A DNA stretch of 64,000 bases from Vicinamibacteria bacterium. Lineage in GTDB: Bacteria > Acidobacteriota > Vicinamibacteria > Marinacidobacterales > Marinacidobacteraceae. Position 1 is the stretch's first letter. Each line of letters opens with the position of its first letter. The notes beneath the pieces were generated by a model. It was given only the letters and a program-made list of their open reading frames with translations. It made no database searches and was not told the origin of the DNA. The DNA lies in NCBI GenBank assembly GCA_963668695.2, contig CAXXLQ010000004.1, positions 1,696,001 to 1,760,000 of the forward strand. Direction: 5' to 3'. This document shows positions 1 to 64,000 of this stretch, one piece after another. The position numbers were made by a program, and so were the translations under genes.

Positions 1-1460
1 TCCACGATCCAGGCGTCCTTCGAGCCGCCTCCCTGGCTGGAGTTCACCACCAGGCTGCCTTTCTTGAGCGCGACGCGGCAGAGGCCTCCGGGAACGATCT
101 CGGTCCGTTCCGCCTGCAGAATGAACGGCCGGAGGTCCACGTGCCGCGGCTCGATGTGCGCCCCGATGAGGCACGGGGCCCGCGACAGGGCGAGCGTCGG
201 TTGAGAGATGTAGTTGGCCGGGTTCTCCCGGAGCGCTCTCGCAAACTCGGTCCGCTCCGCCTGCGATGCGTGGGGCCCCACCAGCATCCCGTAACCCCCG
301 GACTCCCCGACCATCTTCACCACCAGCTTGTCCAGGTTGGCGAGGGTGTAGGAAAGTCCGTCGCGCTCGCGGCAGAGCGTGGTCGGGATGGGATTGATCA
401 ACGGCTCCTCGCCCAGGTAGTACTTGATGATGCGCGGCACGAAGGCGTAGACCGCCTTGTCGTCGGCGACGCCGGTCCCGGGGGCGTTCGCGATCACGAC
501 CCGGCCCGCCCGGTAGGCGTGGAACAGTCCCGGCACGCCGAGGACCGAGTCTTCGCGGAAGGTGACCGGGTCGATGAAGTCGTCGTCGATACGGCGATAG
601 ATCACGTCCACCTGCCGCAGCCCGGCCGTGGTCCGCATGAACACGCGCCGGTTGTGCACCAGCAGGTCGCGTCCCTCGACCAGGTCGATGCCCATCTGAC
701 GGGCCAGGAAGGCGTGCTCGTAGTAGGCCGAGTTGTAGACGCCGGGGGTGAGCAGGACGATGTTCGGATCGTTCACCTGCGGCGGCGCGAGTGACCGGAG
801 CGTGTCGAGCAGCAGCCGGCTGTACTGCTCCACGTCCCGCACCCGTGAACGCCGGAAGAGTCGCGGCATGCTGCGCTTGAGCGCATCGCGGCAGGCGAGC
901 ATGTAGCTGACGCCGGAAGGCACCCGGAGGTTGTCTTCAAGGACCGCGAACCCGTCGTGGGTCCGCACCAGATCGGTTCCGCAGACCGAGACGTAGGCCC
1001 CGTGCGGGACCTCGATGCCCCGCATTTCGATCCGGTAGTGCTTGTTGCCGTACACCAGTTCGGCGGGAATCACGCCGTCCCGGATGATGAGACCCCCGTG
1101 GTAGATGTCGTGCAGGAACAGGTTAAGCGCCCGGAGACGCTGTTCCAGCCCGCGGGCGACCGCGTCCCAGTCGTCCCCCCGCACGATGCGCGGCAGGCAG
1201 TCGATCGGGAAGACCCGCTCGATGGTCTGCTCGTCGCCGTAGACGGTGAAAGTGATTCCCTCGTGGAGGAACGAGCGGGTGACGCGCTCCTGGATCTGCC
1301 GCAGCTCCTCGGGTGGGGTCTGCCGGATCGTCTCGAAGAAGTCCGCGCAGTGGCTCCGCGGGGACCCGTCGGTCTCGAGCATCTCGTCATAGAACGCCGG
1401 GTTGTGGTCGTACTGACGAAACGCCGGGGTAGCGGCATGGGGCGCCGCAGTTCGGGTCAT
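1..1460 (-). CDS. Circularly permuted type 2 ATP-grasp protein (3' end runs off the window)
   Basis: Manual minus-strand translation from ATG 1460: MTRTAAPHAATPAFRQYDHNPAFYDEML...GITFTVYGDEQTIERVFPIDCLPRI...LEDNLRVPSGVSYM...PGGLCRVALKKGSLVVNSSQGGGSKDAWIV, all family hallmarks. Missing from the ORF track because no stop lies in the window. Confidence 0.9.
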   Translation of the reverse strand, partial: MTRTAAPHAATPAFRQYDHNPAFYDEMLETDGSPRSHCADFFETIRQTPPEELRQIQERVTRSFLHEGITFTVYGDEQTIERVFPIDCLPRIVRGDDWDAVARGLEQRLRALNLFLHDIYHGGLIIRDGVIPAELVYGNKHYRIEMRGIEVPHGAYVSVCGTDLVRTHDGFAVLEDNLRVPSGVSYMLACRDALKRSMPRLFRRSRVRDVEQYSRLLLDTLRSLAPPQVNDPNIVLLTPGVYNSAYYEHAFLARQMGIDLVEGRDLLVHNRRVFMRTTAGLRQVDVIYRRIDDDFIDPVTFREDSVLGVPGLFHAYRAGRVVIANAPGTGVADDKAVYAFVPRIIKYYLGEEPLINPIPTTLCRERDGLSYTLANLDKLVVKMVGESGGYGMLVGPHASQAERTEFARALRENPANYISQPTLALSRAPCLIGAHIEPRHVDLRPFILQAERTEIVPGGLCRVALKKGSLVVNSSQGGGSKDAWIV

Positions 1461-1641
1461 TTAGTAGCCCGTGGGTAAAGTGACGTGAGCACCGAGGCTG
1501 GCCAGTCTCCCGGTGGGGGCGAGGCGCGCGGCTGACAAGGCGCGCGAGGGAGGAGCCCCCACCGGGAGAACTGGCCCGTGTGTATTTCGACCGAAGCGCA
1601 ACGATGAGCGACGCGAAGCGACGCGGTGAACAGCCGGTGGT

Positions 1642-1795
1642 GGATCGCCGGCCGAGCCCCCACCGGGAGAACTGGGCCGCGTGGGTTTCGTCACCGGTTG
1701 TTTGGCCGGGATGGATCGCCAGCCGAGCCCCCACCGGGAGAACTGGGCCGCGTGGGTTTCGTCACCGGCTGTTTGGCCGGGATGCATCGCCGGCC
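1642..1795. repeat. Two tandem ~71-bp units plus a partial third
   Basis: GGATCGCC(G/A)GCCGAGCCCCCACCGGGAGAACTGGGCCGCGTGGGTTTCGTCACCGG.TGTTTGGCCGGGAT at 1642 and 1713. Confidence 0.85.
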
Positions 1796-2247
1796 GCTTC
1801 CGGAGCGGGGCGTGAGCACCGCGGAGACCCCGGAGCGAGACGGAAGGGGGACGGGGACACCCGACTCCCATCCCTCTTGGCTCGGGCTTCCGGAGCGGGG
1901 CGTAAGCACCGTGGAGACCCCGGAGCGGAAGGGACCGGGGGCGGGGGTCACCCGACCCCCATCCCTCTTGGCTCGGGCTTCCGGAGCGGGGCGTGAGCAC
2001 CGCGGAGACCCCGGAGCGGAAGGGACGGGGGGCGGGGTCACCCGACCCCCATCCCTTCTGGCTCGGGCTTCCGGAGCGGGGCGTGAGCACCGCGGAGACC
2101 CCGGAGCGGAAGGGACGGGGGGCGGGGTCACCCGACCACCATCCCTTCTGGCTCGGGCTTCCGGAGCGGGGCGTGAGCACCGCGGAGACCCCGGAGCGGA
2201 AGGGACGGGGGGCGGGGTCACCCGACCACCATCCCTTCTGGCTCGGG
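1796..2247. repeat. Five tandem ~90-bp GC-rich units
   Basis: Unit GCTTCCGGAGCGGGGCGTGAGCACCGCGGAGACCCCGGAGCGGAAGGGACGGGGGGCGGGGTCACCCGACC.CCATCCCTTCTGGCTCGG starts at 1796, 1886, 1977, 2067 and 2157. Later copies are near-identical, the first is more diverged. Confidence 0.95.
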
Positions 2248-2331
2248 AATGCCGCGTGACTTTACGCACGGGGTGCTGGGCCGGGCGTCAGGTCCCGGGA
2301 CGTTCGACCGGACGGCTCTTCATGCGGGCTG

Positions 2332-3636
2332 CTAGGCCGACTTCGGCAAGCCGTTCTTCGCGACGTGCTCGTACACCTCGCAGAAGTAGTCGAGTTCGGC
2401 CATGGTCGTGTAGAGGTTCGGCGTGATCCGGAGTCCCTGAAACTCCTCGTGCATGATCGGGGTCACGATGATGTGGTGCTTGTCCCAGAAGTAGTCCCGG
2501 AGCCGAGGGGCCTCGATCGTTTTCAGGTTGATGTTGCCGATGGCGCAACTCATCTTCGGGTCGCGCGAGGTGTGCAGTTCGGTGTCCGGAAGCGCGGACA
2601 GGCGGTCGGCCCAGGTGTTTTTCAAGTAGCGGAGCCGCGCCTCCTTGTTCTTCGCGCCCACCGTGTTGTGGAAGGTGATCGCCTCGCCGATCGCCACGAA
2701 GTTGGCGGCGGGATGGGTGCCGATCTCCTCGTACTTGCGGATGTCGGCGTCCATGCGCTCGGGGGCCGGCATCATGGGCCAGATCTTCGGGATCTTGTCC
2801 TTCTTCACGTAGAGCATCCCGGTTCCCTTGGGGGCCAGGAGCCACTTGTGGAGGCTCGTGCCGAAGTAGTCGCAGCCGATGTCCTCGTGTTTGAAATCGA
2901 ACTGGGCGAAGGAGTGGGCGCCGTCCACCATGACCTCGACGCCCCGCTCGCGGGCGACGTCGCAGACCGCCTTCACCGGCAGGATCTGCCCGGTGAGGTT
3001 GATCTGATGGGACATCAGGATGATTTTCGTCCGGTCGGTGATGGCGTTCCTGAACCCTTCCACGACCTCTTCATCGGTCTCTGCCGGAGTCGGGATCTGG
3101 ATGAACTTGAGGTCGATCCCCTCGCGGCGTATCCGTTGGCGGATGGTGGTGAGCATCCGCCCATAGTCCTGGGTGGTGGTGAGGATCTCGTCGCCGGATT
3201 GGAGATCCATGCCAAGTAGCAGGATTTCCATGGCTTCCGAGGTGTTCCGGACGAGCGCGACCTCCTCGGGGTCACATCCGAAGACCGTCGCGAGCCGCTG
3301 CCGCACGTTCTCCTTGCGGGGCTCCAGGATCTCCCACATCGTGTACACGGGGGCTTCCTCCTGCTGCCAGGTGTAGCGGACGAACGCTTCGGTGACCATC
3401 CGGGGTGACGGGCAGACCCCGCCGTTGTTCAGGTTGATGATCGAGCGCGAAACGCTGAACGCCTGCTGGACTTCGCTCCAGTAGTTCTCGTCGCCGGCCA
3501 GATCGTCAGCGCTCCGCCCGGACGCTCGCTGCGCCGCCGCTTCGACGTTGTGGATCGTCTCCGGTCCAAAAAGCGTGGTGACGAACGCAGCGCTGCCCGC
3601 TTCGCCCATCGAACTGAGAAACCGCCTGCGTCGCAT
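2332..3636 (-). CDS. Class V PLP aminotransferase (isopenicillin N epimerase/cysteine desulfurase-like) with Tat-like leader
   Basis: LNNGGVCPSP, VDGAHSF, TSLHKWLLAPKGTG (PLP lysine); N-terminus MRRRRFL. Confidence 0.88.
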   Translation of the reverse strand: MRRRRFLSSMGEAGSAAFVTTLFGPETIHNVEAAAQRASGRSADDLAGDENYWSEVQQAFSVSRSIINLNNGGVCPSPRMVTEAFVRYTWQQEEAPVYTMWEILEPRKENVRQRLATVFGCDPEEVALVRNTSEAMEILLLGMDLQSGDEILTTTQDYGRMLTTIRQRIRREGIDLKFIQIPTPAETDEEVVEGFRNAITDRTKIILMSHQINLTGQILPVKAVCDVARERGVEVMVDGAHSFAQFDFKHEDIGCDYFGTSLHKWLLAPKGTGMLYVKKDKIPKIWPMMPAPERMDADIRKYEEIGTHPAANFVAIGEAITFHNTVGAKNKEARLRYLKNTWADRLSALPDTELHTSRDPKMSCAIGNINLKTIEAPRLRDYFWDKHHIIVTPIMHEEFQGLRITPNLYTTMAELDYFCEVYEHVAKNGLPKSA

Positions 3637-3801
3637 CGCTTTTCCACTCCTTAAAGGGAACTCGGGGCCGCAGCCGAGTCGTCGGACGGAGCCCTGAATT
3701 CAGGGCAATGTACCACTTCGGTCGGCGCCGGAAGCCTGGCTCGTGTCCTGGCTGGAAGGCCCCCGCCGGTGGGCCGAATCCGCATTCACTACCATCCCGC
3801 C

Positions 3802-5328
3802 ATGCTCGACACTCTCTCCGATCTGCTGCGCCGGATACCGCCGATCTTCGATTCGACCGTGGGTCACCTCGTGATCGCGCTGGGCGTCCTGGTGGCCGCC
3901 TTCGGTTTCGCGCTGGCGGTGGTCATCCTGCTCCGCCGGGCTCTGTTCCGCCTGGGTCTGAGGGAAAAGGTGGCCGCGCGGGTCGCCGGCGGGGTGCGCC
4001 TCGTGCTGGGGCCGGAACGGGCCGCCCGCCAGGATGTGGATGCCCTCGCGGGCCGGATCGTTTTCTGGGGTCTCCTGGTTCTGGTCGGCGCCGGAGTGGC
4101 CTCGGTGGTGGATTTGTCGAGCATCGGCGGCATCGGTGGAACGATGCTCGGGCGGATCATGGCGATGGCGGCCCAGTTGGGGCGGGCTCTCGTGGTGTTC
4201 CTCGCGGCCTGGTTCCTGGCCGCGGTGCTCCGCCGCGCCGTGCGGGTGGCGCTCGAGGCGGCCGGCGTGGACGAGCGGCTCGATCGGGGGGACGACCGGC
4301 CGCCAGGACGGATCTCGCATGCGGTCCCCGAGGTCGTCTACTGGATCGTGCTGCTGCTGTTCCTTCCACCGATCCTGAAGGCGCTCGAACTCGAGGGCGT
4401 GCTGCTTCCGATCGAGACGATCTTGAATCAGGTGATCACCTTCCTTCCGAACGTCCTCGGCGCGATCATCATCTTTCTCGTCGGCTGGTTCATCGCCCGG
4501 ATTGCGAAGGCGCTGGTGACGAATCTGCTCGCCGCGGTGGGACTCGACAGCGCCGCGGAAAGGCTCGGCCTGCGGCGGGTTCTGGGTTCGAGGACGCCTT
4601 CCGCGCTCCTCGGCGGGATCGCCTATCTGTTGGTGCTCTTCCCCGTGATCCTGACCGGTCTCGACCGCCTGAGCCTCGACGTGATCACCGGACCGGCGAG
4701 CGAGATGCTGGGTCGGGTCTTTGCCGCCCTGCCGCTCCTCCTGGTGGCGGTGGCGCTGCTCGTGACGGCCTACGTGGTGGGTTGGATCATCTCGAACCTG
4801 GCGCGCGATCTCCTGCGGGAAGCCGGTTTCGACCACGTGCTCACCCGGATCGGGCTGACCAGCACGACAACCGGCGACGAGTTCGCGGCTTCGAACGTCG
4901 TGCGGGTGGTGGTGCTGGCTCTCATCATGCTGTTTGCGAGCATCGAGGCGGCGAGCCTCGTCGGGTTCGAGAACGCGGCGGACCTCCTGGCGCTGCTGCT
5001 CCAGTTCGCCGGCCACTTCCTGCTGGGAGTGGTGTTCCTGGGATTCGGGGTCTTCCTCGCCAACCTCTCGGCGCGCGGGATTCTGGCGGGTTCGATCCCG
5101 CAGGCGCGGCTGCTGGCGCTCGCGGCGCGGGTAGGCATCCTCCTGTTCACCACCGCGGTCGGGCTAAGCCTGATGGGAATCGCCAACGAGATCATCGAGC
5201 TGGCCTTCGGCATCGTGCTCGGAGCGATCGCGGTGTCTTTCGCGGTGGCCTTCGGTCTTGGCGGCCGCGACGCCGCGGCCAGGCAGATTGAGCGCTGGCA
5301 ATCGCGGATGTCCGACGAAGATCGCTGA
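3802..5328 (+). CDS. Multi-TM-helix mechanosensitive-channel-related (CmpX-like) membrane protein
   Basis: Repeated hydrophobic helices with FLPNVLGAIIIFLVGWFIARI and C-terminal AVAFGLGGRDAA. Confidence 0.78.
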   Translation: MLDTLSDLLRRIPPIFDSTVGHLVIALGVLVAAFGFALAVVILLRRALFRLGLREKVAARVAGGVRLVLGPERAARQDVDALAGRIVFWGLLVLVGAGVASVVDLSSIGGIGGTMLGRIMAMAAQLGRALVVFLAAWFLAAVLRRAVRVALEAAGVDERLDRGDDRPPGRISHAVPEVVYWIVLLLFLPPILKALELEGVLLPIETILNQVITFLPNVLGAIIIFLVGWFIARIAKALVTNLLAAVGLDSAAERLGLRRVLGSRTPSALLGGIAYLLVLFPVILTGLDRLSLDVITGPASEMLGRVFAALPLLLVAVALLVTAYVVGWIISNLARDLLREAGFDHVLTRIGLTSTTTGDEFAASNVVRVVVLALIMLFASIEAASLVGFENAADLLALLLQFAGHFLLGVVFLGFGVFLANLSARGILAGSIPQARLLALAARVGILLFTTAVGLSLMGIANEIIELAFGIVLGAIAVSFAVAFGLGGRDAAARQIERWQSRMSDEDR

Positions 5329-5338
5329 TCGGCCGGGC

Positions 5339-7399
5339 ATGGAAGGCAAGCTCGCCGGCTATTCCTGGCAGGGGCGCGCGATCCGCCGCGCCGCGGTCAT
5401 CGGCTCGGGTCAGATCGGGCCGGATATCGCCCTCCACCTGGTCAAGACGCTCGCGCCGCACGGGGTGGAGACCGCGGTCCTGGACATTTCGGAGGCGGCG
5501 CTCGAGTCCGGCCGGCGGAAGATGTTCGGGAAGATCGAGAAGGGTCGCCAGTCGGGGGCGTTCAAGGACGCCCAGGCCGAGCGGATGCGGTCAGCGGTCG
5601 ATTTCACGAGCGACTACGGCCGGCTCGCCGGCGTGGACCTGGTCATCGAGGCGGCTTCCGAGGATCTCGCGATCAAACGGCGCATCTTCGCCTCGGTCGA
5701 GGAGCTCGCGGCCCCCGGGGCGGTCCTCCTGTCGAATTCGTCGCACATCGAGCCGTCCCGCATCTTTGCCGAGCTATCCCGGCCGGGACGCGCCGCCGTC
5801 GCCCACTACTTCTTCCCGGCGGAGCGGAACCCGGTCGTCGAGATCGTTGCCGCCGAGTCCGCCCGGGGGCTCGTCCCCTGGCTCCTCGGTTTTTACGAGG
5901 AGATCGGCAAGGTGCCGGTCGCGGTCGCGAGCCGTTTCGGCCACGCCCTGAACCCCATCTTCGAAGGGCTCTTTCTGGCGGCCGCACTCGCGGTGGAGGA
6001 AGGGCTCGGAACCTCGAAGGAGGTGGACGACGTCGCCCGCCGGGCGCTCCGACTCGGGATCGGGCCCTTCACCGCCATGAACCTCACCGGCGGGAACCCG
6101 ATAGGCCACGAGGGGTTCGCCGCGATGCACGAGCGCCTCCACCCCTGGTTCCGGGTTCCCCGCCTCCTCGACGAAGCGATGGCCGAGGGCGGGCCCACCG
6201 GCCGGGTCTGGGAGGTGCCGGCGCGGGGCGAGAAAGTGCCCGTTCCGGAGCAGCGGAAGCGGGCCATCGAGGAACGGATTACCGCCGCCTACCTCGGACT
6301 CGCGGCCTGGACCGCCGCCGAAGGGGCGATCTCGGTTCCCGATCTGGACATGTCCTGCCACCTCGCGCTGGCGGTCGTCCACCCGTTCGGCCTCATGCGG
6401 AAGCTGGGGGCGGCACGGGTTTCGGACCTTCTCGCGTCCTACCGGGAACGGGAGCCCGATTTCTTCGACCCCGCGGACTTCGCTTCGCAGCTTCCCGATT
6501 GGACGTCCCGCCCGGTGCCCCGGGTGGGGAGGAGCGACGTTCCGGCAGGGACCGGCGCGGTGGCGGTGCTGACCATCCGCCGGCCGGAAGTGCTGGGGGC
6601 GCTCGACGAGGAGGTCTTCGCCGAGTTCGATGCGCGTCTCGACGAGGTGGCGGCGGATGACGCTGTCCTCGGAGTCGTCTTCACCGGGTTCGGAGTCAAG
6701 GCCTTTGTGTCGGGAGCCGACATTCGCATGCTGGCCCGCATCGGGTCACCCGGCGACGGGGAGCGGCTCTCGCGGGCCTCCCACCGGATCCTTGACCGGA
6801 TCGCGGGGTTCCAGAAGCCGGTGGTCTGCGCGCTGAACGGGATGGCCGTCGGGGGCGGGAACGAGCTGGCCATGGCCTGCCACGCCCGGATCGCGCGCGA
6901 GGGACTCCGGGTTCTCGCCAGCCAGCCCGAGCCGAACATCGGCATCATTCCGGGCGCCGGGGGGACGCAGCGGCTGCCCCGTCTCATCGGGGTGGAGGCG
7001 GCGTGGGAGATCCTCCGGACCGGGCGGGCCGTTTCGGCGAAGGAGGCGCTCGCGCTGGGCCTCGTCAGCGAGCTGGTCCCGGGGGAGCGGCTGCGGGAGC
7101 GGGCGGTTCAGGTGGTCGCCGAGGCCGCGTCGGACGGCGGGTCCCTGCCGGAGATGCCGGACGGCCCCATCCCCGTTCCGGACGAGTTGCCCGAAGTGGA
7201 CATCGGCCATCTTTCCCGGCCCGTGGACGCCCTCATCCAGAGGGCCGTCCGGGAGGGGGCCGCCACGGATCTCGCTTCCGGCCTGGACCTCGAAATCCGC
7301 CTCTTCGGCGAGGGCTGCGCCCTTGAGGACATGGGGATCGGGGTCCGGAACTTCATCGAGAACGGTCCGCGGACCAGAGCAGCGTTCGCCCACCGCTGA
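5339..7399 (+). CDS. Fused 3-hydroxyacyl-CoA dehydrogenase / enoyl-CoA hydratase
   Basis: N-terminal VIGSGQIG, VIEAASEDLAIK, SNSSH and HYFFPAERN; C-terminal crotonase FVSGADI, GGGNELAMACH and PGAGGTQRLPRLIG. Confidence 0.9.
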   Translation: MEGKLAGYSWQGRAIRRAAVIGSGQIGPDIALHLVKTLAPHGVETAVLDISEAALESGRRKMFGKIEKGRQSGAFKDAQAERMRSAVDFTSDYGRLAGVDLVIEAASEDLAIKRRIFASVEELAAPGAVLLSNSSHIEPSRIFAELSRPGRAAVAHYFFPAERNPVVEIVAAESARGLVPWLLGFYEEIGKVPVAVASRFGHALNPIFEGLFLAAALAVEEGLGTSKEVDDVARRALRLGIGPFTAMNLTGGNPIGHEGFAAMHERLHPWFRVPRLLDEAMAEGGPTGRVWEVPARGEKVPVPEQRKRAIEERITAAYLGLAAWTAAEGAISVPDLDMSCHLALAVVHPFGLMRKLGAARVSDLLASYREREPDFFDPADFASQLPDWTSRPVPRVGRSDVPAGTGAVAVLTIRRPEVLGALDEEVFAEFDARLDEVAADDAVLGVVFTGFGVKAFVSGADIRMLARIGSPGDGERLSRASHRILDRIAGFQKPVVCALNGMAVGGGNELAMACHARIAREGLRVLASQPEPNIGIIPGAGGTQRLPRLIGVEAAWEILRTGRAVSAKEALALGLVSELVPGERLRERAVQVVAEAASDGGSLPEMPDGPIPVPDELPEVDIGHLSRPVDALIQRAVREGAATDLASGLDLEIRLFGEGCALEDMGIGVRNFIENGPRTRAAFAHR

Positions 7400-7481
7400 T
7401 CGCGCGGACACCGAGCGGCGAGAACTGCGCCGCCATCCACCGGGGGGCGCCGGCGAAGAAACCCCGCCGCGGCGCCCGCGA

Positions 7482-8423
7482 CTACTTGCCCAGGCTGTCC
7501 CAGATGTCGTTCATGCCGAGTTGGTAAGCCATCTGCTGGAGCGAATCGGCGGTCTTCCTTTCGAGGGGGATTCCGCGGGTACGGTGCTGTTCTTCGACGG
7601 CGGCGGCCTCCTGGCCCGGATAGTCGATCCGGGCCCGGCGCAGTGGGGCGAGCCGCTCCACCATCCGGTTCCGGAAGCCGGCCCAGGGGGCGAAGGCGCG
7701 GATCCGAAAGGCGAGGAAGAAGTGACCGGTGCCGCGGTGGGTGGGGTCGGGGTGGGGTTCCGCGGCGAGTTCCTCGGGGAGCGCCGCCCCCCCGAGCGTC
7801 ATGAGGAACTCGAGCGCGAGGCCGAGGGCGACAGCGCGCTCATCGCCCTCCGGGGGAAGGTTCAGGCTCAGGACCATTGGAGCGGCGGTTTCTGCGGTGG
7901 GGACCGCGATTCCGAGCGCCACCGGGTCGCTGGCGGGTAGCCGCTCCCCGTCGCCGGGGCGGACGGGTTCGCTCGCCATCGCGATTCCCGCCATCTGGTG
8001 AGAGAGGGCGATCGCCGCGAAATATCCCGGCGACCCCATCCGGTTGCTCCGGCGCACGGCGGTGCTGCCGATGCCGTGGCGGTTCGCACCGCTGATGGCC
8101 TCGATCATCGCGCGCCAGGCGATCGCCGGGCCGGGCCCGTTGTCCCCGTCGAGCACCGCGGTCCCCCCCGAGGAGGAGACAACTTGCATGTCCGGGGCCG
8201 GATTCACATGCCGCGTGGAGAGCCCGGTGACGAGTCCCGGCAGCCACGCCACCCCGTCCTGGTCTTCGCCCATCAGATTGGCGCCCACCATGGCGTCCGC
8301 GGTGTGGGAGGCCAGCTCGGGCGCGAGCCGGACCCGTTTCAGCGTCTCCCGGATAAAGAAATGGAGCTGTCCGTGCCGGACTCGTAGCGGGGAGCCGTCT
8401 CCGGTCACCAAAGAAGAAGTCAT
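7482..8423 (-). CDS. Ldh_2 (malate/lactate/ureidoglycolate dehydrogenase) family protein, divergent
   Basis: From MTSSLV: VLDGDNGPG, HGIGSTAVRRSNRMG, GHFFLAF, YPGQEA...RGIPL; ATGA overlap with the upstream gene. Confidence 0.72.
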   Translation of the reverse strand: MTSSLVTGDGSPLRVRHGQLHFFIRETLKRVRLAPELASHTADAMVGANLMGEDQDGVAWLPGLVTGLSTRHVNPAPDMQVVSSSGGTAVLDGDNGPGPAIAWRAMIEAISGANRHGIGSTAVRRSNRMGSPGYFAAIALSHQMAGIAMASEPVRPGDGERLPASDPVALGIAVPTAETAAPMVLSLNLPPEGDERAVALGLALEFLMTLGGAALPEELAAEPHPDPTHRGTGHFFLAFRIRAFAPWAGFRNRMVERLAPLRRARIDYPGQEAAAVEEQHRTRGIPLERKTADSLQQMAYQLGMNDIWDSLGK

Positions 8424-9718
8424 GAGAACAGATCCCGGAGCGTGCCGCTCCAACCCCAGAAGAGAACCACCACGATGGCCGCGGGGATCACCCAGCGGAT
8501 CCAGAAGAGCCAGAGGCCGCCCGGAGGCTTCGTCGAGCCCCGGCCCGCCTCGGCGAGCGCCCGGCCCCGCGAGACGAAGAACCCTAGACCGATCAGGGTG
8601 AGCGCCGAACCGATCGGCTGCATCGTGGAGCCCCAGATGAGGTCGCTCCACCCCAGGTAGTCGGCGCTCACCATGGACGGTAGCGCGACCGGGATCTGGA
8701 GGGCCACCACCGCCGCGATCACCTGCGGCCGGCTCCAGCCGGTCCAGGGGACGACCGAGTTCACGATCACCTCGAGCGCGGCGAGCGCCGACAGGAAGGC
8801 GGCGAGGAAGAGTGCGAGGAAGAACACCGGACCGAAGAACTCGCCGCCCGGCATGGCGGCGAAGACCCGGGGCAGGGTGAAGAACACGAGCGGCGGACCC
8901 GAGGCCGGCTCCACCCCGAGGGCGAAGGCGGCCGGGAGCACGGCGAGCCCACCCAGGATGGCGGCGCCCGTGTCGCCCAAGATCGTCGAGGCGGCGAGGC
9001 GGCGCAGGTTGGCGGTCGAGGGCAGATAGCTGCCGTAGGCGAGGAAGAAGGTGCCTCCGAGCGAGAGGCTGAAGAACGCCTGCCCGAGCGCCGCCAGGAA
9101 GGTCTCGGCGTTGACCCGGTCGAAGTCGGGCCAGAGCAGGTAGCGGACGCCCTCGGAGGCGCCCGGAAGGGTGACGGAACGGACCGCCACGACGACGAGT
9201 CCGATCCCCACGAGCGGCATCGCGATTCGTGACAGCCGCTCGACGCCGCGCCGCACCCCGAAGGCCGCCACCAGCCCCATGGCCCCGAAGACCAGGACGG
9301 TGAGGCTGAGGTTGAGCCCCGTGATGCCGCCGAAGTTTTCGGCGTAGAACGCCTCGGGTTCGGGGACCACGCCGCCGAGTGCCGCATAAAAGAGGACCTG
9401 GGCCACCACCACCGTGTAGTAGGAGCAGGCCATGAACACGGTAAGGACGAGCAGGCCCCCCACGAAGCGGCCGCCGGGCATCCCGATCTTCGTGAAGGCG
9501 CCGCCCGGGCCGGCGCGGGTCAGGCGTCCGAGACTCCATTCGGCCATGAGCGCCGGAGCGCCGAGGAGGAGCACGAACGCGAGATAGATCGCGACGAACG
9601 CTCCGCCTCCGTACCGGCCCGCCAGGTAGGGAAACCGCCAGATGTTGGCAAGCCCCACCGCGACCCCGATGAGGGTCATCGCGGTCCCGAAACGGGTCCC
9701 GAAGCGTTCGTCGCTCAC
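8420..9718 (-). CDS. Sodium-dependent transporter, NSS/SNF family
   Basis: GVAVGLANIWRFPYLAGRYGGGAF signature; ALGQAFFSLSLG. Confidence 0.93.
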   Translation of the reverse strand: MSDERFGTRFGTAMTLIGVAVGLANIWRFPYLAGRYGGGAFVAIYLAFVLLLGAPALMAEWSLGRLTRAGPGGAFTKIGMPGGRFVGGLLVLTVFMACSYYTVVVAQVLFYAALGGVVPEPEAFYAENFGGITGLNLSLTVLVFGAMGLVAAFGVRRGVERLSRIAMPLVGIGLVVVAVRSVTLPGASEGVRYLLWPDFDRVNAETFLAALGQAFFSLSLGGTFFLAYGSYLPSTANLRRLAASTILGDTGAAILGGLAVLPAAFALGVEPASGPPLVFFTLPRVFAAMPGGEFFGPVFFLALFLAAFLSALAALEVIVNSVVPWTGWSRPQVIAAVVALQIPVALPSMVSADYLGWSDLIWGSTMQPIGSALTLIGLGFFVSRGRALAEAGRGSTKPPGGLWLFWIRWVIPAAIVVVLFWGWSGTLRDLFS

Positions 9719-9725
9719 GCGATCC

Positions 9726-10454
9726 TTACCTTGCGCGCAGGTAGTCGCGGGCGTTCAGCGCCTGGCCCGTGGTAGCGGCCGATTCGGGCGACGCGAGAAC
9801 CACGAAGACTTCGGCGATCTCTTCCGGAGTGGGCAGGGTCAGGGGGTCCTCCGCGGGGTAGGCGGCGGCGCGCATCGGGGTGCGGGTCGCTCCCGGATTG
9901 ACGCTGTTCACCTGGACTCCGGTGTCTTTGAGCTCCGCGGCGAGGGTCTGGGTGAACCCCTCGAGGCCGAACTTGGACACCGCGTAGGGTCCCCAGTTGG
10001 GCTTGCCGATGCGGCCGACCGTCGAGCTGACGTTGATGATCGAGGCGGACTCCCGCTCCAGGAAAGCCGGGAGCAGGGGCTTCGTGACGTAGAGGAGGCT
10101 CGCGGTGTTGATCCGGAGGGTGTCCGCCCAGACCTTCGGGTCCTGCTCGATGATCGGCGCCCGCACTCCCAGGATCGAGGCGTTGTTCACCAGCACCGAG
10201 AGGTCGGGGAAGCGGACGAGCGCCGCGTGCGCCATGGCCTCCGCTGAATCCGCGTCCCCGACGTCGGAGGCAGCGAAGCCGGTTCGTCCGGGGTGCAGAG
10301 CTTCCAGTTCGTCCGCGGTTTCCCGGAGTCGCTCCTCCCCGCGCGCAGTGAGGAACACCCGCGCTCCCTCCTGGAGGAAGATGCGCGCGAGCCCACGCCC
10401 GATCCCGGACGAAGAGCCGGTGATCAGCGCCGCGACGCCTTCGAGCCGTCTCAT
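9726..10454 (-). CDS. SDR oxidoreductase (YciK-like)
   Basis: TGSSSGIG, NNAS, YAVSK, NPGATRTPMRAAAYPAED. Confidence 0.9.
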   Translation of the reverse strand: MRRLEGVAALITGSSSGIGRGLARIFLQEGARVFLTARGEERLRETADELEALHPGRTGFAASDVGDADSAEAMAHAALVRFPDLSVLVNNASILGVRAPIIEQDPKVWADTLRINTASLLYVTKPLLPAFLERESASIINVSSTVGRIGKPNWGPYAVSKFGLEGFTQTLAAELKDTGVQVNSVNPGATRTPMRAAAYPAEDPLTLPTPEEIAEVFVVLASPESAATTGQALNARDYLRAR

Positions 10455-10594
10455 GATTCGTCCCTGGGCGCCTCCGACGCAGTCAGACGCTCCCGTTCGC
10501 GCCGGAGGCCCCGTTCGAGCAGTGTGAGCCGGATCAGGTAGCCCGCGAGCAGCACGAAGAAGGCGATGTAGCCGGCGGCCAGCCAGTCGTTCAT
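10451..10594 (-). CDS. ccmD: Heme exporter protein CcmD
   Basis: 47 aa MNDWLAAGYIAFFVLLAGYLIRL...: one TM helix plus charged tail, ATGA-coupled to ccmC. Confidence 0.72.
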   Translation of the reverse strand: MNDWLAAGYIAFFVLLAGYLIRLTLLERGLRRERERLTASEAPRDES

Positions 10595-11289
10595 GAGGCC
10601 TCCGCGAGACGGCGCTGGCGGAGCGCCTCGACGGAACGGGCCTCGCGCTCGAGATCCATCCGCCAGCCGAAGAGCCACCAGAAGAGCAGCGTGAAGGCGG
10701 CGAGACAGATGAGGAGCGCGATCCACATGTCAGGATGCAGACCCGAGTCCGGGCCCCCCATGATCACCGGCGCCGGATGCTGGGTGCGCCACCAGCGGAT
10801 CGAGAAGTACACGATGGGGACGTCGGCGCCGCCCAGGATTCCAAGCACCGCCGCCAGGTTGGCGCGCCGCGTCGGGTCGTCCACGTAGCTGCGGAGCAGG
10901 AGATAGCCGAGGTAGATCAGCCAGAGGACGAATGCGGTGGTGAGCCGGGCGTCCCAGGTCCACCAGATCCCCCACGCCGGCTTTGCCCAGATGGTTCCCA
11001 TCGCGAGTCCGGCGGTGGTGAAGAGCGTCCCGATCTCGGCTGCGGCGAGCGCCGCGATGTCGTAGCGCGGATTCCGGGTGCGCAGCCAGCCGATGCTCGC
11101 TCCGGCCACCAGCAGGAAGGCGGCGAACGCCAGCCACCACGACGCCAGGTGGAAGTAGAAGATCCGCTGCAGGTTGCCCATCGTGAGTTCGGTGGGCGCG
11201 TAGAAGAAGACCGCCCAGAGGGCGACGACCAGCGCTACTCCGGCAGCGGCGGCCCGCCAGCCGTGTCGCCGAGACGCGCTGCGAGGCAT
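10591..11289 (-). CDS. ccmC: Cytochrome c biogenesis heme export protein CcmC
   Basis: RIFYFH, GTIWAKPAWGIWWTWDARLT (WWD motif), WWRTQHP. Confidence 0.93.
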   Translation of the reverse strand: MPRSASRRHGWRAAAAGVALVVALWAVFFYAPTELTMGNLQRIFYFHLASWWLAFAAFLLVAGASIGWLRTRNPRYDIAALAAAEIGTLFTTAGLAMGTIWAKPAWGIWWTWDARLTTAFVLWLIYLGYLLLRSYVDDPTRRANLAAVLGILGGADVPIVYFSIRWWRTQHPAPVIMGGPDSGLHPDMWIALLICLAAFTLLFWWLFGWRMDLEREARSVEALRQRRLAEAS

Positions 11290-11393
11290 GGTCTGGCTGG
11301 GTTCGGCGGTGCTTTCGGCGGGGTTTTTGGCAGCGCTCCGGCGCTCTATCCAGCGCGGGAAGCGGCGCGATGCGCCATGACTATACTCGGGCC

Positions 11394-12233
11394 ATGCGCC
11401 TCAATCTCCGCTCTTCCCGTCCTCTTGCGCTCGCTCTGGGCGCGCTTCTTGCCGGCGGTGCGCTTGCCGCCGGCCAGCTCCTCCCGGGGTCCGATGACAC
11501 CGCCCGCGACCGGCTGAACACGTCGGCCCGGCACGGCGAGTGGGTCTCGGTGCCCGCTCCCGGCGGGGATACGGTCGAGTCCTGGATCGTCTATCCGGAG
11601 CGGTCGGACACCGCGCCGGTGGTGGTGGTTATCCACGAGATCTACGGCCTCACCGACTGGATCCGGGGGGTTGCCGACGAGTTCGCCGCGCAGGGGTTCA
11701 TCGCGGTCGCTCCCGACATGCTGACCGGGAAGGGCCCGGACGGCGGCAGGACGGATTCGGTGGACCGGGACGGCGCGGTGGCGCTGGTCCGGGGGCTCGA
11801 CGCCGATGAGGTGCACACCCGGCTGAAAGCGGTCGCGGACTGGGCGACCGCGCTTCCTGCGGCCGAAGACGCGTACGGCGTGGTCGGCTTCTGCTGGGGC
11901 GGGCGCACCAGCTTCAGCTTCGCCACTTACGATCCGGAACTCGGCGCCGCCGTCGTGTACTACGGCACCTCACCGGATAACGAGGCGCTCGCTGCGGTCG
12001 AGGCGCCGGTACTCGGCCTCTACGGCGGCGACGACGCCCGGGTGAACGAGACGATTCCGCCGGCGCAGGCGCGGATGGAGGAACTCGGCAAGGTCTTCCA
12101 GGTGGAGATCTTCGACGGCGCGGGACACGGGTTCCTGCGGGCGCAGGAAGGCCGCGAGGGACGGAACCTGGCGGCCTCCTCCCAGGCGTGGCCGCTCACG
12201 GTTCGTTTCTTCCGGGAACATCTGGGTTCCTGA
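11394..12233 (+). CDS. Dienelactone hydrolase family protein, secreted
   Basis: IHEIYGL, GFCWGG, GAGHGF; signal peptide. Confidence 0.92.
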   Translation: MRLNLRSSRPLALALGALLAGGALAAGQLLPGSDDTARDRLNTSARHGEWVSVPAPGGDTVESWIVYPERSDTAPVVVVIHEIYGLTDWIRGVADEFAAQGFIAVAPDMLTGKGPDGGRTDSVDRDGAVALVRGLDADEVHTRLKAVADWATALPAAEDAYGVVGFCWGGRTSFSFATYDPELGAAVVYYGTSPDNEALAAVEAPVLGLYGGDDARVNETIPPAQARMEELGKVFQVEIFDGAGHGFLRAQEGREGRNLAASSQAWPLTVRFFREHLGS

Positions 12234-12265
12234 GTTCCTGAACGGGGTTACCAAGGAGGGTTTCG

Positions 12266-12763
12266 ATGCCTGTTGCGCGACTGCTGTCTGCGGCCCTGGT
12301 GTTCAGCCTTGCTGCCGCCGGGCCCGCCCGTGCCCAGGAGGTCGAGGCGTTGAGCTTCGTGCTGATCGGCAAGCGGGACTACACGACGATCCAGCATCCG
12401 GGCAAGACGGTGATCGCGGGATCGCTCCACGGAGTCATGAGGGTCACCGACGCCCCGGAGGGCAACGCCCTCGCCCCGGGGGCCACCCTGCACGGGACCT
12501 GCGCCATCTTCATTTCGCGGTCGGAAGCCGAACTGGATATCCACAGCGAGTGCACCTTCGAGGACGGCGATAGAGACGAGGTGTACACGACCGCGTGGCG
12601 TCAGGAAGGCGACGCCGCCGGCGGGGGCGGCGGTGACGGTGGCTTCGAGTTTGCCGGCGGCACCGGGAAGTACGACGGCATGCAGTCGCAGGGTCAGTGC
12701 CCCTATACGGTGAACTACCTGGAGGACGATGACGTCGTCATCGTCTCCGACTGCGTGCGGTAG
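12266..12763 (+). CDS. Secreted hypothetical beta-rich protein
   Basis: AAGGAGG SD upstream, signal peptide ending ARA, GGTGKYDG motif, four Cys. Confidence 0.7.
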   Translation: MPVARLLSAALVFSLAAAGPARAQEVEALSFVLIGKRDYTTIQHPGKTVIAGSLHGVMRVTDAPEGNALAPGATLHGTCAIFISRSEAELDIHSECTFEDGDRDEVYTTAWRQEGDAAGGGGGDGGFEFAGGTGKYDGMQSQGQCPYTVNYLEDDDVVIVSDCVR

Positions 12764-13009
12764 GGACGACGATCTGCCGATCTTCGGCCGCTACCTGCAC
12801 TGCCCTGTCCGGGAGCCGGGCCACGCAGGTGTCCGGATTTCTCCTGGTCTTGACGTTGGTTTCGTTCGGATTGGCTTGGTTTGGCGTTCTGCGCAGGGGC
12901 TGAATAGAGTTCGGTTCCGGTCGATGAGAACGTCCGAAGGGTAGACAACCTGGAACCGGTCAAGAACAACGGTCGAGCGTCGGACGGCATTCCGCCCGAT
13001 GGGCTCCGG

Positions 13010-14419
13010 ATGGCGCCGGAACGCATGCTGGAACTGGCCCGCCACGCGGCCGAGCTGCTCGTGGAACGCTTCGAGAACCTGCCGCAGACGGAGGCGTGGG
13101 ACGGAGATTTCCGGACCGCCCTCGCCGACCGGCTGGTGGAGGAACCCCCGGAGGAAGGACGGGCGGCGGAAGAGGTCATCGACCGGGCGGCGCGCGAGAT
13201 CCTGCCGTTCGCGACCCGGCTCGATCATCCCCGCTCCTTTGCCTTCGTGCCGTCTTCGCCCACCTGGCCCGGGGTGCTCGCCGATTTCTTGGCGTCCGGG
13301 TACCACATCAATGCCTGCACCTGGCTGGTGGCGAGCGGCCCGGGCCAGCTCGAACTGGTCGTCATCGACTGGTTCCGGCAGTGGGTCGGCTACCCCGAGG
13401 GAGCCGGCGGCCTCTTCACGAGCGGGGGTTCGGCGGCCACCCTGAACGCGTTCGTGGCGGCGCGGGAAGCGGCGGGCAATCCCGAGCGCGGCGTGGTGTA
13501 CCTGAGCAACCAGAGCCACAGCGTGCTCGACCGCGCCGCCATGATCATCGGGATTCCCCGAGACCGGGTTCGGCGGCTTCCGGCCGACGGACGCACCGGC
13601 CTCGACCTCGACGCCCTGCGCCAGGCTGTCCGCGAGGACCGCGCCGCCGGGCTTCACCCTCTGGTGGTGTGCGCGAACGCCGGGGCGGCCAGTACCGGAA
13701 CCATCGATTCCCTTCCCGAGATCGCCGATTTCTGCGCCGCGGAAGAAATCTGGATGCACGTGGACGCCGCCTACGGCGGCTTCGCCGCGGTGACCGAACG
13801 AGGGAAGGCTCTGCTACGCGGAATGGAACGCGCCGATTCCATCGGGCTGGACGCGCACAAGTGGTTCTTCCAGCCGTACGAGGCGGGATGTCTGCTGGTG
13901 AAGGACGCCCGCACTCTGGAGACCCCGTTCGGGCTTCACCACGACGTGCTCCAGGACACCCTCTGGGGGAAGAACCACCCGAATTTCGCCGACCGCGGGC
14001 TGCAGCTCAGCCGCTCGTTCCGCGCGCTCAAGGTCTGGATGACGATCCAGACCTTCGGGATGGCGGCGCTCCGGAAGGCGATCGCGGGCGGGATGGAGTT
14101 GGCCGCGAGAGCCGACGACCATGTTCGCGAGAGCTCGGATCTCGAGCTGCTGAACCCCGCTTCGCTCGGGATTCTCTGTTTCCGGGCTCGCCCTCGCGGT
14201 GCGCCGGACGACGAAGATTCACTCCAGGCGATCAACCGGAAAGTGCTCGCCCGGGTGTTCTGGGGCGGCGAAGCGATGCTTTCGTCCACGCAGGTCCGCG
14301 AGACGTTCTCGCTCCGGCTCTGCATCATCAACCACACGACGACCTGGGACGACGTCCGTGGGACGCTCGAATCGGTGGCGCGGTTCGGAAGGGAGGTCGC
14401 GGCAGAGACGGAGTCCTGA
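13010..14419 (+). CDS. Group II PLP-dependent decarboxylase (aromatic L-amino acid/glutamate decarboxylase family)
   Basis: DHPRSFAFV, TSGGSAA, HVDAAYGG, DAHKWFFQPY, LSRSFRALK. Confidence 0.92.
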   Translation: MAPERMLELARHAAELLVERFENLPQTEAWDGDFRTALADRLVEEPPEEGRAAEEVIDRAAREILPFATRLDHPRSFAFVPSSPTWPGVLADFLASGYHINACTWLVASGPGQLELVVIDWFRQWVGYPEGAGGLFTSGGSAATLNAFVAAREAAGNPERGVVYLSNQSHSVLDRAAMIIGIPRDRVRRLPADGRTGLDLDALRQAVREDRAAGLHPLVVCANAGAASTGTIDSLPEIADFCAAEEIWMHVDAAYGGFAAVTERGKALLRGMERADSIGLDAHKWFFQPYEAGCLLVKDARTLETPFGLHHDVLQDTLWGKNHPNFADRGLQLSRSFRALKVWMTIQTFGMAALRKAIAGGMELAARADDHVRESSDLELLNPASLGILCFRARPRGAPDDEDSLQAINRKVLARVFWGGEAMLSSTQVRETFSLRLCIINHTTTWDDVRGTLESVARFGREVAAETES

Positions 14420-14487
14420 GAGTGCGCTCTCCAGATGGATCGCCGCCCGCAGGGCAGCCGAGGCAGGGCAGCCGAGAACGAGCGCCG

Positions 14488-15906
14488 TCAGCGGACCAGC
14501 GTGAACGCCTTCTGGGTCTCGTAGACCTGATCGCCGTAGAGGACCCGGATCCCGAGCTCGTAGCGCCCCGGAGCAAAGCCGCGTAGCTCGATCTCCGCAT
14601 TCGCGGCCGCCTGGCGGGTGCTGGTCGGCAGCGCCTCCGGACGGACGAAACCGGTGTCGCGCCCTTCCCGGCTCAGGGTGTACTCGGCCACGATCTCGGG
14701 CAGCTCTCCGTCGTCAATGCGTTCGCCCGGATAGAAGAAATAGAAGGCGCCGAGCGTCTCCTCCTGACGGAACACTCCGGTCGAGCGGGGTTTGAAGTGC
14801 GTGCGGCCGAACTGGAAGGCGCGTCCCGGGGCCGTGCCGCTGTACTGCTGGGTGGTGGTGTCGCTGTAGAGGACCACCGAAGAGAACCCGGGCTCGGTCT
14901 CGGGGAAGACCGGCGCCTCGATCTCCACCTGTGCGGCGCCGTAGGCGTCGGACTGCTCGTCCACCACGCCGACGAGCAGGCGATGGGCCCCGGGCGGCAG
15001 CACCAGGGACGCCTCGAACCGAGCGGGACCGTCCGCTGCCTGGATCGAGGTATGCGCGGTTTGGAGCCGGTAGGTCGCGGCCCCGGGACCTTCTTGCTGG
15101 GCGGATGCGGTCCTCGCGAAGACGGAGGCCGCCAGTTGGCCATCGGTCCCCGGAGCGAGCGCGCCGGCGGGCGTTTCGAAGAGCAGGGCCACGTACGTCG
15201 CCCGATCGCCTCTCCGGAAATAGGCGGGGGTCACCCGGAACGAAAAGGTGCTCTCGGCCGCAGCGCCGGCCTCCAGGCCCGCGAGGACCTGGCGGGCGCG
15301 TTCGGAGCCCCCGGTGGGGAGGTTCGGAATGACCAACCGGTTAGCTTCATCGCGTTCGAAGCCGATCTCGGGGCGGGCGATCAGACGCCGGCGCATCTCT
15401 TCGAGGTTCTCGTCCACGACGGTGCGGTTCTCAAGAAAGAGCTGGCCTTCCTCGTCGCGGTAGTAGAGGGCTGCGAGCGTGTCCGCGAGGCCGTGTTCCG
15501 GGTCGGGCGGGAACACCCAAAGGAGGCCTTCCGGGGTTTTGTCGGTGGCCGGCTGGAGCAAGGCCTGCACCGGCATGCCGAGCAGCACGAACACCCGCGC
15601 CCGGTCGCCCCCGCCGTAGCCGCCGTCCTCCGAGAAGCTCGAGTCGGCGAGGCGCACCCGCGCCAGATAGAGGTTGAGGGTCTCGTTCTGCGGCGTGGAC
15701 GGGTCCGGATCGCGCCGCATCCAGAAGAGACGCCGGAAGGCCTCGCGGTCCCCGTAGGTCATCGCCTGGATGGACGCGCGCCGCTCTTCCTGGGTCATCA
15801 GGAAGGATTCCACCCAGCCGAGTTCGGTGACCGTGGGCCGGCCTCCCTGCGCGAGCGCGGCCGCCGGGACGGTCAGCAGCAGGGCGATCAGAAGGACGAG
15901 GGGCAC
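14488..15906 (-). CDS. GWxTD domain-containing secreted protein
   Basis: FWMRRDPDPSTPQNE...RVRLADSSF...DRARVFVLLGMP; signal peptide. Confidence 0.8.
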   Translation of the reverse strand: MPLVLLIALLLTVPAAALAQGGRPTVTELGWVESFLMTQEERRASIQAMTYGDREAFRRLFWMRRDPDPSTPQNETLNLYLARVRLADSSFSEDGGYGGGDRARVFVLLGMPVQALLQPATDKTPEGLLWVFPPDPEHGLADTLAALYYRDEEGQLFLENRTVVDENLEEMRRRLIARPEIGFERDEANRLVIPNLPTGGSERARQVLAGLEAGAAAESTFSFRVTPAYFRRGDRATYVALLFETPAGALAPGTDGQLAASVFARTASAQQEGPGAATYRLQTAHTSIQAADGPARFEASLVLPPGAHRLLVGVVDEQSDAYGAAQVEIEAPVFPETEPGFSSVVLYSDTTTQQYSGTAPGRAFQFGRTHFKPRSTGVFRQEETLGAFYFFYPGERIDDGELPEIVAEYTLSREGRDTGFVRPEALPTSTRQAAANAEIELRGFAPGRYELGIRVLYGDQVYETQKAFTLVR

Positions 15907-15915
15907 AGAGGAAAC

Positions 15916-16120
15916 CTAGCAGCCTGTGAACAAGGTCGCGCGGCGTTCGAGCGGCGATTCATCCCGGCTGAAACGCGCCGCTTCGCGTCGCTCATCGTTG
16001 CGCTTCGGTCGAAATACGCTCGGGCCAGTTCTCCCGGTGGGGGCTCCTCCCTCGCGCGCCTTGTCAGCCGGGCGCCTCGCCACTCTCGGCGCTCACGCCA
16101 CTTTGCCCACAGGCTGCTAG
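15916..16120. mobile_element. Non-autonomous MITE with terminal inverted repeats and CTAG at both ends
   Basis: CTAGCAGCCTGTG...CACAGGCTGCTAG; internal sequence shared with 33710-33932 and 1461-1630. Confidence 0.85.
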
Positions 16121-16205
16121 CGCGGGGAGGGGGCGTGATCCGGCCCCACGCAGGCAGGAAGCGGGGCGCTGGCAAACCGACGGTCCATCCGGTCAGCGCG
16201 CGGAT

Positions 16206-16246
16206 GACATCCTGATGTTCAATCTATGTGATGCTATGATGCTCCA
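16206..16246 (+). promoter_or_regulatory. Probable vapBC promoter/operator
   Basis: Extended -10 TGCTATGAT at 16232-16240, 6 nt before the GTG (possibly leaderless); repeated TGATG(C/T) boxes and the short inverted repeat ACATC-CT-GATGT. Confidence 0.55.
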
Positions 16247-16528
16247 GTGATGCGAACCACCCTGACCCTCGATGAGGACACGGGCCGAGCCCTGCGGGAA
16301 GCGGCCCGGAACAGCGGGAGATCCTTCAAAGCCGTCGTGAATGAGGTGCTCCGGCGCGGTCTTGCGGTCGGGGAAAAACCGGTGGGGTCGCGGGAGCCGT
16401 TCCGGGTCATTTCTGCGCGGCGGGGATTCGTCCCTGGGGTGGACCCGCTCAAGCTGAACCAGCTCGTGGATGAATTGGAGGTGGATCGGTTTCTCCGGCG
16501 AAACCGCGGGGAGACGTCCGGTTCGTGA
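16247..16528 (+). CDS. vapB: VapB-type RHH antitoxin
   Basis: MRTTLTLDED...SFKAVVNEVLRRGL; overlaps the PIN toxin. Confidence 0.88.
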   Translation: MMRTTLTLDEDTGRALREAARNSGRSFKAVVNEVLRRGLAVGEKPVGSREPFRVISARRGFVPGVDPLKLNQLVDELEVDRFLRRNRGETSGS

Positions 16529-16953
16529 TCGTCCCCGACATCAATCTGCTGGTCTACGCGTACAACGAGGACGCCCCGTTTCACGACGCGGCGAAAGCCT
16601 GGTGGGAGCGGTGTCTGTCAGGAAATGAGCCGGTCGGTCTTCCTTGGATCGTGATCGTGGGCTTTGCCCGGGTGATGTCGAACCGGAGAGTGCTGGTGGC
16701 CCCGATGGCAGTCGAGGAGACGATGGAGCACTGTAGGGCTTGGCTTCGGCAACCCAACGTGCAGATTCTGAATCCCGGTCCGTCCCACCTGGACGTGCTT
16801 TCCAGCCTGGTGCACGGACCGGCGATCGGCTCCTCGCTCGTTACCGATGCTCATCTCGCGGCGCTCGCCATCGAACACCAGGCGGAATTGCATTCGAATG
16901 ATGCGGACTTCGCGCGTTTTTCGGGATTGCGCTGGCGGAACCCGGTCGCCTGA
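16525..16953 (+). CDS. vapC: VapC PIN-domain toxin
   Basis: PDINLLVYA, DAHLAALAIEH, SNDADFARFSGLRWRNP. Confidence 0.93.
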   Translation: MIVPDINLLVYAYNEDAPFHDAAKAWWERCLSGNEPVGLPWIVIVGFARVMSNRRVLVAPMAVEETMEHCRAWLRQPNVQILNPGPSHLDVLSSLVHGPAIGSSLVTDAHLAALAIEHQAELHSNDADFARFSGLRWRNPVA

Positions 16954-17320
16954 CTGGCGCCGGGCTGGCGGGACTCAGTCCAGTGACTTTCATCGGGTTG
17001 ATCTTGCCGTGGCCCGGAAGTCGGACTACGCCCTGCTTGACGAGGACGTCAACGCTTCGTTCGGGGAGTGCAAGGACCGCGAGGACGGGTTGGGACTCAT
17101 CCCAGCGGGCGTCGACGCGGAAGCGTTGGTGGGCCGACGCGATGTCCGCGGCAGCTCCCGACGTCGGTTCACCGCGCTTGCACCGGATAGCGGCGTCGGT
17201 CGAACGGCGCCAGGCCGTCGGCCGGGGAATTCGCCGAGACTGAGGTGGCCCCGGTTACGTAGACGCGTTGGCCCGCGTACCCGATAACCTTTCCATCGCC
17301 TCCAGAGGTGGCTCTTTGCC

Positions 17321-17998
17321 ATGCTGACGTTCTCGGAAGAAGTGTTGCTACTCCTGCTCGATGAGGACGAGGGCATTTTTCTTTCCGTCGGCAAGAACAC
17401 CCTCGAACTTGCGATGGCGGGCGCCGCGATGCTGGAGCTTGCGTTCGCCCGTCGCATCGAAACCGATCTGCAGCGCCTCATGATTCAGGATCGGGCGCCG
17501 ACCGGCGATCCGTTGCTCGACGATGTGCTGGAGCTGATGGCGGATCGCCGTGAGATCGACCAGACCCGGCAGTGGATCGAGATCCTTGCCGCTGAGAAAA
17601 CGGCCTCGATCCAGGAACATGCGCTCGCCAAACTGGTCGAGCGCGGGATTCTGAGACGCGAGGAGAGGCGGCTGTTTCAGGAGACGATCAAGCACCTCTG
17701 GATCTTCCGCTCGCCGCGGTACTTCCTCGTCGATCGGAAGGCGCGCTACAACGCCAGGACGCGGTTTGCGGACGTCCTGATGGAGGGCGAGATTCCGGAT
17801 CCCCGAGATGTCGCGTTGATCTGTCTCGCGGACGCCTGCGGGGTCCTGCACGCGCATTTCGGGGGAGACCTGGAGCGGGTCGCAGCACGGCTGCAGTTGA
17901 TCCGCCGGATGGACCTGATCGGTCGGGAGATCGCGAACGCGATCAGGGCCATTGACCCCTCGGTCATCCAGTCGATGGCTCACCCGCTCGCCCGATGA
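17321..17998 (+). CDS. GPP34 / GOLPH3-Vps74 family protein
   Basis: MLTFSEEVLLLLLDE, LAMAGAAMLEL, PTGDPLLDDVL, LVERGIL, PDPRDVALICLADAC. Confidence 0.85.
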   Translation: MLTFSEEVLLLLLDEDEGIFLSVGKNTLELAMAGAAMLELAFARRIETDLQRLMIQDRAPTGDPLLDDVLELMADRREIDQTRQWIEILAAEKTASIQEHALAKLVERGILRREERRLFQETIKHLWIFRSPRYFLVDRKARYNARTRFADVLMEGEIPDPRDVALICLADACGVLHAHFGGDLERVAARLQLIRRMDLIGREIANAIRAIDPSVIQSMAHPLAR

Positions 17999-18078
17999 TC
18001 CCGACCTCGGGGCCGGCGCCCCGGGCCAAGGGCGGCACGGCTGTCCCCTCGACGGCGCCACGCGGGTAGGAGCCAGCC

Positions 18079-20328
18079 ATGCCAGCGGACTCCCCGGTCG
18101 TCGGTATGGATCCGGTGCAGGTCCTTGCCGACAGCCCGCTTATGCGGGGCGCCGGCCACTCGAGCCTGGATGGTTTGCGCGCCGAACTGGAATCCGTTGC
18201 TCTCGACGAAGACGCGCTCCTCCGACTCGACGGAACCGGAGGCGGTGCGCTCTACTTCGTCGCGTCCGGCCGCCTGGAGATCGTCCAGTCCCTGACGGAC
18301 GGCGGCGCGGTTGGCGACCAGCGGGTACTGGCCACGATCGTCCCCGGCGATGTCGTGAGCGAAATGCGGGCGCCCACCGGCGACGAGGGCGCGGCCGTCC
18401 TCAGGGCCGCTACCGAGGCGCATCTCGTCACGCTCTCCAAGGAACGGTTCGATCGCCACCTCGGCAGGCATCCCGAAATCTCGGGGAGGTTGCGGACGAT
18501 CCTGTCGCCCCGGTTCTACCACCGGGAACTGGTGCGCGTACTGGGGGAGATGTTCGGCGACCTGACGGAAGAACTGCTGGGGGACATCGAGCAGCGATTG
18601 GCCTGGCGGCACGTCGCCCGCGAGGACGTCCTGGTGCGGCAAGGCGAGCCCGCGGAGGGATTGTTCGTCATTGTCAGCGGGCGCCTCCGGGAACTGGCGG
18701 AAACGGGTGGCGGGACCAAGGTGGTCCTCGAAAGCGCTGCGGGTCAGGTTGTCGGGTCGACAAGCGTCTTCAGCGACACGGTGCAAAGCACCACCGTCGT
18801 TGCCGCGCGCGACTCGATGCTGCTCGAGTTTTCGCGCGAGGGCTTTCGCGAACTGGCGGGTCGCTATCCGAAGCTCCACGAATGGCTGGCGCGGCTGTTG
18901 TCCATTCGCCTGCACGGCGTTCTGCACGAGACCCGGCCCCGGCAACCGGGCACCAACATCCTCCTCGTTCCGGCCAGCGACGGCGCGCCGCTGGAGGAAT
19001 TCGCCCGCCAGCTTGCGGAGGCGCTGTCGCGTGGTGCGGCCTGCGCCCTCGTCACCAGCGCGCGGCTGGATGCGCTGCTTGGCGTTGCCGGCATTGCGCA
19101 GGCGCCGGAGGGGAGCCCCGAGGACCTTCGCCTCCGCGCCTGGCTGCAGGGGCAGGAGACGCATCACCGGTACACGATCTACGTGCCCGATCCGACGCTG
19201 ACGAATTGGACCAGGCTCTGCAACCGGCAGGCCGACGAGGTGGTTGCCGTCGGGGTGGCCACCGCCGCACCGGGCTTGACCGAGGTGGAAGCGGAGACGC
19301 TGCGCTCAGAGGGTCAAAGGCGGGCGAAGTCCCGGATGACGCTCGTTCTGCTGCACCCGCCCTCGACCGTGAGACCTCGGGGGACGGAGCGATGGCTGAA
19401 GGAACGACGCGTTGACCGCCATTTCCACCTGCGCGAGAGCGACCGCGGCGATCTTGAGCGTTTTGTCCGGTACGTGTCCGGGAGTGAAGTCGGGCTGGTC
19501 CTCAGCGGGGGCGGTTCACGCGGCTTTGCGCATGCCGGGGTCATCAGGGCTATTGGTGAAGCCGGACTGCCCATCGACATGATTGCCGGGGTGAGCATGG
19601 GCGCCATCATCGGCGCCGCGTTTGCCTTAACCGAGGACTTCGACGCCAGGGTGCGGTCCCTGAAGGAGCGGTTCAAGAAGGCATTCGGCGACTACACCCT
19701 GCCGTTTGTGTCCCTCACCCGGGGGCGGCGGTTCGACCGGATGCTGCAGTCCGTTTTCGGCGATGCGAACATCGAAGACTTGTGGATCCCTTATTTCTGC
19801 GTATCCAGCAACATCACCCGCGCCGATATCGTCGTGCACCGGGCCGGACCGGTGTGGTGGTCGCTGCGGGCTACCAGCAGCCTGCCGGGGCTGGTGCCTC
19901 CGGTGGTTCACAACGGCGAACTGCTCTACGACGGCTGTTTGTTGAACAATCTGCCGATGGACGTGATGCGAGAGGAGATCAAGGGCGGACGGCTGGTTGC
20001 CGTGGATGTCGTACCGCCCCTGGACGCCGATCTTGGCGCCGTGGGGGAGCCGAGCCCCTCCGGCTGGAGGACTGCCTGGAACCGGATCAACCCCTGGGGT
20101 CCGGCGATCCGGATGCCCGGCATCGTTTCGGTTCTGCAACGCGCCAGCACGCTGGGCAGCATCTACAACCGGCAGCGGATGATCAGCGAGGACATCGCCG
20201 ACCTCTACATCAGACCGCCCGTGGAGCAGCTCAAGATCCTGGACACCAGCGTCGCCGACGAGGCTGATCGCCTCGGTTATGCCCACGGTGTAACCGAGCT
20301 GGCCGCCTGGGCGAGGCATGAGCGGTAG
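18079..20328 (+). CDS. NTE-type patatin phospholipase with two cNMP-binding domains
   Basis: Two cNMP-type domains (LYFVASGRLEI; LFVIVSGRL), then LSGGGSRGFAH, GVSMG and DGC in place of DGG. Confidence 0.9.
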   Translation: MPADSPVVGMDPVQVLADSPLMRGAGHSSLDGLRAELESVALDEDALLRLDGTGGGALYFVASGRLEIVQSLTDGGAVGDQRVLATIVPGDVVSEMRAPTGDEGAAVLRAATEAHLVTLSKERFDRHLGRHPEISGRLRTILSPRFYHRELVRVLGEMFGDLTEELLGDIEQRLAWRHVAREDVLVRQGEPAEGLFVIVSGRLRELAETGGGTKVVLESAAGQVVGSTSVFSDTVQSTTVVAARDSMLLEFSREGFRELAGRYPKLHEWLARLLSIRLHGVLHETRPRQPGTNILLVPASDGAPLEEFARQLAEALSRGAACALVTSARLDALLGVAGIAQAPEGSPEDLRLRAWLQGQETHHRYTIYVPDPTLTNWTRLCNRQADEVVAVGVATAAPGLTEVEAETLRSEGQRRAKSRMTLVLLHPPSTVRPRGTERWLKERRVDRHFHLRESDRGDLERFVRYVSGSEVGLVLSGGGSRGFAHAGVIRAIGEAGLPIDMIAGVSMGAIIGAAFALTEDFDARVRSLKERFKKAFGDYTLPFVSLTRGRRFDRMLQSVFGDANIEDLWIPYFCVSSNITRADIVVHRAGPVWWSLRATSSLPGLVPPVVHNGELLYDGCLLNNLPMDVMREEIKGGRLVAVDVVPPLDADLGAVGEPSPSGWRTAWNRINPWGPAIRMPGIVSVLQRASTLGSIYNRQRMISEDIADLYIRPPVEQLKILDTSVADEADRLGYAHGVTELAAWARHER

Positions 20329-21171
20329 CCCGTCCTTCACGACGCGACGGCGCAACAACAGCGCCACCGCCCAAATACTCGTTCCACTGCGCGAAGAGGG
20401 CGGCAAACCGCCACTCTTTCACATCCCCGCGGGTTACGGCGACATGCGTTTCTTCAAGCACGCCGCGGAAGGGCTCGATGAGGGGCGGCCGGTCTACGGC
20501 TTGCAGCCCCCGGGGTCGTCAACGGCGTCCGTGAAAAGCCGCTCGACTGGCTGATATCCGAATACATCAAGCAGATCAAGAGAGTTCAGAAGACCGGACC
20601 CTATTGCTTGTCAGGGTTCTCCGGCGGCGGGTTGCTTGCCGTCGAGACGGCGAAGACGCTGATCGAGGCCGGAGACCGCGTTGCCTTTCTCGCGGTCATC
20701 GACCCGCCTCTCCGGGTGTCGCGCTGTTTGACGCTGTTCTACGTGAGCCTCTACAAGCTCTGCAAGCTGACGCCGACCGCCGACAGAATCCGGTGGCGGA
20801 TCATCCGCCGCTCAGGCAACCGCCTCTTGCGCTGGGTGTCGGACGAGGGCATGCGGACGCACATGGCGATCTTCCGGGATCTCGAGGTCAGGTCCTATCC
20901 CGGCTGCCTGATCTACATCGGCCCCGAAAGGTCGTGGATACGAGGGCTGAACCGGACCCAGATCGGCAGATCCTGGCTCAAGGTCGCGCGGGACGGGACG
21001 GAGGTCCATTGGACTCCCGGCACCCATCATTCGATGCTGTTGCCAGGACATGTGGAACGTGTCAGCGCCATCCTTCGAGATTGCCTCGTGCGCAGCGACG
21101 CCGCCGATTCGGCAACCCGTTCCGGGCTTCCTCGTGACCCTGCCGTAGCGGATCGCGGGTCGCTGACCTGA
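20318..21171 (+). CDS. Thioesterase-like alpha/beta hydrolase with a frameshift near 20505-20520
   Basis: PLREEGGKPPLFHIP...PVYGLQ continues in another frame as YIKQIKRVQKTGPYCLSGFSGGG...PGTHHSML; the shift lies at a C5G4 run. Confidence 0.75.
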
Positions 21172-21232
21172 GCGGAGCCTGTCGAGGGGTAGCGCGAATC
21201 GCCGCTGCGGCTGCCGCCAGCGGCGCTGCCCG

Positions 21233-21685
21233 TTAGTCCGTCGAGGGCCGGGCGGGGCGCTCTTTGAACTCGAACTCCTGCTGGCAGCACCAGCAGGGCC
21301 CCGGCAGGTGCGAGGTGATGTTGCAGGTGAAGCAGAAGTAGTAGGGCTCGATCGCCTCGCCGTTTTGGATCGTGTGGAGGCGGATGATCTTTCCGAGGCC
21401 GTCCTCCTGCCAGAGGGCGACCTCCAGCGGATGCATGTTCACCCGTTCGTCGGTGAGGATCTCCACCCGCAGGTCCGCCGGGTCCAGCCGGTGGATCGTG
21501 CCGTCGGGGGATTCGATCCCGAATTCCTCGCCGAAAGAGCACTCGGCGACCGGTCCCGGGGCGCCGTCCTTCAGGCAGATCGCGCGTCCGGAAACGATGA
21601 CCTCACGGCCTTCCCGGGCGGCTTTCGCCACGGCGGGTGCGGCAAACAGGAGGAGCGTTGCCCGCAGCGCCTCGCGTCTCTGCAT
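21233..21685 (-). CDS. Exported hypothetical protein with C-terminal Cys cluster
   Basis: MQRREALR leader; YYFCFTCNITSHLPGPCWCCQ. Confidence 0.72.
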   Translation of the reverse strand: MQRREALRATLLLFAAPAVAKAAREGREVIVSGRAICLKDGAPGPVAECSFGEEFGIESPDGTIHRLDPADLRVEILTDERVNMHPLEVALWQEDGLGKIIRLHTIQNGEAIEPYYFCFTCNITSHLPGPCWCCQQEFEFKERPARPSTD

Positions 21686-21822
21686 CGTCCGCGAAGGCTA
21701 GCAGGGTTGGGGCCGTTGGCGTTCCCTTTGACAGCGGCGCTGAGGGCGGGTGAAGTGGTAGCCGGGGCTCTTGCTTCAAGGCAGACGCCCCGCCCGAATC
21801 CACGAAGAATCAGGAGGCACGA

Positions 21823-24800
21823 ATGAAGTCCAACCCTGCACGTTTCCTGGCCCTCTTGCTGTTGGGGGCTACGTCGGGAGCCGCGCCCGAAGCACCGCAG
21901 TCCTCCGGCGCGGAGAACGTCATCTTCGACCTCGCCGCCTACCAAGCCCTCAAGTACCGCATGATCGGGCCGCACAAGGGGTCCCGGGTCACCGCCGTGA
22001 CCGGAATCGCCGAACAACCCTGGACCTACTTCATGGGGACGAACGGCGGCGGTCTGTGGAAAACGACGGACGCCGGGGAGAGCTGGGTGAACGTCTCGGA
22101 CGGCTACTACACCTCGAGTTCCATCGGCGCGATCGACGTGGCCGACTCTGACCCTGCCGTCGTCTATGTCGGCACCGGCTCGGCCTGCATCCGGGGGAAC
22201 GTCTCCCCGGGGGACGGCATCTACAAGTCCACGGACGGCGGGGATAGCTGGACCCATCTCGGTCTCCGCGACGCCGGGCAGATCGGCCGCCTGGTCGTCC
22301 ATCCCGAGAACCCGGACGTTGCCTACGCGGCGGTCCTCGGCCATGCCTTCGGGCCGAGCGAGATGCGCGGCGTCTTCCGGACCACCGACGGCGGCGCGAG
22401 CTGGGAGAAGGTGCTCTACGTCAGCGAACGGACCGGCGCGAACGACATCGCGATGGACCCCTCGGACCCGAACGTCCTCTACGCCACCATGTGGACCGGG
22501 GAGCGAAAGCCCTGGACCATGATTTCAGGCAGCGAAGAGGGGGGCATTTACAAGACCACGGACGGCGGGGATACCTGGGCGCAGCTCGAAAACGGACTCC
22601 CCACCGGGATGATCGGGCGGACGGGCATCAGCGTCTCCGCCGCGAACCCGAACCGGGTCTGGGCGCTCGTGGAAGCGCGGGACGGCGGCGTCTATCGCTC
22701 GGACGACGCCGGCGCGTCCTTCATGCTCGTCAATGACGACCGTGAACTTCAGAACCGGCCCTGGTACTACATGCACATCGTCGCGGACCCGGTGGACGAG
22801 GACCGGGTGTACGTGGTGAGCCGCTTTTTCCACCGCTCCGACGATGCGGGGGAGACCTTCGATCTCATCGCCACCCCGCACGGCGACAACCACGACCTCT
22901 GGATCAACCCCGAGAACAACGCGGTCCTGATCGAGGGGAACGACGGGGGCGCGAATATCTCCTGGAACGCCGGCAGCACCTGGTCGAGCCAGTTGAACCA
23001 GCCGACCTCCGAGATGTACCGCGTGAGCGTGGACAACCAGTTCCCCTACCGGGTGTACGGCTCGGCGCAGGACAACTGGGAGGTGCTCTCGGTGCCCAGT
23101 CGCTCGGGTCACTACGGAATGCGGCTCCAGCTCCAGCACTGGGACGGCGTCGGCGGCATGGAGGGCGGGGTTGCGGTGATCCGGCCCGACAACCCGGACA
23201 TCGTCTACGCCGGGAGCACGAGCGGCGCCATCACCCGTTACGACCGCTCCACCGGCCAGATCCGCCCGATCAAGGCCTACCCCGAGGTCGGCGGGTTGCC
23301 CGCGAAGCATCTTCGCTACCGCTTCCAGCGGACCGCGCCCATCGTCCTCTCACCGCATGACCCGAACGTCCTCTACCACGCCTCGCACGTGGTCCACCGT
23401 TCCACGAACGAGGGGCAGAGCTGGGAGGTCATCAGCCCCGACCTGACCACCGGTGATCCCGAGAGGATCAACACCTGGGGCGGCCCCATCACCCGGGAGG
23501 TCTCGAGCGAGGAGGTCTACTGCACGATCTTCGCGCTGGCGGAATCGAAGCATTTGCCGGGGGTGCTCTGGGCGGGCACCGACGACGGTCTCGTCCACCT
23601 CTCGCGGGACGCCGGGGAGAACTGGAAGAACATCACCCCGGCGGCTATGCCGGACTCGGGGACGGTGAACATCCTGGAGGTCTCGCCGCACGCGGCGGGC
23701 CGGGCCTTCATCTCGGTGGTCCGCTTCCGGCTCGACGACTTCCGGCCCTACGTGTTCCGTACCGACGACTTCGGCGAAAGCTGGGAACTCCTCACCGACG
23801 GGACGAACGGGATCCCGGCCGACCAGTTCGTGCGGGTGGTCCGCGAGGATCCAGACCGGAAGGGACTTCTCTACGCCGGGACCGAGTACGGGGTGTTCGT
23901 CTCTTTCGACGACGGGGCGCACTGGCAGTCGCTGCAACTCAACTTCCCGGTGGCGCCGGTCACCGACCTGGTGGTCCACGAGAAGGATCTGGTCCTGTCC
24001 ACCAAGGGCCGTTCCTTCTGGATCCTGGACGACCTGTCGCCGCTCCACCAGTTGACGGACGAGGTGGCGGCGTCGGCGGCGCACCTCTTCGCGCCGCGAG
24101 CGATCCACCGGGTGCGAACTGCGGAAGAGGAAGCGGTGGATGAGTACGTGGGCGGCTGGCGGTCGGTCGCGAACCCCCGCGACCTCTACGGCGGCGCCCG
24201 CATCACCCGGGACCGCCAGGGCACGGACTCCCCGAACGGCGCGACGATCTACACCTGGTTCGCGGAGGCTCCCGAAGGCGAAGTGACCCTCGAGATCCTG
24301 GATGCGGCCGGGGAAGTCGTCCGCCGATTCTCCAATCAGGACGATCCGCCGGATCCTTCCGTGATCGCGCGGCCGGAGGCGCCCTTCTTCAAGGAGGAGA
24401 GCGCCTTCTCCCGGGCGGGGCTGAACCGTTTCGTCTGGGATGTGAGGCACGCCTCGGCGTACGGCGGCTCGCCGCTCGGGCCGCTGGTGGTGCCGGGCGC
24501 TTATCAGGTTCGCGTTTCGACTGAGGGTTGGAGCGGAACCCAGCCCATTGAGGTGTTGCCCGATCCGCGGGTCACGACCACCTCCGAGGAGTTCCAGAGC
24601 CAGTTCGATTTGTTGCTGAAGCTGCGCGACCGGATCAGCGACCTCCACCGGGCGGTGGCGGAGATCCGCGAAATGCGGGAGGGGGCGTCCGCGTCCGTCG
24701 CGGACCGGCTCACCATGATCGAGCGCGAGCTGGTGCCGCTCCCCGAGGACTACGACCGCGAGGATCAGGACTACGCCCCGAAGCTGATCCAGCAGCTCGA

Positions 24801-24948
24801 CCTCCTCTACGGCTACGTGGAGGGCGCCGACTCGCAGCCGACGGACGCCGCCTTCGAGCGATTCGACGACCTGGACCCGGTCCTCAGCGGCCTGCTGGAG
24901 GAACTCCGGCGGGTCGTGGAGAGCGCCGACTTGGGGCAGGGGTCCTGA
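21823..24948 (+). CDS. VPS10/BNR (Asp-box) repeat glycosyl hydrolase-like secreted protein
   Basis: Many (S/T)xDGGxxW repeats; AGGAGG SD; signal peptide. Confidence 0.9.
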   Translation: MKSNPARFLALLLLGATSGAAPEAPQSSGAENVIFDLAAYQALKYRMIGPHKGSRVTAVTGIAEQPWTYFMGTNGGGLWKTTDAGESWVNVSDGYYTSSSIGAIDVADSDPAVVYVGTGSACIRGNVSPGDGIYKSTDGGDSWTHLGLRDAGQIGRLVVHPENPDVAYAAVLGHAFGPSEMRGVFRTTDGGASWEKVLYVSERTGANDIAMDPSDPNVLYATMWTGERKPWTMISGSEEGGIYKTTDGGDTWAQLENGLPTGMIGRTGISVSAANPNRVWALVEARDGGVYRSDDAGASFMLVNDDRELQNRPWYYMHIVADPVDEDRVYVVSRFFHRSDDAGETFDLIATPHGDNHDLWINPENNAVLIEGNDGGANISWNAGSTWSSQLNQPTSEMYRVSVDNQFPYRVYGSAQDNWEVLSVPSRSGHYGMRLQLQHWDGVGGMEGGVAVIRPDNPDIVYAGSTSGAITRYDRSTGQIRPIKAYPEVGGLPAKHLRYRFQRTAPIVLSPHDPNVLYHASHVVHRSTNEGQSWEVISPDLTTGDPERINTWGGPITREVSSEEVYCTIFALAESKHLPGVLWAGTDDGLVHLSRDAGENWKNITPAAMPDSGTVNILEVSPHAAGRAFISVVRFRLDDFRPYVFRTDDFGESWELLTDGTNGIPADQFVRVVREDPDRKGLLYAGTEYGVFVSFDDGAHWQSLQLNFPVAPVTDLVVHEKDLVLSTKGRSFWILDDLSPLHQLTDEVAASAAHLFAPRAIHRVRTAEEEAVDEYVGGWRSVANPRDLYGGARITRDRQGTDSPNGATIYTWFAEAPEGEVTLEILDAAGEVVRRFSNQDDPPDPSVIARPEAPFFKEESAFSRAGLNRFVWDVRHASAYGGSPLGPLVVPGAYQVRVSTEGWSGTQPIEVLPDPRVTTTSEEFQSQFDLLLKLRDRISDLHRAVAEIREMREGASASVADRLTMIERELVPLPEDYDREDQDYAPKLIQQLDLLYGYVEGADSQPTDAAFERFDDLDPVLSGLLEELRRVVESADLGQGS

Positions 24949-24970
24949 CTCAGGATGTCGCCGCCGGTAG

Positions 24971-25030
24971 GGGAACGCCGCCAGTCCTCCCGGTGGGGAC
25001 CTTCAGACCGGCATCGTCCGCCGCCGGCGG
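24971..25030 (+). repeat. REP-like palindrome interrupted by the 19-bp module
   Basis: GGGAACGCCG-CCAGTCCTCCCGGTGGGGAC-CTTCAGACCGGCATCG. Confidence 0.7.
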
Positions 25031-25092
25031 GCCAAACCGCGTAGTGCCCACAGCCCTCGAGGTGCCGACGCAAACTCGCAAAGGAGTTCGCT

Positions 25093-28000
25093 ATGAATAG
25101 GAAGTCCACCGCGTGGGTCCTCGGAAGCCTCGCCGCCCTCGCCCTCCTCTACTCGGCCTCCGCCGGGAAGGCCCAACCGGACAGTTCCTCGGGCGGCTCC
25201 CTGGCCGGCCTCGAAGACGTCTTCGCCCCCGGCGTCTTCCTCGAGGACCGGAACGGGGATGGAGTGGTGGACTTCATCAACGCCCGGATCGTGCTGCCGG
25301 CCGACGCGGTGCCCGAGGAGGTGGCCGCGGCCGCCAACATCGCGGCCCGGCTCGGCTTCGAGTCCTCCGCCTTCACTCCGGGGCTGGCGGTTCTCGATTC
25401 CGACATCGCTCCCGGAGCGGACAGCCCGCCGCTCTTCCTGGTTGGCAGGTCGAACCGCTGGGTGAGCCGTCTCGAGGAGGAAGGGCGCATCGACCTGTCC
25501 CGCCTGACCCCGGGGCAGGGGCTCTTCGCCATCGTCTCCGCGCCCTTTGGGGGCGCGGACGCGGTGGTGGTGGCCGGCGCGGACCCGGCGGGAACCCTGT
25601 ATGCGGCGAGTTCGGCCTCGGCGCGGCTTCCCTACCTCTGGCAACTCCGGAGCGACACGCTCTCTTCGGTGATGGAAGACGTCGAGTCCTTCCTCTCCGA
25701 GAGCCGCGTCGAGGTGAACGACGTGCAGCCCACCGAGGCGATGTACGAGAAGGGTCGGGAGGAGGTAGGCCGTCTCGTCCTCAGTCTCGACGTCGTGAAC
25801 CCCCCGGACGCGGCCGAAGTGCTCGACGAACTCGCCGCCGACCACCGGGTGGGACAGGCGAGCTTCACGGACCGGCGGGCGGTGCGGCTCAACTACTACG
25901 GCGCGGGAGCCCTCGATTTCCAGCTTCCCGACGGCACCGGCGTCATCCTGGACCGGTTCGGCCCGCCCTACAAGAGCGGGTTCCCCGACAATCCGTGGAG
26001 GCCGAAGGTCAAACCGCTGGACCTGACCCGGCTCTACTCGACCGCGGGACTCCTCGGCGACTCGCGCGGAGACGATCAGATCCCGGATGAGTCGGAGACG
26101 GTGCTCATCATCGGTTCCGGGGTGGGGCCCGTACTGGGCGCGGTGGACCTCGCCGCGCGGATCGGAGTCGAGACCACCGGCCTGACCCTGCCGCTGGCGC
26201 ACGTGGAAGACGACATCGGCGACCCTTCGCTCCTCCCGAACCCGTGCTGATCGGCCCGGGGGATCTGGTCTCGTCGCTGCCGCGCGGAGCGGATCTCCCG
26301 GCCGGGGAGGGTGTCGTGGAAGTCGTTCCCGGCGCCTTCGGGGAGTTTCCGGCGGTGGTCGTCCGCGGGGGTGACGCCGCGGGGCTCGACGCCGCGACGG
26401 CGTATCTGGCCGGCAGGCTTCCCGCGCTCTGGGAGACCCGCCGCGGCGAGGTGGACTTCGAGTCCATCGAGGAGGACGCGCGGGCCTTCTTGCGATCGCG
26501 GTCCAGCGCCGGGCAGGCGGCGCGGGCGCTCGTGCACCTCGACGACCTGAGCGGCATGTGGGCCGGCGGCAACGTCGAGTCGCTCGAAGTGGACGTCTAC
26601 CTCGAAGAGGCGGATGCGGACGTCGGCGCTTTTCTCGAGCAGCGCCTCAAAGAGCGGACCGGCGTGCCACAGGTTTCGGTGACGGCAGCTTCTCGCTATG
26701 GGCCGGTCACGGTGTTCGACGAGCAACTCGACCTCGGCTGGGAGGTGGACGAGCTCCGCGAGCGTTTCGCGGCGGAGGTGGTTTCGAGAGTGGGCGCCGG
26801 GGACCGCGTGGACGTCGAGATCCTGGTGAGCGAGCCGCCGGAGCTTCGGATGAGGCTCCAGTCGGAATTCGAAGCCGCACTCCGGGAAGCCGGCGCGGCG
26901 GAGACCCGGGTCCGGGTCATCAGCGCCTACAAGCAGGGGTTCAGTTGGCTTGCCGACTACGTGATGCCGGCGGTCCGGGGCCAGGACGTCGGCCGGATCA
27001 CGGTGCGGTTCCCCACCGCTCACTATCCGGAGAACGAGCGCTGGTACGGGCAGGACATCCGCTGGCTCCAGGAGATCTTCCCGATCGACTGGATCCTGGC
27101 CCGGGAACTCGGCATCGAGGTGGACGACACCGAGTTCGTGAAGGTGGATGAGGGACCGATCGAATACCAGGTGGAGGTCACGGACGAGCTGGGGCGGGTG
27201 CTCCTTGTGGACCGCTTCGCCCCGCGTTTCACGACCCGCGAGTACTTCCCCTACCGCCCGACGGCGAAGGTCCACTACACGACGGGCGGGTTCCGGGCGC
27301 TCGTGAACGGGGAGGAGGTCGCCGAGGTCCACGTCCGCACCGACCCCGAACGGCTTTGGGACTACTACCAGCAGGACGCGCAGCCCCGGATGTTCGACTT
27401 TGCGCGGGAGTACACGAGGGGGGACCTGAGCCTCAAGAACCAGCCCTTCTTCCGCGATTTCATCGTGGACATCAAGATGAGTGAGCCGGACGCCCGGCTG
27501 GACCTCGACGAGGAGCGGATCTCTTCGCTCGACTCGCTGCACGAGGATCTCACCTTCACGACGATCGATTTCTGGAGCATCTTCAGCGGACAGGAATCGG
27601 GGAGCCGGGAAGTCGCCCCCGGGCGGCTCATGCCCATGATCCATCCCCCCCGGGAGGGCCCGCCGGAGGTGCGCGTCACCTTCGTCGGGAACGCGGTGCC
27701 GCACCCCGAGCTCGCGGTGAAGTGGACGACACGGAGCGGAGCGGTCGGCGAGCGCCGGATCGGGCTGACCGAGCTGGACGTTTCACCGCCCCGCATCACC
27801 TCGGTGAGGGTCCGGGCGGGGGCCGAGGGCGCCGCCAGCCTCACGGCGAGCGTCGAGGCGGAGCACTTCGAGGCTGCCCGGACCCTCGGCCGGATGGTCG
27901 AGGGTCTCGGCGAGATGCAAGCTGCTGGGGGGCTCCCGACCGCGCTCGGCTACGCGCGCCTCGAGGAGCTCGTGCTTTCCGCTCGGATCGGAAACGCGGC

Positions 28001-29264
28001 GATCGAGGCGGCGGTGCGGCCGCCGGACCCGGGCCTCCTGCCGCGGCCCGGGGACTTCCCCACCATCGAACCGACGCCCGGCGAACGGTTCGTCACCTGG
28101 GATCACGTGATCGGTCCGGACGAGTTGGAGGAGGAACTCATCCCCCGTCTCCAGACGTTCCCCGAGATCAACGCCTACGCCGCCGGCCGCACCTACCGGG
28201 GCCGGAACGTTTGGGCAATCGACGCGATGCTGCCGCACGAGGCGGCACTCTTTTCGCAGGCGAAGGCCAGCGCCCTGAAGCCGGTCCTCTTCCTCACCAC
28301 CCGCCAGCACTCGAACGAAGTGTCGGCGACCAGTTCGGCCTTGCGGTTCATGGAACTGGTGGCGACCGACCCGGATTACCGGAAGTACCTGGAGCGGATG
28401 AACATCGTCTACAACCCGATGGAGAACCCGGACGGCGCCGCGAACCACCACGAGTTCTACAAGCTCCGGCCGACCTACATCCTGCACGGCGGCTACTGGA
28501 GTTCAGTGGCGCGCGACGTTGGTGCCTACATCTGGGACGACGATCCGCTGCTTCCGGAGGCGTTGGTGCGGCGCCAGCTCTACTACCGCTGGCTGCCGGA
28601 CGTGTACATGAACCCCCACGGCTACCCGAGCCACGAGTGGGTCCACCAGTTCGCCGGCTACAAGGTGCCCTGGTTCCTCGCGTTCTGGATCCCGCGCGGC
28701 TATCACATCAACCTCCACCACATCGACGACCCGAACTACCCCGACCACAAGGCGGTGGGCAGCGAGCTGCGCGAGCGCATCATCGAGGAGGTCCAGGGGG
28801 TGGACGACATCCGCGCCGCGAACTCGCGGTTCGTCCACCGCTTCGAGAAGTACGCCCGGCGCTACCAGCCCGACCCCTTCCGCCTCGAGATCTACCAAGG
28901 CATGAACATCCTGTTCGACTACAGCTATTCCTTCCGGGAGGGCGGTTCGTTCAGCGACGAGATCTACGTGAGCTCCATGTGGAAGCGGCCCGACCCGAAC
29001 GGCCGGAGCTTTCTCGAGCGCTACCCCCAGATCACCGTGCTCGATCTCGGCTGCGACATGCCCGACGAGACGGCGGGCCCAGAGTGGATGGAAAAGGTCG
29101 CCGCCAGGGGCCAGTTCGGCTACCTGATGTCGGTAGTGAAGCTGCTCTACGAGAGCGACTGGGAAGTCCAGCGCTTCGAGGAGGACTTCACCGACGGCGT
29201 CCGGCTATCCCTCTTCCGCCCCCGCCCGATCAAGGCGGACCGGCGAGCCCAGTTCACGCAGTAG
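25093..29264 (+). CDS. Large secreted M14 zinc carboxypeptidase family protein, split by a frameshift near 26244
   Basis: Signal peptide and DRNGDGVVD at the start. One extra C in AACCCGTG would join both ORFs (NPVLIG). C-terminal RQHSNE, NPMENPDG and YMNPHG M14 motifs. Confidence 0.82.
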
Positions 29265-29309
29265 GGGGACCGGCGGGGCCGCCAATCAAGCAAGGCGGCA
29301 CCGCCGGCC

Positions 29310-29400
29310 AGGGACCGCCGACCTCCGGTCGGCATCGCCGCGCGACAGCCCCGCGCAACGTCCATCCGCGACCTCCGTGAAGCGCACGCACGCGGGGTCA
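29310..29400 (+). repeat. REP-like palindromic element
   Basis: GGGACCGCCGACCTCCGGTCGGCATCG...CGTGAAGCGC; similar to the reverse complement of 51390-51510. Confidence 0.6.
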
Positions 29401-29559
29401 CCGCCTGTGCGATCACCCGCGTCCAAGCGGGCGGGGCGACGCGGCGGTCAGCCTCACCTGCAGGGACGAAGCGACCGGCTCCACCAGATCCTCCTTTCCC
29501 GGGATGACGAGTGTTACGGAGGCCGACGCCCGCCGCGCCGGTAAGCTATTCGACGCACC

Positions 29560-30039
29560 ATGAGGATCCCCGTCCACGCCGAGGAGCAACTGGCGGCGCT
29601 CCAGGCGATGCCGAAGCGGGTTATCAATCCTCGAGCAAAATGGACAGAGAAGCCCACCGTTGCGCCGGCGTACCGCCAGCGCTCCTTCAAGGCGCGTGCT
29701 GAATCTGACGAGAAGATCCGCTTCGAGATCTACCAACGCGAGCACCTTGAGGATGCGACTGATTTCTCATCCGGAATCGCAGCCATCCTTCGCGACGGAT
29801 CGCGGCTCATGCTCGCCCGTTACAACGGGTCCTCCCACGAACACGAGGACATTGCGTATGAGCCACACATCCACAGGGCGACCGAAAAAGCCATGACAGA
29901 GGGCAAGAAGCCGGAGTTCTATGCCGAGCCCACCGATCGGTACCGAACGGTGCATGGCGCATTGGCGTGCCTTCTAGACGACTTCGAAGTACCCCGTGAC
30001 CCGAACAGAATTCCGCATGACCAGAGGCCGTTGCTCTGA
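29560..30039 (+). CDS. Hypothetical protein, DUF6978-like
   Basis: FSSGI...LARYNGSSHEH...PHIH motifs; TGATG-coupled to the DUF1828 gene. Confidence 0.7.
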   Translation: MRIPVHAEEQLAALQAMPKRVINPRAKWTEKPTVAPAYRQRSFKARAESDEKIRFEIYQREHLEDATDFSSGIAAILRDGSRLMLARYNGSSHEHEDIAYEPHIHRATEKAMTEGKKPEFYAEPTDRYRTVHGALACLLDDFEVPRDPNRIPHDQRPLL

Positions 30040-30821
30040 TGTCCCTTGATCTCAACGCTATTCAGCGGCAGCTCTGCGAGAGACTGTGTGCCGATGTCCG
30101 CTTCGTGACGCGCCCTGATGGTGCGCTGATGCTCCGTACCGGCTTCGAGTTCCCGGACGGCGACCGGTTCCCCATCCATGTCAGGGAGCTCGCTTCCGGT
30201 GGACTACAACTGTCCGATCGCGGGCACACCCTAATGCACCTCAGCTACGACCACGATATTGACGCTTTCCTCAAGGGGACACGCGGGGCACTCCTCGACC
30301 AGATCGTGGTCGAAGCGAACCTGAATAGGGAAGGCGCCGTGTTGAGTGTGAATACTCCGATCGAGGGTCTGCCCGAAGCGATCTTCCGCTACGGCCAGAC
30401 CTTGACGCGCATCTACGACCTCAGCTTCCTCTCGCGGTCCGGAGTGCGATCCACGTTCTACGACGATCTCGCCGATGTCGTGACCGGGCTGATCACTGAC
30501 GACCGACTGCAGGCCGACTACATTCCGGAAGAGGTTCCGAATGCGGATGCATACCCCGTTGACTATCGGATCAAGGCAAACGGCGCACATCCGCTGTTCT
30601 TGTATGGAATTCCGAACCGCGACAAGGCACGGTTGACGACGATCATGCTGTCGCATTTCCATCGGCATCACCTGCAGTTTGAATCCCTTCTTGTTTTCCA
30701 CGACCAGGAAGAGATTCCCCGGCCAGACCTAGCGCGGCTCTCCGATGTTGGCGGCGAGATGATCTCTTCGCTCAACGCGCAGGACGATTTCGCACGCAAA
30801 CTCTTGCGGCGCGTCGGATAG
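30039..30821 (+). CDS. DUF1828 (plus DUF1829-like C-terminus) protein
   Basis: TGFEFPDGDRFPIHV...LSDRGHTLMHL; C-terminal YPVDYRI...LARLSDVG. Confidence 0.8.
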   Translation: MSLDLNAIQRQLCERLCADVRFVTRPDGALMLRTGFEFPDGDRFPIHVRELASGGLQLSDRGHTLMHLSYDHDIDAFLKGTRGALLDQIVVEANLNREGAVLSVNTPIEGLPEAIFRYGQTLTRIYDLSFLSRSGVRSTFYDDLADVVTGLITDDRLQADYIPEEVPNADAYPVDYRIKANGAHPLFLYGIPNRDKARLTTIMLSHFHRHHLQFESLLVFHDQEEIPRPDLARLSDVGGEMISSLNAQDDFARKLLRRVG

Positions 30822-31021
30822 CAACCATCGTCTAGATCAACGCTAGCAGGCCGAATCAGGTCCCCACCGCGATCCCGGTGCGGCGTCGCGTGAGATTCGG
30901 CGTGGTGAGGATCTAATCCGATCGGCGCAATTCCCGCCTCTCGAATCTTGGAACCCGGGTTCCGGTGTCTCCGGCGAGATCAGAAGACGGGGACGCACGA
31001 ATTTCTGGGCCGCGCCCAAGT

Positions 31022-31884
31022 ATGCTGCCGATGGCACAAAGAACCCTCCACATGCCTGCTAAGCAGACGATCACTTTCAAGAAGCCGACGTGGATCCTGG
31101 CCTGGCTGGATACCGCCCTGAAGAAGGAAAAGGAGAAATACGAGAGATGTCCGCCAAAGCCGGACATGGTTCCCGGGCATGAAGCGGCGCAGGGATGGGG
31201 GTACGTTGTCGCTGGCTATTCCCTGTTGGAAGCTGCGTTCAAGGCCATTCTCTTCTTGCGCGGCAAGCGAGTACCGACGAAGCATGCGCTGCTACCTCTA
31301 TTAACAGTGCTCGATCAGAATGACAAGGACATCCTCCGTGAGTTTATGCGGACTATCGAGGCAGCCTCGGAGGGCATATAGCTGCGTTTCCATTTGCGAC
31401 CCTAGACGACTTTCTTGCGAATCTAGATGGTGACGAGAACGCAAAGGGAGACCGCATCGGCTCGTTTGACTGGCGGTATTACCTCATCGAGGAAAAACGG
31501 AGCCAGAAGATGCCATTGGTGAGCGTCGACTATATGCATGAGATTGCCTATGGATGCATCCGCATAGTCGAGCACTTGACCTACGGTCGCTCCGAGCCGT
31601 CCAAATGCACTCATAGCTGGCGAATGCGATGGGAGCGCGAGAGGAAACTGCGAGAGTGGTTGATGGTTCGGATGAACTCCGAAGGTTGGCGCGATCTTGT
31701 CGACAGATTGGAAATCGTGTGGGGCCCGGACTACCGGGAGCGCTACGACCTGTGCGTATTCCGTGGCAAAGAGATGAAGGGCTGCTTCGCGGACATTCCA
31801 GAGGACTTCGGGCTGCCAATCATTGACAAGAGGCAAGAGTTCGCTACGTTCGATGCAAAGGAGGGACTCCGAAACATCGGGTGA
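31022..31884 (+). CDS. HEPN-like protein with a frameshift near 31343
   Basis: GYSLLEAAFKA...TKHALLPL. Restoring one T in GAGTTTATGCG gives EFYADYRG...LDDFLANLDG...SFDWRYYLIEE, which joins ORF 31510-31884. Confidence 0.6.
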
Positions 31885-32112
31885 CCGGTATTTCGGTCTC
31901 GGGTAAGCAGTTGTCGGCTCACGCCGATTACGCCAGACCTGGGCTTGGCGAATCCTGCGGGGGGCAGGGGGAGAGCGCTCTTCGCGCCTCTCGGCGCCGT
32001 TGCCGGCCGGAGGTCCCTCTCCAGTCGCGCTATCCGGGGGCGGAAAGGCGCCCTTCCGGACGTCAGCCCGGTTCCGAGACGCGGCGGCGCGCCATCCCCG
32101 GACCGCCGGCCC

Positions 32113-33459
32113 TTAGTTAGCCGCGTCGATCGCCTGGTAGATCAGTGCCCGGAACCTGGCGTGGTCGTCCAGGTTCCCGGCGGGGATCAGTTGCGCGAGG
32201 TACACGACGACCAGCTCCTCCTGCGGGTCGACCCAATAGCTCGAGTGATAGGCCCCTCCCCACCCGTATTCGCCGGCCGAGCCGAGCTCGCCGCGCGCGC
32301 CGAGGTCGTCCACGATCCGGAAGCCGAGCCCGAATCCGACGCCCGATTCCTCGCCGAAGAGGGCGCCGGTGTCGTTCACGTTCCTGACCAGCAGCCCGCC
32401 GAGGTGATCCACGGTCATGAGCTCGACGCTCTTCGGTGAAAGGATGCGCGCGTCGCCGAGCTTGCCGCCGTTCAGCATCATCTGCAGCAACCGCGCATAG
32501 TCGGCGGCCGTCGACAGGATGCCGGCGCCCCCGGAGAAGCTCACCCGCGGCCCGTCGAGATAGGCCCCCTGTCCCACCATGCCGCCGGGATCGGGAGCGC
32601 GGGTGAGGCCGCCGTCGCCGGCCGAATACACGACGGTCAGGCGATCCTGCTTTTCGGGCGGGAGATAGAAGTGGGTGTCCGCCATCCCGAGCGGTTCGAA
32701 GATGCGGGTCCGGAGAAACTCGTCGAGCGGGACTCCCGAGGCGACCTCGACGACCGCCCCCAGGATGTCGGTCGCGTAGCCGTAGACCCAGCGTTCGCCG
32801 GGCTGGGCGTCGAAGGGAAGCGAAGCCATGCGCCGCACCGTTTCGCGAATCGGCTCTTCCCGGTGGGCGAAGTACCAGCCGGTGATCTCCGCTTCGGCCC
32901 ATTCCTCGGTGGCCGGCCCCTGGCCGTAGCCGATCCCCGCGGTATGGGTGAGCAGGTGCCGGATGGTGATCGGCCGCCGCGCCGGCACGACGTCGTACGT
33001 CCCATCGGGGTTGGCGCTGGCGACTGTGGTCTCCCCGTATTCCGGGAGATGGCGGCCGACCGGATCCGAGATCAGCAGCCGTCCCTCCTCCTGCAGGATC
33101 ATGATGGCCACGCTCACGATCGCCTTGGTCTGGGAAGCGATCCGAAAGATGTCATCGGCTTCGAGTGGGTCGCCGGCTTCCCGGTCGCGGTAACCGAAGG
33201 CTTTGAGGTAGACGGTCTCCCCGCGACTGGCAACGAGCGCTACCGCGCCGGGAAGGGTCCCAGACTCGACATAGCTCTCGAGAGCGGCGTCGAGCCGGGC
33301 CAGCCGTTCCGGATCCAGTCCGGCTGAGCCGCTTGGGGGCGGTGCGACCGCGCACGAGCCCGCGACGCCGCCAGCGAGGACGGTGAGGATCCCACAGGTT
33401 ACGAGAGCCGAAAGCACTCCTCCGAGCCGCTTCGCGGGTTTGTCTCTGATGACTCTCAT
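32113..33459 (-). CDS. Serine hydrolase, beta-lactamase class C family
   Basis: FRIASQTK (SxxK), LLTHTAG, WVYG, YGWGG. Confidence 0.92.
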
Positions 33460-33709
33460 GGCGTTCTCCCGAGTGGCCGGACCATCGCACCGCGGCGCCA
33501 GCTTGGCCGGTTCGCGGCGGCACGCGGCCGAACGCACCCGGCCGGGGAGGATACCCGGCGGATTTCGCCGCGCCCCGAGGGGAGGCGCGAGCGAGGAGGG
33601 TGTGCGATGGCAGGGATCCACAAGCTGAGCATCGAGCTGATGGACCTGATTGCGTTCTACCGCGAGCGCGGTTGAGCCGGCAGGGGTTCGAGGGGCGCTG
33701 ACACCCGGG

Positions 33710-33932
33710 TTAACAGCCTGTGGCAAAACCCACCCGGCCCAGTTCTCCCGGTGGGGGCTCGACGGGCGATCCATCCCGGCTGAACCGCCCCGCTTCGCGG
33801 TGCTCTGCGTTGCGCTTCGGTCGAAATACACTCGGGCCAGTTCTCCCGGTGGGGGCTCCTCCCTTGCGCGCCTTGTCAGCCCGGCGCCTCGCCCGTCTCG
33901 GCGCTCACGTGGGTTTCACCACAGGCTGTTAA
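33710..33932. mobile_element. Non-autonomous MITE with TTAA at both ends
   Basis: TTAACAGCCTGTGG...CCACAGGCTGTTAA; the right TTAA provides the stop codon of the XRE gene. Confidence 0.87.
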
Positions 33933-34261
33933 GCGCGGTTCGGAGCGTCTTCTACCGTCGCTGCATCCGAGCGTTCTACCAGTTCGATCCGGAGATCCTT
34001 GCCGAGGGCCGCGGCTGCGCGGCTCATGGAAAGAAGGGTTGCCGATCGGTTGTCGGGATTGAGGAGCCGGTCGAGCGCCGCGCGGCTGGTTCTCATCCGG
34101 GACGCCATTTCGGAGTTCGTAATGCCCTGTTGCTCGATGGCCTGTCGCATCTGAAACGCGAGGACTCGTTTGACGGCGGCGGCCCGCGTCTCAGCGAGGG
34201 CGCCATCCTCTTCAAGCAGTTCATCGAGGGAAGAGCCGATGTGTGGATTCGGGAGGGACAC
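33929..34261 (-). CDS. XRE-family HTH protein (antitoxin type), no adjacent toxin
   Basis: NPHIGSSLDELLEEDG...MASRMRTSRAALDRLLNP...TLLSM. Confidence 0.85.
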   Translation of the reverse strand: MSLPNPHIGSSLDELLEEDGALAETRAAAVKRVLAFQMRQAIEQQGITNSEMASRMRTSRAALDRLLNPDNRSATLLSMSRAAAALGKDLRIELVERSDAATVEDAPNRA

Positions 34262-34270
34262 TGACGAAGA

Positions 34271-34532
34271 GATGTATCATAAATGATACATCCCGCGAGG
34301 ATGGACATCTCTTGGGCCGGCGCACTCGGCCTCGCTGTAGTCAGTAGTAAAGGATTCCTTTACTACTGCCGCGGACGGGAAAAGGCATCTGACGCGCTTC
34401 TCCAAGCTCCGTCCATAGCGATTCAAGTTAGTACTAACTTGAACTCACTAAGGCCGATCTCTGCCGTCGCACGTCAAAGATGGAACTATCCAAGGAATCC
34501 AATATCACTTTATACGCGGTATTTTATAAAGT
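34271..34532. promoter_or_regulatory. Intergenic stack of four different AT-rich inverted repeats
   Basis: GATGTATCAT-AA-ATGATACATC (34271-34292); CAGTAGTAAAGGA-T-TCCTTTACTACTG (34342-34368); TTCAAGTTAGTACTAACTTGAA (34422-34443); ACTTTATA-N10-TATAAAGT (34507-34532). Confidence 0.75.
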
Positions 34533-34538
34533 ATACCT

Positions 34539-35693
34539 ATGGCCATGCCGCTGCTACGTTCGTTCTGGATCAACCGGATCGAGCGCGCCTGGGACTCCCG
34601 AAGCATCGTCTGGCTCTCAGGGGCGCGGCGCCTCGGGAAGACCGTGCTGAGCCGGCAGGTTCCGAATGCGCGTTACTTCAACTGCGACTTGCCCTCGGTG
34701 AGGGATCGCCTGGCGGATCCCGAGTCCTTCTTCGCCCACCTTCCGCCCGACTCCCGGATCGTGCTGGACGAGGTGCATCGAGCCGAGGATCCGGCCGGTC
34801 TGCTGAAGATCGCGGCGGACGCCTGGCCAAGCATTCGCGTGCTGGCCACCGGTTCCGCCACCCTTCACGCGAGCCGGCGGTTCAGTGACTCGCTCGTGGG
34901 GCGCAAGTGGCCGATCCGCTTCGCTCCGGTACTGTGGCGCGAGTCTCCGGACTGGACCGGCGCGGCGGATCTGGAGCGCCGACTTCTGAACGGAGGGTTC
35001 CCGGACCAACTGCTGCTCCCCGCGCCGGACCCACTCTGGTTCGAGGAGTGGATGGATAGTTTCTTCGCCCGGGACATCCTGCCGCTCTTTGACATCCGGG
35101 GCCGGGGCGGCTTCCTGCGCGTGGTTGCCGCGGTGTTCGTTCGGAACGCTGACCTGCTGGACATTTCGTCCGTCGCCCGGGACGCCGGGGTGAGCCGGCC
35201 GACTGCGGTCCACCACCTCGACATCCTCGACGGCTGCCAACTCACGGTGCGCGTGCCGCCTTTCCATGGCGGTGGACGCAGAGAACTCGTCCGCCGTCCC
35301 CGGGTGTATGCGCTGGATACCGGCCTGGTCTGTCATTTGCGCGGCTGGACGAGCCTCCGCCCGGCGGACCGCGGCCCTCTCTGGGAGAATCTGGTGCTGG
35401 ACGAACTACTGACGGCCATCCCGCAGAGTCGGATTCACTATTGGCGGGACGGGGCAGGCCACGAGGTGGATTTCGCCATCGTTGCGGGACGGGACCGGGT
35501 GGCCGCGGTGGAGGCGAAGATCTCCCCGGACGCCTTCAATCCCAAGGCGCTCGCGAGGTTTCGCCGGGCGTATCCCGATGGCGCGAACCTGCTCTGCTGT
35601 CCGTTTGTGGACGAGCCGATCCCGCGGCGACTGGGAGGATTCGAGGTCACCGTGTGCGCCCCGTCGCAGGTGGCTGAACTGATCCGGGCGTAG
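34539..35693 (+). CDS. AAA+ ATPase with DUF4143 domain
   Basis: GARRLGKT Walker A, VLDEVH Walker B, ATGS, LLNGGFP, YWRD...EVDF...VEAK. Confidence 0.92.
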   Translation: MAMPLLRSFWINRIERAWDSRSIVWLSGARRLGKTVLSRQVPNARYFNCDLPSVRDRLADPESFFAHLPPDSRIVLDEVHRAEDPAGLLKIAADAWPSIRVLATGSATLHASRRFSDSLVGRKWPIRFAPVLWRESPDWTGAADLERRLLNGGFPDQLLLPAPDPLWFEEWMDSFFARDILPLFDIRGRGGFLRVVAAVFVRNADLLDISSVARDAGVSRPTAVHHLDILDGCQLTVRVPPFHGGGRRELVRRPRVYALDTGLVCHLRGWTSLRPADRGPLWENLVLDELLTAIPQSRIHYWRDGAGHEVDFAIVAGRDRVAAVEAKISPDAFNPKALARFRRAYPDGANLLCCPFVDEPIPRRLGGFEVTVCAPSQVAELIRA

Positions 35694-35788
35694 AAGGCGT
35701 TGGTCCGCCGGCGGCAGGCGATGCCGGTGTGAGCACCGGCTCTGCAACGAGGCCGGGGCGTAAACCCCGCCTGCAGCGCGCCGGGGGT

Positions 35789-36313
35789 TCAGGGGGAGTC
35801 CTTCGCCTCGACTTCCCGGATGACGCTCATGAGGAGGCCCGGCCTGACGTGCAGGGAGGAGCGGTGCGGCACGTCAGCGGAGAATCCCGGCGATCTCCCG
35901 CCGCGACCGCTGACCGCGGCGGATGGCGCGCACCAGCAACCCGAGAGTCCCGTGGACGCGAATCCCGAGACTGCGGGCGGCAAGACGCGCGGCCGTGTCG
36001 TCCGTCAGCAGCATGGCGCCCGGCTGACCCATCGCGATCTGGATCGCAGCCGTTTCGCCGACATGCAATGCGAGCAGTCGGACAAGGGCACGGAGTTCGG
36101 CCGATGGAGGTGCACCGGGGGCAGCGGGTGCCAAGCGGTTTGCGGCCGGTCGAGGGCTTCCGGACGATGACGTTGAACTTCGCGCCGAACTGCGACCGGC
36201 ACGATCACCTCGGGAAAATCCCGCAGCAGGTCTAGACAGTCCAACTCATCCAGATGAATGATCGGACCGGCATCGCAGATGACCGGCCCGCGGGGCGGTT
36301 CAGCCGTCTCCAC
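35789..36313 (-). pseudogene. DUF3368-like PIN-domain toxin with two frameshifts (~36120 and ~35880)
   Basis: ICDAGPIIHL / LHVGETAAI...LLTDD...VHGTLGLL / DVPHRSSLHVRPGLL lie in three successive ORF segments. Confidence 0.72.
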
Positions 36314-36500
36314 GGAGTCCCCATCGGACGTCCTCCTTCATGAACGCTTCGGTCAGCTCGGAGGAATGGGACTCGAGAAAACGGCGAAGGGCTTCAGCGA
36401 GCAAGTCGTCCATGCCGCTCGCGCATCCTTCGGCGACGAACGCCTGAGCCTGGGCGGCGAGTTCGGCTGGCAACTCGGCCTCGATGCGGACTTTCTCCAT
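36300..36500 (-). CDS. CopG/RHH-like antitoxin partner
   Basis: 66 aa MEKVRIEAELP...LLAEALRRFLESH...EDVRWGL; overlaps the PIN gene. Confidence 0.75.
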   Translation of the reverse strand: MEKVRIEAELPAELAAQAQAFVAEGCASGMDDLLAEALRRFLESHSSELTEAFMKEDVRWGLRGDG

Positions 36501-36654
36501 ACGGCGAAAGTAGCGCGCCGTGCCTGGATGGGGCGAACGAAATAGGGCACAGCCGGGCACTCAAGGGATCGGGACCGGCCGCTTTCGACGGTGCGCGCTG
36601 GGTGCCGGGGCGAGCCGAAGTTCAGCCGGGTGCCGGTACTCTCGCGATTTGTGG

Positions 36655-36887
36655 GGTGGCCCTCACGCGGGCGGGGCGCAGCGCCATCGGCGCTGGTTTC
36701 GCGCTCCCGCGCGGTGCCGGGCCCCACCGGGAGAACTGCCCAGAGGTCGGCGTTCCAAGCCGTCCCCGCGCCTTTTCCTGGTCGGCGGTCCGCGGTTTCG
36801 CTGGCCTGCGGCCAGCGGTGCCGGTCTGAGAAGACCGGCGTTCCCTGCCCGGCGCGCCATCTGGACTGGCCGGGGTTTCCGCACCAC
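36655..36887 (-). repeat. Composite REP-like element (copy of 54470-54670), one hairpin interrupted by the 19-bp module
   Basis: Shares GCTGGTTTCGCGCTCCCGCGCG, CCAAGCCGTCCCCGCG and GAAGACCGGCGTTCCCTG with 54525-54670. Confidence 0.8.
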
Positions 36888-36954
36888 TCAGTACCCGAAC
36901 AGGTTGGGGAGGAACAACACCACGCCCGGCAGGAACCCGATGACCAGGGTGAGC
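36888..36954 (-). pseudogene. 3' remnant of dctM
   Basis: Encodes LTLVIGFLPGVVLFLPNLFGY*, matching the dctM end at 51551-51617. Confidence 0.85.
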
Positions 36955-36970
36955 TTCCGGGGGGACGCGG

Positions 36971-38173
36971 TCAGGTGACGAGTCGCCTGGGCAGCGTTGG
37001 ATTGAGGTGCATGATCAAGTCGTAGACGGACGCACCGGAAGCCGCGCTCGCGTCCTCGGGCCTCGAACCGTCCTGCCAGTCGAAATAGGTGGCGATGTCA
37101 CCCACCTGCACGGTCTTTTGCGGCCCGATCTCGATGATCGTGTGGCTTGAAGACACGCTCGCGATGATGGGGTACCGAGTTCCACCGATTCGTACCCAGC
37201 CACCTTTGGCCGCCGCCCTGGGCACACCGTCGACGTGACCAGCGGGGATGGTTGCTATCCAGACATCCCGATCGGCTTTGTAGGCCGCCTCGTACCCGGC
37301 GGTGTCACCCTTCTGCAGCTCTTTCACGAGTACCACTCGAGCCTTCAAGCTCATGGACGGCTGCAGATCGAGCAGGCCCATTTCGCGAAACCCCGGCATC
37401 GAGTACTGACCAAAGAGCGCCATGCCGGGCCGCACCACATCAAGGTACGCCGGTGGGTTGTCAAACAGGGCGAAGCTCGCAGCCGCGTGCCGCCGGCCCA
37501 TGGAAATTCCCCTCGCGGCCAGGGTTTCTTCGACCTCCCGGAATCGCTGCAACTGCAGCTTCTCGAATTCGGGATCCTCGTTCAGCGTGGTCATCGTAGC
37601 GACGAGGTTCACACCTTCTCGCCCGGCGAGATCGGCGATCAGCCCGGCCGCGTCCCGGTACGGAACGCCCACCCGGCCCATCCCGGTATCCACGCACACC
37701 TGCACCGGGATCGGCGACTGCCGCCTGGTTGCCAATCGGGCCAACGCGTCGCCCACCTCTGTGTAGACCATCGGCATGACGTCGCGCATCACCGCCGCCT
37801 CCAGGTCGGCGTCATCGAAAGGGCCCATCAGGAGAATCGGTTTGGTGATTCCGGCGTCGCGCAGCTCGATGGCCTCGTTCAGTCTTACGACCGCCATGCC
37901 GGTCACGCTGGCCTCTGACTCGAGAATCCGGGCCATGTTGATGAGGCCCATGCCATAGGCGTTGTTCTTGATGACCGCCAGGATGGGACGACCTGCTACG
38001 AGGCGGCTGACTTCCCTGACGTTGTGGCGAACGTGCTCGGGTCGAACCTCAACCCACGGGTCGAAACTGGAATACCGGGCGGCGGTCTGAGCCTCGGCGC
38101 GCGCGGCCGGGGCCCATCCGAGCGCCACGGGCGCCAGCGCCGACCGCAACGCCGTGCGTCGGGAAATTCTCAT
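36971..38173 (-). CDS. alr: Alanine racemase family protein with Tat signal
   Basis: AVIKNNAYG (PLP Lys), DTGMGRVG, VRPGMALFG, TAGY; leader MRISRRTAL...ARA. Confidence 0.88.
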   Translation of the reverse strand: MRISRRTALRSALAPVALGWAPAARAEAQTAARYSSFDPWVEVRPEHVRHNVREVSRLVAGRPILAVIKNNAYGMGLINMARILESEASVTGMAVVRLNEAIELRDAGITKPILLMGPFDDADLEAAVMRDVMPMVYTEVGDALARLATRRQSPIPVQVCVDTGMGRVGVPYRDAAGLIADLAGREGVNLVATMTTLNEDPEFEKLQLQRFREVEETLAARGISMGRRHAAASFALFDNPPAYLDVVRPGMALFGQYSMPGFREMGLLDLQPSMSLKARVVLVKELQKGDTAGYEAAYKADRDVWIATIPAGHVDGVPRAAAKGGWVRIGGTRYPIIASVSSSHTIIEIGPQKTVQVGDIATYFDWQDGSRPEDASAASGASVYDLIMHLNPTLPRRLVT

Positions 38174-38301
38174 GACCGCAACTCTAAGGACTTGCGGATG
38201 GACCAACCAGCACCCCGCGACTGGGGAGCATGGTGGAAGCCTTCGTAACCCGGCACCCGGATAATCCGCCCCACCGGATCGATGACTGGTGGACGTGACC
38301 A

Positions 38302-39723
38302 TTGCCTGACACATCCCTGAGCGAGCGTTCGCGACTCAAGCCGGTCCTCGCGCCGCTTCAGGTCGTGTCGCTGGCGCTCGGCTGTGTCATCGGCTTCGGC
38401 TGTTTCATCCTCGCCGGCGACTTCCTTGAGACGGCCGGACCGGTCGGCGCGGCGGCGGGCATTGTGCTCGGCGGGCTGGCGATGATCGTGATCGCCAGGA
38501 GCTACGGACTCATGGTCCGTACCTTTCCGGTGGCGGGGGCTGAGTTCGCTTATGCCTACCGGGCCGCCGGCCGGCACCATGCGGTGATCTGCGGCTGGTT
38601 TCTCACCCTCGGCTATCTGAGCATCGTTCCGCTCAACGCGACCGCGCTCGCCATCCTCGGCAAGTTCCTTGCGCCGGAGCTGTTCGCCCGGGGTTACCTC
38701 TACACGGTTGCCGGATTCGACGTGTTTGCCGGGGAGGTCGGCCTCGCGGCGTTCGCGGTGGTTCTCGTCGGGTTTCTTCACTCCCGGGGCGTGCAAGGCG
38801 TCGGGAGGACGCAGGTGGTCATGACCGGCCTCCTGGTTGCGGCGGTGGCGCTGGTGGGCATAGGCGCGCTCACCGGACCCGGCGCCAGCGTGGCCAACTG
38901 GGAGCCCTACTTCGCGCCCGGCCGGTCCGCCTGGACTGGCGTTTTGGCGATGCTCGCGATCTCGCCCTGGCTCTACGTCGGCTTCGACACTCTGCCGCAG
39001 GCCGCCGAGGAGTTCGCGTTCCCGGCCGGCAGGGCGTTTCGGCTGATGGCGGCGGCGATCCTGGCCGGCGCCGGGATGTATGTGGTGGTGGTGCTGGCGA
39101 CTGGGGTGGTCCTGCCCTGGCGCGAGCTGGTGGCCGGCGAGTCCGTCTGGGCGACCGGCGCCGCGGTGCGGGCGAGCCTGGGAACGGTGGGAGTGGCCAT
39201 CCTGAGCGTTGCCGTCGTCCTGGCGATCTTCACCGGAATCAACGGCTTCTTCATGGCGAGCAGCCGCCTCATGTTCAGCATGGGACGGGCGCGGTTACTG
39301 CCGGCCTGGTTCGGGAGCATCGACCGCGCCCGCGGCACGCCTCGAAACGCCCTGCTGTTCACCGGGGCGGTTTCGCTGCTCGCACCCTGGTTCGGCCGCG
39401 AGGTCATCGTTTGGGTGGTGGACATGGCCGCGGTCGGCACCGCCTGCGCCTACCTGTACACCTGCCTCGCGGCGTTCTCGCTGGCGCGCCGCCGACGGGC
39501 GCGGATGGAAGCGGTGCTCGGCGCCATCCTGTCCGCCGGGTTCTTGATCCTCCTGTGCGTTCCCGGGATGCCCGGCTTCATGGCATTGCCCTCCTGGATC
39601 GCCCTGGCCGGCTGGATCGCGCTCGGCGCGCTCTTCTACTTGGGACGCGCCCGGGAGTACGCGGCGATTCCCGACGCCGAGTTGGACACGCTGATCCTCG
39701 GAGCCTCGCGGGGTAGTCCGTAA
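38302..39723 (+). CDS. APC family amino acid permease
   Basis: LGCVIGFG, PVAGAEFAY, YVGFDTLPQAAEE, SSRLMFSMGR. Confidence 0.92.
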   Translation: MPDTSLSERSRLKPVLAPLQVVSLALGCVIGFGCFILAGDFLETAGPVGAAAGIVLGGLAMIVIARSYGLMVRTFPVAGAEFAYAYRAAGRHHAVICGWFLTLGYLSIVPLNATALAILGKFLAPELFARGYLYTVAGFDVFAGEVGLAAFAVVLVGFLHSRGVQGVGRTQVVMTGLLVAAVALVGIGALTGPGASVANWEPYFAPGRSAWTGVLAMLAISPWLYVGFDTLPQAAEEFAFPAGRAFRLMAAAILAGAGMYVVVVLATGVVLPWRELVAGESVWATGAAVRASLGTVGVAILSVAVVLAIFTGINGFFMASSRLMFSMGRARLLPAWFGSIDRARGTPRNALLFTGAVSLLAPWFGREVIVWVVDMAAVGTACAYLYTCLAAFSLARRRRARMEAVLGAILSAGFLILLCVPGMPGFMALPSWIALAGWIALGALFYLGRAREYAAIPDAELDTLILGASRGSP

Positions 39724-39735
39724 GGGCGTCGCGAG

Positions 39736-40355
39736 TCAGTTGGTCGTGTCGATCGCCTGGTAGACCAGTGCCCGGAACTTGGCGTGGTCGTCCAGGTTCC
39801 CGGCGGGGATCAGCTGCGCCAAGTACACGACGACCAGCTCCTCCTGCGGGTCCACCCAGTAGCTCGAGTGATAGGCCCCTCCCCATCCGTACTCGGCCGA
39901 GCCGAGCGCGCCGCGCGCACCCAGGTCGTCCACCACCCGGAAGCCGAGTCCGAATCCGACGCCCGGTTCCGCACCGAACAGGGCGCCGGTGTCGTTCACG
40001 TTCCTGACCAGCAGCCCGCCGACGTGATCCACGGTCATGAGCTCGACGCTCTTCGGTGAAAGGACGCGCGCGTCGCCGAGCTTGCCGCCGTTCAGCATCA
40101 TCTGGAGGAACCGCGCGTAGTCGGCGGCCGTCGACAGGATGCCGGCGCCCCCCGAGAAGCTCATCCGCGGTCCGTCGAGGTAGGCCCCCTGTCCGACCAT
40201 GCCGCCGGGATCCGGAGCGCGGGTGAGGCCGCCATCGCCAGCCGAATACACGACGGTGAGGCGATCGCCCTTTTCAGACGGGAGATAGAAGTGGGTGTCC
40301 GCCATCCCCAGCGGCTCGAAGATGCGGGTCCGGAGGAACTCGTCGAGCGGGACTC
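39736..40355 (-). pseudogene. 3' half of a diverged second copy of the serine hydrolase
   Basis: Aligns with 32113-32735; lacks SxxK and the N-terminus. Confidence 0.9.
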
Positions 40356-40714
40356 ACCTGCGCGGCTGGATGGACCTTCGCCCGGCCGACCGCGGCCCCC
40401 TCTGGGAGAACCTGGTGGTGGACGAACTACTGACCGCCATCCCGCAGAGCCGGATTCACTACTGGCGGGACGGGGCGGGACACGAGGTGGATTTCGCCAT
40501 CGTTGCGGGTCGGGACCGGGTGGCCGCGGTGGAGGCGAAGACCTCCCCGGACGGCTTCGATGCGAAAGCGCTCGCGAGATTTCGCCGGGCGTATCCCGAT
40601 GGTCCGAACGTGCTCTGCTGTCCGTTCGTGGACGAGCCCATCCCGCGGCGACTCGGAGGATTCGAGGTTACCGTGTGCGCCCCGTCGCAAGTGGCTGAAC
40701 TGATCCGGGCGTAG
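40354..40714 (+). pseudogene. 3' third of a diverged second copy of the AAA-DUF4143 gene
   Basis: Aligns with 35333-35693 (HLRGW...SQVAELIRA). Confidence 0.9.
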
Positions 40715-40870
40715 AAGGCGTCTGGCTCCCCGGTGGTGGGCTATGCCGGTGGGAACAGTGGTCCAGTTTGCCCCTGGGGCGTCGTCCGGGGAGCGATGGG
40801 TTTGCTGTCTGTGCCCGTGCCGCAGTCCGCCGCGGTGATCAGCAGAGGGCGAGAGGCCGGAGCATCCAAC

Positions 40871-42094
40871 TCATCCGCCCTGCGGGAAGACGCACCGCAG
40901 CAGGTCGATGTCGGCCCACAGCACCGCCTCGGCGTCCGGCGCCTGCGCGCCCCGCAGCGTGAGGGACATCGGGACACCCACGGTGGTGGTGTCGGGGTCG
41001 TAATCCTCGGTATGTATGTAGCCGAGAACATGGAAGATTTCGTGGTGGGTCACACCGTCGACGAAATGGTTGTACGGCGGCGGCGTGCGGTCGTCTTCGC
41101 ATCCTCGACACGGCCAGTACGTCAGAAAGGGCTGGAGGTAGCTGAAGGAGGATCCACAATTCGCTTGTGCGTCAGCCTCCGGCGACCCGTGGTTCACGTC
41201 GTCCATGTAGAAGCCGTGGATCTGTCCTCGGTCCCGCGGAAGCGGGCAGGTGCGCCGGAATCTTTGCTCGTCCTCGTTCCAACCCGGCCGCATCCCCTCG
41301 GGAACCGGGATCACGTCACCCATTTCCAGAATCCGGTATCCAAGCTGGTCCTCGATCTTGTCGGCCAGGAGTCCGACGGCATCGAGCAGTTCGACAAGGT
41401 CGGCTTCGTTTGCGACGTCCGGGAAGTTGCGGATCATGTCCACGCGGAACGGCGTCCCGTCCCACTCCCGGACGAAGCTCGAAAAGTTCAGCGCAAACTG
41501 GCGCTCGTTGGTGCATGCCCGCGGTTGCGGCGTCCCCATCACCCGATGGGTGTCCAGGGCCTCCCCGGGATTGACGGGATCGGGTGAGTCCCGTATCGGG
41601 GCGACGGCGTAGATTTCAACCTCGATCTCCACGTCCGCCTGGTTCCGGAACGCACCCTCGGAGAAGTCGAAGGCGTCGGCCGAGACGCTGATTCCGTCCC
41701 TGTCCGCGTCGTCGGGGGCGACTTCGTACTCGAACCGTTGATTGAAGGACGGCCGTTCCGGGGGCCAGTCGTCCTCGATCCAGGGCGAGAAGGTGGCGAG
41801 CCGGACGTGCTCGCCGATCTCGATGGCGAGCCGGGGCGAACCCGTCACGCTGACCGGCTCCGCGAACACTGCGATCAGCACGATCTTTTCGCCCGCGTGG
41901 TAGCCAGCCGGGGCCGAGGGCGCCGAAAATCCCCACACCAGCGCCTGAAGGGTCTGTGGCTCGGGCGGGGGCGCCGGCGCGGTTGGGGTTGGCGCCGGCG
42001 TGGGAGCGGGCACGACGGGTGTGCCGTCCGTGCCTCCGCCGCAGCCCGCCGCGACAATCAGGAGCGCGATGAGAGCCCAAGCTGTTCTGTACAC
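40871..42094 (-). CDS. Lipoprotein with metzincin-like zinc motif (paralogue A)
   Basis: Lipobox AAGC, Pro/Thr linker, HEIFHVLGYIH (HExxHxxGxxH), downstream PMS as a possible Met-turn. Confidence 0.8.
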   Translation of the reverse strand: MYRTAWALIALLIVAAGCGGGTDGTPVVPAPTPAPTPTAPAPPPEPQTLQALVWGFSAPSAPAGYHAGEKIVLIAVFAEPVSVTGSPRLAIEIGEHVRLATFSPWIEDDWPPERPSFNQRFEYEVAPDDADRDGISVSADAFDFSEGAFRNQADVEIEVEIYAVAPIRDSPDPVNPGEALDTHRVMGTPQPRACTNERQFALNFSSFVREWDGTPFRVDMIRNFPDVANEADLVELLDAVGLLADKIEDQLGYRILEMGDVIPVPEGMRPGWNEDEQRFRRTCPLPRDRGQIHGFYMDDVNHGSPEADAQANCGSSFSYLQPFLTYWPCRGCEDDRTPPPYNHFVDGVTHHEIFHVLGYIHTEDYDPDTTTVGVPMSLTLRGAQAPDAEAVLWADIDLLRCVFPQGG

Positions 42095-42368
42095 GGGAAC
42101 GGGCCAGTTCTATCACACTCCACAGATCGCACGAGGCAGGCAGAACGAACAACGCATCGATTTCATTGGGAGCGATTCCACGCAGATCGGGGAGGAGAGT
42201 CTCGACCCGCAGAACATCAGGAATGGATGCCTTGTAGCGGCATGAATGGCAACGCCACAGGACAGGGCCGGCGCTCCTTTGTGTGGCCGAGCAGCTTCGG
42301 GGCCTCCAGGAATTGCTCGTCCGGAATGACCGGGCGGAAGGGGTCGTTCCCGAGGAACGAGCCCTGCC

Positions 42369-44540
42369 TCACCTCGCCAGCGGATCGGGCCGTAGCTGGA
42401 ACTTGACGACTTTGCTGGGCGTGCCCTTGCCGCCTTCCATGTGGAAAGGCGCACGAGTGCTCACCGTCGCCCACAGGCCCCTCCCCTTCCAGCCCCCGTT
42501 CGGGTCGTCGATGCGGCCGTCCATCCACTTGGTGTAGAAGCCGAGCGGATAGGGCACCCGCATAACGATCCAGTCTCCGTCCACGAGGGCCAATAGCCCT
42601 TCGGATGCGTTGCCGGTGTTGATGGGCACGTTCTCGCCGAGCCCCAGGACGTTGAACTGATCGACCCACGTGTAGTAACTCGCCTCGGCGCTTCCGGGGG
42701 TGGTTACGCCCTGGATCTGTGGCAGTGGCTCTGGGTAGAAGGTCCAGCCCTCGGGGCAGTGCTGGCCCGTCGCCGTCGGACCGTTGAGCGGTCCCGTGCA
42801 TTTGCTCCGGTCGAAGCTGGCCAGGTGCCCACTGGCGAGCGCCGCCCACATCACCCCGTGCCGGTCGATGTCCCCGCCGCGCGGCGAAAACCCTTCGATG
42901 GGCGCGCCCGATGGGTCGAGCGGCAGCTCGTACAGCTCGGCGAGTGCCGTCGCCGGGGGGTTCGGGCCCGGATCCAGCCGGACAACTGCGCCCGGGTAGC
43001 CCAGTGACGTTGCCCATACCGCCCCGTCCGGGGCGGGCGCCACCGAGTAGAAGCCGGCCGCGATCCTCTTGTCCTTCGTGGGATCGACCGGCTGGTTGGG
43101 CTCGACGGTTTCGTCCCGCCTGCCGTTGCCGTTGGTATCGAGGACGAGCGCCGTCCAGCCCTGCGAGCTCTCCTCGTCGCCGGTCTCTTCGAACATCCGC
43201 GTGTTCAGCCAGCCCACGACCTGTCCGCCGCCGCTCGTCCAGAGCGTGTTGTCCTCGTCCTCTGCGAACATGAGGTGGTGCGTGCTGAAACAGGTGCTGA
43301 TGTGCGTGAGCTCTTCCGTCTCCGGGTCGTACATCGCCAGGTGGCGGCGGGCGCGAGCCGTCGGGAAGAGCCTTGCCGACGGGTGGTCCGACCCCTCGCG
43401 GCAGAAGTCCGGATTGTCCGGGGGGCGCACCGTGGACGTGAGCCAGAGCCGACCCCGATCGTCCAACATCGGGTTGTGGACGTTGTTCTTGCTCGTCCAG
43501 ATGGGCTCGTCACCCCAATAGGGCGACGGCTCGGGCATGCCCGGACCCGAGGCCGGCCGGGTGCTCGGATCGCGGACCGTCAGCGGGACTTGGCTCGCCG
43601 CGTGGCTCACCGGATCCAGCACTGGCACGTAGTCCGCGCTTGCCTCTAGCGCCCCGAAGATGGGTCCGTTGGCGTTGACCGTGGGATTGCGCCTATCGGT
43701 GGAAACCTCGTCGTGGAGGTACGCCTTCGGATCGGCCCAATCCCACAACGTGACGACCACGTTGCGCTCTACGCCCTCGGGCCGCGGAGGCTCCGGAGGC
43801 ACCTCGCCCGCCGCGATGCGGTCGGTCCAGTCCGCGAACATCTCCAGCATTGCCTGGCGGCCCATGCGGTCGAAGCCGGCGCTCATCCCCGCCCCGGCCT
43901 GGCCCGACTTGATCCGCCGGTCCCACGCGTCCACCGAGGACTCGAAGTCGCCCAGTGCCGCCGGGATCTTCCGGATGCCGAGGCTGCCGAGCTGATGGCA
44001 GGCCGTGCAATTGCCCGACTTCACGAGCCGGAGGAGCTGAGCCTGGTTCTCGATGTTCGGCGAGATCCCGTTTCCCTCATCACCGGACCCCGGAAACTCG
44101 TGCCCTTCCGGCATGTGGAGCAGCGACGTCCAGTAACCCGCCGGGTAATAGTCCGCCGCTGCCCGTGCGTCGGGCGCCGGCACCGCGGTCAGGTTCAGAG
44201 CTGCGCCGGGCGAGGCGCGAAGCTTGTCCGAATCGACCAGGCCGTAGCCTCGCACCCACACGTCGTAGCTCGCCTCGGGCAGGTCGGGGATCAGATACCG
44301 ACCCTGATCGTCGGTCACGACGATCCTGGCGAAGCGCGTCGGAAGGTCGGCCGTCTCCGCGATCACCCAGACGCCGGCCTCCGGTCCGCCCGCTCCGGTC
44401 ACGACACCCCCGATGTCGTCGGCGTCGACAGTGGGCGCCTCGGCAGCGGGTTCACACGCCGTGAGTGCGGAGGCCGCGACCGCACCCAACCACAAGTGGC
44501 CGGCGGCGCGGAAGATCTGCGATAACGTCCAATTCCTCAT
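42369..44540 (-). CDS. Lipoprotein with carboxypeptidase-regulatory-like domain, CxxCH heme motif and probable beta-propeller
   Basis: LTAC lipobox; GPEAGVWVIAET...YDVWVRGYGL; CTACH. Confidence 0.8.
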   Translation of the reverse strand: MRNWTLSQIFRAAGHLWLGAVAASALTACEPAAEAPTVDADDIGGVVTGAGGPEAGVWVIAETADLPTRFARIVVTDDQGRYLIPDLPEASYDVWVRGYGLVDSDKLRASPGAALNLTAVPAPDARAAADYYPAGYWTSLLHMPEGHEFPGSGDEGNGISPNIENQAQLLRLVKSGNCTACHQLGSLGIRKIPAALGDFESSVDAWDRRIKSGQAGAGMSAGFDRMGRQAMLEMFADWTDRIAAGEVPPEPPRPEGVERNVVVTLWDWADPKAYLHDEVSTDRRNPTVNANGPIFGALEASADYVPVLDPVSHAASQVPLTVRDPSTRPASGPGMPEPSPYWGDEPIWTSKNNVHNPMLDDRGRLWLTSTVRPPDNPDFCREGSDHPSARLFPTARARRHLAMYDPETEELTHISTCFSTHHLMFAEDEDNTLWTSGGGQVVGWLNTRMFEETGDEESSQGWTALVLDTNGNGRRDETVEPNQPVDPTKDKRIAAGFYSVAPAPDGAVWATSLGYPGAVVRLDPGPNPPATALAELYELPLDPSGAPIEGFSPRGGDIDRHGVMWAALASGHLASFDRSKCTGPLNGPTATGQHCPEGWTFYPEPLPQIQGVTTPGSAEASYYTWVDQFNVLGLGENVPINTGNASEGLLALVDGDWIVMRVPYPLGFYTKWMDGRIDDPNGGWKGRGLWATVSTRAPFHMEGGKGTPSKVVKFQLRPDPLAR

Positions 44541-44728
44541 GTCCTTCCTCCCGCTCAGGCGTTCCCGAGCCTTGGAACTCTGGTGTTCTGATTGATAGTG
44601 CGGAGCCTACCGCCTGCCCGCTGCCGAGCATTCGGCGCTGTGGCCGGGAGCGCCCGGATCACGCCGGCCCGCGGACTCCACACACCTGAAAGTTGCAGGT
44701 GGTCATCCGCGAGGAGGCGGTGAGGAAG

Positions 44729-45481
44729 ATGCCGTCAATGCCCGCCTGGTCGCGAAGACGGTTCCTCGAGAGCGGATCGGCGGCGGCTGCGATCGCCGCG
44801 GTCTGGGGCTGCACGCCGGACGAGCGGACGCGGGCGGACGGATCCAGGCCGCTGCTGGACGAGAGCCGGACCAGCCCGCCGCCGCCGCTCACCGGCCCTC
44901 GCCGCTCGCTGGCGGCGCCGGGCCCGATGATCCCGCCCTGCCCGGCGATCCTGCTCACCGTGAACGGCCGACCCGGCGACCCTGACGAGATCTCGGTGCT
45001 ATGGACGTTCGTCGTGAACGGCGACCCGCCCCAGATCGGGGTGAGCGCGGGCTTCGAGCATCAAGCGAGGGAACTCCTGGAGCTCCACGACGAGTTCGTG
45101 CTGAACGTCCCGCTTGCCTCGATGATCGAGGCGTTCGACACCGTCGATATGAACTCGGGAAGCGTTGCCGACAAGTTCGAGCTCTCAGGTCTGACACGAG
45201 GCGCGGCGACCGTGGTCGATGCGCCCACCGTGGAGGAGTCCCCGATCCATTGCGAGTGCCGCATCATCGAATCACTTGCGGTACCGCCCGTGCGAAAGCT
45301 CTTCATCGCGGAGGTCGTGGCGACAACCGCCATCGAGGGCGCAGTCGACGACGGCGGTCGCCTGATCGTGCCCAATGTGGACTTCTTCGGAATGACTGCC
45401 GGGAGTGGCGAGCACTACACGATGGGTCGCCGGGTCGGCAACATCGGGATGACGGTCGGGCGGAGCGACATCAAGTACTGA
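44729..45481 (+). CDS. Flavin reductase-like protein with Tat-like leader
   Basis: SRRRFLE; EFVLNVP, DKFELSGLT, APTVEESPIHCECRI, LFIAEVV. Confidence 0.85.
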   Translation: MPSMPAWSRRRFLESGSAAAAIAAVWGCTPDERTRADGSRPLLDESRTSPPPPLTGPRRSLAAPGPMIPPCPAILLTVNGRPGDPDEISVLWTFVVNGDPPQIGVSAGFEHQARELLELHDEFVLNVPLASMIEAFDTVDMNSGSVADKFELSGLTRGAATVVDAPTVEESPIHCECRIIESLAVPPVRKLFIAEVVATTAIEGAVDDGGRLIVPNVDFFGMTAGSGEHYTMGRRVGNIGMTVGRSDIKY

Positions 45482-45589
45482 CGGCCCACCCGGTCGGGGG
45501 CGCGACGGGCTTGCCGTTCGTACCGCCGCCGCCGCCGCCGCCCGCCGCGGCGATCAGCAGGGCGAGGATCGCCCGGCGCATCCGATTCA
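45471..45589 (-). pseudogene. N-terminal remnant of another zincin-lipoprotein paralogue
   Basis: VNRMRRAILALLIAAAGGGGGGGTNGKPVAPPT matches the leaders at 50035, 47794 and 42094; lipobox Cys lost. Confidence 0.7.
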
Positions 45590-45610
45590 CCGCCAGCTCC
45601 CGCTCGTCTG

Positions 45611-47794
45611 CTAGCGGCGCGGAAGCTCGGTCGTAAGCCGGCTTCGGCCGCCTGTGATGCGAGCCCAGTATTTGAGCATACCGTCGAGGAACAGCGCGTG
45701 GAATCTCAACTGGTCCTGATCGGGCGCCTGCCCCGGCTCCAGCAGGTAGACGAAGCCAATGTTGAACACCTTCTGCGACCGCTCGGGCGGCGGGTCTCGC
45801 GGCCCCAGCGCGGCCAAGACCTGTTCCATCGTTACGATTTCCTTCTCGGCCGTGTGGGGTCCGCGCCAACCATCCCCCGTCTCCTGGAGGTTCCGCAGGA
45901 AGAACGTGTCCGGCACTTCGTCTGCGGTCGCCAAGCCCGACAGGTAGAGATCGAGCCAGGAGAGTCCTTCTTCCGACTCCGTCTCGGACACGACGCGGGT
46001 GAACGTCCCGTCCGCGTTCTCGCGCCAGAAATCCCCGCCCATGATGGACCCGGTCCTGGCGAAAGCAGCGGGGGTGTGCAGCCCCGGAAGCCAGTGGCCT
46101 CCTTCCCCCCAAAGCGGCTCGATCTCTCCATCACGAACGTAGGACGCGCTAGCGGTCCAGGTGTGGGTGAACTCGTGGGCCAAATGCGATGTCCCCGCGG
46201 AACTGGGCGCAAGTCCGCCAGAGTCGTCCAGGACGGCCACGAAATCGGATTTCGTCCAGATAGTGAAATTCCACTGGCCGCGCAGCCGGGTTCCGCAGGG
46301 CGACTTCCTCTCGTCCAGGCGCTCGGGGAATCCGATTCCCCGGATGGGCACGTTCCCGGGGTAGTAGCCCCACCAGGAGCCGGAGAACTGAATGTCGTAG
46401 CGGAACTGGCTGTGGAGGAATATGGCATCGAACTCGTCCCCCAGAGTCTCGATGACGCGGCAGCCGAGGGGAACGAGGTAATCCTTTACCCCGGTGTGGT
46501 GGAACACCTCGCGCGCCGCCGCCGAGGACCCCGGCTCCGACAGGTCGGTTGGCGCAGACGCTATTACCTCAGGGAAGCTGATAACCGCCGAGTGTTCTCC
46601 ATATGGACCCCAAGATCCGGTTACCTGATTCCTTGACCGAGCGAAAGCGCGGACAGACGTGGAGTGACCTGAGAACTCACCTGGATCGAACAGCAGGCCG
46701 ATCCGGTTGTCATCGACATCGCGGTCGTACGCTGCTTCGGCGTCCCACGCGGCCGTTCGGCTGCCGTCCGGCTGCAGGGCGACTCCAGCGAAAAAATCCC
46801 AGTCGTCGATCGCCACGATGTAGAAGATCTCCTGATTTGGGATGGGACGGATGGGACCTCTTGTCGTGAACTCGACCAACACGCGATCGGGCTCGGCGGT
46901 CGCGTAGAGCGCGGTTTCCACAAGATCAAGGTGCGCGGGAACGGAGCCGTCCACAGAGTCGGGGATGCTCCCGAGCAGGCCGGTCTTTACAGCTCCCGGG
47001 AACAGGCCGACGATGCCGTCGCGGATCGCTTCGTCGGAATCGTCTGGCTCAGGCGCGTAGTGGAACGCGATGCCGCCGTCGGCGTGCAGGGTCATCTGGA
47101 ACCGGGTTTTCTCCTGCGGCGGGACTCCGTGGACGTGAAAGGCGGCGTCCGTGGTGATCCAGGTGACGACCACTCGATCGGGTCGGCGGGAGACGTGCTG
47201 CGTGTTGCCGAACTGCTCGGCGTCGTACGTGCCCCACCCGCCGAGCCGAGGCTTGTACAGCGCGGCAATGACCGGCGGCGCCCCCAGGTGTTCGGCGATC
47301 TCCGCCATCGTCCCCCACCTGTCGGGGCCAAGCTGCGAAAAGGGATACGGCTCACCGAACGTGACCAGTCCGTAGCGACTGACGAAGAAGGACTCCCACT
47401 CCCGGCCCGCGAAGTCGAACTGGAAGACGATCTCGGCGTTGTCATCGACCGGGTCGCCCAGGTCCTCGTCCCAGTCGAGCGCCCGCACCTCGCGCGAGTA
47501 GCCGCCGCCGGCCCGAGTGAACATCAGGGTGCGGCCGGCCAGGTCCAGCGGGTTCGCGGAGACGACGTCCTCAGACATCAACTCCATGAGGATCTGGTTC
47601 TCCGAAGTGACCGAGATCCCGCGGCCGACCGGAGTGATCTCGATGGGCGGATCCGGAGGCGGGGCCGGTTCAGGCGCCGGCGGTGGTGTGGGCGTCGGCG
47701 CGGTCGGGGGCGCCACGGGTGTGCCGTCCGGGCCCCCGCCGCAGCCGGCCCCGACGATGAGGAGGGCGGCGAGCGCCCAGACAGTTCGACTCAT
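45611..47794 (-). CDS. Large lipoprotein with HExxH zincin motif (paralogue B)
   Basis: GAGC lipobox, Pro linker, AHEFTHTW, SIMGG, LDLYLSGL. Confidence 0.82.
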   Translation of the reverse strand: MSRTVWALAALLIVGAGCGGGPDGTPVAPPTAPTPTPPPAPEPAPPPDPPIEITPVGRGISVTSENQILMELMSEDVVSANPLDLAGRTLMFTRAGGGYSREVRALDWDEDLGDPVDDNAEIVFQFDFAGREWESFFVSRYGLVTFGEPYPFSQLGPDRWGTMAEIAEHLGAPPVIAALYKPRLGGWGTYDAEQFGNTQHVSRRPDRVVVTWITTDAAFHVHGVPPQEKTRFQMTLHADGGIAFHYAPEPDDSDEAIRDGIVGLFPGAVKTGLLGSIPDSVDGSVPAHLDLVETALYATAEPDRVLVEFTTRGPIRPIPNQEIFYIVAIDDWDFFAGVALQPDGSRTAAWDAEAAYDRDVDDNRIGLLFDPGEFSGHSTSVRAFARSRNQVTGSWGPYGEHSAVISFPEVIASAPTDLSEPGSSAAAREVFHHTGVKDYLVPLGCRVIETLGDEFDAIFLHSQFRYDIQFSGSWWGYYPGNVPIRGIGFPERLDERKSPCGTRLRGQWNFTIWTKSDFVAVLDDSGGLAPSSAGTSHLAHEFTHTWTASASYVRDGEIEPLWGEGGHWLPGLHTPAAFARTGSIMGGDFWRENADGTFTRVVSETESEEGLSWLDLYLSGLATADEVPDTFFLRNLQETGDGWRGPHTAEKEIVTMEQVLAALGPRDPPPERSQKVFNIGFVYLLEPGQAPDQDQLRFHALFLDGMLKYWARITGGRSRLTTELPRR

Positions 47795-47815
47795 CGGCCC
47801 TTTCCCGCTCGACTT

Positions 47816-50035
47816 CTAGCGGCCCGGAATCTCGTTCGAGAGCTGGCCCCGCCCGCCGGTGACGTGGCGCCAGTGCTCCAACGCCCGGTCGCGGTAGCGC
47901 ACGAGCTCGCGCAGCAGCTCGGGGTCGGGCTCCTGCCCGGGCAGCAGGAAGTACACGAACCCGATGTTGAACACCTTGGGCGCCCGCTCCGGCGGCGGGT
48001 TCCGCGGCCCTATCGCGGCGACGATCTGTTCCATGGTCACGATCTCCTTCTTCTCCGCCGTGTAGGGCCCGTCCCACCGTTCACCCGCCTGCTTGACGTT
48101 GTGCAGCACGAACATGTCCGGCACTTCGTCGGGGGTTGCCAGGCCCATCAGGTAAAGGTCGAGCCAGGAGAAGCCGCCCCCTTTGGTCGACCAGCCGCGC
48201 GTGGGAGTGAACGTCCCGTCGCTGTTCTCGCGCCAGTAGGACCCGCCCATGACCGAGCCGTTCTCGGTTCCCCACCAGGGAAACGGCGCGGGCGCATGCA
48301 ACTCGAACGCCCAGTGGCCACCCCCTCCCGCAGTCATCAACCTCCGCTCGCCATCCTTCATGTATTGCGCGGCGGCGAGCCAGGTATGGCCCATCTCGTG
48401 GGCGAAAACCGTCAGGCCCGGATCGTAGGGAGTCTGGCCGGGGAACTCCGCGTGGCTCTCGTCCACGACGGTACTGGCCTTCATCCAGACGGGATACCCC
48501 CAACTGTTCTTCAGCCGGGTCTCGCACGGGGTCGCGTAGTCCCCCCCGGGCGGCCCGATGCCCGTAACCTCGGCCTGGATGTTCCTGTGATAAAAGCCCG
48601 CAAACCCATGCGCAGGACCGGTCGACTGCTGGTCCACGCGGAACTCGCTGTTGAAGGCGAACAAGTCGAAATGGTCGCCCAGGACCTCGATGATCCGGCA
48701 GGAGACGTGGCCGACGCCCTCCCTGCCGTCGCGGATCATCGGGTACCGGAACACCTCGTACTGTGCGGCGGAAGGTCGGGGATCCGGATGCGACAGGTCG
48801 ATCGGCGCGGAATCTGCCGCCTCCGGGAAGCTGATGACCGCCGAGTGTTCTCCATAACGTGGACCCCAAGATCCGGTTACCTGATTCCTTGACCGAGCGA
48901 CAGCGCGGACAGACGTGGAGTGACCCGAGAACTCGCCTGAATCGAACAGCAGGCCGATCCGGTTGTCATCGACATCGCGGTCGTACGCTGCTTCGGCGTC
49001 CCACCGGGCCGTTCGGCTGCCGTCCGGCTGCAGGGCGACTCCAGCGAGAAAATCCCAGTCGTCGATCACCACCATGTAGAAGATCTCCTGGTTCGGGATC
49101 GGACGGATGGGGCCTCTTGTCGTGAACTCGACCAACACGCGATCGGGTTCGGCGGTTGCGTACAGCGCGGTTTTCACAAGATCGAGATGCGCGGGAACGG
49201 AGCCGTCCACCGGATCGGGGATGCTACCGAGCAGGCCGGTCTTGACGACTCCCGGGAGCAGGCCGACGATGCCGTCGCCGAACGCCTCGTCGGGATCCTG
49301 GGGCTCGGGCCCGTAGTTGAGGGCGATCCGTCCATCGGAGTGCAGAACGATCTGGAAGTCGAAGGTTTCCTTCGGCTCCCTTCCGTACACGAGGAACTCC
49401 TGGTCGACGACGAAGAAGGTGACGATCATGCGATCGGGCAGGTTGGAGACGTACACGTTGCCGCCCAGGTACGGCTTGTACAACGCACTGATCGTCGGCG
49501 CGATCACGAAGAGGTCGAACATCTGAGGCATCGTGCCGAACCGCTTCGGCCAGTACGATCACTCGGAATCGGCTCGCCGAAAGAGATCAACCCCGGCCGG
49601 GTGTAGAAGAAGGAGTCCCACTCCCGGCCCGCGAAGGGGAACCGGAAGTGCTCCAGCTCGACCTCGGCAGGCCCGCGCATTCGCTCGGCGTCGTCCGCCT
49701 CCTCCTCCCAGTCGAGCGCCCGCACCTCGCGCGAGTAGCCGCCGCGGCCGTCCGGAGTGAACATCAGGGTGCGGCCGGCCAGGTCCAGCGGGTTCGCGGG
49801 CGCCAGGTCCTCGGACATCAACTCCATGAGGATCTGGTTCTCCGTTGTGATCGAGATTCCGCGGCCTGACCGGAGTGATCTCGATGGGCGGATCCGGAGG
49901 CGGGGCCGGTTCAGGCGCCGGCGGTGGCGTGGGCGTCGGCGCGGTCGGGGGTGCGACGGGTGTGCCGTCCGGGCCACCGCCGCAGCCGGCCCCGACGATG
50001 AGCAGGGCGATGAAAGGCCAGGGCATCCGGTTCAC
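47816..50035 (-). CDS. Large zincin lipoprotein (paralogue C), frameshifted at ~49867 and ~49555
   Basis: Three ORF segments align colinearly with paralogue B; AHEMGHTW, SVMGG; one extra base at 49867 relative to B. Confidence 0.78.
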
Positions 50036-50223
50036 CTGCGCCGCCATTTGTGGGGAATGGGGCAGTTCTACCACACCCCACAGATATTGCGGGTGAGTCA
50101 GAACCGGAAACATGTAGTCCCCAAACGTATCCCGTTGATTTCGATGCTGCTAGCGCGGGGGTGGAGTCGTGAATCTACGGACGACTGACCAACTACCAAC
50201 CGCCACCACTCAATTCGGATCCC

Positions 50224-50492
50224 TCATTACCCCAGCAGATTGGGCAGGAGCAGGAGCACGCCCGGCAGGAACGCGATGATCAGCGTGAGCGCCAGCATGA
50301 CCGCCAGGTAGGCCGGAGCGGGCGGGCGACTTCCGCCGGCTCAACCCATCCCACCGAGCAGGCCACCAGGAGGCTCACCCCCACGGGTGGCAGGAACACG
50401 GAGATCCCCTGATTCGCCACGATGACGGCGCCGTAGCGCACCTCAGCATGCCGTCCGCCGACACGCCCGAGAATGGCGCTGAGCGGCAGGAA
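50224..50492 (-). pseudogene. Degenerate 3' remnant of dctM
   Basis: Matches ~51551-51865 (YGAVIVA.QGISVFLPPVGVSLLVACSVG...LPNLLG) with small indels and an internal deletion. Confidence 0.85.
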
Positions 50493-50573
50493 TGGCCTTC
50501 TCCCGAGTACTTGTTTCGGTTCGGATCTTGGGGCGTATGCGAGATCGAAACCCCGAAGGTTCCGATCTGACCT

Positions 50574-51001
50574 TCACTCCCTCCAGGGGTTTACGAGCGG
50601 GAGTTCCAGGTCCTGGAAGTCCTCCGTGTTCCGGGTAGCCAGAACCAGGTTGTGGCGCAGTGCGACCGCCGCGATCTGGGCATCCAGGGCTGGCCGCGCG
50701 GTCGCCCGGACTTGTCGGCGGAGCCCATGATTTCGCCGCAGATGACGGCGGCCCGATCATCGAACGCCAGGATGCGTCCGCCGAACTGACGGGTCAGGTC
50801 CCGAGTGATCCACTGCTGGTAGCGCAGGGATCGGGCCGGATCACCCACGCTCAGGGCTCCCCGGACCAATTCTCCGAGAGTCACCGCGGAAAGGAAGAGG
50901 TCTCTTGGCGTCCGCTCACGAAACCAGCTCAGTACCCGTGGCTCGGGCCGCGGCCGAACTGTCTCGCTGATGACGTTCGTGTCCAGGAGAAAGGCGCTCA
51001 C
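50574..51001 (-). CDS. vapC: VapC PIN toxin with a frameshift near 50692
   Basis: LLDTNVISE...SAVTLGEL; continues in another frame as [24 protein letters not shown]...LVNPW. Confidence 0.82.
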
Positions 51002-51318
51002 TCGAAATCGACCGGCCGTCCGAAAGAGCGGTCACGCTCGAGCTCAAGGTCCCCTTCGCGGAGCGGCGAAGCGAGAAGGAAGTCGACGAGTTCGACTCCG
51101 GTCGCTGCCGGAGCGCGCACGACCTCGGTTTCGAGCAGTTGCCGTAGTCCCGTGGCCCTCGCTCCCTCCTCGCGGAGCGTCTGAGCAAGCGAGCGCAGCA
51201 GGGGAGCGTCCCGCAGCGGAACCGAGATCTCAACGCGCGTGGTGCCGCGTGCCGTTGCCCGGAGGCGGTGACGAGCGACGCGAGGTGTCGACTTGCGGTC
51301 TTCGGAGTCGTTGGTCAT
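50998..51318 (-). CDS. Putative antitoxin coupled to VapC
   Basis: RVEISVP...C-terminal LVDFLLASPL...LELERDR; ATGA overlap with the toxin. Confidence 0.72.
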   Translation of the reverse strand: MTNDSEDRKSTPRVARHRLRATARGTTRVEISVPLRDAPLLRSLAQTLREEGARATGLRQLLETEVVRAPAATGVELVDFLLASPLREGDLELERDRSFGRPVDFE

Positions 51319-51389
51319 GTTTCCGGGAACGTTGCCGGAAGAATGGGTCATGCGAGGTGCGACGACAAGGGGCGTTCCATCGCGGGCCA

Positions 51390-51550
51390 TTGTCGGCGGT
51401 CGCGTGCCTGGGCGCGCTTCACGCAGATTGGCGATGGGAGTTTCGCCCCGCTTCGCGGGTCGATGCTGGCCAGTTCTCCCGGTGGGGGCCTGAAGACCGG
51501 CGTTCCCTGCGCAGCGCGCCATTCGGACTGTTGGCGGTCCCTTTCCCCCT
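51390..51550 (-). repeat. REP-like element downstream of dctM, interrupted by the 19-bp module
   Basis: GATGCTGGC-CAGTTCTCCCGGTGGGGGC-CTGAAGACCGGCGTTCCC. Confidence 0.78.
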
Positions 51551-52825
51551 TCAGTAACCGAGCAGGTTGGGGAGGAACAGCACCACGCCCGGGAGGAACG
51601 CGATGACCAGCGTGAGCGCCAGCATGAGCGCCAGGTAGGGCCAGAGCGGGCGGGCGACCTCCGCCGGCTTGACCCCTCCCACCGAGCAGGCCACCAGCAG
51701 GCTCACCCCCACCGGCGGCAGGAACACGGAGATTCCCTGGGTCGCCACGATGACGGCGCCGTAGTGCACGGGGTCGATCCCGAGTTGCCTCGCCAGGGGC
51801 AGCAGGATCGGCGTCAGCAGGACGACCGCGGGCACGCCCTCGAGAATGGCGCCGAGCGGCAGGAAGACGAGGATCGTGAGGATCAGGAAGCCGGCCTGGC
51901 CGCCTCCCATCCCCACGACCGATGACGCGAGTGTCTGGGGCACTTCCATGACCGCCAGGACCCAGCCCAGGAGGCGCGCGGCGCCCACCACGAACAGCAC
52001 CATTCCCGACACCATGGCCGTCTGGACGACCTTGCTCCACAGGTCGGAAGCGGAGAGGGACCGGTACACCGGCCCGGCGAGGAGCAGCGCGTAGGCGACG
52101 GCGACCGCAGCGGCCTCCGTGGGCGTGAAGAGACCGAAGCGGATGCCGCCCAGGATGACCACGATCATGAAGAGGGGGAGCAGGGCGTCGAAGCCCGCGT
52201 GCCGGACGTCCGCGAAGGATGCGCGCGGCTCGGCCGGCCATCCTTCCCTCCGCGCCTGCCACCCGATCTGCGTCATCAAGCCCACGGCGATCAGGAGCGC
52301 GGGTGCGATGGAGGCGACGAACAGGGCGCCGATGGAGACGTTGCCGATGACGCCGTAGACGACCATCACGATGGCCGGCGGAATGAGAATCCCCATCCCG
52401 CAGGCGGCCGAGACGATCGCGGTGGAGCGCTCCCGGCTGTATCCGTTCGCGGTGAGCTGAGGCACCATGATGCCCCCGATGGCGGCCGCGTCCGCGGACG
52501 TGGAGCCCGACACTCCTGAGAAGAAGATCTCGGCCAGGATGACCACCTGCCCGAGCCCCCCGGGGAGGTGTCCCACCAGCGACCGCGCAAGCGTCACCAG
52601 GCGGCGGCTGATCCCGCCGACGTCCATGAGGAAGCCGGCCAGGATGAAGAGCGGCACCGCGAGCATGGGGAAGGAATCCATCCCGGCGACGATCTGCTGC
52701 GGGATGACGACGAGCGGGAGATCCGCCGCCACGATGGCGATCGCGGCCGCGGTCGCGAGCGCGAAGCCGATGGGCACGGCGGCCAGCACCAGGGCGCCGA
52801 AGGCGCCGAGCAGGAGGCCGCCCAT
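51551..52825 (-). CDS. dctM: TRAP transporter large permease
   Basis: LAVPLFILAG, SGVSGSTSADAAAIG, GILIPP, FTPTEAAAV, GIDPVHYG, PPVG. Confidence 0.95.
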   Translation of the reverse strand: MGGLLLGAFGALVLAAVPIGFALATAAAIAIVAADLPLVVIPQQIVAGMDSFPMLAVPLFILAGFLMDVGGISRRLVTLARSLVGHLPGGLGQVVILAEIFFSGVSGSTSADAAAIGGIMVPQLTANGYSRERSTAIVSAACGMGILIPPAIVMVVYGVIGNVSIGALFVASIAPALLIAVGLMTQIGWQARREGWPAEPRASFADVRHAGFDALLPLFMIVVILGGIRFGLFTPTEAAAVAVAYALLLAGPVYRSLSASDLWSKVVQTAMVSGMVLFVVGAARLLGWVLAVMEVPQTLASSVVGMGGGQAGFLILTILVFLPLGAILEGVPAVVLLTPILLPLARQLGIDPVHYGAVIVATQGISVFLPPVGVSLLVACSVGGVKPAEVARPLWPYLALMLALTLVIAFLPGVVLFLPNLLGY

Positions 52826-53334
52826 CAGCCGGTCCCCCCGGCCGAGCGATCCCCTTCGGCCGAGGAATGCCCTTTGGCCGAGGAATCCTCATTCCGCCCC
52901 GCCAGCAGGTGGATGACCATCAGCATCCCGGAGACCGGAACCGCGGCATAAACAAGAGCGATCGGCAGGTTCAACGCCGCGGAGCGCTCGCCCATGGTGA
53001 GGTGCATGAGGGCGATGCCCGTGCCGATGAGGACGAGCGCGAAGATCAGCACGACGCCCCCGGCGAACGTCTCCACCGCCCGCTGCGCGCGCGGGGTCAG
53101 CTTCTGGGTGACCTGATCGAACCCGAAGTGAGCCCGATGCTCCACCGCCAGCGAGGCCCCGAGCAGCGAGACCCAGATGAAGGCGAAGCGCGAGACCTCC
53201 TCGCTCCAGGGATTCGGCTGGGCGACGAGGTAACGCATCAGGACCTGGAGGAGGACCACCACACAGACCGTGACCACCAGGCCGCCCGCGGCGTAGGTCT
53301 CGAGCGCTACCAGGACGCGGTTGAGCCGCTTCAT
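52825..53334 (-). CDS. dctQ: TRAP transporter small permease
   Basis: QVLMRY...PWSEEVSRFAFIW; four TM helices. Confidence 0.93.
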   Translation of the reverse strand: MKRLNRVLVALETYAAGGLVVTVCVVVLLQVLMRYLVAQPNPWSEEVSRFAFIWVSLLGASLAVEHRAHFGFDQVTQKLTPRAQRAVETFAGGVVLIFALVLIGTGIALMHLTMGERSAALNLPIALVYAAVPVSGMLMVIHLLAGRNEDSSAKGHSSAEGDRSAGGTG

Positions 53335-54467
53335 TCGTTGCGCCGTCCCCGGCGGGGTGGGGGCGATGAGGGTGATTGCGTTGGTGAGTTTCGCGTCGCT
53401 CCGCTCTGCGATGCCGGTCTGGAGGCCGGCGCTCCTCCGCCGGGCGCCGTGCGCTCCACCTCCGCCACCAACCGCGCGATCAGCGCCTCGCCGTCCGGCA
53501 GCCGGGCGGCCAGTTCGTCCCAGACGCGCGGTTTCACGGCGGGAGCGAACGGCGCCAGGTTCGGGCGCGAGATCTGGACGTCATTGGCGCGCATTTGCTT
53601 CAGGGCGTCCGCCTCCATCCGGCGCGCGACGTCGCTCTGGTAGGCGAGCGCGTCAGCCACGGAGCGGTCGACGGTCTCCCTGATGTCCCGGGGAAGGCCC
53701 GCGTAGAACGGCTCGTTCACCAGCAGCGTGATCGGGTTGTAGGTGATCGAGGTGAAGCTGTAGAACCTGGCCACCTCGTAGAGCCGGCTGCTCACGAATC
53801 CGATGGCGTTCGCCTCCCCGCCGTCGATCACGCCCTGCTGGAGCGCGGAGTAGACCTCGCCGTAGTTCATCGGGGTTGCCTGGACGCCCAGCGCGGAATA
53901 GGCCGCCAGGTAGGTCGCGTTCTGGAGGACCCGGAGCTTGAGGCCGGCGAGATCCTCGGGCGTTTCGACGGGCCGCCGCTTGTTGTAGACGTGGCGGAAC
54001 CCGTAGTCGAGGAAACCGAGCGAGCGGACTCCGGTGCGCTCGAGGAGAAGATCGCGCCACCAATCTCCCATGGGGCCGTTCATCACCGAGAGCCCGTGGT
54101 CCCGGGTCTCGAAGAGGAACGGGAGGTCGAACATCTGCCCTTCGGGCACCCAGCCCGAAAGCACCGGGGTGCCCGTGATGGCCAGGTGAACCGCGCCGGC
54201 CTGGATCTGTTCGAAGGCCACGCGCTCGCCCCCGAGCTGTCCCGACGGATAGATGACGACCCGGAACCGCCCGTCGGTGCGCTCGCGCATGAGGTCCCGG
54301 AAGCGCTCCGCCATGAGGTGGAACTCCGAGCTGCTCGAGAGCACGTGGGAGAAGCGGACGTCCCAGGTGGGAGGGTGGGAACGTTCGTCGCCGGGGCCAC
54401 CGCAGGACAGCGTAAGAAGCGTCGCCAGCAGCGCCATGGCGAAGCCGGGCGAGCGGGAGGCGGTCAT
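53331..54467 (-). CDS. dctP: TRAP substrate-binding lipoprotein
   Basis: LTLSC lipobox, YPSGQLGGE, DLAGLKLRV, EVYSALQQGVIDG; repeat-derived C-terminal tail. Confidence 0.92.
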   Translation of the reverse strand: MTASRSPGFAMALLATLLTLSCGGPGDERSHPPTWDVRFSHVLSSSSEFHLMAERFRDLMRERTDGRFRVVIYPSGQLGGERVAFEQIQAGAVHLAITGTPVLSGWVPEGQMFDLPFLFETRDHGLSVMNGPMGDWWRDLLLERTGVRSLGFLDYGFRHVYNKRRPVETPEDLAGLKLRVLQNATYLAAYSALGVQATPMNYGEVYSALQQGVIDGGEANAIGFVSSRLYEVARFYSFTSITYNPITLLVNEPFYAGLPRDIRETVDRSVADALAYQSDVARRMEADALKQMRANDVQISRPNLAPFAPAVKPRVWDELAARLPDGEALIARLVAEVERTAPGGGAPASRPASQSGATRNSPTQSPSSPPPRRGRRNE

Positions 54468-54469
54468 GC

Positions 54470-54670
54470 CATCCGGGATGGGACGCGGTGGGGAATTCAC
54501 GTTGGCAAGGCGCAGCGTCATCAACGCTGGTTTCGCGCTCCCGCGCGATGCCGGTCGGAGACCGGCGCTCCAAGCCGTCCCCGCGCTCCTTCTCGTTCGG
54601 CAATACGCGGTTTCGCGGCCCGGTGGGCCGCGGTGCCGGGGTGAAGACCGGCGTTCCCTGGCCGGCGCGC
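54470..54670 (-). repeat. Composite REP-like element
   Basis: Two GCCGG...CCGGC hairpins followed by CGCGAAAC; homologous to 36655-36860 and 62395-62500. Confidence 0.8.
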
Positions 54671-54735
54671 CTCCGCTCACCGCTGATCCTCGCCCTGCGA
54701 GAGGCAGTTCACCCACGGCCTGTCAGCAGCCCCGC

Positions 54736-57360
54736 TCAGGTGAGCAGCGGGTCGGTCATGACTTCGACCAGGGCCGGGCCGTTGCTGGCCAGCGCCGTCT
54801 TGAAGGCCTCGGTCAATTGCTCCGCCCGGTCCACGCGGATGCCGACGCCGCCGCAGAGTGTGGCGTAGTCGGCGAACGAAGGGTTGTGCAGCGAGGTCTG
54901 CCAGACCTTCCATTCGCCGTCGCGCTGCTCCTTGGAGATCTTGCCGAGCTCGCCGTTATGCAGCAGCACGTGGGTGATGTCCATGCCGTACTTCACGGCG
55001 GTGGTGAACTCGGCCAGGTATTGGCCGAACCCGCCGTCGCCGCTGATGGAAAGGACCTTACGGCCGGTGTCCGCAGCCCAGGCGCCCATGGCGGCGGGGA
55101 AGCCGAAGCCGATCGAGCCGAGATAACCGGACATCAGCACCGACTGCGCCTGGCACTCGAAGTAGCGGCCGAAGGAATAGGTGTTGTTGCCGACATCGAC
55201 GCTGATGATGGCGTCCGCGGGCACGATTTCGGCCAGGCGCTGGAACAGGATCGCCGAGTTGAGGCCCCGGCCGCTGTCTTTGGCGGCGCGGGAGTCCTTC
55301 TCCTTGCGCCAGGCGCGCCAGCGCTCGGCCAGTTCGGGCCGCTGGTCCCGGCAGGCGGTCGCTGGCGGCAAGCGGTCGCAGAGGAGCGTGGCGGTTACGC
55401 CGATGTCGCCCCAGATCGGCTCGTCAACGCCGTGGAACTTGCCGAGCGCCATGCGGTCGAAGTCCACCTGGATGGTCGGCTTGCGCGCGTCGATGCCGGT
55501 GTGGTGCGAGAACGAGGCGCCGAACACGATCAGGAGGTCGGACTCATTCATGAACCAGCTCGCGACCGGCGTGCCGCTGCGCCCAAGCACGCCGCCGCCG
55601 AGCGGATGGCGGTCGCTGATCAGGCCCTTGGCCTTGAAGGTGGTAATGACCGGGCAGTTCAGCGCCTCGGCCAGGGCCGTCACCTCGGCCATGCCGTCGC
55701 GAGCACCGTATCCCGCGATGATCAGCGGCCGCCGGGCCCAGGCGATGCGGGCGATCGCCAGGTCGAGCGAGCGCCGCGGCGGCGTGATGGCCGTCGGCGA
55801 CACGCGGCCGTCGGCGCGCCCCGGACCGGCCTTGCCGGCGTCGAGCACCTGGACCTCGTCGGGCAGGATGAGGTGCGCGACGTCGCGTTCGACCAGCGCG
55901 TTCTTCATGGCCAGGGAGGCGAGTTCGGCGGGGTTGCTGCCGGGCAGCACCGTCTGGCTGAAGCGGGCCACGGCCTCGAAGGCGGAGGCCAGATCGATGT
56001 CCTGGAAGGCGCCGGGGCCCAACACCTGGGTCTGCACCTGACCGGTCAGCGCGACGACCGGTGCGCGGTCCACCTTGGCGTCCCACAGACCGGTCAGAAG
56101 ATTCGTCGCGCCCGGACCGGCGATGGAGAGGCAGGCGGCCGGCCGGCCGGTCAGCTTGGCGTAGCCCGAGCAGGCGAAGGCGGCCGCACCCTCGTGGCGA
56201 ATGCCGAAGAAACGCAGCTTGCCGCGGTCTTCCTGGATGCGCAGCGCTTCGGCCATGCCCAGGTTGGAATGACCGACCATGCCGAAGACGGTATCCACGC
56301 CCCACTCCACCAGCGTCTCGGCGATGACGTGGCTGACCGTCCAGTTCGAGCGCTTCGGTCTGGGCAGCGCGATCTCGACCTGGCCGTTCTCCTCGCGCAC
56401 CTTCAGGGCCTCGACCGCGTGCTCGTTGCCCCGGCCCTTGCCGGTCTTGAGCTCGAAGTCGTAGCCGTGCCAGGGACAGCGCAGCGCGCCCTCGCAGACG
56501 TTGCCCTCGCCCAGCGGGCCGCCCTGGTGCGGACAGCGGCCGTCGAGGGCGAAGAGCGCGCCGCCCTCGCGGACCAGGGCCACCTGCTTCTCGCCGACCG
56601 CGAGGGCGTTGACCTTGCCCTCGGCGAAGTCCGACGCCTTGCCGACCGGAATCCAGGTCTCCCCCGTGGCTTCGCTCGCCTTGGCCGCCTTGGAGATCGT
56701 CAGGGCCTCGTCGTCGTGGAAGCCGGCGTACCAGTGGCTGCCATCGCAGAAAGGCTTGTTCCTGGACGCGCCGCAGCGGCAGAGCACGTAGTGCTCGCGG
56801 CTGGCGCCTTCGCCGAACTCGCAGTCCTTCAGCTCGACCCCGCCGCGGACGACGTAAGGGCCGTCGCGCGATACCTGGATCTCGGCCGCCTCGTGGAAAT
56901 CGGTACGAAGCTGTCCATCTTCCAGGTAGCTGAGCGCGCCGGAGGGACACTTGCGGATGATCTCGACGATGGCCGCCTTGTCCGCGCCGTCGGGATCGAT
57001 CCAGGGTTCGGCTGCCGAGCGCCAGACCGCAGGCAGGCCGGCGGTGCAGTAGCCGGCGTGGGAGCAGATTCCGCGGTTGTCGAGGATGGTGACCTCGCGG
57101 CCTTTGAAGCGTTCGAGCTTGTCGGGCACGCGGTCGTCCGACCTGGCACCCGTGAAGCCTGTCTGGACGTGGGTGCCGTCGCAAAAAGGCCGGTTGCGCG
57201 AATCGCCGCAGCGGCAGAGGAAGACGGTCTTCCTGGCGGTGATCGCTTCGCCGCGCGAGTTGTAAAAGGCGGTCAGACCGGAGACCTTGAGCGGTCCGTC
57301 CTTTTGCACCTCGACCGTGACGTGGCCGGTGCCGGATGCGTCGGCGTTCTTTTCTGCCAT
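54736..57360 (-). CDS. CDGSH-ferredoxin-CDGSH-Rieske fused ThDP-dependent (pyruvate oxidase/acetolactate synthase-like) enzyme
   Basis: CRCGDSRNRPFCDGTH; CSHAGYC...CPSGAL; CRCGASRNKPFCDGSH; CPHQG...CPWHG; GIRHE, GPGATN, GDGGF. Confidence 0.9.
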   Translation of the reverse strand: MAEKNADASGTGHVTVEVQKDGPLKVSGLTAFYNSRGEAITARKTVFLCRCGDSRNRPFCDGTHVQTGFTGARSDDRVPDKLERFKGREVTILDNRGICSHAGYCTAGLPAVWRSAAEPWIDPDGADKAAIVEIIRKCPSGALSYLEDGQLRTDFHEAAEIQVSRDGPYVVRGGVELKDCEFGEGASREHYVLCRCGASRNKPFCDGSHWYAGFHDDEALTISKAAKASEATGETWIPVGKASDFAEGKVNALAVGEKQVALVREGGALFALDGRCPHQGGPLGEGNVCEGALRCPWHGYDFELKTGKGRGNEHAVEALKVREENGQVEIALPRPKRSNWTVSHVIAETLVEWGVDTVFGMVGHSNLGMAEALRIQEDRGKLRFFGIRHEGAAAFACSGYAKLTGRPAACLSIAGPGATNLLTGLWDAKVDRAPVVALTGQVQTQVLGPGAFQDIDLASAFEAVARFSQTVLPGSNPAELASLAMKNALVERDVAHLILPDEVQVLDAGKAGPGRADGRVSPTAITPPRRSLDLAIARIAWARRPLIIAGYGARDGMAEVTALAEALNCPVITTFKAKGLISDRHPLGGGVLGRSGTPVASWFMNESDLLIVFGASFSHHTGIDARKPTIQVDFDRMALGKFHGVDEPIWGDIGVTATLLCDRLPPATACRDQRPELAERWRAWRKEKDSRAAKDSGRGLNSAILFQRLAEIVPADAIISVDVGNNTYSFGRYFECQAQSVLMSGYLGSIGFGFPAAMGAWAADTGRKVLSISGDGGFGQYLAEFTTAVKYGMDITHVLLHNGELGKISKEQRDGEWKVWQTSLHNPSFADYATLCGGVGIRVDRAEQLTEAFKTALASNGPALVEVMTDPLLT

Positions 57361-57395
57361 GGTCTGAGCTCCCTGGGCGCGCCGGCTATCGGTAG

Positions 57396-58139
57396 CTACC
57401 GGTAGTCAGGGTTCGGGTAGTCGAAACGGCAGCCGGCATCCCACGCCGAGCGCTGGTTGCCGTGCGCCGGAACGCCGCCCGCGTCCTTCAGCAGGCGCGC
57501 CAGGTGCATGAGGTTCCAGGTCATGAAGGTGGTGTTGCGGTTGGTGAAGTCGTTCTCCGGCCCGCCGGAGCCCGGATCGAGATAGGACGGCCCCGGCCCG
57601 ACGGTGCCGAGCCAGCCCGAGTCCGCCTGGGGCGGGATGACGTAGCCGAGATGCTGCAGCGAATAGAGCATGTTCATGGCGCAGTGCTTGACGCCGTCCT
57701 CGTTGCCCGTCACCAGGCAGCCGCCGACCCGGCCGTAATAGGCGTACTGCCCGTGCTCGTTGAGGATGTGCGAGTTGGCGTAGAGCCGCTCGATGACGTG
57801 GGTGCAGATCGAAGACTTCTCGCCCAGCCAGATCGGCGTGGTGAGCACCAGGAGGTTGGCCGCTTCCACCTTTTCGTAGAGCTGCGGCCAGTCGTCCTTC
57901 GCCGCGCCATGCTCTGTCATGTCGGGATAGACGCCGATCGCGATGTCATGATCGATGGGACGGAGCGCCTCTACGGCGACGCCGTTTTTTTCCATGATGG
58001 CGCGCGCGATGCGGATCAGACCGTCGGTGTGCGACATCTCCGGCGAGCGCTTCAGCGTGCAGTTGAGAAACAGCGCCTTGAGGTCCGAGAAGTCCCATCT
58101 GCTTTCGCTGCACCAGCGCTCCTGCAGTTCGTTGAGCAT
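57396..58139 (-). CDS. Flavodoxin / NADPH-dependent FMN reductase family protein
   Basis: NCTLKRSPEMSHTDGL, TPIWLG, TGNEDG. Confidence 0.88.
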   Translation of the reverse strand: MLNELQERWCSESRWDFSDLKALFLNCTLKRSPEMSHTDGLIRIARAIMEKNGVAVEALRPIDHDIAIGVYPDMTEHGAAKDDWPQLYEKVEAANLLVLTTPIWLGEKSSICTHVIERLYANSHILNEHGQYAYYGRVGGCLVTGNEDGVKHCAMNMLYSLQHLGYVIPPQADSGWLGTVGPGPSYLDPGSGGPENDFTNRNTTFMTWNLMHLARLLKDAGGVPAHGNQRSAWDAGCRFDYPNPDYR

Positions 58140-58244
58140 GATCTCTCCCTATCGGTTTTCCTGATGAGCCAAGCGGGGGCCGAGGTTACCCGGATCGGCT
58201 CGGTCCGGATGCGAAGCCGGCCTGGGTCGGCATCCCGCTGGCTG

Positions 58245-59009
58245 CTAGGCGCCCCAGATCGTCTGGCCGGCGTCGATGAACAGGGTGGCGCCGGTCACGA
58301 GGCGCGCCTCGTCGTTCGACGCGAGGTACACCACGGACCCCACCAGGTCGTCAGGGGTGCCGATCTCCCCGAGCGGGATGCGGGCGAGGCGGCGCTCACG
58401 GAAGTCGTCCCGTGCGATGTCGGCCCGGTTCATGTCGGTCTCGATCAGACCCGGGGCGATGGCGTTCACCCGGATCCGGTGGGGCGCGAGCTCCAGCGCC
58501 ATCTGCTTGGTGAGCATCTCGACCCCTGCCTTCGACACGCAGTAGTGGGTGAGGTTCGGGGCGGCCACCGCCTGCCCGGCGGACGACACGTTGACGATCG
58601 CACCCGGCGCCCCGTTCTCGACCATGCGGCGCGCTACCGCCTGGCCGACCAGGAAGTAACCCTTGAGGTTGACGTTCAAAATGGCGTCCCACTCCTCCTC
58701 GCTGATCTCGAGGAGGGGCGTGCGCTTCAGGATCCCGGCGTTGTTCACCAGGATGTCGAGGCCGCCCAGGAAGTCGTGCGCTTCGGCGACGAAGCGCTCG
58801 ACGTCCGATCGGGAGTCCGTGGAGCCCTGCACGGCGACCGCCCGTCGCCCCGTCGCCTCGATCTGACGAACGGCGCTCTCGGCATCCTCGCGGCTACTGC
58901 GGTAGCCCACCGCCACGTCCGCACCCTCACGGGCGAGTCCGACGGCGATGCCCCGACCGATGCTCCGTGAACCGCCGGTGACCAGAGCACGTTTGCCTGT
59001 GAGACGCAT
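58245..59009 (-). CDS. SDR oxidoreductase (FabG/glucose dehydrogenase-like)
   Basis: TGGSRSIG, NNAG, YCVSK, APGLIETDMN. Confidence 0.92.
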   Translation of the reverse strand: MRLTGKRALVTGGSRSIGRGIAVGLAREGADVAVGYRSSREDAESAVRQIEATGRRAVAVQGSTDSRSDVERFVAEAHDFLGGLDILVNNAGILKRTPLLEISEEEWDAILNVNLKGYFLVGQAVARRMVENGAPGAIVNVSSAGQAVAAPNLTHYCVSKAGVEMLTKQMALELAPHRIRVNAIAPGLIETDMNRADIARDDFRERRLARIPLGEIGTPDDLVGSVVYLASNDEARLVTGATLFIDAGQTIWGA

Positions 59010-59075
59010 GGGGAATCGGGGTCCGAGCCGAAAAAGACCGGACCGGTAAAGTAAGTGCAGGGGCAGATATTTGCA

Positions 59076-60716
59076 ATGCGGCGCTCGGCTCGAGTCGTAA
59101 TCGCCTTGGCATTCCTCGGTGGCCTGACGGCTTCCGTCGAGCCGGCGGAGGCCCAAGAGGAGGCGGCCGCCCCGTCCTTTCCTTCTGACGACCCGGTGAT
59201 CCGGGCGATCTGGGAGGAGGGCGTCGAGCGCTCACGGGTCATGGAGCTCGGCCGGGTGATGATGGACGCGATCGGGCCGCGGCTGACCGGCTCGCCCGCC
59301 ATGGCCCGCGCCAACGACTGGGCGGTGGAGAAATACAAGGAGTGGGGCATCGAGGCGAGGAAGGAGCAGTACGGCACCTGGCGGGGGTGGGAGCGCGGGA
59401 TCAGCCACATCGATCTCGTCGCACCGCGGGTGCGGTCGCTGGAGGGCATGGCGGCCGCCTGGAGCCCGGCCACCGACGGGCCCGTCGAGGCGGGCGTGGT
59501 GATCCTGGCGGACGCGGACAGCCCCGAAGCGTTCGAAGCGTGGCTGCCGGAGGTCGTCGGCAAGTTCGTCCTGATCTCGCGGCCGGAGTCGAGCTGCCGC
59601 CCGCGGGACAACCTGGAATGGTTCGCCCGGCCCGAGACGCTGGCCCGCATGACCGAGGAGCGCGAGCGCGCGGTCGAGGCGTGGAGCAAACGCGAGGAGA
59701 GCGCGGGTATCGAGCGGCGTGAGCTGCCGGCAGCGCTGGACGTTGCCGGGGCCGCCGGGATCATCCGGTCGCAGTGGTCGGAAGGGTGGGGCGTGAACAA
59801 GATCTTCGGCACCGGAACGGAGCGGACGCCGCTGTTGGACCTGAGCTGTGAGGCTTACGGCCTCGTCTACCGGCTGGCCGAGAACGGTCAGGAGCCGGTG
59901 CTGCGCGTCGACGCCCAGGCCCGCTTCCTCGGGGAGGTGCCGGTCTTCAACGCCATCGCCGAGATCCCGGGCGCAGCCGAACCACCAGGCGCAGCCGAAC
60001 TTGAGTATGTGATCCTCGGCGGCCACTACGACTCCTGGGACGGCTCGTCCGGCGCGCTGGACAACGGCACGGGCGCGGTCGCCATCATGGAAGCGATGCG
60101 CATCCTGAAGAAGGCGGTCCCGAACCCCCGCCGCACCATCATCGGCGCCCTCTGGAACGGCGAGGAGCAGGGTCTGAACGGGTCCCGCGCCTTCGTGGAG
60201 GACCACCCCGAAATCCTCGAGAACACCCACACGGTGTTCAACGTGGATCACGGGGCCGGGCCGGTCACCTTCATCCCGATGCAGGGATTCGCTGCGGCCG
60301 GCGGGCGCTTCGGTGAGTGGCTGGCGAAGATCCCGAGCGAGCTGTCGGATCTGGTCACTCTTGAGATTCCCGGGATGCCCGAAGCCGGCGGGACGGACCA
60401 CGCGTCCTTCCTGTGCGCGGGGGTGCCGGCCTTCAGCTTCCACGTGGGAGCCGGCCGGAGCGGCGACATCTCCATGGGCGACAACCGCTGGGACACGACC
60501 GTCTACACCTGGCACACCAACCGGGACAGCTTCGACAAGATCATCTTCGAGGACCTCAGAGACGACGCGGTGATGACCGCGATGCTCGTCTATCTGGCGT
60601 CCGAGGATCCGGAGCCGATGCCGCGCGACCGGCGGGCGATGCCGGAGGACGAGGATGGCGAGGAATGGCCGGAGTGCCGCCCGCCGGCGCGGAGCACCGG
60701 AGAACCCAACCCGTAA
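59076..60716 (+). CDS. M28 family secreted peptidase
   Basis: IGPRLTGS, GGHYDSW, GALDNGTG, GEEQGL, TDHASF, WHTNRD. Confidence 0.92.
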   Translation: MRRSARVVIALAFLGGLTASVEPAEAQEEAAAPSFPSDDPVIRAIWEEGVERSRVMELGRVMMDAIGPRLTGSPAMARANDWAVEKYKEWGIEARKEQYGTWRGWERGISHIDLVAPRVRSLEGMAAAWSPATDGPVEAGVVILADADSPEAFEAWLPEVVGKFVLISRPESSCRPRDNLEWFARPETLARMTEERERAVEAWSKREESAGIERRELPAALDVAGAAGIIRSQWSEGWGVNKIFGTGTERTPLLDLSCEAYGLVYRLAENGQEPVLRVDAQARFLGEVPVFNAIAEIPGAAEPPGAAELEYVILGGHYDSWDGSSGALDNGTGAVAIMEAMRILKKAVPNPRRTIIGALWNGEEQGLNGSRAFVEDHPEILENTHTVFNVDHGAGPVTFIPMQGFAAAGGRFGEWLAKIPSELSDLVTLEIPGMPEAGGTDHASFLCAGVPAFSFHVGAGRSGDISMGDNRWDTTVYTWHTNRDSFDKIIFEDLRDDAVMTAMLVYLASEDPEPMPRDRRAMPEDEDGEEWPECRPPARSTGEPNP

Positions 60717-60725
60717 GGAGCTGTA

Positions 60726-62336
60726 ATGAGAGCCCTGCTTGTCCTCATCTTCGCCGGCGCGTGGGCGGGCTCGCCCGCGCTCGCCGCCCAAGTCCCCTCC
60801 GGACCGCTTGAGATCCAGGAGCACGTGCTCGACAACGGCTTTCGGGTCCTGCTCGTCGAAGACCACCGGATGCCCCGGGTGGCCGCCAATCTGTGGGTCC
60901 GGGTCGGCTCCATGGCGGAGCCGGTGGGGCTCCACGGCGTCACGCACTTCCTCGAGCACGTCATCCACCAGGGGACCACCACCGTCGGCACCAGCGATCT
61001 GGCCGCCGAGCTGCCCATCCTCCAGGCGATCCACGATACGGAGCAGGAACTCATCGCGGTGAGGAACCGCGAGCGCAACCGGCTCCGGGAGCGGGCCGTC
61101 TTCTACGACGAGCTCGGTTGGCCGGTCACGCCCGAGATACAGGCGCTCCGGGACCGGCTCTACGAACTCGAGGATCTGGACAACGAGTACCGGGACTTCT
61201 GGACTTCCTACAAGTGGTACATGCAGCACGGCGGATACGTGCGCCACACGGATCCGGTGCCGGCGAGCACCGAGCAGGACTACATGGAGATGAACATGGC
61301 GCTCCCGAAGGAGCACCTGGAACTCTTCTTCCGGCTGGAGGCAGACCGCTTGGTCAACGCGATCCTGAGGGGTTGGGAGGCGCAGCGCTTCACCGTCCTG
61401 GAGCAGATCCTCGGGGGAAAGAGTCGGCCGCAGACCCGCTTCAACGAGGCGATCGACGGCGTCACCGCCCAGGTCCACCCGGTCTACGTCCCCGACGGCG
61501 GGCACGTCCGCGACTTCGGGAACTTCACGCGGGCCGCGATGCGGCGCATCTACGACGACTACTTCGTGCCCAACAACGCGGCGTTGGTGCTGGTCGGCGA
61601 CACCACTCTCCAGGAAGTCGTGCCACTAGCTGAGCGCTACTTCGGGGTGCTGCCCCGCGGGCCCGAACCCCCGCTCGATCTCGATGTCGAGGCCGAGCCC
61701 GTGCCTGGCGGATCGATCCGGCTGGACTGGACGGAGCCGCTCTCGCCGCAGGTCCACCTGCGCTACCGCATCCCCGGGATGGGACACCCCGACCGGCCGG
61801 TGTTCGACCTGATCGCCGCCCTCCTGAGCGGGCCGCACGGCATGGCCGGCCAGGCGCTGGCGGCGAGCGGCGCATCGGCCTCGGTCTCCGCCGACTTCCG
61901 GGTGATCCACACCTACCGCTTCGGGTCGCCCGGGGCGTTCAACCTGGTGGCGCACGCGGAGACGGACGATGACCTGGCGGCCGTCGAGCGGGGGCTGTTG
62001 GCAGCCGTCGCCGATCTCCGCGAGGGGCGGATCGACTCCGCGGCGCTTGAGCGGGCGCATAAGCGGCTCCGCGTCGAGTGGGCGGAGTTCCTCGACAACC
62101 CCCAGGAACTCGCTTTCCTGGTCGGCCACCATCACACGATGAACCACTGGAGCGTGCTGCCCGACCTCATCGAGGCGCGGGACGCGGCAACGGCGGCCGA
62201 CGTACAGCGGGTCGCAGCGAGGTACTTCGTGCCCTCTAACCGGGTGATTGCCGTGGCTCGGGCCGAGCCCCCCGAGGGGAGCGGACCAAGCTGGCTCGAT
62301 TTCGTGTGGTCGGAGCTGCGGGGAGATGGGCGATGA
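60726..62336 (+). CDS. M16 family peptidase, HxxEH-bearing subunit
   Basis: LDNGFRV, HFLEH, YFVPNNA; signal peptide; AAGGAG SD. Confidence 0.9.
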   Translation: MRALLVLIFAGAWAGSPALAAQVPSGPLEIQEHVLDNGFRVLLVEDHRMPRVAANLWVRVGSMAEPVGLHGVTHFLEHVIHQGTTTVGTSDLAAELPILQAIHDTEQELIAVRNRERNRLRERAVFYDELGWPVTPEIQALRDRLYELEDLDNEYRDFWTSYKWYMQHGGYVRHTDPVPASTEQDYMEMNMALPKEHLELFFRLEADRLVNAILRGWEAQRFTVLEQILGGKSRPQTRFNEAIDGVTAQVHPVYVPDGGHVRDFGNFTRAAMRRIYDDYFVPNNAALVLVGDTTLQEVVPLAERYFGVLPRGPEPPLDLDVEAEPVPGGSIRLDWTEPLSPQVHLRYRIPGMGHPDRPVFDLIAALLSGPHGMAGQALAASGASASVSADFRVIHTYRFGSPGAFNLVAHAETDDDLAAVERGLLAAVADLREGRIDSAALERAHKRLRVEWAEFLDNPQELAFLVGHHHTMNHWSVLPDLIEARDAATAADVQRVAARYFVPSNRVIAVARAEPPEGSGPSWLDFVWSELRGDGR

Positions 62337-63991
62337 GGGTCCGCATGGCGCGCTGGCACGGGACCGCAGGCCGTCCGAATGGGGTCGGCTACAAGGGAGC
62401 GCCGGTCTTCAGACCGGCATCGCGCGGGAGCGCGAAACCAGCCCGGATGGTGCGACGGTCCGCCAGCGTGAGTGCTGCGCCCTCTCCCGACCCCGGATGG
62501 CGGGCACGTCACCTTGTCCAAAGGCTGATAAGGAAACCCGTTGCCCGAGTGGTCTTGGCCTCCGCCGCGCTCGCCTTCGCCGGATGCGGTGCCGAAGACA
62601 CCCTCCCCGGCCGCTCGCGGCCGATCTTCGAACACGACTGGCCGGACCCGGGCGAGCTCGCGTCCGGGCCTACCGCGTTCACCCCGCCCGATCCGGGTCA
62701 GGCCCTCTTCGAGGCGTCGAGCGGCGTCCGGGCCTACATCGTGCCCGCAGCCTCGGACCCGCTGGTGCGCATCACGGCCGCCTTGCCTCTGGGCCGGCTG
62801 CACGAGGCCGAAGGCGAGGCCGGCGCGGCTGCCCTCCTGACCCACCTGTTGACGACGCGAGGCTCCGTGGGCGCGCGCGGTCCGCTCTCGCTGCGCCTCG
62901 CCGAACTGGGCACGTCGCTGAGCGTCGTGGAGACTCTCGACGCCGCCCACGTCTCCCTGGGCGTCCTTCCGGAGGACTGGCGCGAGGGACTCGAGTTGCT
63001 CGTGGAGCTCATCCGCAATCCCGACCTGGACGCCGCTGCGGTGCGCGCGTACCGGGCGGGCCCCGGCTACAGCATGCCGATGGCCGGCATCGACGGGGAC
63101 GGTTATCGCCCCAAGGTCGAGCTTGAGCGCCGGTTGCACGGATATCCGCTGGCGCCGCCGGACCGGGGGACGACGGTCTCGTTGGCCGCGGTGACCGCGC
63201 TGGCCGGGAGAAGCCTGGCAGCCGACCGCGTGGTCTTCGGGATTGGGGGCGCCGTTTCCCGGGACGAGGTGGAACAGGTTGTCGAGTCGGCGACCCGCGG
63301 CTGGGCGCCCGGCGGCGAGCAGACACCGGTAACCGACGTGACCCCGCCTGGGGAAAGTTCGGGCCGCTTCCACGCCGTCGACGTCCCGAGCCTGGAGGGT
63401 TGGATCGCCATCGGCCGGGCGGTCGGCGCAGTTCCCGAATCGGATGGGGCCGCACTCGCCGTTCTTCGCTTCATCCTCGCCGAGCGCCTCAACATCGCCG
63501 CGCGCGAGATGCGAGGCTTGGCCAACCGGGACGACTTCGAGATCCCGGTGACGGCGTCGGGAGCGGGTCTTCTCCTCGTGCGCACGGGCGGGCGCCCGGA
63601 GGCGGTGGCGCCCCTCGTCCGCTACAGCCTGGACGAGTTGGAGCGCATCCACGATCCGGACGAGCCGGTGACCGAAGCCGAGGTCACCCGCGCCCAGGGC
63701 TGGCTGCTCGGGGCGGTATGGCAGCGGTCGCTCGAACTCGCGACCAGTGCGAGCGAGACCTTCGCCGTCGAGCATGTGCGTCGCGGCGGCACGGACCGCC
63801 TGATGGGATGGCCCGAGGCCGTGCTGGCCGTCACGGCCGGGGACGTCAAAAGGGTCGCGCAGGAGTACCTGGATCCGGCAGCCTTCGTGACCGTGGTGGC
63901 GGGACCAATGGAACGGATCCGGGCCGCGCGCCACCCGCGGTGGCCGGTCGCGCTGGACGAACTGGAGGCGGAGCTGTCCGGCGCGAGGTAG
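62333..63991 (+). CDS. M16 family non-catalytic partner lipoprotein with in-frame repeat insertion near the N-terminus
   Basis: ATGA-coupled; FAGC lipobox; no HxxEH; VTAGDVKRVAQEYL. Confidence 0.82.
   Translation: MRVRMARWHGTAGRPNGVGYKGAPVFRPASRGSAKPARMVRRSASVSAAPSPDPGWRARHLVQRLIRKPVARVVLASAALAFAGCGAEDTLPGRSRPIFEHDWPDPGELASGPTAFTPPDPGQALFEASSGVRAYIVPAASDPLVRITAALPLGRLHEAEGEAGAAALLTHLLTTRGSVGARGPLSLRLAELGTSLSVVETLDAAHVSLGVLPEDWREGLELLVELIRNPDLDAAAVRAYRAGPGYSMPMAGIDGDGYRPKVELERRLHGYPLAPPDRGTTVSLAAVTALAGRSLAADRVVFGIGGAVSRDEVEQVVESATRGWAPGGEQTPVTDVTPPGESSGRFHAVDVPSLEGWIAIGRAVGAVPESDGAALAVLRFILAERLNIAAREMRGLANRDDFEIPVTASGAGLLLVRTGGRPEAVAPLVRYSLDELERIHDPDEPVTEAEVTRAQGWLLGAVWQRSLELATSASETFAVEHVRRGGTDRLMGWPEAVLAVTAGDVKRVAQEYLDPAAFVTVVAGPMERIRAARHPRWPVALDELEAELSGAR
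62339..62533 (+). repeat. REP-like element inside a coding frame
   Basis: GGGAGCGCCGGTCTTCAGACCGGCATCGCGCGGGAGCGCGAAACCAGC is nearly identical to the reverse complement of ~54525-54570. Confidence 0.8.
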
Positions 63992-64000
63992 TCCGCGCCC

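Follow-up and report, generated by a model that had tools for sequence, protein, structure and literature searches.

An 18-nt sequence module gained and lost within older hairpin-forming intergenic repeats of a Vicinamibacteria lineage

The module described here is a unit secondarily added to older hairpin-forming intergenic repeats of a Vicinamibacteria genome and not an original part of them, as the original prediction had proposed: host repeats exist without it in related genomes, orthologous copies differ by the module alone, and its copies fall into about 128 context clusters on the main contig analysed. Aligned sequences show that orthologous repeat copies have gained it and lost it in place. 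Its constant part is 18 nt long (a C, the 16-nt core CAGTTCTCCCGGTGGG and a G), and among the insert-like units of DNA observed in bacteria it is one of the smallest. The starting material was a stretch of 64 kb, hereafter the window; the genome that carries it is called G000, and C4 is the contig of this genome used for most context counts.

Within the window, a search for the 16-mer at ≤2 mismatches returned 9 matches, for a chance expectation of 0.12, and none of 100 shuffles reached 9. A further copy (CAGTCTCCCGGTGGG) was missed by this substitution-only search because one T is absent, and was recognised by reading the sequence; with it, all 10 copies first reported, on both strands, are confirmed (Table 1). 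The filled and empty pairs named at the outset are also as described, since the MITE at 16 kb lacks the module where the one at 33740 is filled and reads GGC where the one at 1503 is filled. Likewise, the modules at 24982, 36723 and 51471 lie in different arms of REP-like hairpins, whose stem is broken where the module is placed, while the hairpins at 53410, 54547 and 62395 have intact GCCGGTC-nnnn-GACCGGC. A 71-nt period spans positions 1633-1796 within the composite array. No Rfam match was found in the window at the gathering threshold.

Table 1 Module copies and host repeats in the 64-kb window.
Position	Strand	Feature	Basis
1463..1796	.	Composite MITE-like host array with four module copies (1503, 1558, 1659, 1730)	sequence
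1503..1517	+	Module copy, one T missing, flanks GGC/GGC, site a of composite MITE array	sequence reading, site class
1558..1573	-	Exact module, MITE site c, ATAC replaced, beside small stem-loop	match search, sequence
1659..1674	-	Exact module, site e, within 71-nt tandem unit	match search, sequence, period
1730..1745	-	Exact module, site e, second 71-nt tandem unit	match search, sequence, period
15918..16120	.	MITE copy filled at site c only (module 16026-16041, +); site a empty (GGC), site e empty (GCGT)	
24982..24997	+	CAGTCC-variant module, 5' arm of REP-like hairpin (about 24967-25038)	
33710..33932	.	MITE copy with modules in site e (33740-33755, +) and in site c (33838-33853, +); none in site a	
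36723..36738	-	Exact module, other arm of REP-like hairpin (about 36691-36762)	
51471..51486	+	Exact module, REP-like hairpin in opposite orientation (about 51436-51510), flanks GGC/GGCC	
53410..53435	.	REP-like hairpin without module, GCCGGTC tgga GGCCGGC	
54547..54573	.	REP-like hairpin without module, GCCGGTC ggag ACCGGC	
62395..62423	.	REP-like hairpin without module, GCCGGTC ttca GACCGGC	

The genome-wide search at ≤2 mismatches, proposed together with the first ten copies, went far beyond them: 1,659 matches were obtained in 4.1 Mb. Exact copies account for 1,325 of them and a single variant, CAGTCC, for 172. The two strands are used almost equally (840 on + and 819 on -). On C4 the matches number 1,269, 262 and 62 at 0, 1 and 2 mismatches respectively, and a decayed tail is absent. 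The hosts are two abundant repeat families, with about six fixed sites in the MITE-like one and several positions in the REP-like hairpin, plus around 100 rarer contexts; inverted pairs of modules are frequent and tandem doublets of the 18-mer common (129 counted). The absence from genes noted at the outset stands as near-absence: 99 of 1,531 copies on C4 are inside crude ORF calls that make up 56% of the contig, a scarcity that is only approximate because the gene map is crude, and among the ORF-located copies listed (80 of the 99) all lie ≤251 nt from an ORF end. Along C4, no replichore or orientation skew of the Chi or KOPS kind was found in any context class.

The junctions depend on the site. 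A 16-bp core between duplicated GGC triplets, as first described, is found at some sites, where GGY has become GGC-core-GGC with a net change of +19; the constant unit is nevertheless the 18-mer, and most MITE sites show replacement of 2-4 unrelated bases, for a net change of +18. The notion of a consistent GGC target duplication was therefore not borne out, as junctions vary between sites and target bases are replaced. At any given site the junctions are fixed: site b reads GCGC when empty and GCC-module-GGT when filled, ATAC is replaced at site c, and the junction of site d ends in GGG. Empty alleles keep their local stems intact, and partial internal deletions of the module also occur. Site frequencies are intermediate, at about 17-56%, the states of sites a, b and c occur in all their 12 combinations among 645 MITE centres, and linkage of the module state to flanking variants is weak. 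The share of the CAGTCC variant is also a property of the site, amounting to 23-60% at sites a, b2 and REP, 2/308 at site c and about 0 at site e. The filled fraction of site c is 36% among MITEs without a left-side module versus 61% among those with an inverted partner, and the CA-GG variant of this site was found empty in 51 copies and filled in 2, which denotes target dependence.

Orthologous copies were compared for 181 module blocks across four genomes that diverge by about 5-12%, G000 and its relatives G001, G004 and G008. Blocks common to at least two of the four genomes number 43, and 23 are clean filled/empty contrasts with gaps of 18-19 nt; for the others the host repeat is missing or not alignable. 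In these toggles the junction bases change together with the block and the rest of the flanks is unchanged; changes are confined to the block and 1-4 junction bases. On the tree (((G000,G001),G004),G008), the sequences indicate two probable gains, one at site c of cluster 42 and one at a rare site in cluster 21, and one probable loss, at site a of cluster 42. Near-identical duplicate contigs of the assembly point to recent events: 92 modules are shared between them, whereas 3 indels involve the module, and one of these indels separates copies that are 99.5% identical. Between G000 and G001, orthologous modules differ at 4/400 positions (1.0%) and their flanks at 128/1,645 (7.8%), in a comparison conditioned on the module being exact in one genome or more. 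In the toggles of the same pair, flanks 6-25 nt away differ at only 4/376 positions, an underestimate, since ≥70% flank identity was a condition for calling a site cleanly empty.

These contrasts bear on the view that the ancestral MITE and REP were filled at all sites and that empty alleles are deletions, with loss as the only process. At least one orthologous loss (site a of cluster 42) and the partially deleted modules agree with it, but outgroup polarity also yields gains, and empty alleles hold bases that a single deletion from the filled allele could not leave behind (GT, TAT and a T/C change at site b) and retain their stems. Moreover, in the complete genome of a sister genus, G020, all 16 of the 16 MITE copies read are empty at every site, and related MITE cores in other families are module-free, for example 103 copies in G032 with 0 modules. 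Exclusive loss is contradicted by these observations, and we consider it very improbable.

Of 41 related genome assemblies, 29 contain the module at ≤1 mismatch, among them 15/15 genomes of the genus, and at least four genera share an identical 16-mer. The number of copies is lineage-specific (1,596 in G000, 20 in G010, 1 in G020), yet none of the three lacks the host repeats: 108 MITE cores and 559 intact hairpins were counted in G010, a member of the same genus, and 55 MITE cores in G020. Another genus has the module at additional sites, even inside the module itself, and G018 is rich in a second dialect (CGGTTC...TAGG). A degenerate search for dialects, which has a high background, gave 173 matches in G010 against 59 in the control, and in G020 it gave no dialect and 5 exact matches, one of them being the module. 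The block was also met in public records during a collection scan. An artefact of assembly, adapter or sequencing is contradicted by this recurrence in 29 assemblies, in public records and at orthologous positions of different genomes, and has a negligible likelihood.

The best reading of the module, which we hold tentatively, is that short templated patches are copied among repeats, with rare microhomology events seeding new sites. We infer this mechanism from the end states. At stalled GC-rich hairpins the block would be copied as a very short patch, either by template switching or by gene conversion over a very short tract; another repeat copy, with or without the block at the same site, would serve as template, and the site would toggle between two discrete alleles. 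On rare occasions an illegitimate switch, guided by GG, GGC or CCGG microhomology alone, could carry the block to a new position or into a different repeat family, and its uniformity would come from constant re-copying out of a pool of about 1,600 copies, from a protein that reads the 16-mer, or from both. Same-site templating is suggested by the fixed junctions of each site, the co-switching of junction bases and the site-specific frequencies of CAGTCC; a very short tract is suggested by the low divergence of toggle flanks, the weak linkage to flanking variants and the 12 state combinations. Against templated patches, usual RecA-type conversion tracts are longer than patches that end a few bases from the block, and the context clusters of C4, 89 of the roughly 128 having ≤2 members, need many homology-independent seedings. 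The identity of the 16-mer across genera and its slow evolution would be explained by a sequence-specific protein no less well than by passive re-copying, and the target dependence at site c could be produced by the target preference of an enzyme.

An ultra-small non-autonomous mobile element would account for these last points. A putative enzyme conserved in the family would read the 16-mer and paste it into GG- or CCGG-rich hairpin DNA, much as has been proposed for the small dispersed repeats of cyanobacteria, a possibility that we rate as rather unlikely. It would suit the invariance of the 16-mer and the slower divergence of modules than of flanks, an abundance that changes between lineages while the host repeats do not, the many unrelated contexts, the further sites and second dialect, and the behaviour of site c. 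On the other hand, neither target duplication nor junction is constant, and site-specific junction bases and variant frequencies point to same-site templates. Enzyme candidates were sought in three families, Y1/RAYT, RVT_1 and IS110, and none fits. The HUH/RAYT or reverse-transcriptase partner suggested by the original prediction was not recovered: PF01797 (Y1 HUH, RAYT) has 0 matches in G000, whose completeness is 91.7%, the same search being positive in 6/14 control genomes, and PF00078 (RVT_1) has 0 in G000, G004 and G008 and 1 in G001. As in IS110/IS1111 elements that target REP hairpins, the IS110-family element of these genomes is inserted within the same REP-like hairpin as the module; its ends are unrelated, and its copies (1 in G000, 10-11 in G004 and G008) do not track module number. 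The module has no free half-sites, left-half 8-10-mers being no commoner than the full motif, which together with the unrelated IS110 ends discards the proposal of a scar or of the joined ends of a larger element. When a home gene was sought beside the module in low-copy genomes, repeat contexts only were seen. The stronger claim, that the 18-mer is a "nano-transposon", the smallest known mobile DNA, pasted into hairpin DNA by a putative sequence-specific enzyme that reads the 16-mer core and is confined to this Vicinamibacteria family, is in our opinion unlikely.

Selection offers another account, in which the module is a functional motif, for instance a host-protein binding site or an uptake-signal-like sequence, and accumulates because filled alleles are favoured or are preferentially exchanged among strains through homologous recombination. 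In its favour are family-wide conservation, equal use of strands, thousands of copies, frequent inverted pairs, evolution slower than that of the flanks and the higher filling of site c next to an inverted partner. It leaves the origin of an 18-nt block at a new site unexplained, however, the near-absence from genes departs from known uptake sequences, and site frequencies are intermediate rather than near fixation; we find this account improbable.

We know of no enzyme for the small dispersed repeats (SDRs) of cyanobacteria, which come closest to the module. Those of heterocyst-forming species were reportedly described by Elhai et al. in 2008 (Genome Res 18:1484) as units of 21-27 nt nested in MITEs and other repeats and recognisable by comparing filled with empty sites. 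Elsewhere SDRs are given as about 20 bp long and possibly mobile (PMC3116915, PMC2884548). The module resembles SDRs in its length near 20 nt, in its nesting inside other repeats and in having both filled and empty sites, and differs in coming from Acidobacteriota and in being slightly shorter; site-specific junctions, polarised orthologous toggling and evolution slower than that of the flanks are shown for the module. Neither the 16-mer, its complement nor two 13-letter parts had a match in the literature text searched, and nothing on the module appeared in the titles and opening lines of abstracts surveyed on Vicinamibacteria repeats, small dispersed repeats and Acidobacteria MITE or REP elements. 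The statement that it is not a described element thus holds for the sequence in the text searched, but the phenomenon resembles SDRs.

With REP/BIME and REPIN-RAYT systems the module shares high copy number, shortness, intergenic location, mosaics, frequent inverted pairing and a conserved sequence. Unlike REPINs it is not palindromic, its self-complementarity being limited to CCC..GGG, it has no Y1/RAYT gene by the PF01797 search, and it is itself inserted into REP-like hairpins. Its ends share only GCC..GGC (3 nt), unlike the terminal inverted repeats of MITEs. Pneumococcal BOX elements and MIRU-type modules are composite repeats in which an internal module is present a variable number of times, and the tandem doublets of the 18-mer are similar in this respect; the present module differs in being placed at six or more positions, in either orientation, and in entering a family of repeats unrelated to the first. 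DNA uptake sequences (DUS/USS) are short family-conserved motifs with about 10^3 copies on both strands and with dialects. The module has all of these features, but it comes as an 18-nt block and not by point mutation, and it is nearly excluded from genes instead of spread through coding sequence.

To our knowledge, the spread of very short dispersed bacterial repeats has had no explanation since they were first noticed in cyanobacteria. This lineage is an unusually clean system, with a single 18-nt block in some 1,600 copies, two discrete states per site, several complete genomes, and close relatives that have the host repeats and almost no block; the choice between an enzyme and replication-templated patching is therefore directly testable by comparative genomics and long-read population data. 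The lineage also shows that mosaics of intergenic repeats are able to turn over faster than point substitution, which matters for alignment, strain typing and the reading of 3' UTR structure in such genomes. If a nano-transposon were real, its machinery might be repurposed as a programmable short-insert writer.

Single-strand folds of the MITE copies 15918..16120 and 33710..33932 gave end-to-end pairing (z = -3.4 and -2.9 respectively) and nothing module-specific. The four sequencing runs are short-read contig sets broken at repeats, for instance at 16089-16091 and 33933, and depth in repeat bins sums all copies. A search of a plasmid collection with a piece of contig C1 gave two short matches, both unrelated. 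Finally, MITE ends lie 0.6-6 kb apart in 19 pairs; in the four of 1.0-1.5 kb that were read, no transposase-like ORF was seen by eye, and ordinary genes lie between two separate MITEs.

The module, a 16-mer core (CAGTTCTCCCGGTGGG) that together with the C before it and the G after it makes an invariant 18-mer, has nine matches in the window at up to two mismatches, where 0.12 are expected by chance and none of 100 shuffles reached nine. With a further copy that lacks one T, all ten copies listed in the original prediction were recovered, and its pairings of filled and empty host repeats (with and without the module) inside the window were borne out on reading the sequences. The search of the whole source genome that it had proposed (G000; 4.10 Mb, 67.5% G+C, four contigs C1-C4) returned 1,659 matches at up to two mismatches (1,325 exact, 271 with one and 63 with two), 840 on the plus and 819 on the minus strand, counts slightly inflated by near-duplicate contigs and contig ends. 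The window occupies C4:1696001-1760000 of this assembly. The variant CAGTCC, in place of the usual CAGTTC, accounts for 172 of them. On C4, matches with zero, one, two and three mismatches number 1,269, 262, 62 and 149, against 0, 0, 2-13 and 40-127 for reversed or shuffled control words, so that the module has no tail of decayed copies. The bases around the core are G-S-C on the 5' side and G-G-C on the 3' side. A literature search for the 16-mer found no paper containing it.

Anchors of 30 nt were placed on either side of every copy, and the intervals between them were collected genome-wide, giving 5,663 anchor-pair sites, duplicated contigs included. Filled intervals are 22 nt (1,733) or 23 nt (358) long; empty ones are 4 nt (1,646, with GCGC 270, GTAT 242, GCGT 233 and others) or 3 nt (348, with GGT 129, GGC 122 and GGG 58). 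At most sites a filled allele is thus a net 18 nt longer than the empty one, 2-4 unrelated bases being replaced; where GGY turns into GGC-core-GGC, the difference is 19 nt. Only at the latter does the GGC duplication proposed for insertion hold; elsewhere the junctions are site-specific, and no constant target duplication was found over the module sites. Tandem doublets are exact head-to-tail 18-mers, and runs of one to five units number 1,108, 129, 2, 1 and 1 on C4.

The contexts of the module group into 123-128 clusters; 89 clusters have at most two members on C4, and diverged hairpins make up many of these. The main hosts are a MITE-like family (ends AACAGCCKGTGG...), which takes the module at about six fixed sites (a-e and a rare one), and the REP-like hairpin GCCGGTC-nnnn-GACCGGC, which takes it at several positions. 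Essentially two alleles exist at each major site; among 424 instances of site e, for example, 222 are filled and 175 empty, and intermediates are few. Copies avoid genes, as the prediction had it, but not without exception: 99 of 1,531 on C4 fall within ORF calls, which are crude and cover 56% of the contig, and the 80 of these 99 that were listed are each no farther than 251 nt from an ORF end. At three loci of G000 the module is followed by a common 32-nt string, which may be another small module.

Coordinates of the features named in the text
Feature	Position	Remarks
Window copy of the module lacking one T	window 1503-1517	
MITEs of the window	window 33710-33932 and 15918-16120	TTAA/CTAG-flanked ends TTAACAGCC...GGCTGTTAA and CTAGCAGCC...GGCTGCTAG
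Tandem array	window 1796-2247	five 90-nt units, 95% matches
Module with 32-nt string	C4:311990, C4:793877, C1:136846	module ends ...GGTGGA, then CTCTCCTGGAGAATGCAAGGAGGAAGGGAGGG, then MITE end
IS110-family copy of G000	C4:482399-482872 and flanks	
MITE of cluster 40	C4 ~1,638,951	
Near-duplicate C4 ends	C4:9,354-148,038 vs C4:3.76-3.90 Mb	

The host repeats are found well beyond the module. The MITE core is present in 654 copies in G000 and in 311, 444 and 408 copies in G001, G004 and G008, and also in genomes poor in modules, such as G010 of the same genus (108 cores, 20 modules) and G020 of a sister genus (55 cores, one module), as the prediction of a unit separate from its hosts implies. 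All 16 MITE copies read in G020 have the same architecture, with the module at none of the sites, and a related core exists without modules in other families (103 copies in G032). G010 has 559 intact REP-like hairpins, G005 200, G013 197, G000 73 and G004 32. Thus the host repeats predate the module and are independent of it, and the 18-nt block is a secondary addition to older repeats. G027, G035 and G037 (L199-L205) have a MITE-like element whose ends are different (CTAAGGGTCCGGGCAAGAATAA...) and which has the internal core of the window MITE (GAGGCGCCCGKCTGGCAAGGCGCG ... CAGCCAGRCGGGATG). Conservation of the core thus extends across families of the order, and the core may be functional or bind a transposase. 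A look at MITE ends 0.6-6 kb apart (19 pairs, four of them read) turned up no autonomous partner.

At up to one mismatch the motif is present in 29 of 41 related genomes: in all 15 other genomes of the genus (10 to 799 copies each, repeat counts being too low in fragmented assemblies), in other genera of the family (267 in G018, 72 in G019), and as one match apiece in 6 of 16 genomes of two sister families, with 0-1 matches per genome for the reversed control word. An artefact is next to inconceivable. In a collection of species representatives (at least 101 stretches), multi-copy matches came from records titled Candidatus Marinacidobacterium, Vicinamibacteria, Candidatus Poriferihabitaceae or Acidobacteria, and the other single matches among those listed have no GGC flanks. 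The 18-nt block is kept uniform across one bacterial family. In another genus the module lies also within the MITE core and nested in a further module, and sequences of a second "dialect" (CGGTTC...TAGG) are common there; diverged dialects may be present in G010. Several actinobacterial records (L003, L011, L013, L053) hold the 16-mer within one conserved, near-identical stretch, in frame (...QFSRWG...) and without GGC flanks; it is a chance recurrence unrelated to the module.

Gain and loss were followed at orthologous sites. G001 is ~95% identical to G000 and syntenic; long alignments of the two have 19 modules in common and 26 gaps of at least 8 nt, 4 of which are module-sized indels, and 41 re-aligned breaks gave 11 shared modules, 7 clean filled/empty contrasts, 82 cases in which the repeat is absent from the other genome and 30 unclear ones. 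When 400 kb from each of G001, G004 and G008 were compared with G000, a set that overlaps the first-pass G000/G001 data, 43 of 181 module blocks were common to at least two genomes and 23 were clean filled/empty contrasts, the host repeat being missing or unalignable for the rest. Unique-anchor distances (0.049 for G000-G001, 0.087-0.094 to G004, 0.111-0.122 to G008) give the tree (((G000,G001),G004),G008). Site c of orthologous cluster 42 is filled in G000 and G001 and empty in G004 and G008, and a rare site of cluster 21 is filled in G000 and empty in G004 and G008; we read both as gains on this tree. Site a of cluster 42, empty in G000 alone, is read as a loss. In cluster 3, one orthologous MITE carries the module in different tandem units of two genomes, with identical unit-specific flanks. 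Within G000, 60 pairs of near-duplicate regions (793,309 aligned columns) share 92 modules and have three module-related indels: a doublet in one copy where its partner, 99.5% identical, has a singlet, an internal deletion of 15 nt, and a clean 19-nt indel within a hairpin, flanked by GGCC/GGCC. The end states in these comparisons show that the block comes and goes in place, as one precise patch. Loss alone, from ancestors that all bore the module, is very improbable, since the empty alleles, whose local stems are intact, cannot be derived from filled ones by one deletion. The near-duplicates themselves (C1, C2, C3 and the C4 ends, 90-99.6% identical to other C4 regions) probably stem from strain variation or from haplotypes left uncollapsed, not from plasmids, and would agree with the 9.3% "contamination" figure.

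Junction bases are constant within one site and different from site to site, and at orthologous toggles they change along with the block (at site b, GCGC-CC versus GCC-M-GGT-CC). Moreover, the share of CAGTCC is 83/139 in the second unit of site b, 25/107 and 21/75 at site a and 8/39 in the main hairpin class, and low at sites c (2/308) and e (about 0/322). Both features point to same-site templates. The most likely reading, held tentatively, is that very short templated patches would pass between repeat copies at hairpin-rich DNA, and that rare microhomology-guided events would start the module at new sites. The copied tract must be tiny: 4 of 376 positions differ in flanks 6-25 nt out from G000/G001 toggles (a figure biased low by the filter of at least 70% flank identity), linkage of module state to flanking variants is weak, and 645 MITE centres include all 12 state combinations of sites a, b and c, site c being filled in 36% of those with a and b both empty and in 61% of the others.

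In comparisons that need an exact module in one genome per pair, orthologous modules differ at 4/400 positions between G000 and G001 (flanks 128/1,645) and at 2/192 between G000 and G004 (flanks 50/761); G000 and G008 show no module-flank difference (10/128 versus 42/556), most of the ten being one 11-nt gap that we read as an alignment artefact (cluster 58). That the module is a selected binding or uptake-like motif, a view compatible with the other readings, seems improbable. A Chi- or KOPS-like polar motif is ruled out, module orientation having no replichore bias on C4.

Target sequence matters at site c, where the CA-GG variant has 51 empty and 2 filled copies. A dedicated enzyme that recognises the motif is a somewhat unlikely source of the patches. 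PF01797 (Y1/RAYT), PF00078 and IS110 were searched; the HUH/RAYT or reverse-transcriptase partner proposed earlier did not materialise, with no PF01797 match in G000 and no PF00078 match in G000, G004 or G008. An IS110-family element (~1.8 kb, ORF of 428-442 aa) has one copy in G000 and 10-11 in G004, G008 and G014. It sits close to the loop of the REP-like hairpin that also hosts the module, with GTCCGGCGTTCC as right flank in 4/4 copies compared. Its ends are unrelated to the module and the search found no free half-sites, which rules out the suggested scar or ends of a larger element.

Not being a palindrome, and with no RAYT in the genome, the module does not belong to the REP/REPIN class; the lack of terminal inverted repeats and of a target duplication shows that it is not a MITE either. 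The nearest known kind, judged from a one-sentence description, is the small dispersed repeats of heterocyst-forming cyanobacteria, which reportedly resemble it in further features. The module would be a variant of a poorly understood known kind, in a phylum new for it and with unusually good comparative material.

Two observations concern the neighbouring repeats. The tandem array of 90-nt units directly adjoins the MITE array of the window and contains no 18-nt module. In cluster 40, a whole MITE occupies one site in G000 and the outgroup G008 and is cleanly missing from G001 and G004, a pattern that points either to precise excision of the MITE or to more than one insertion at the same TAG site.
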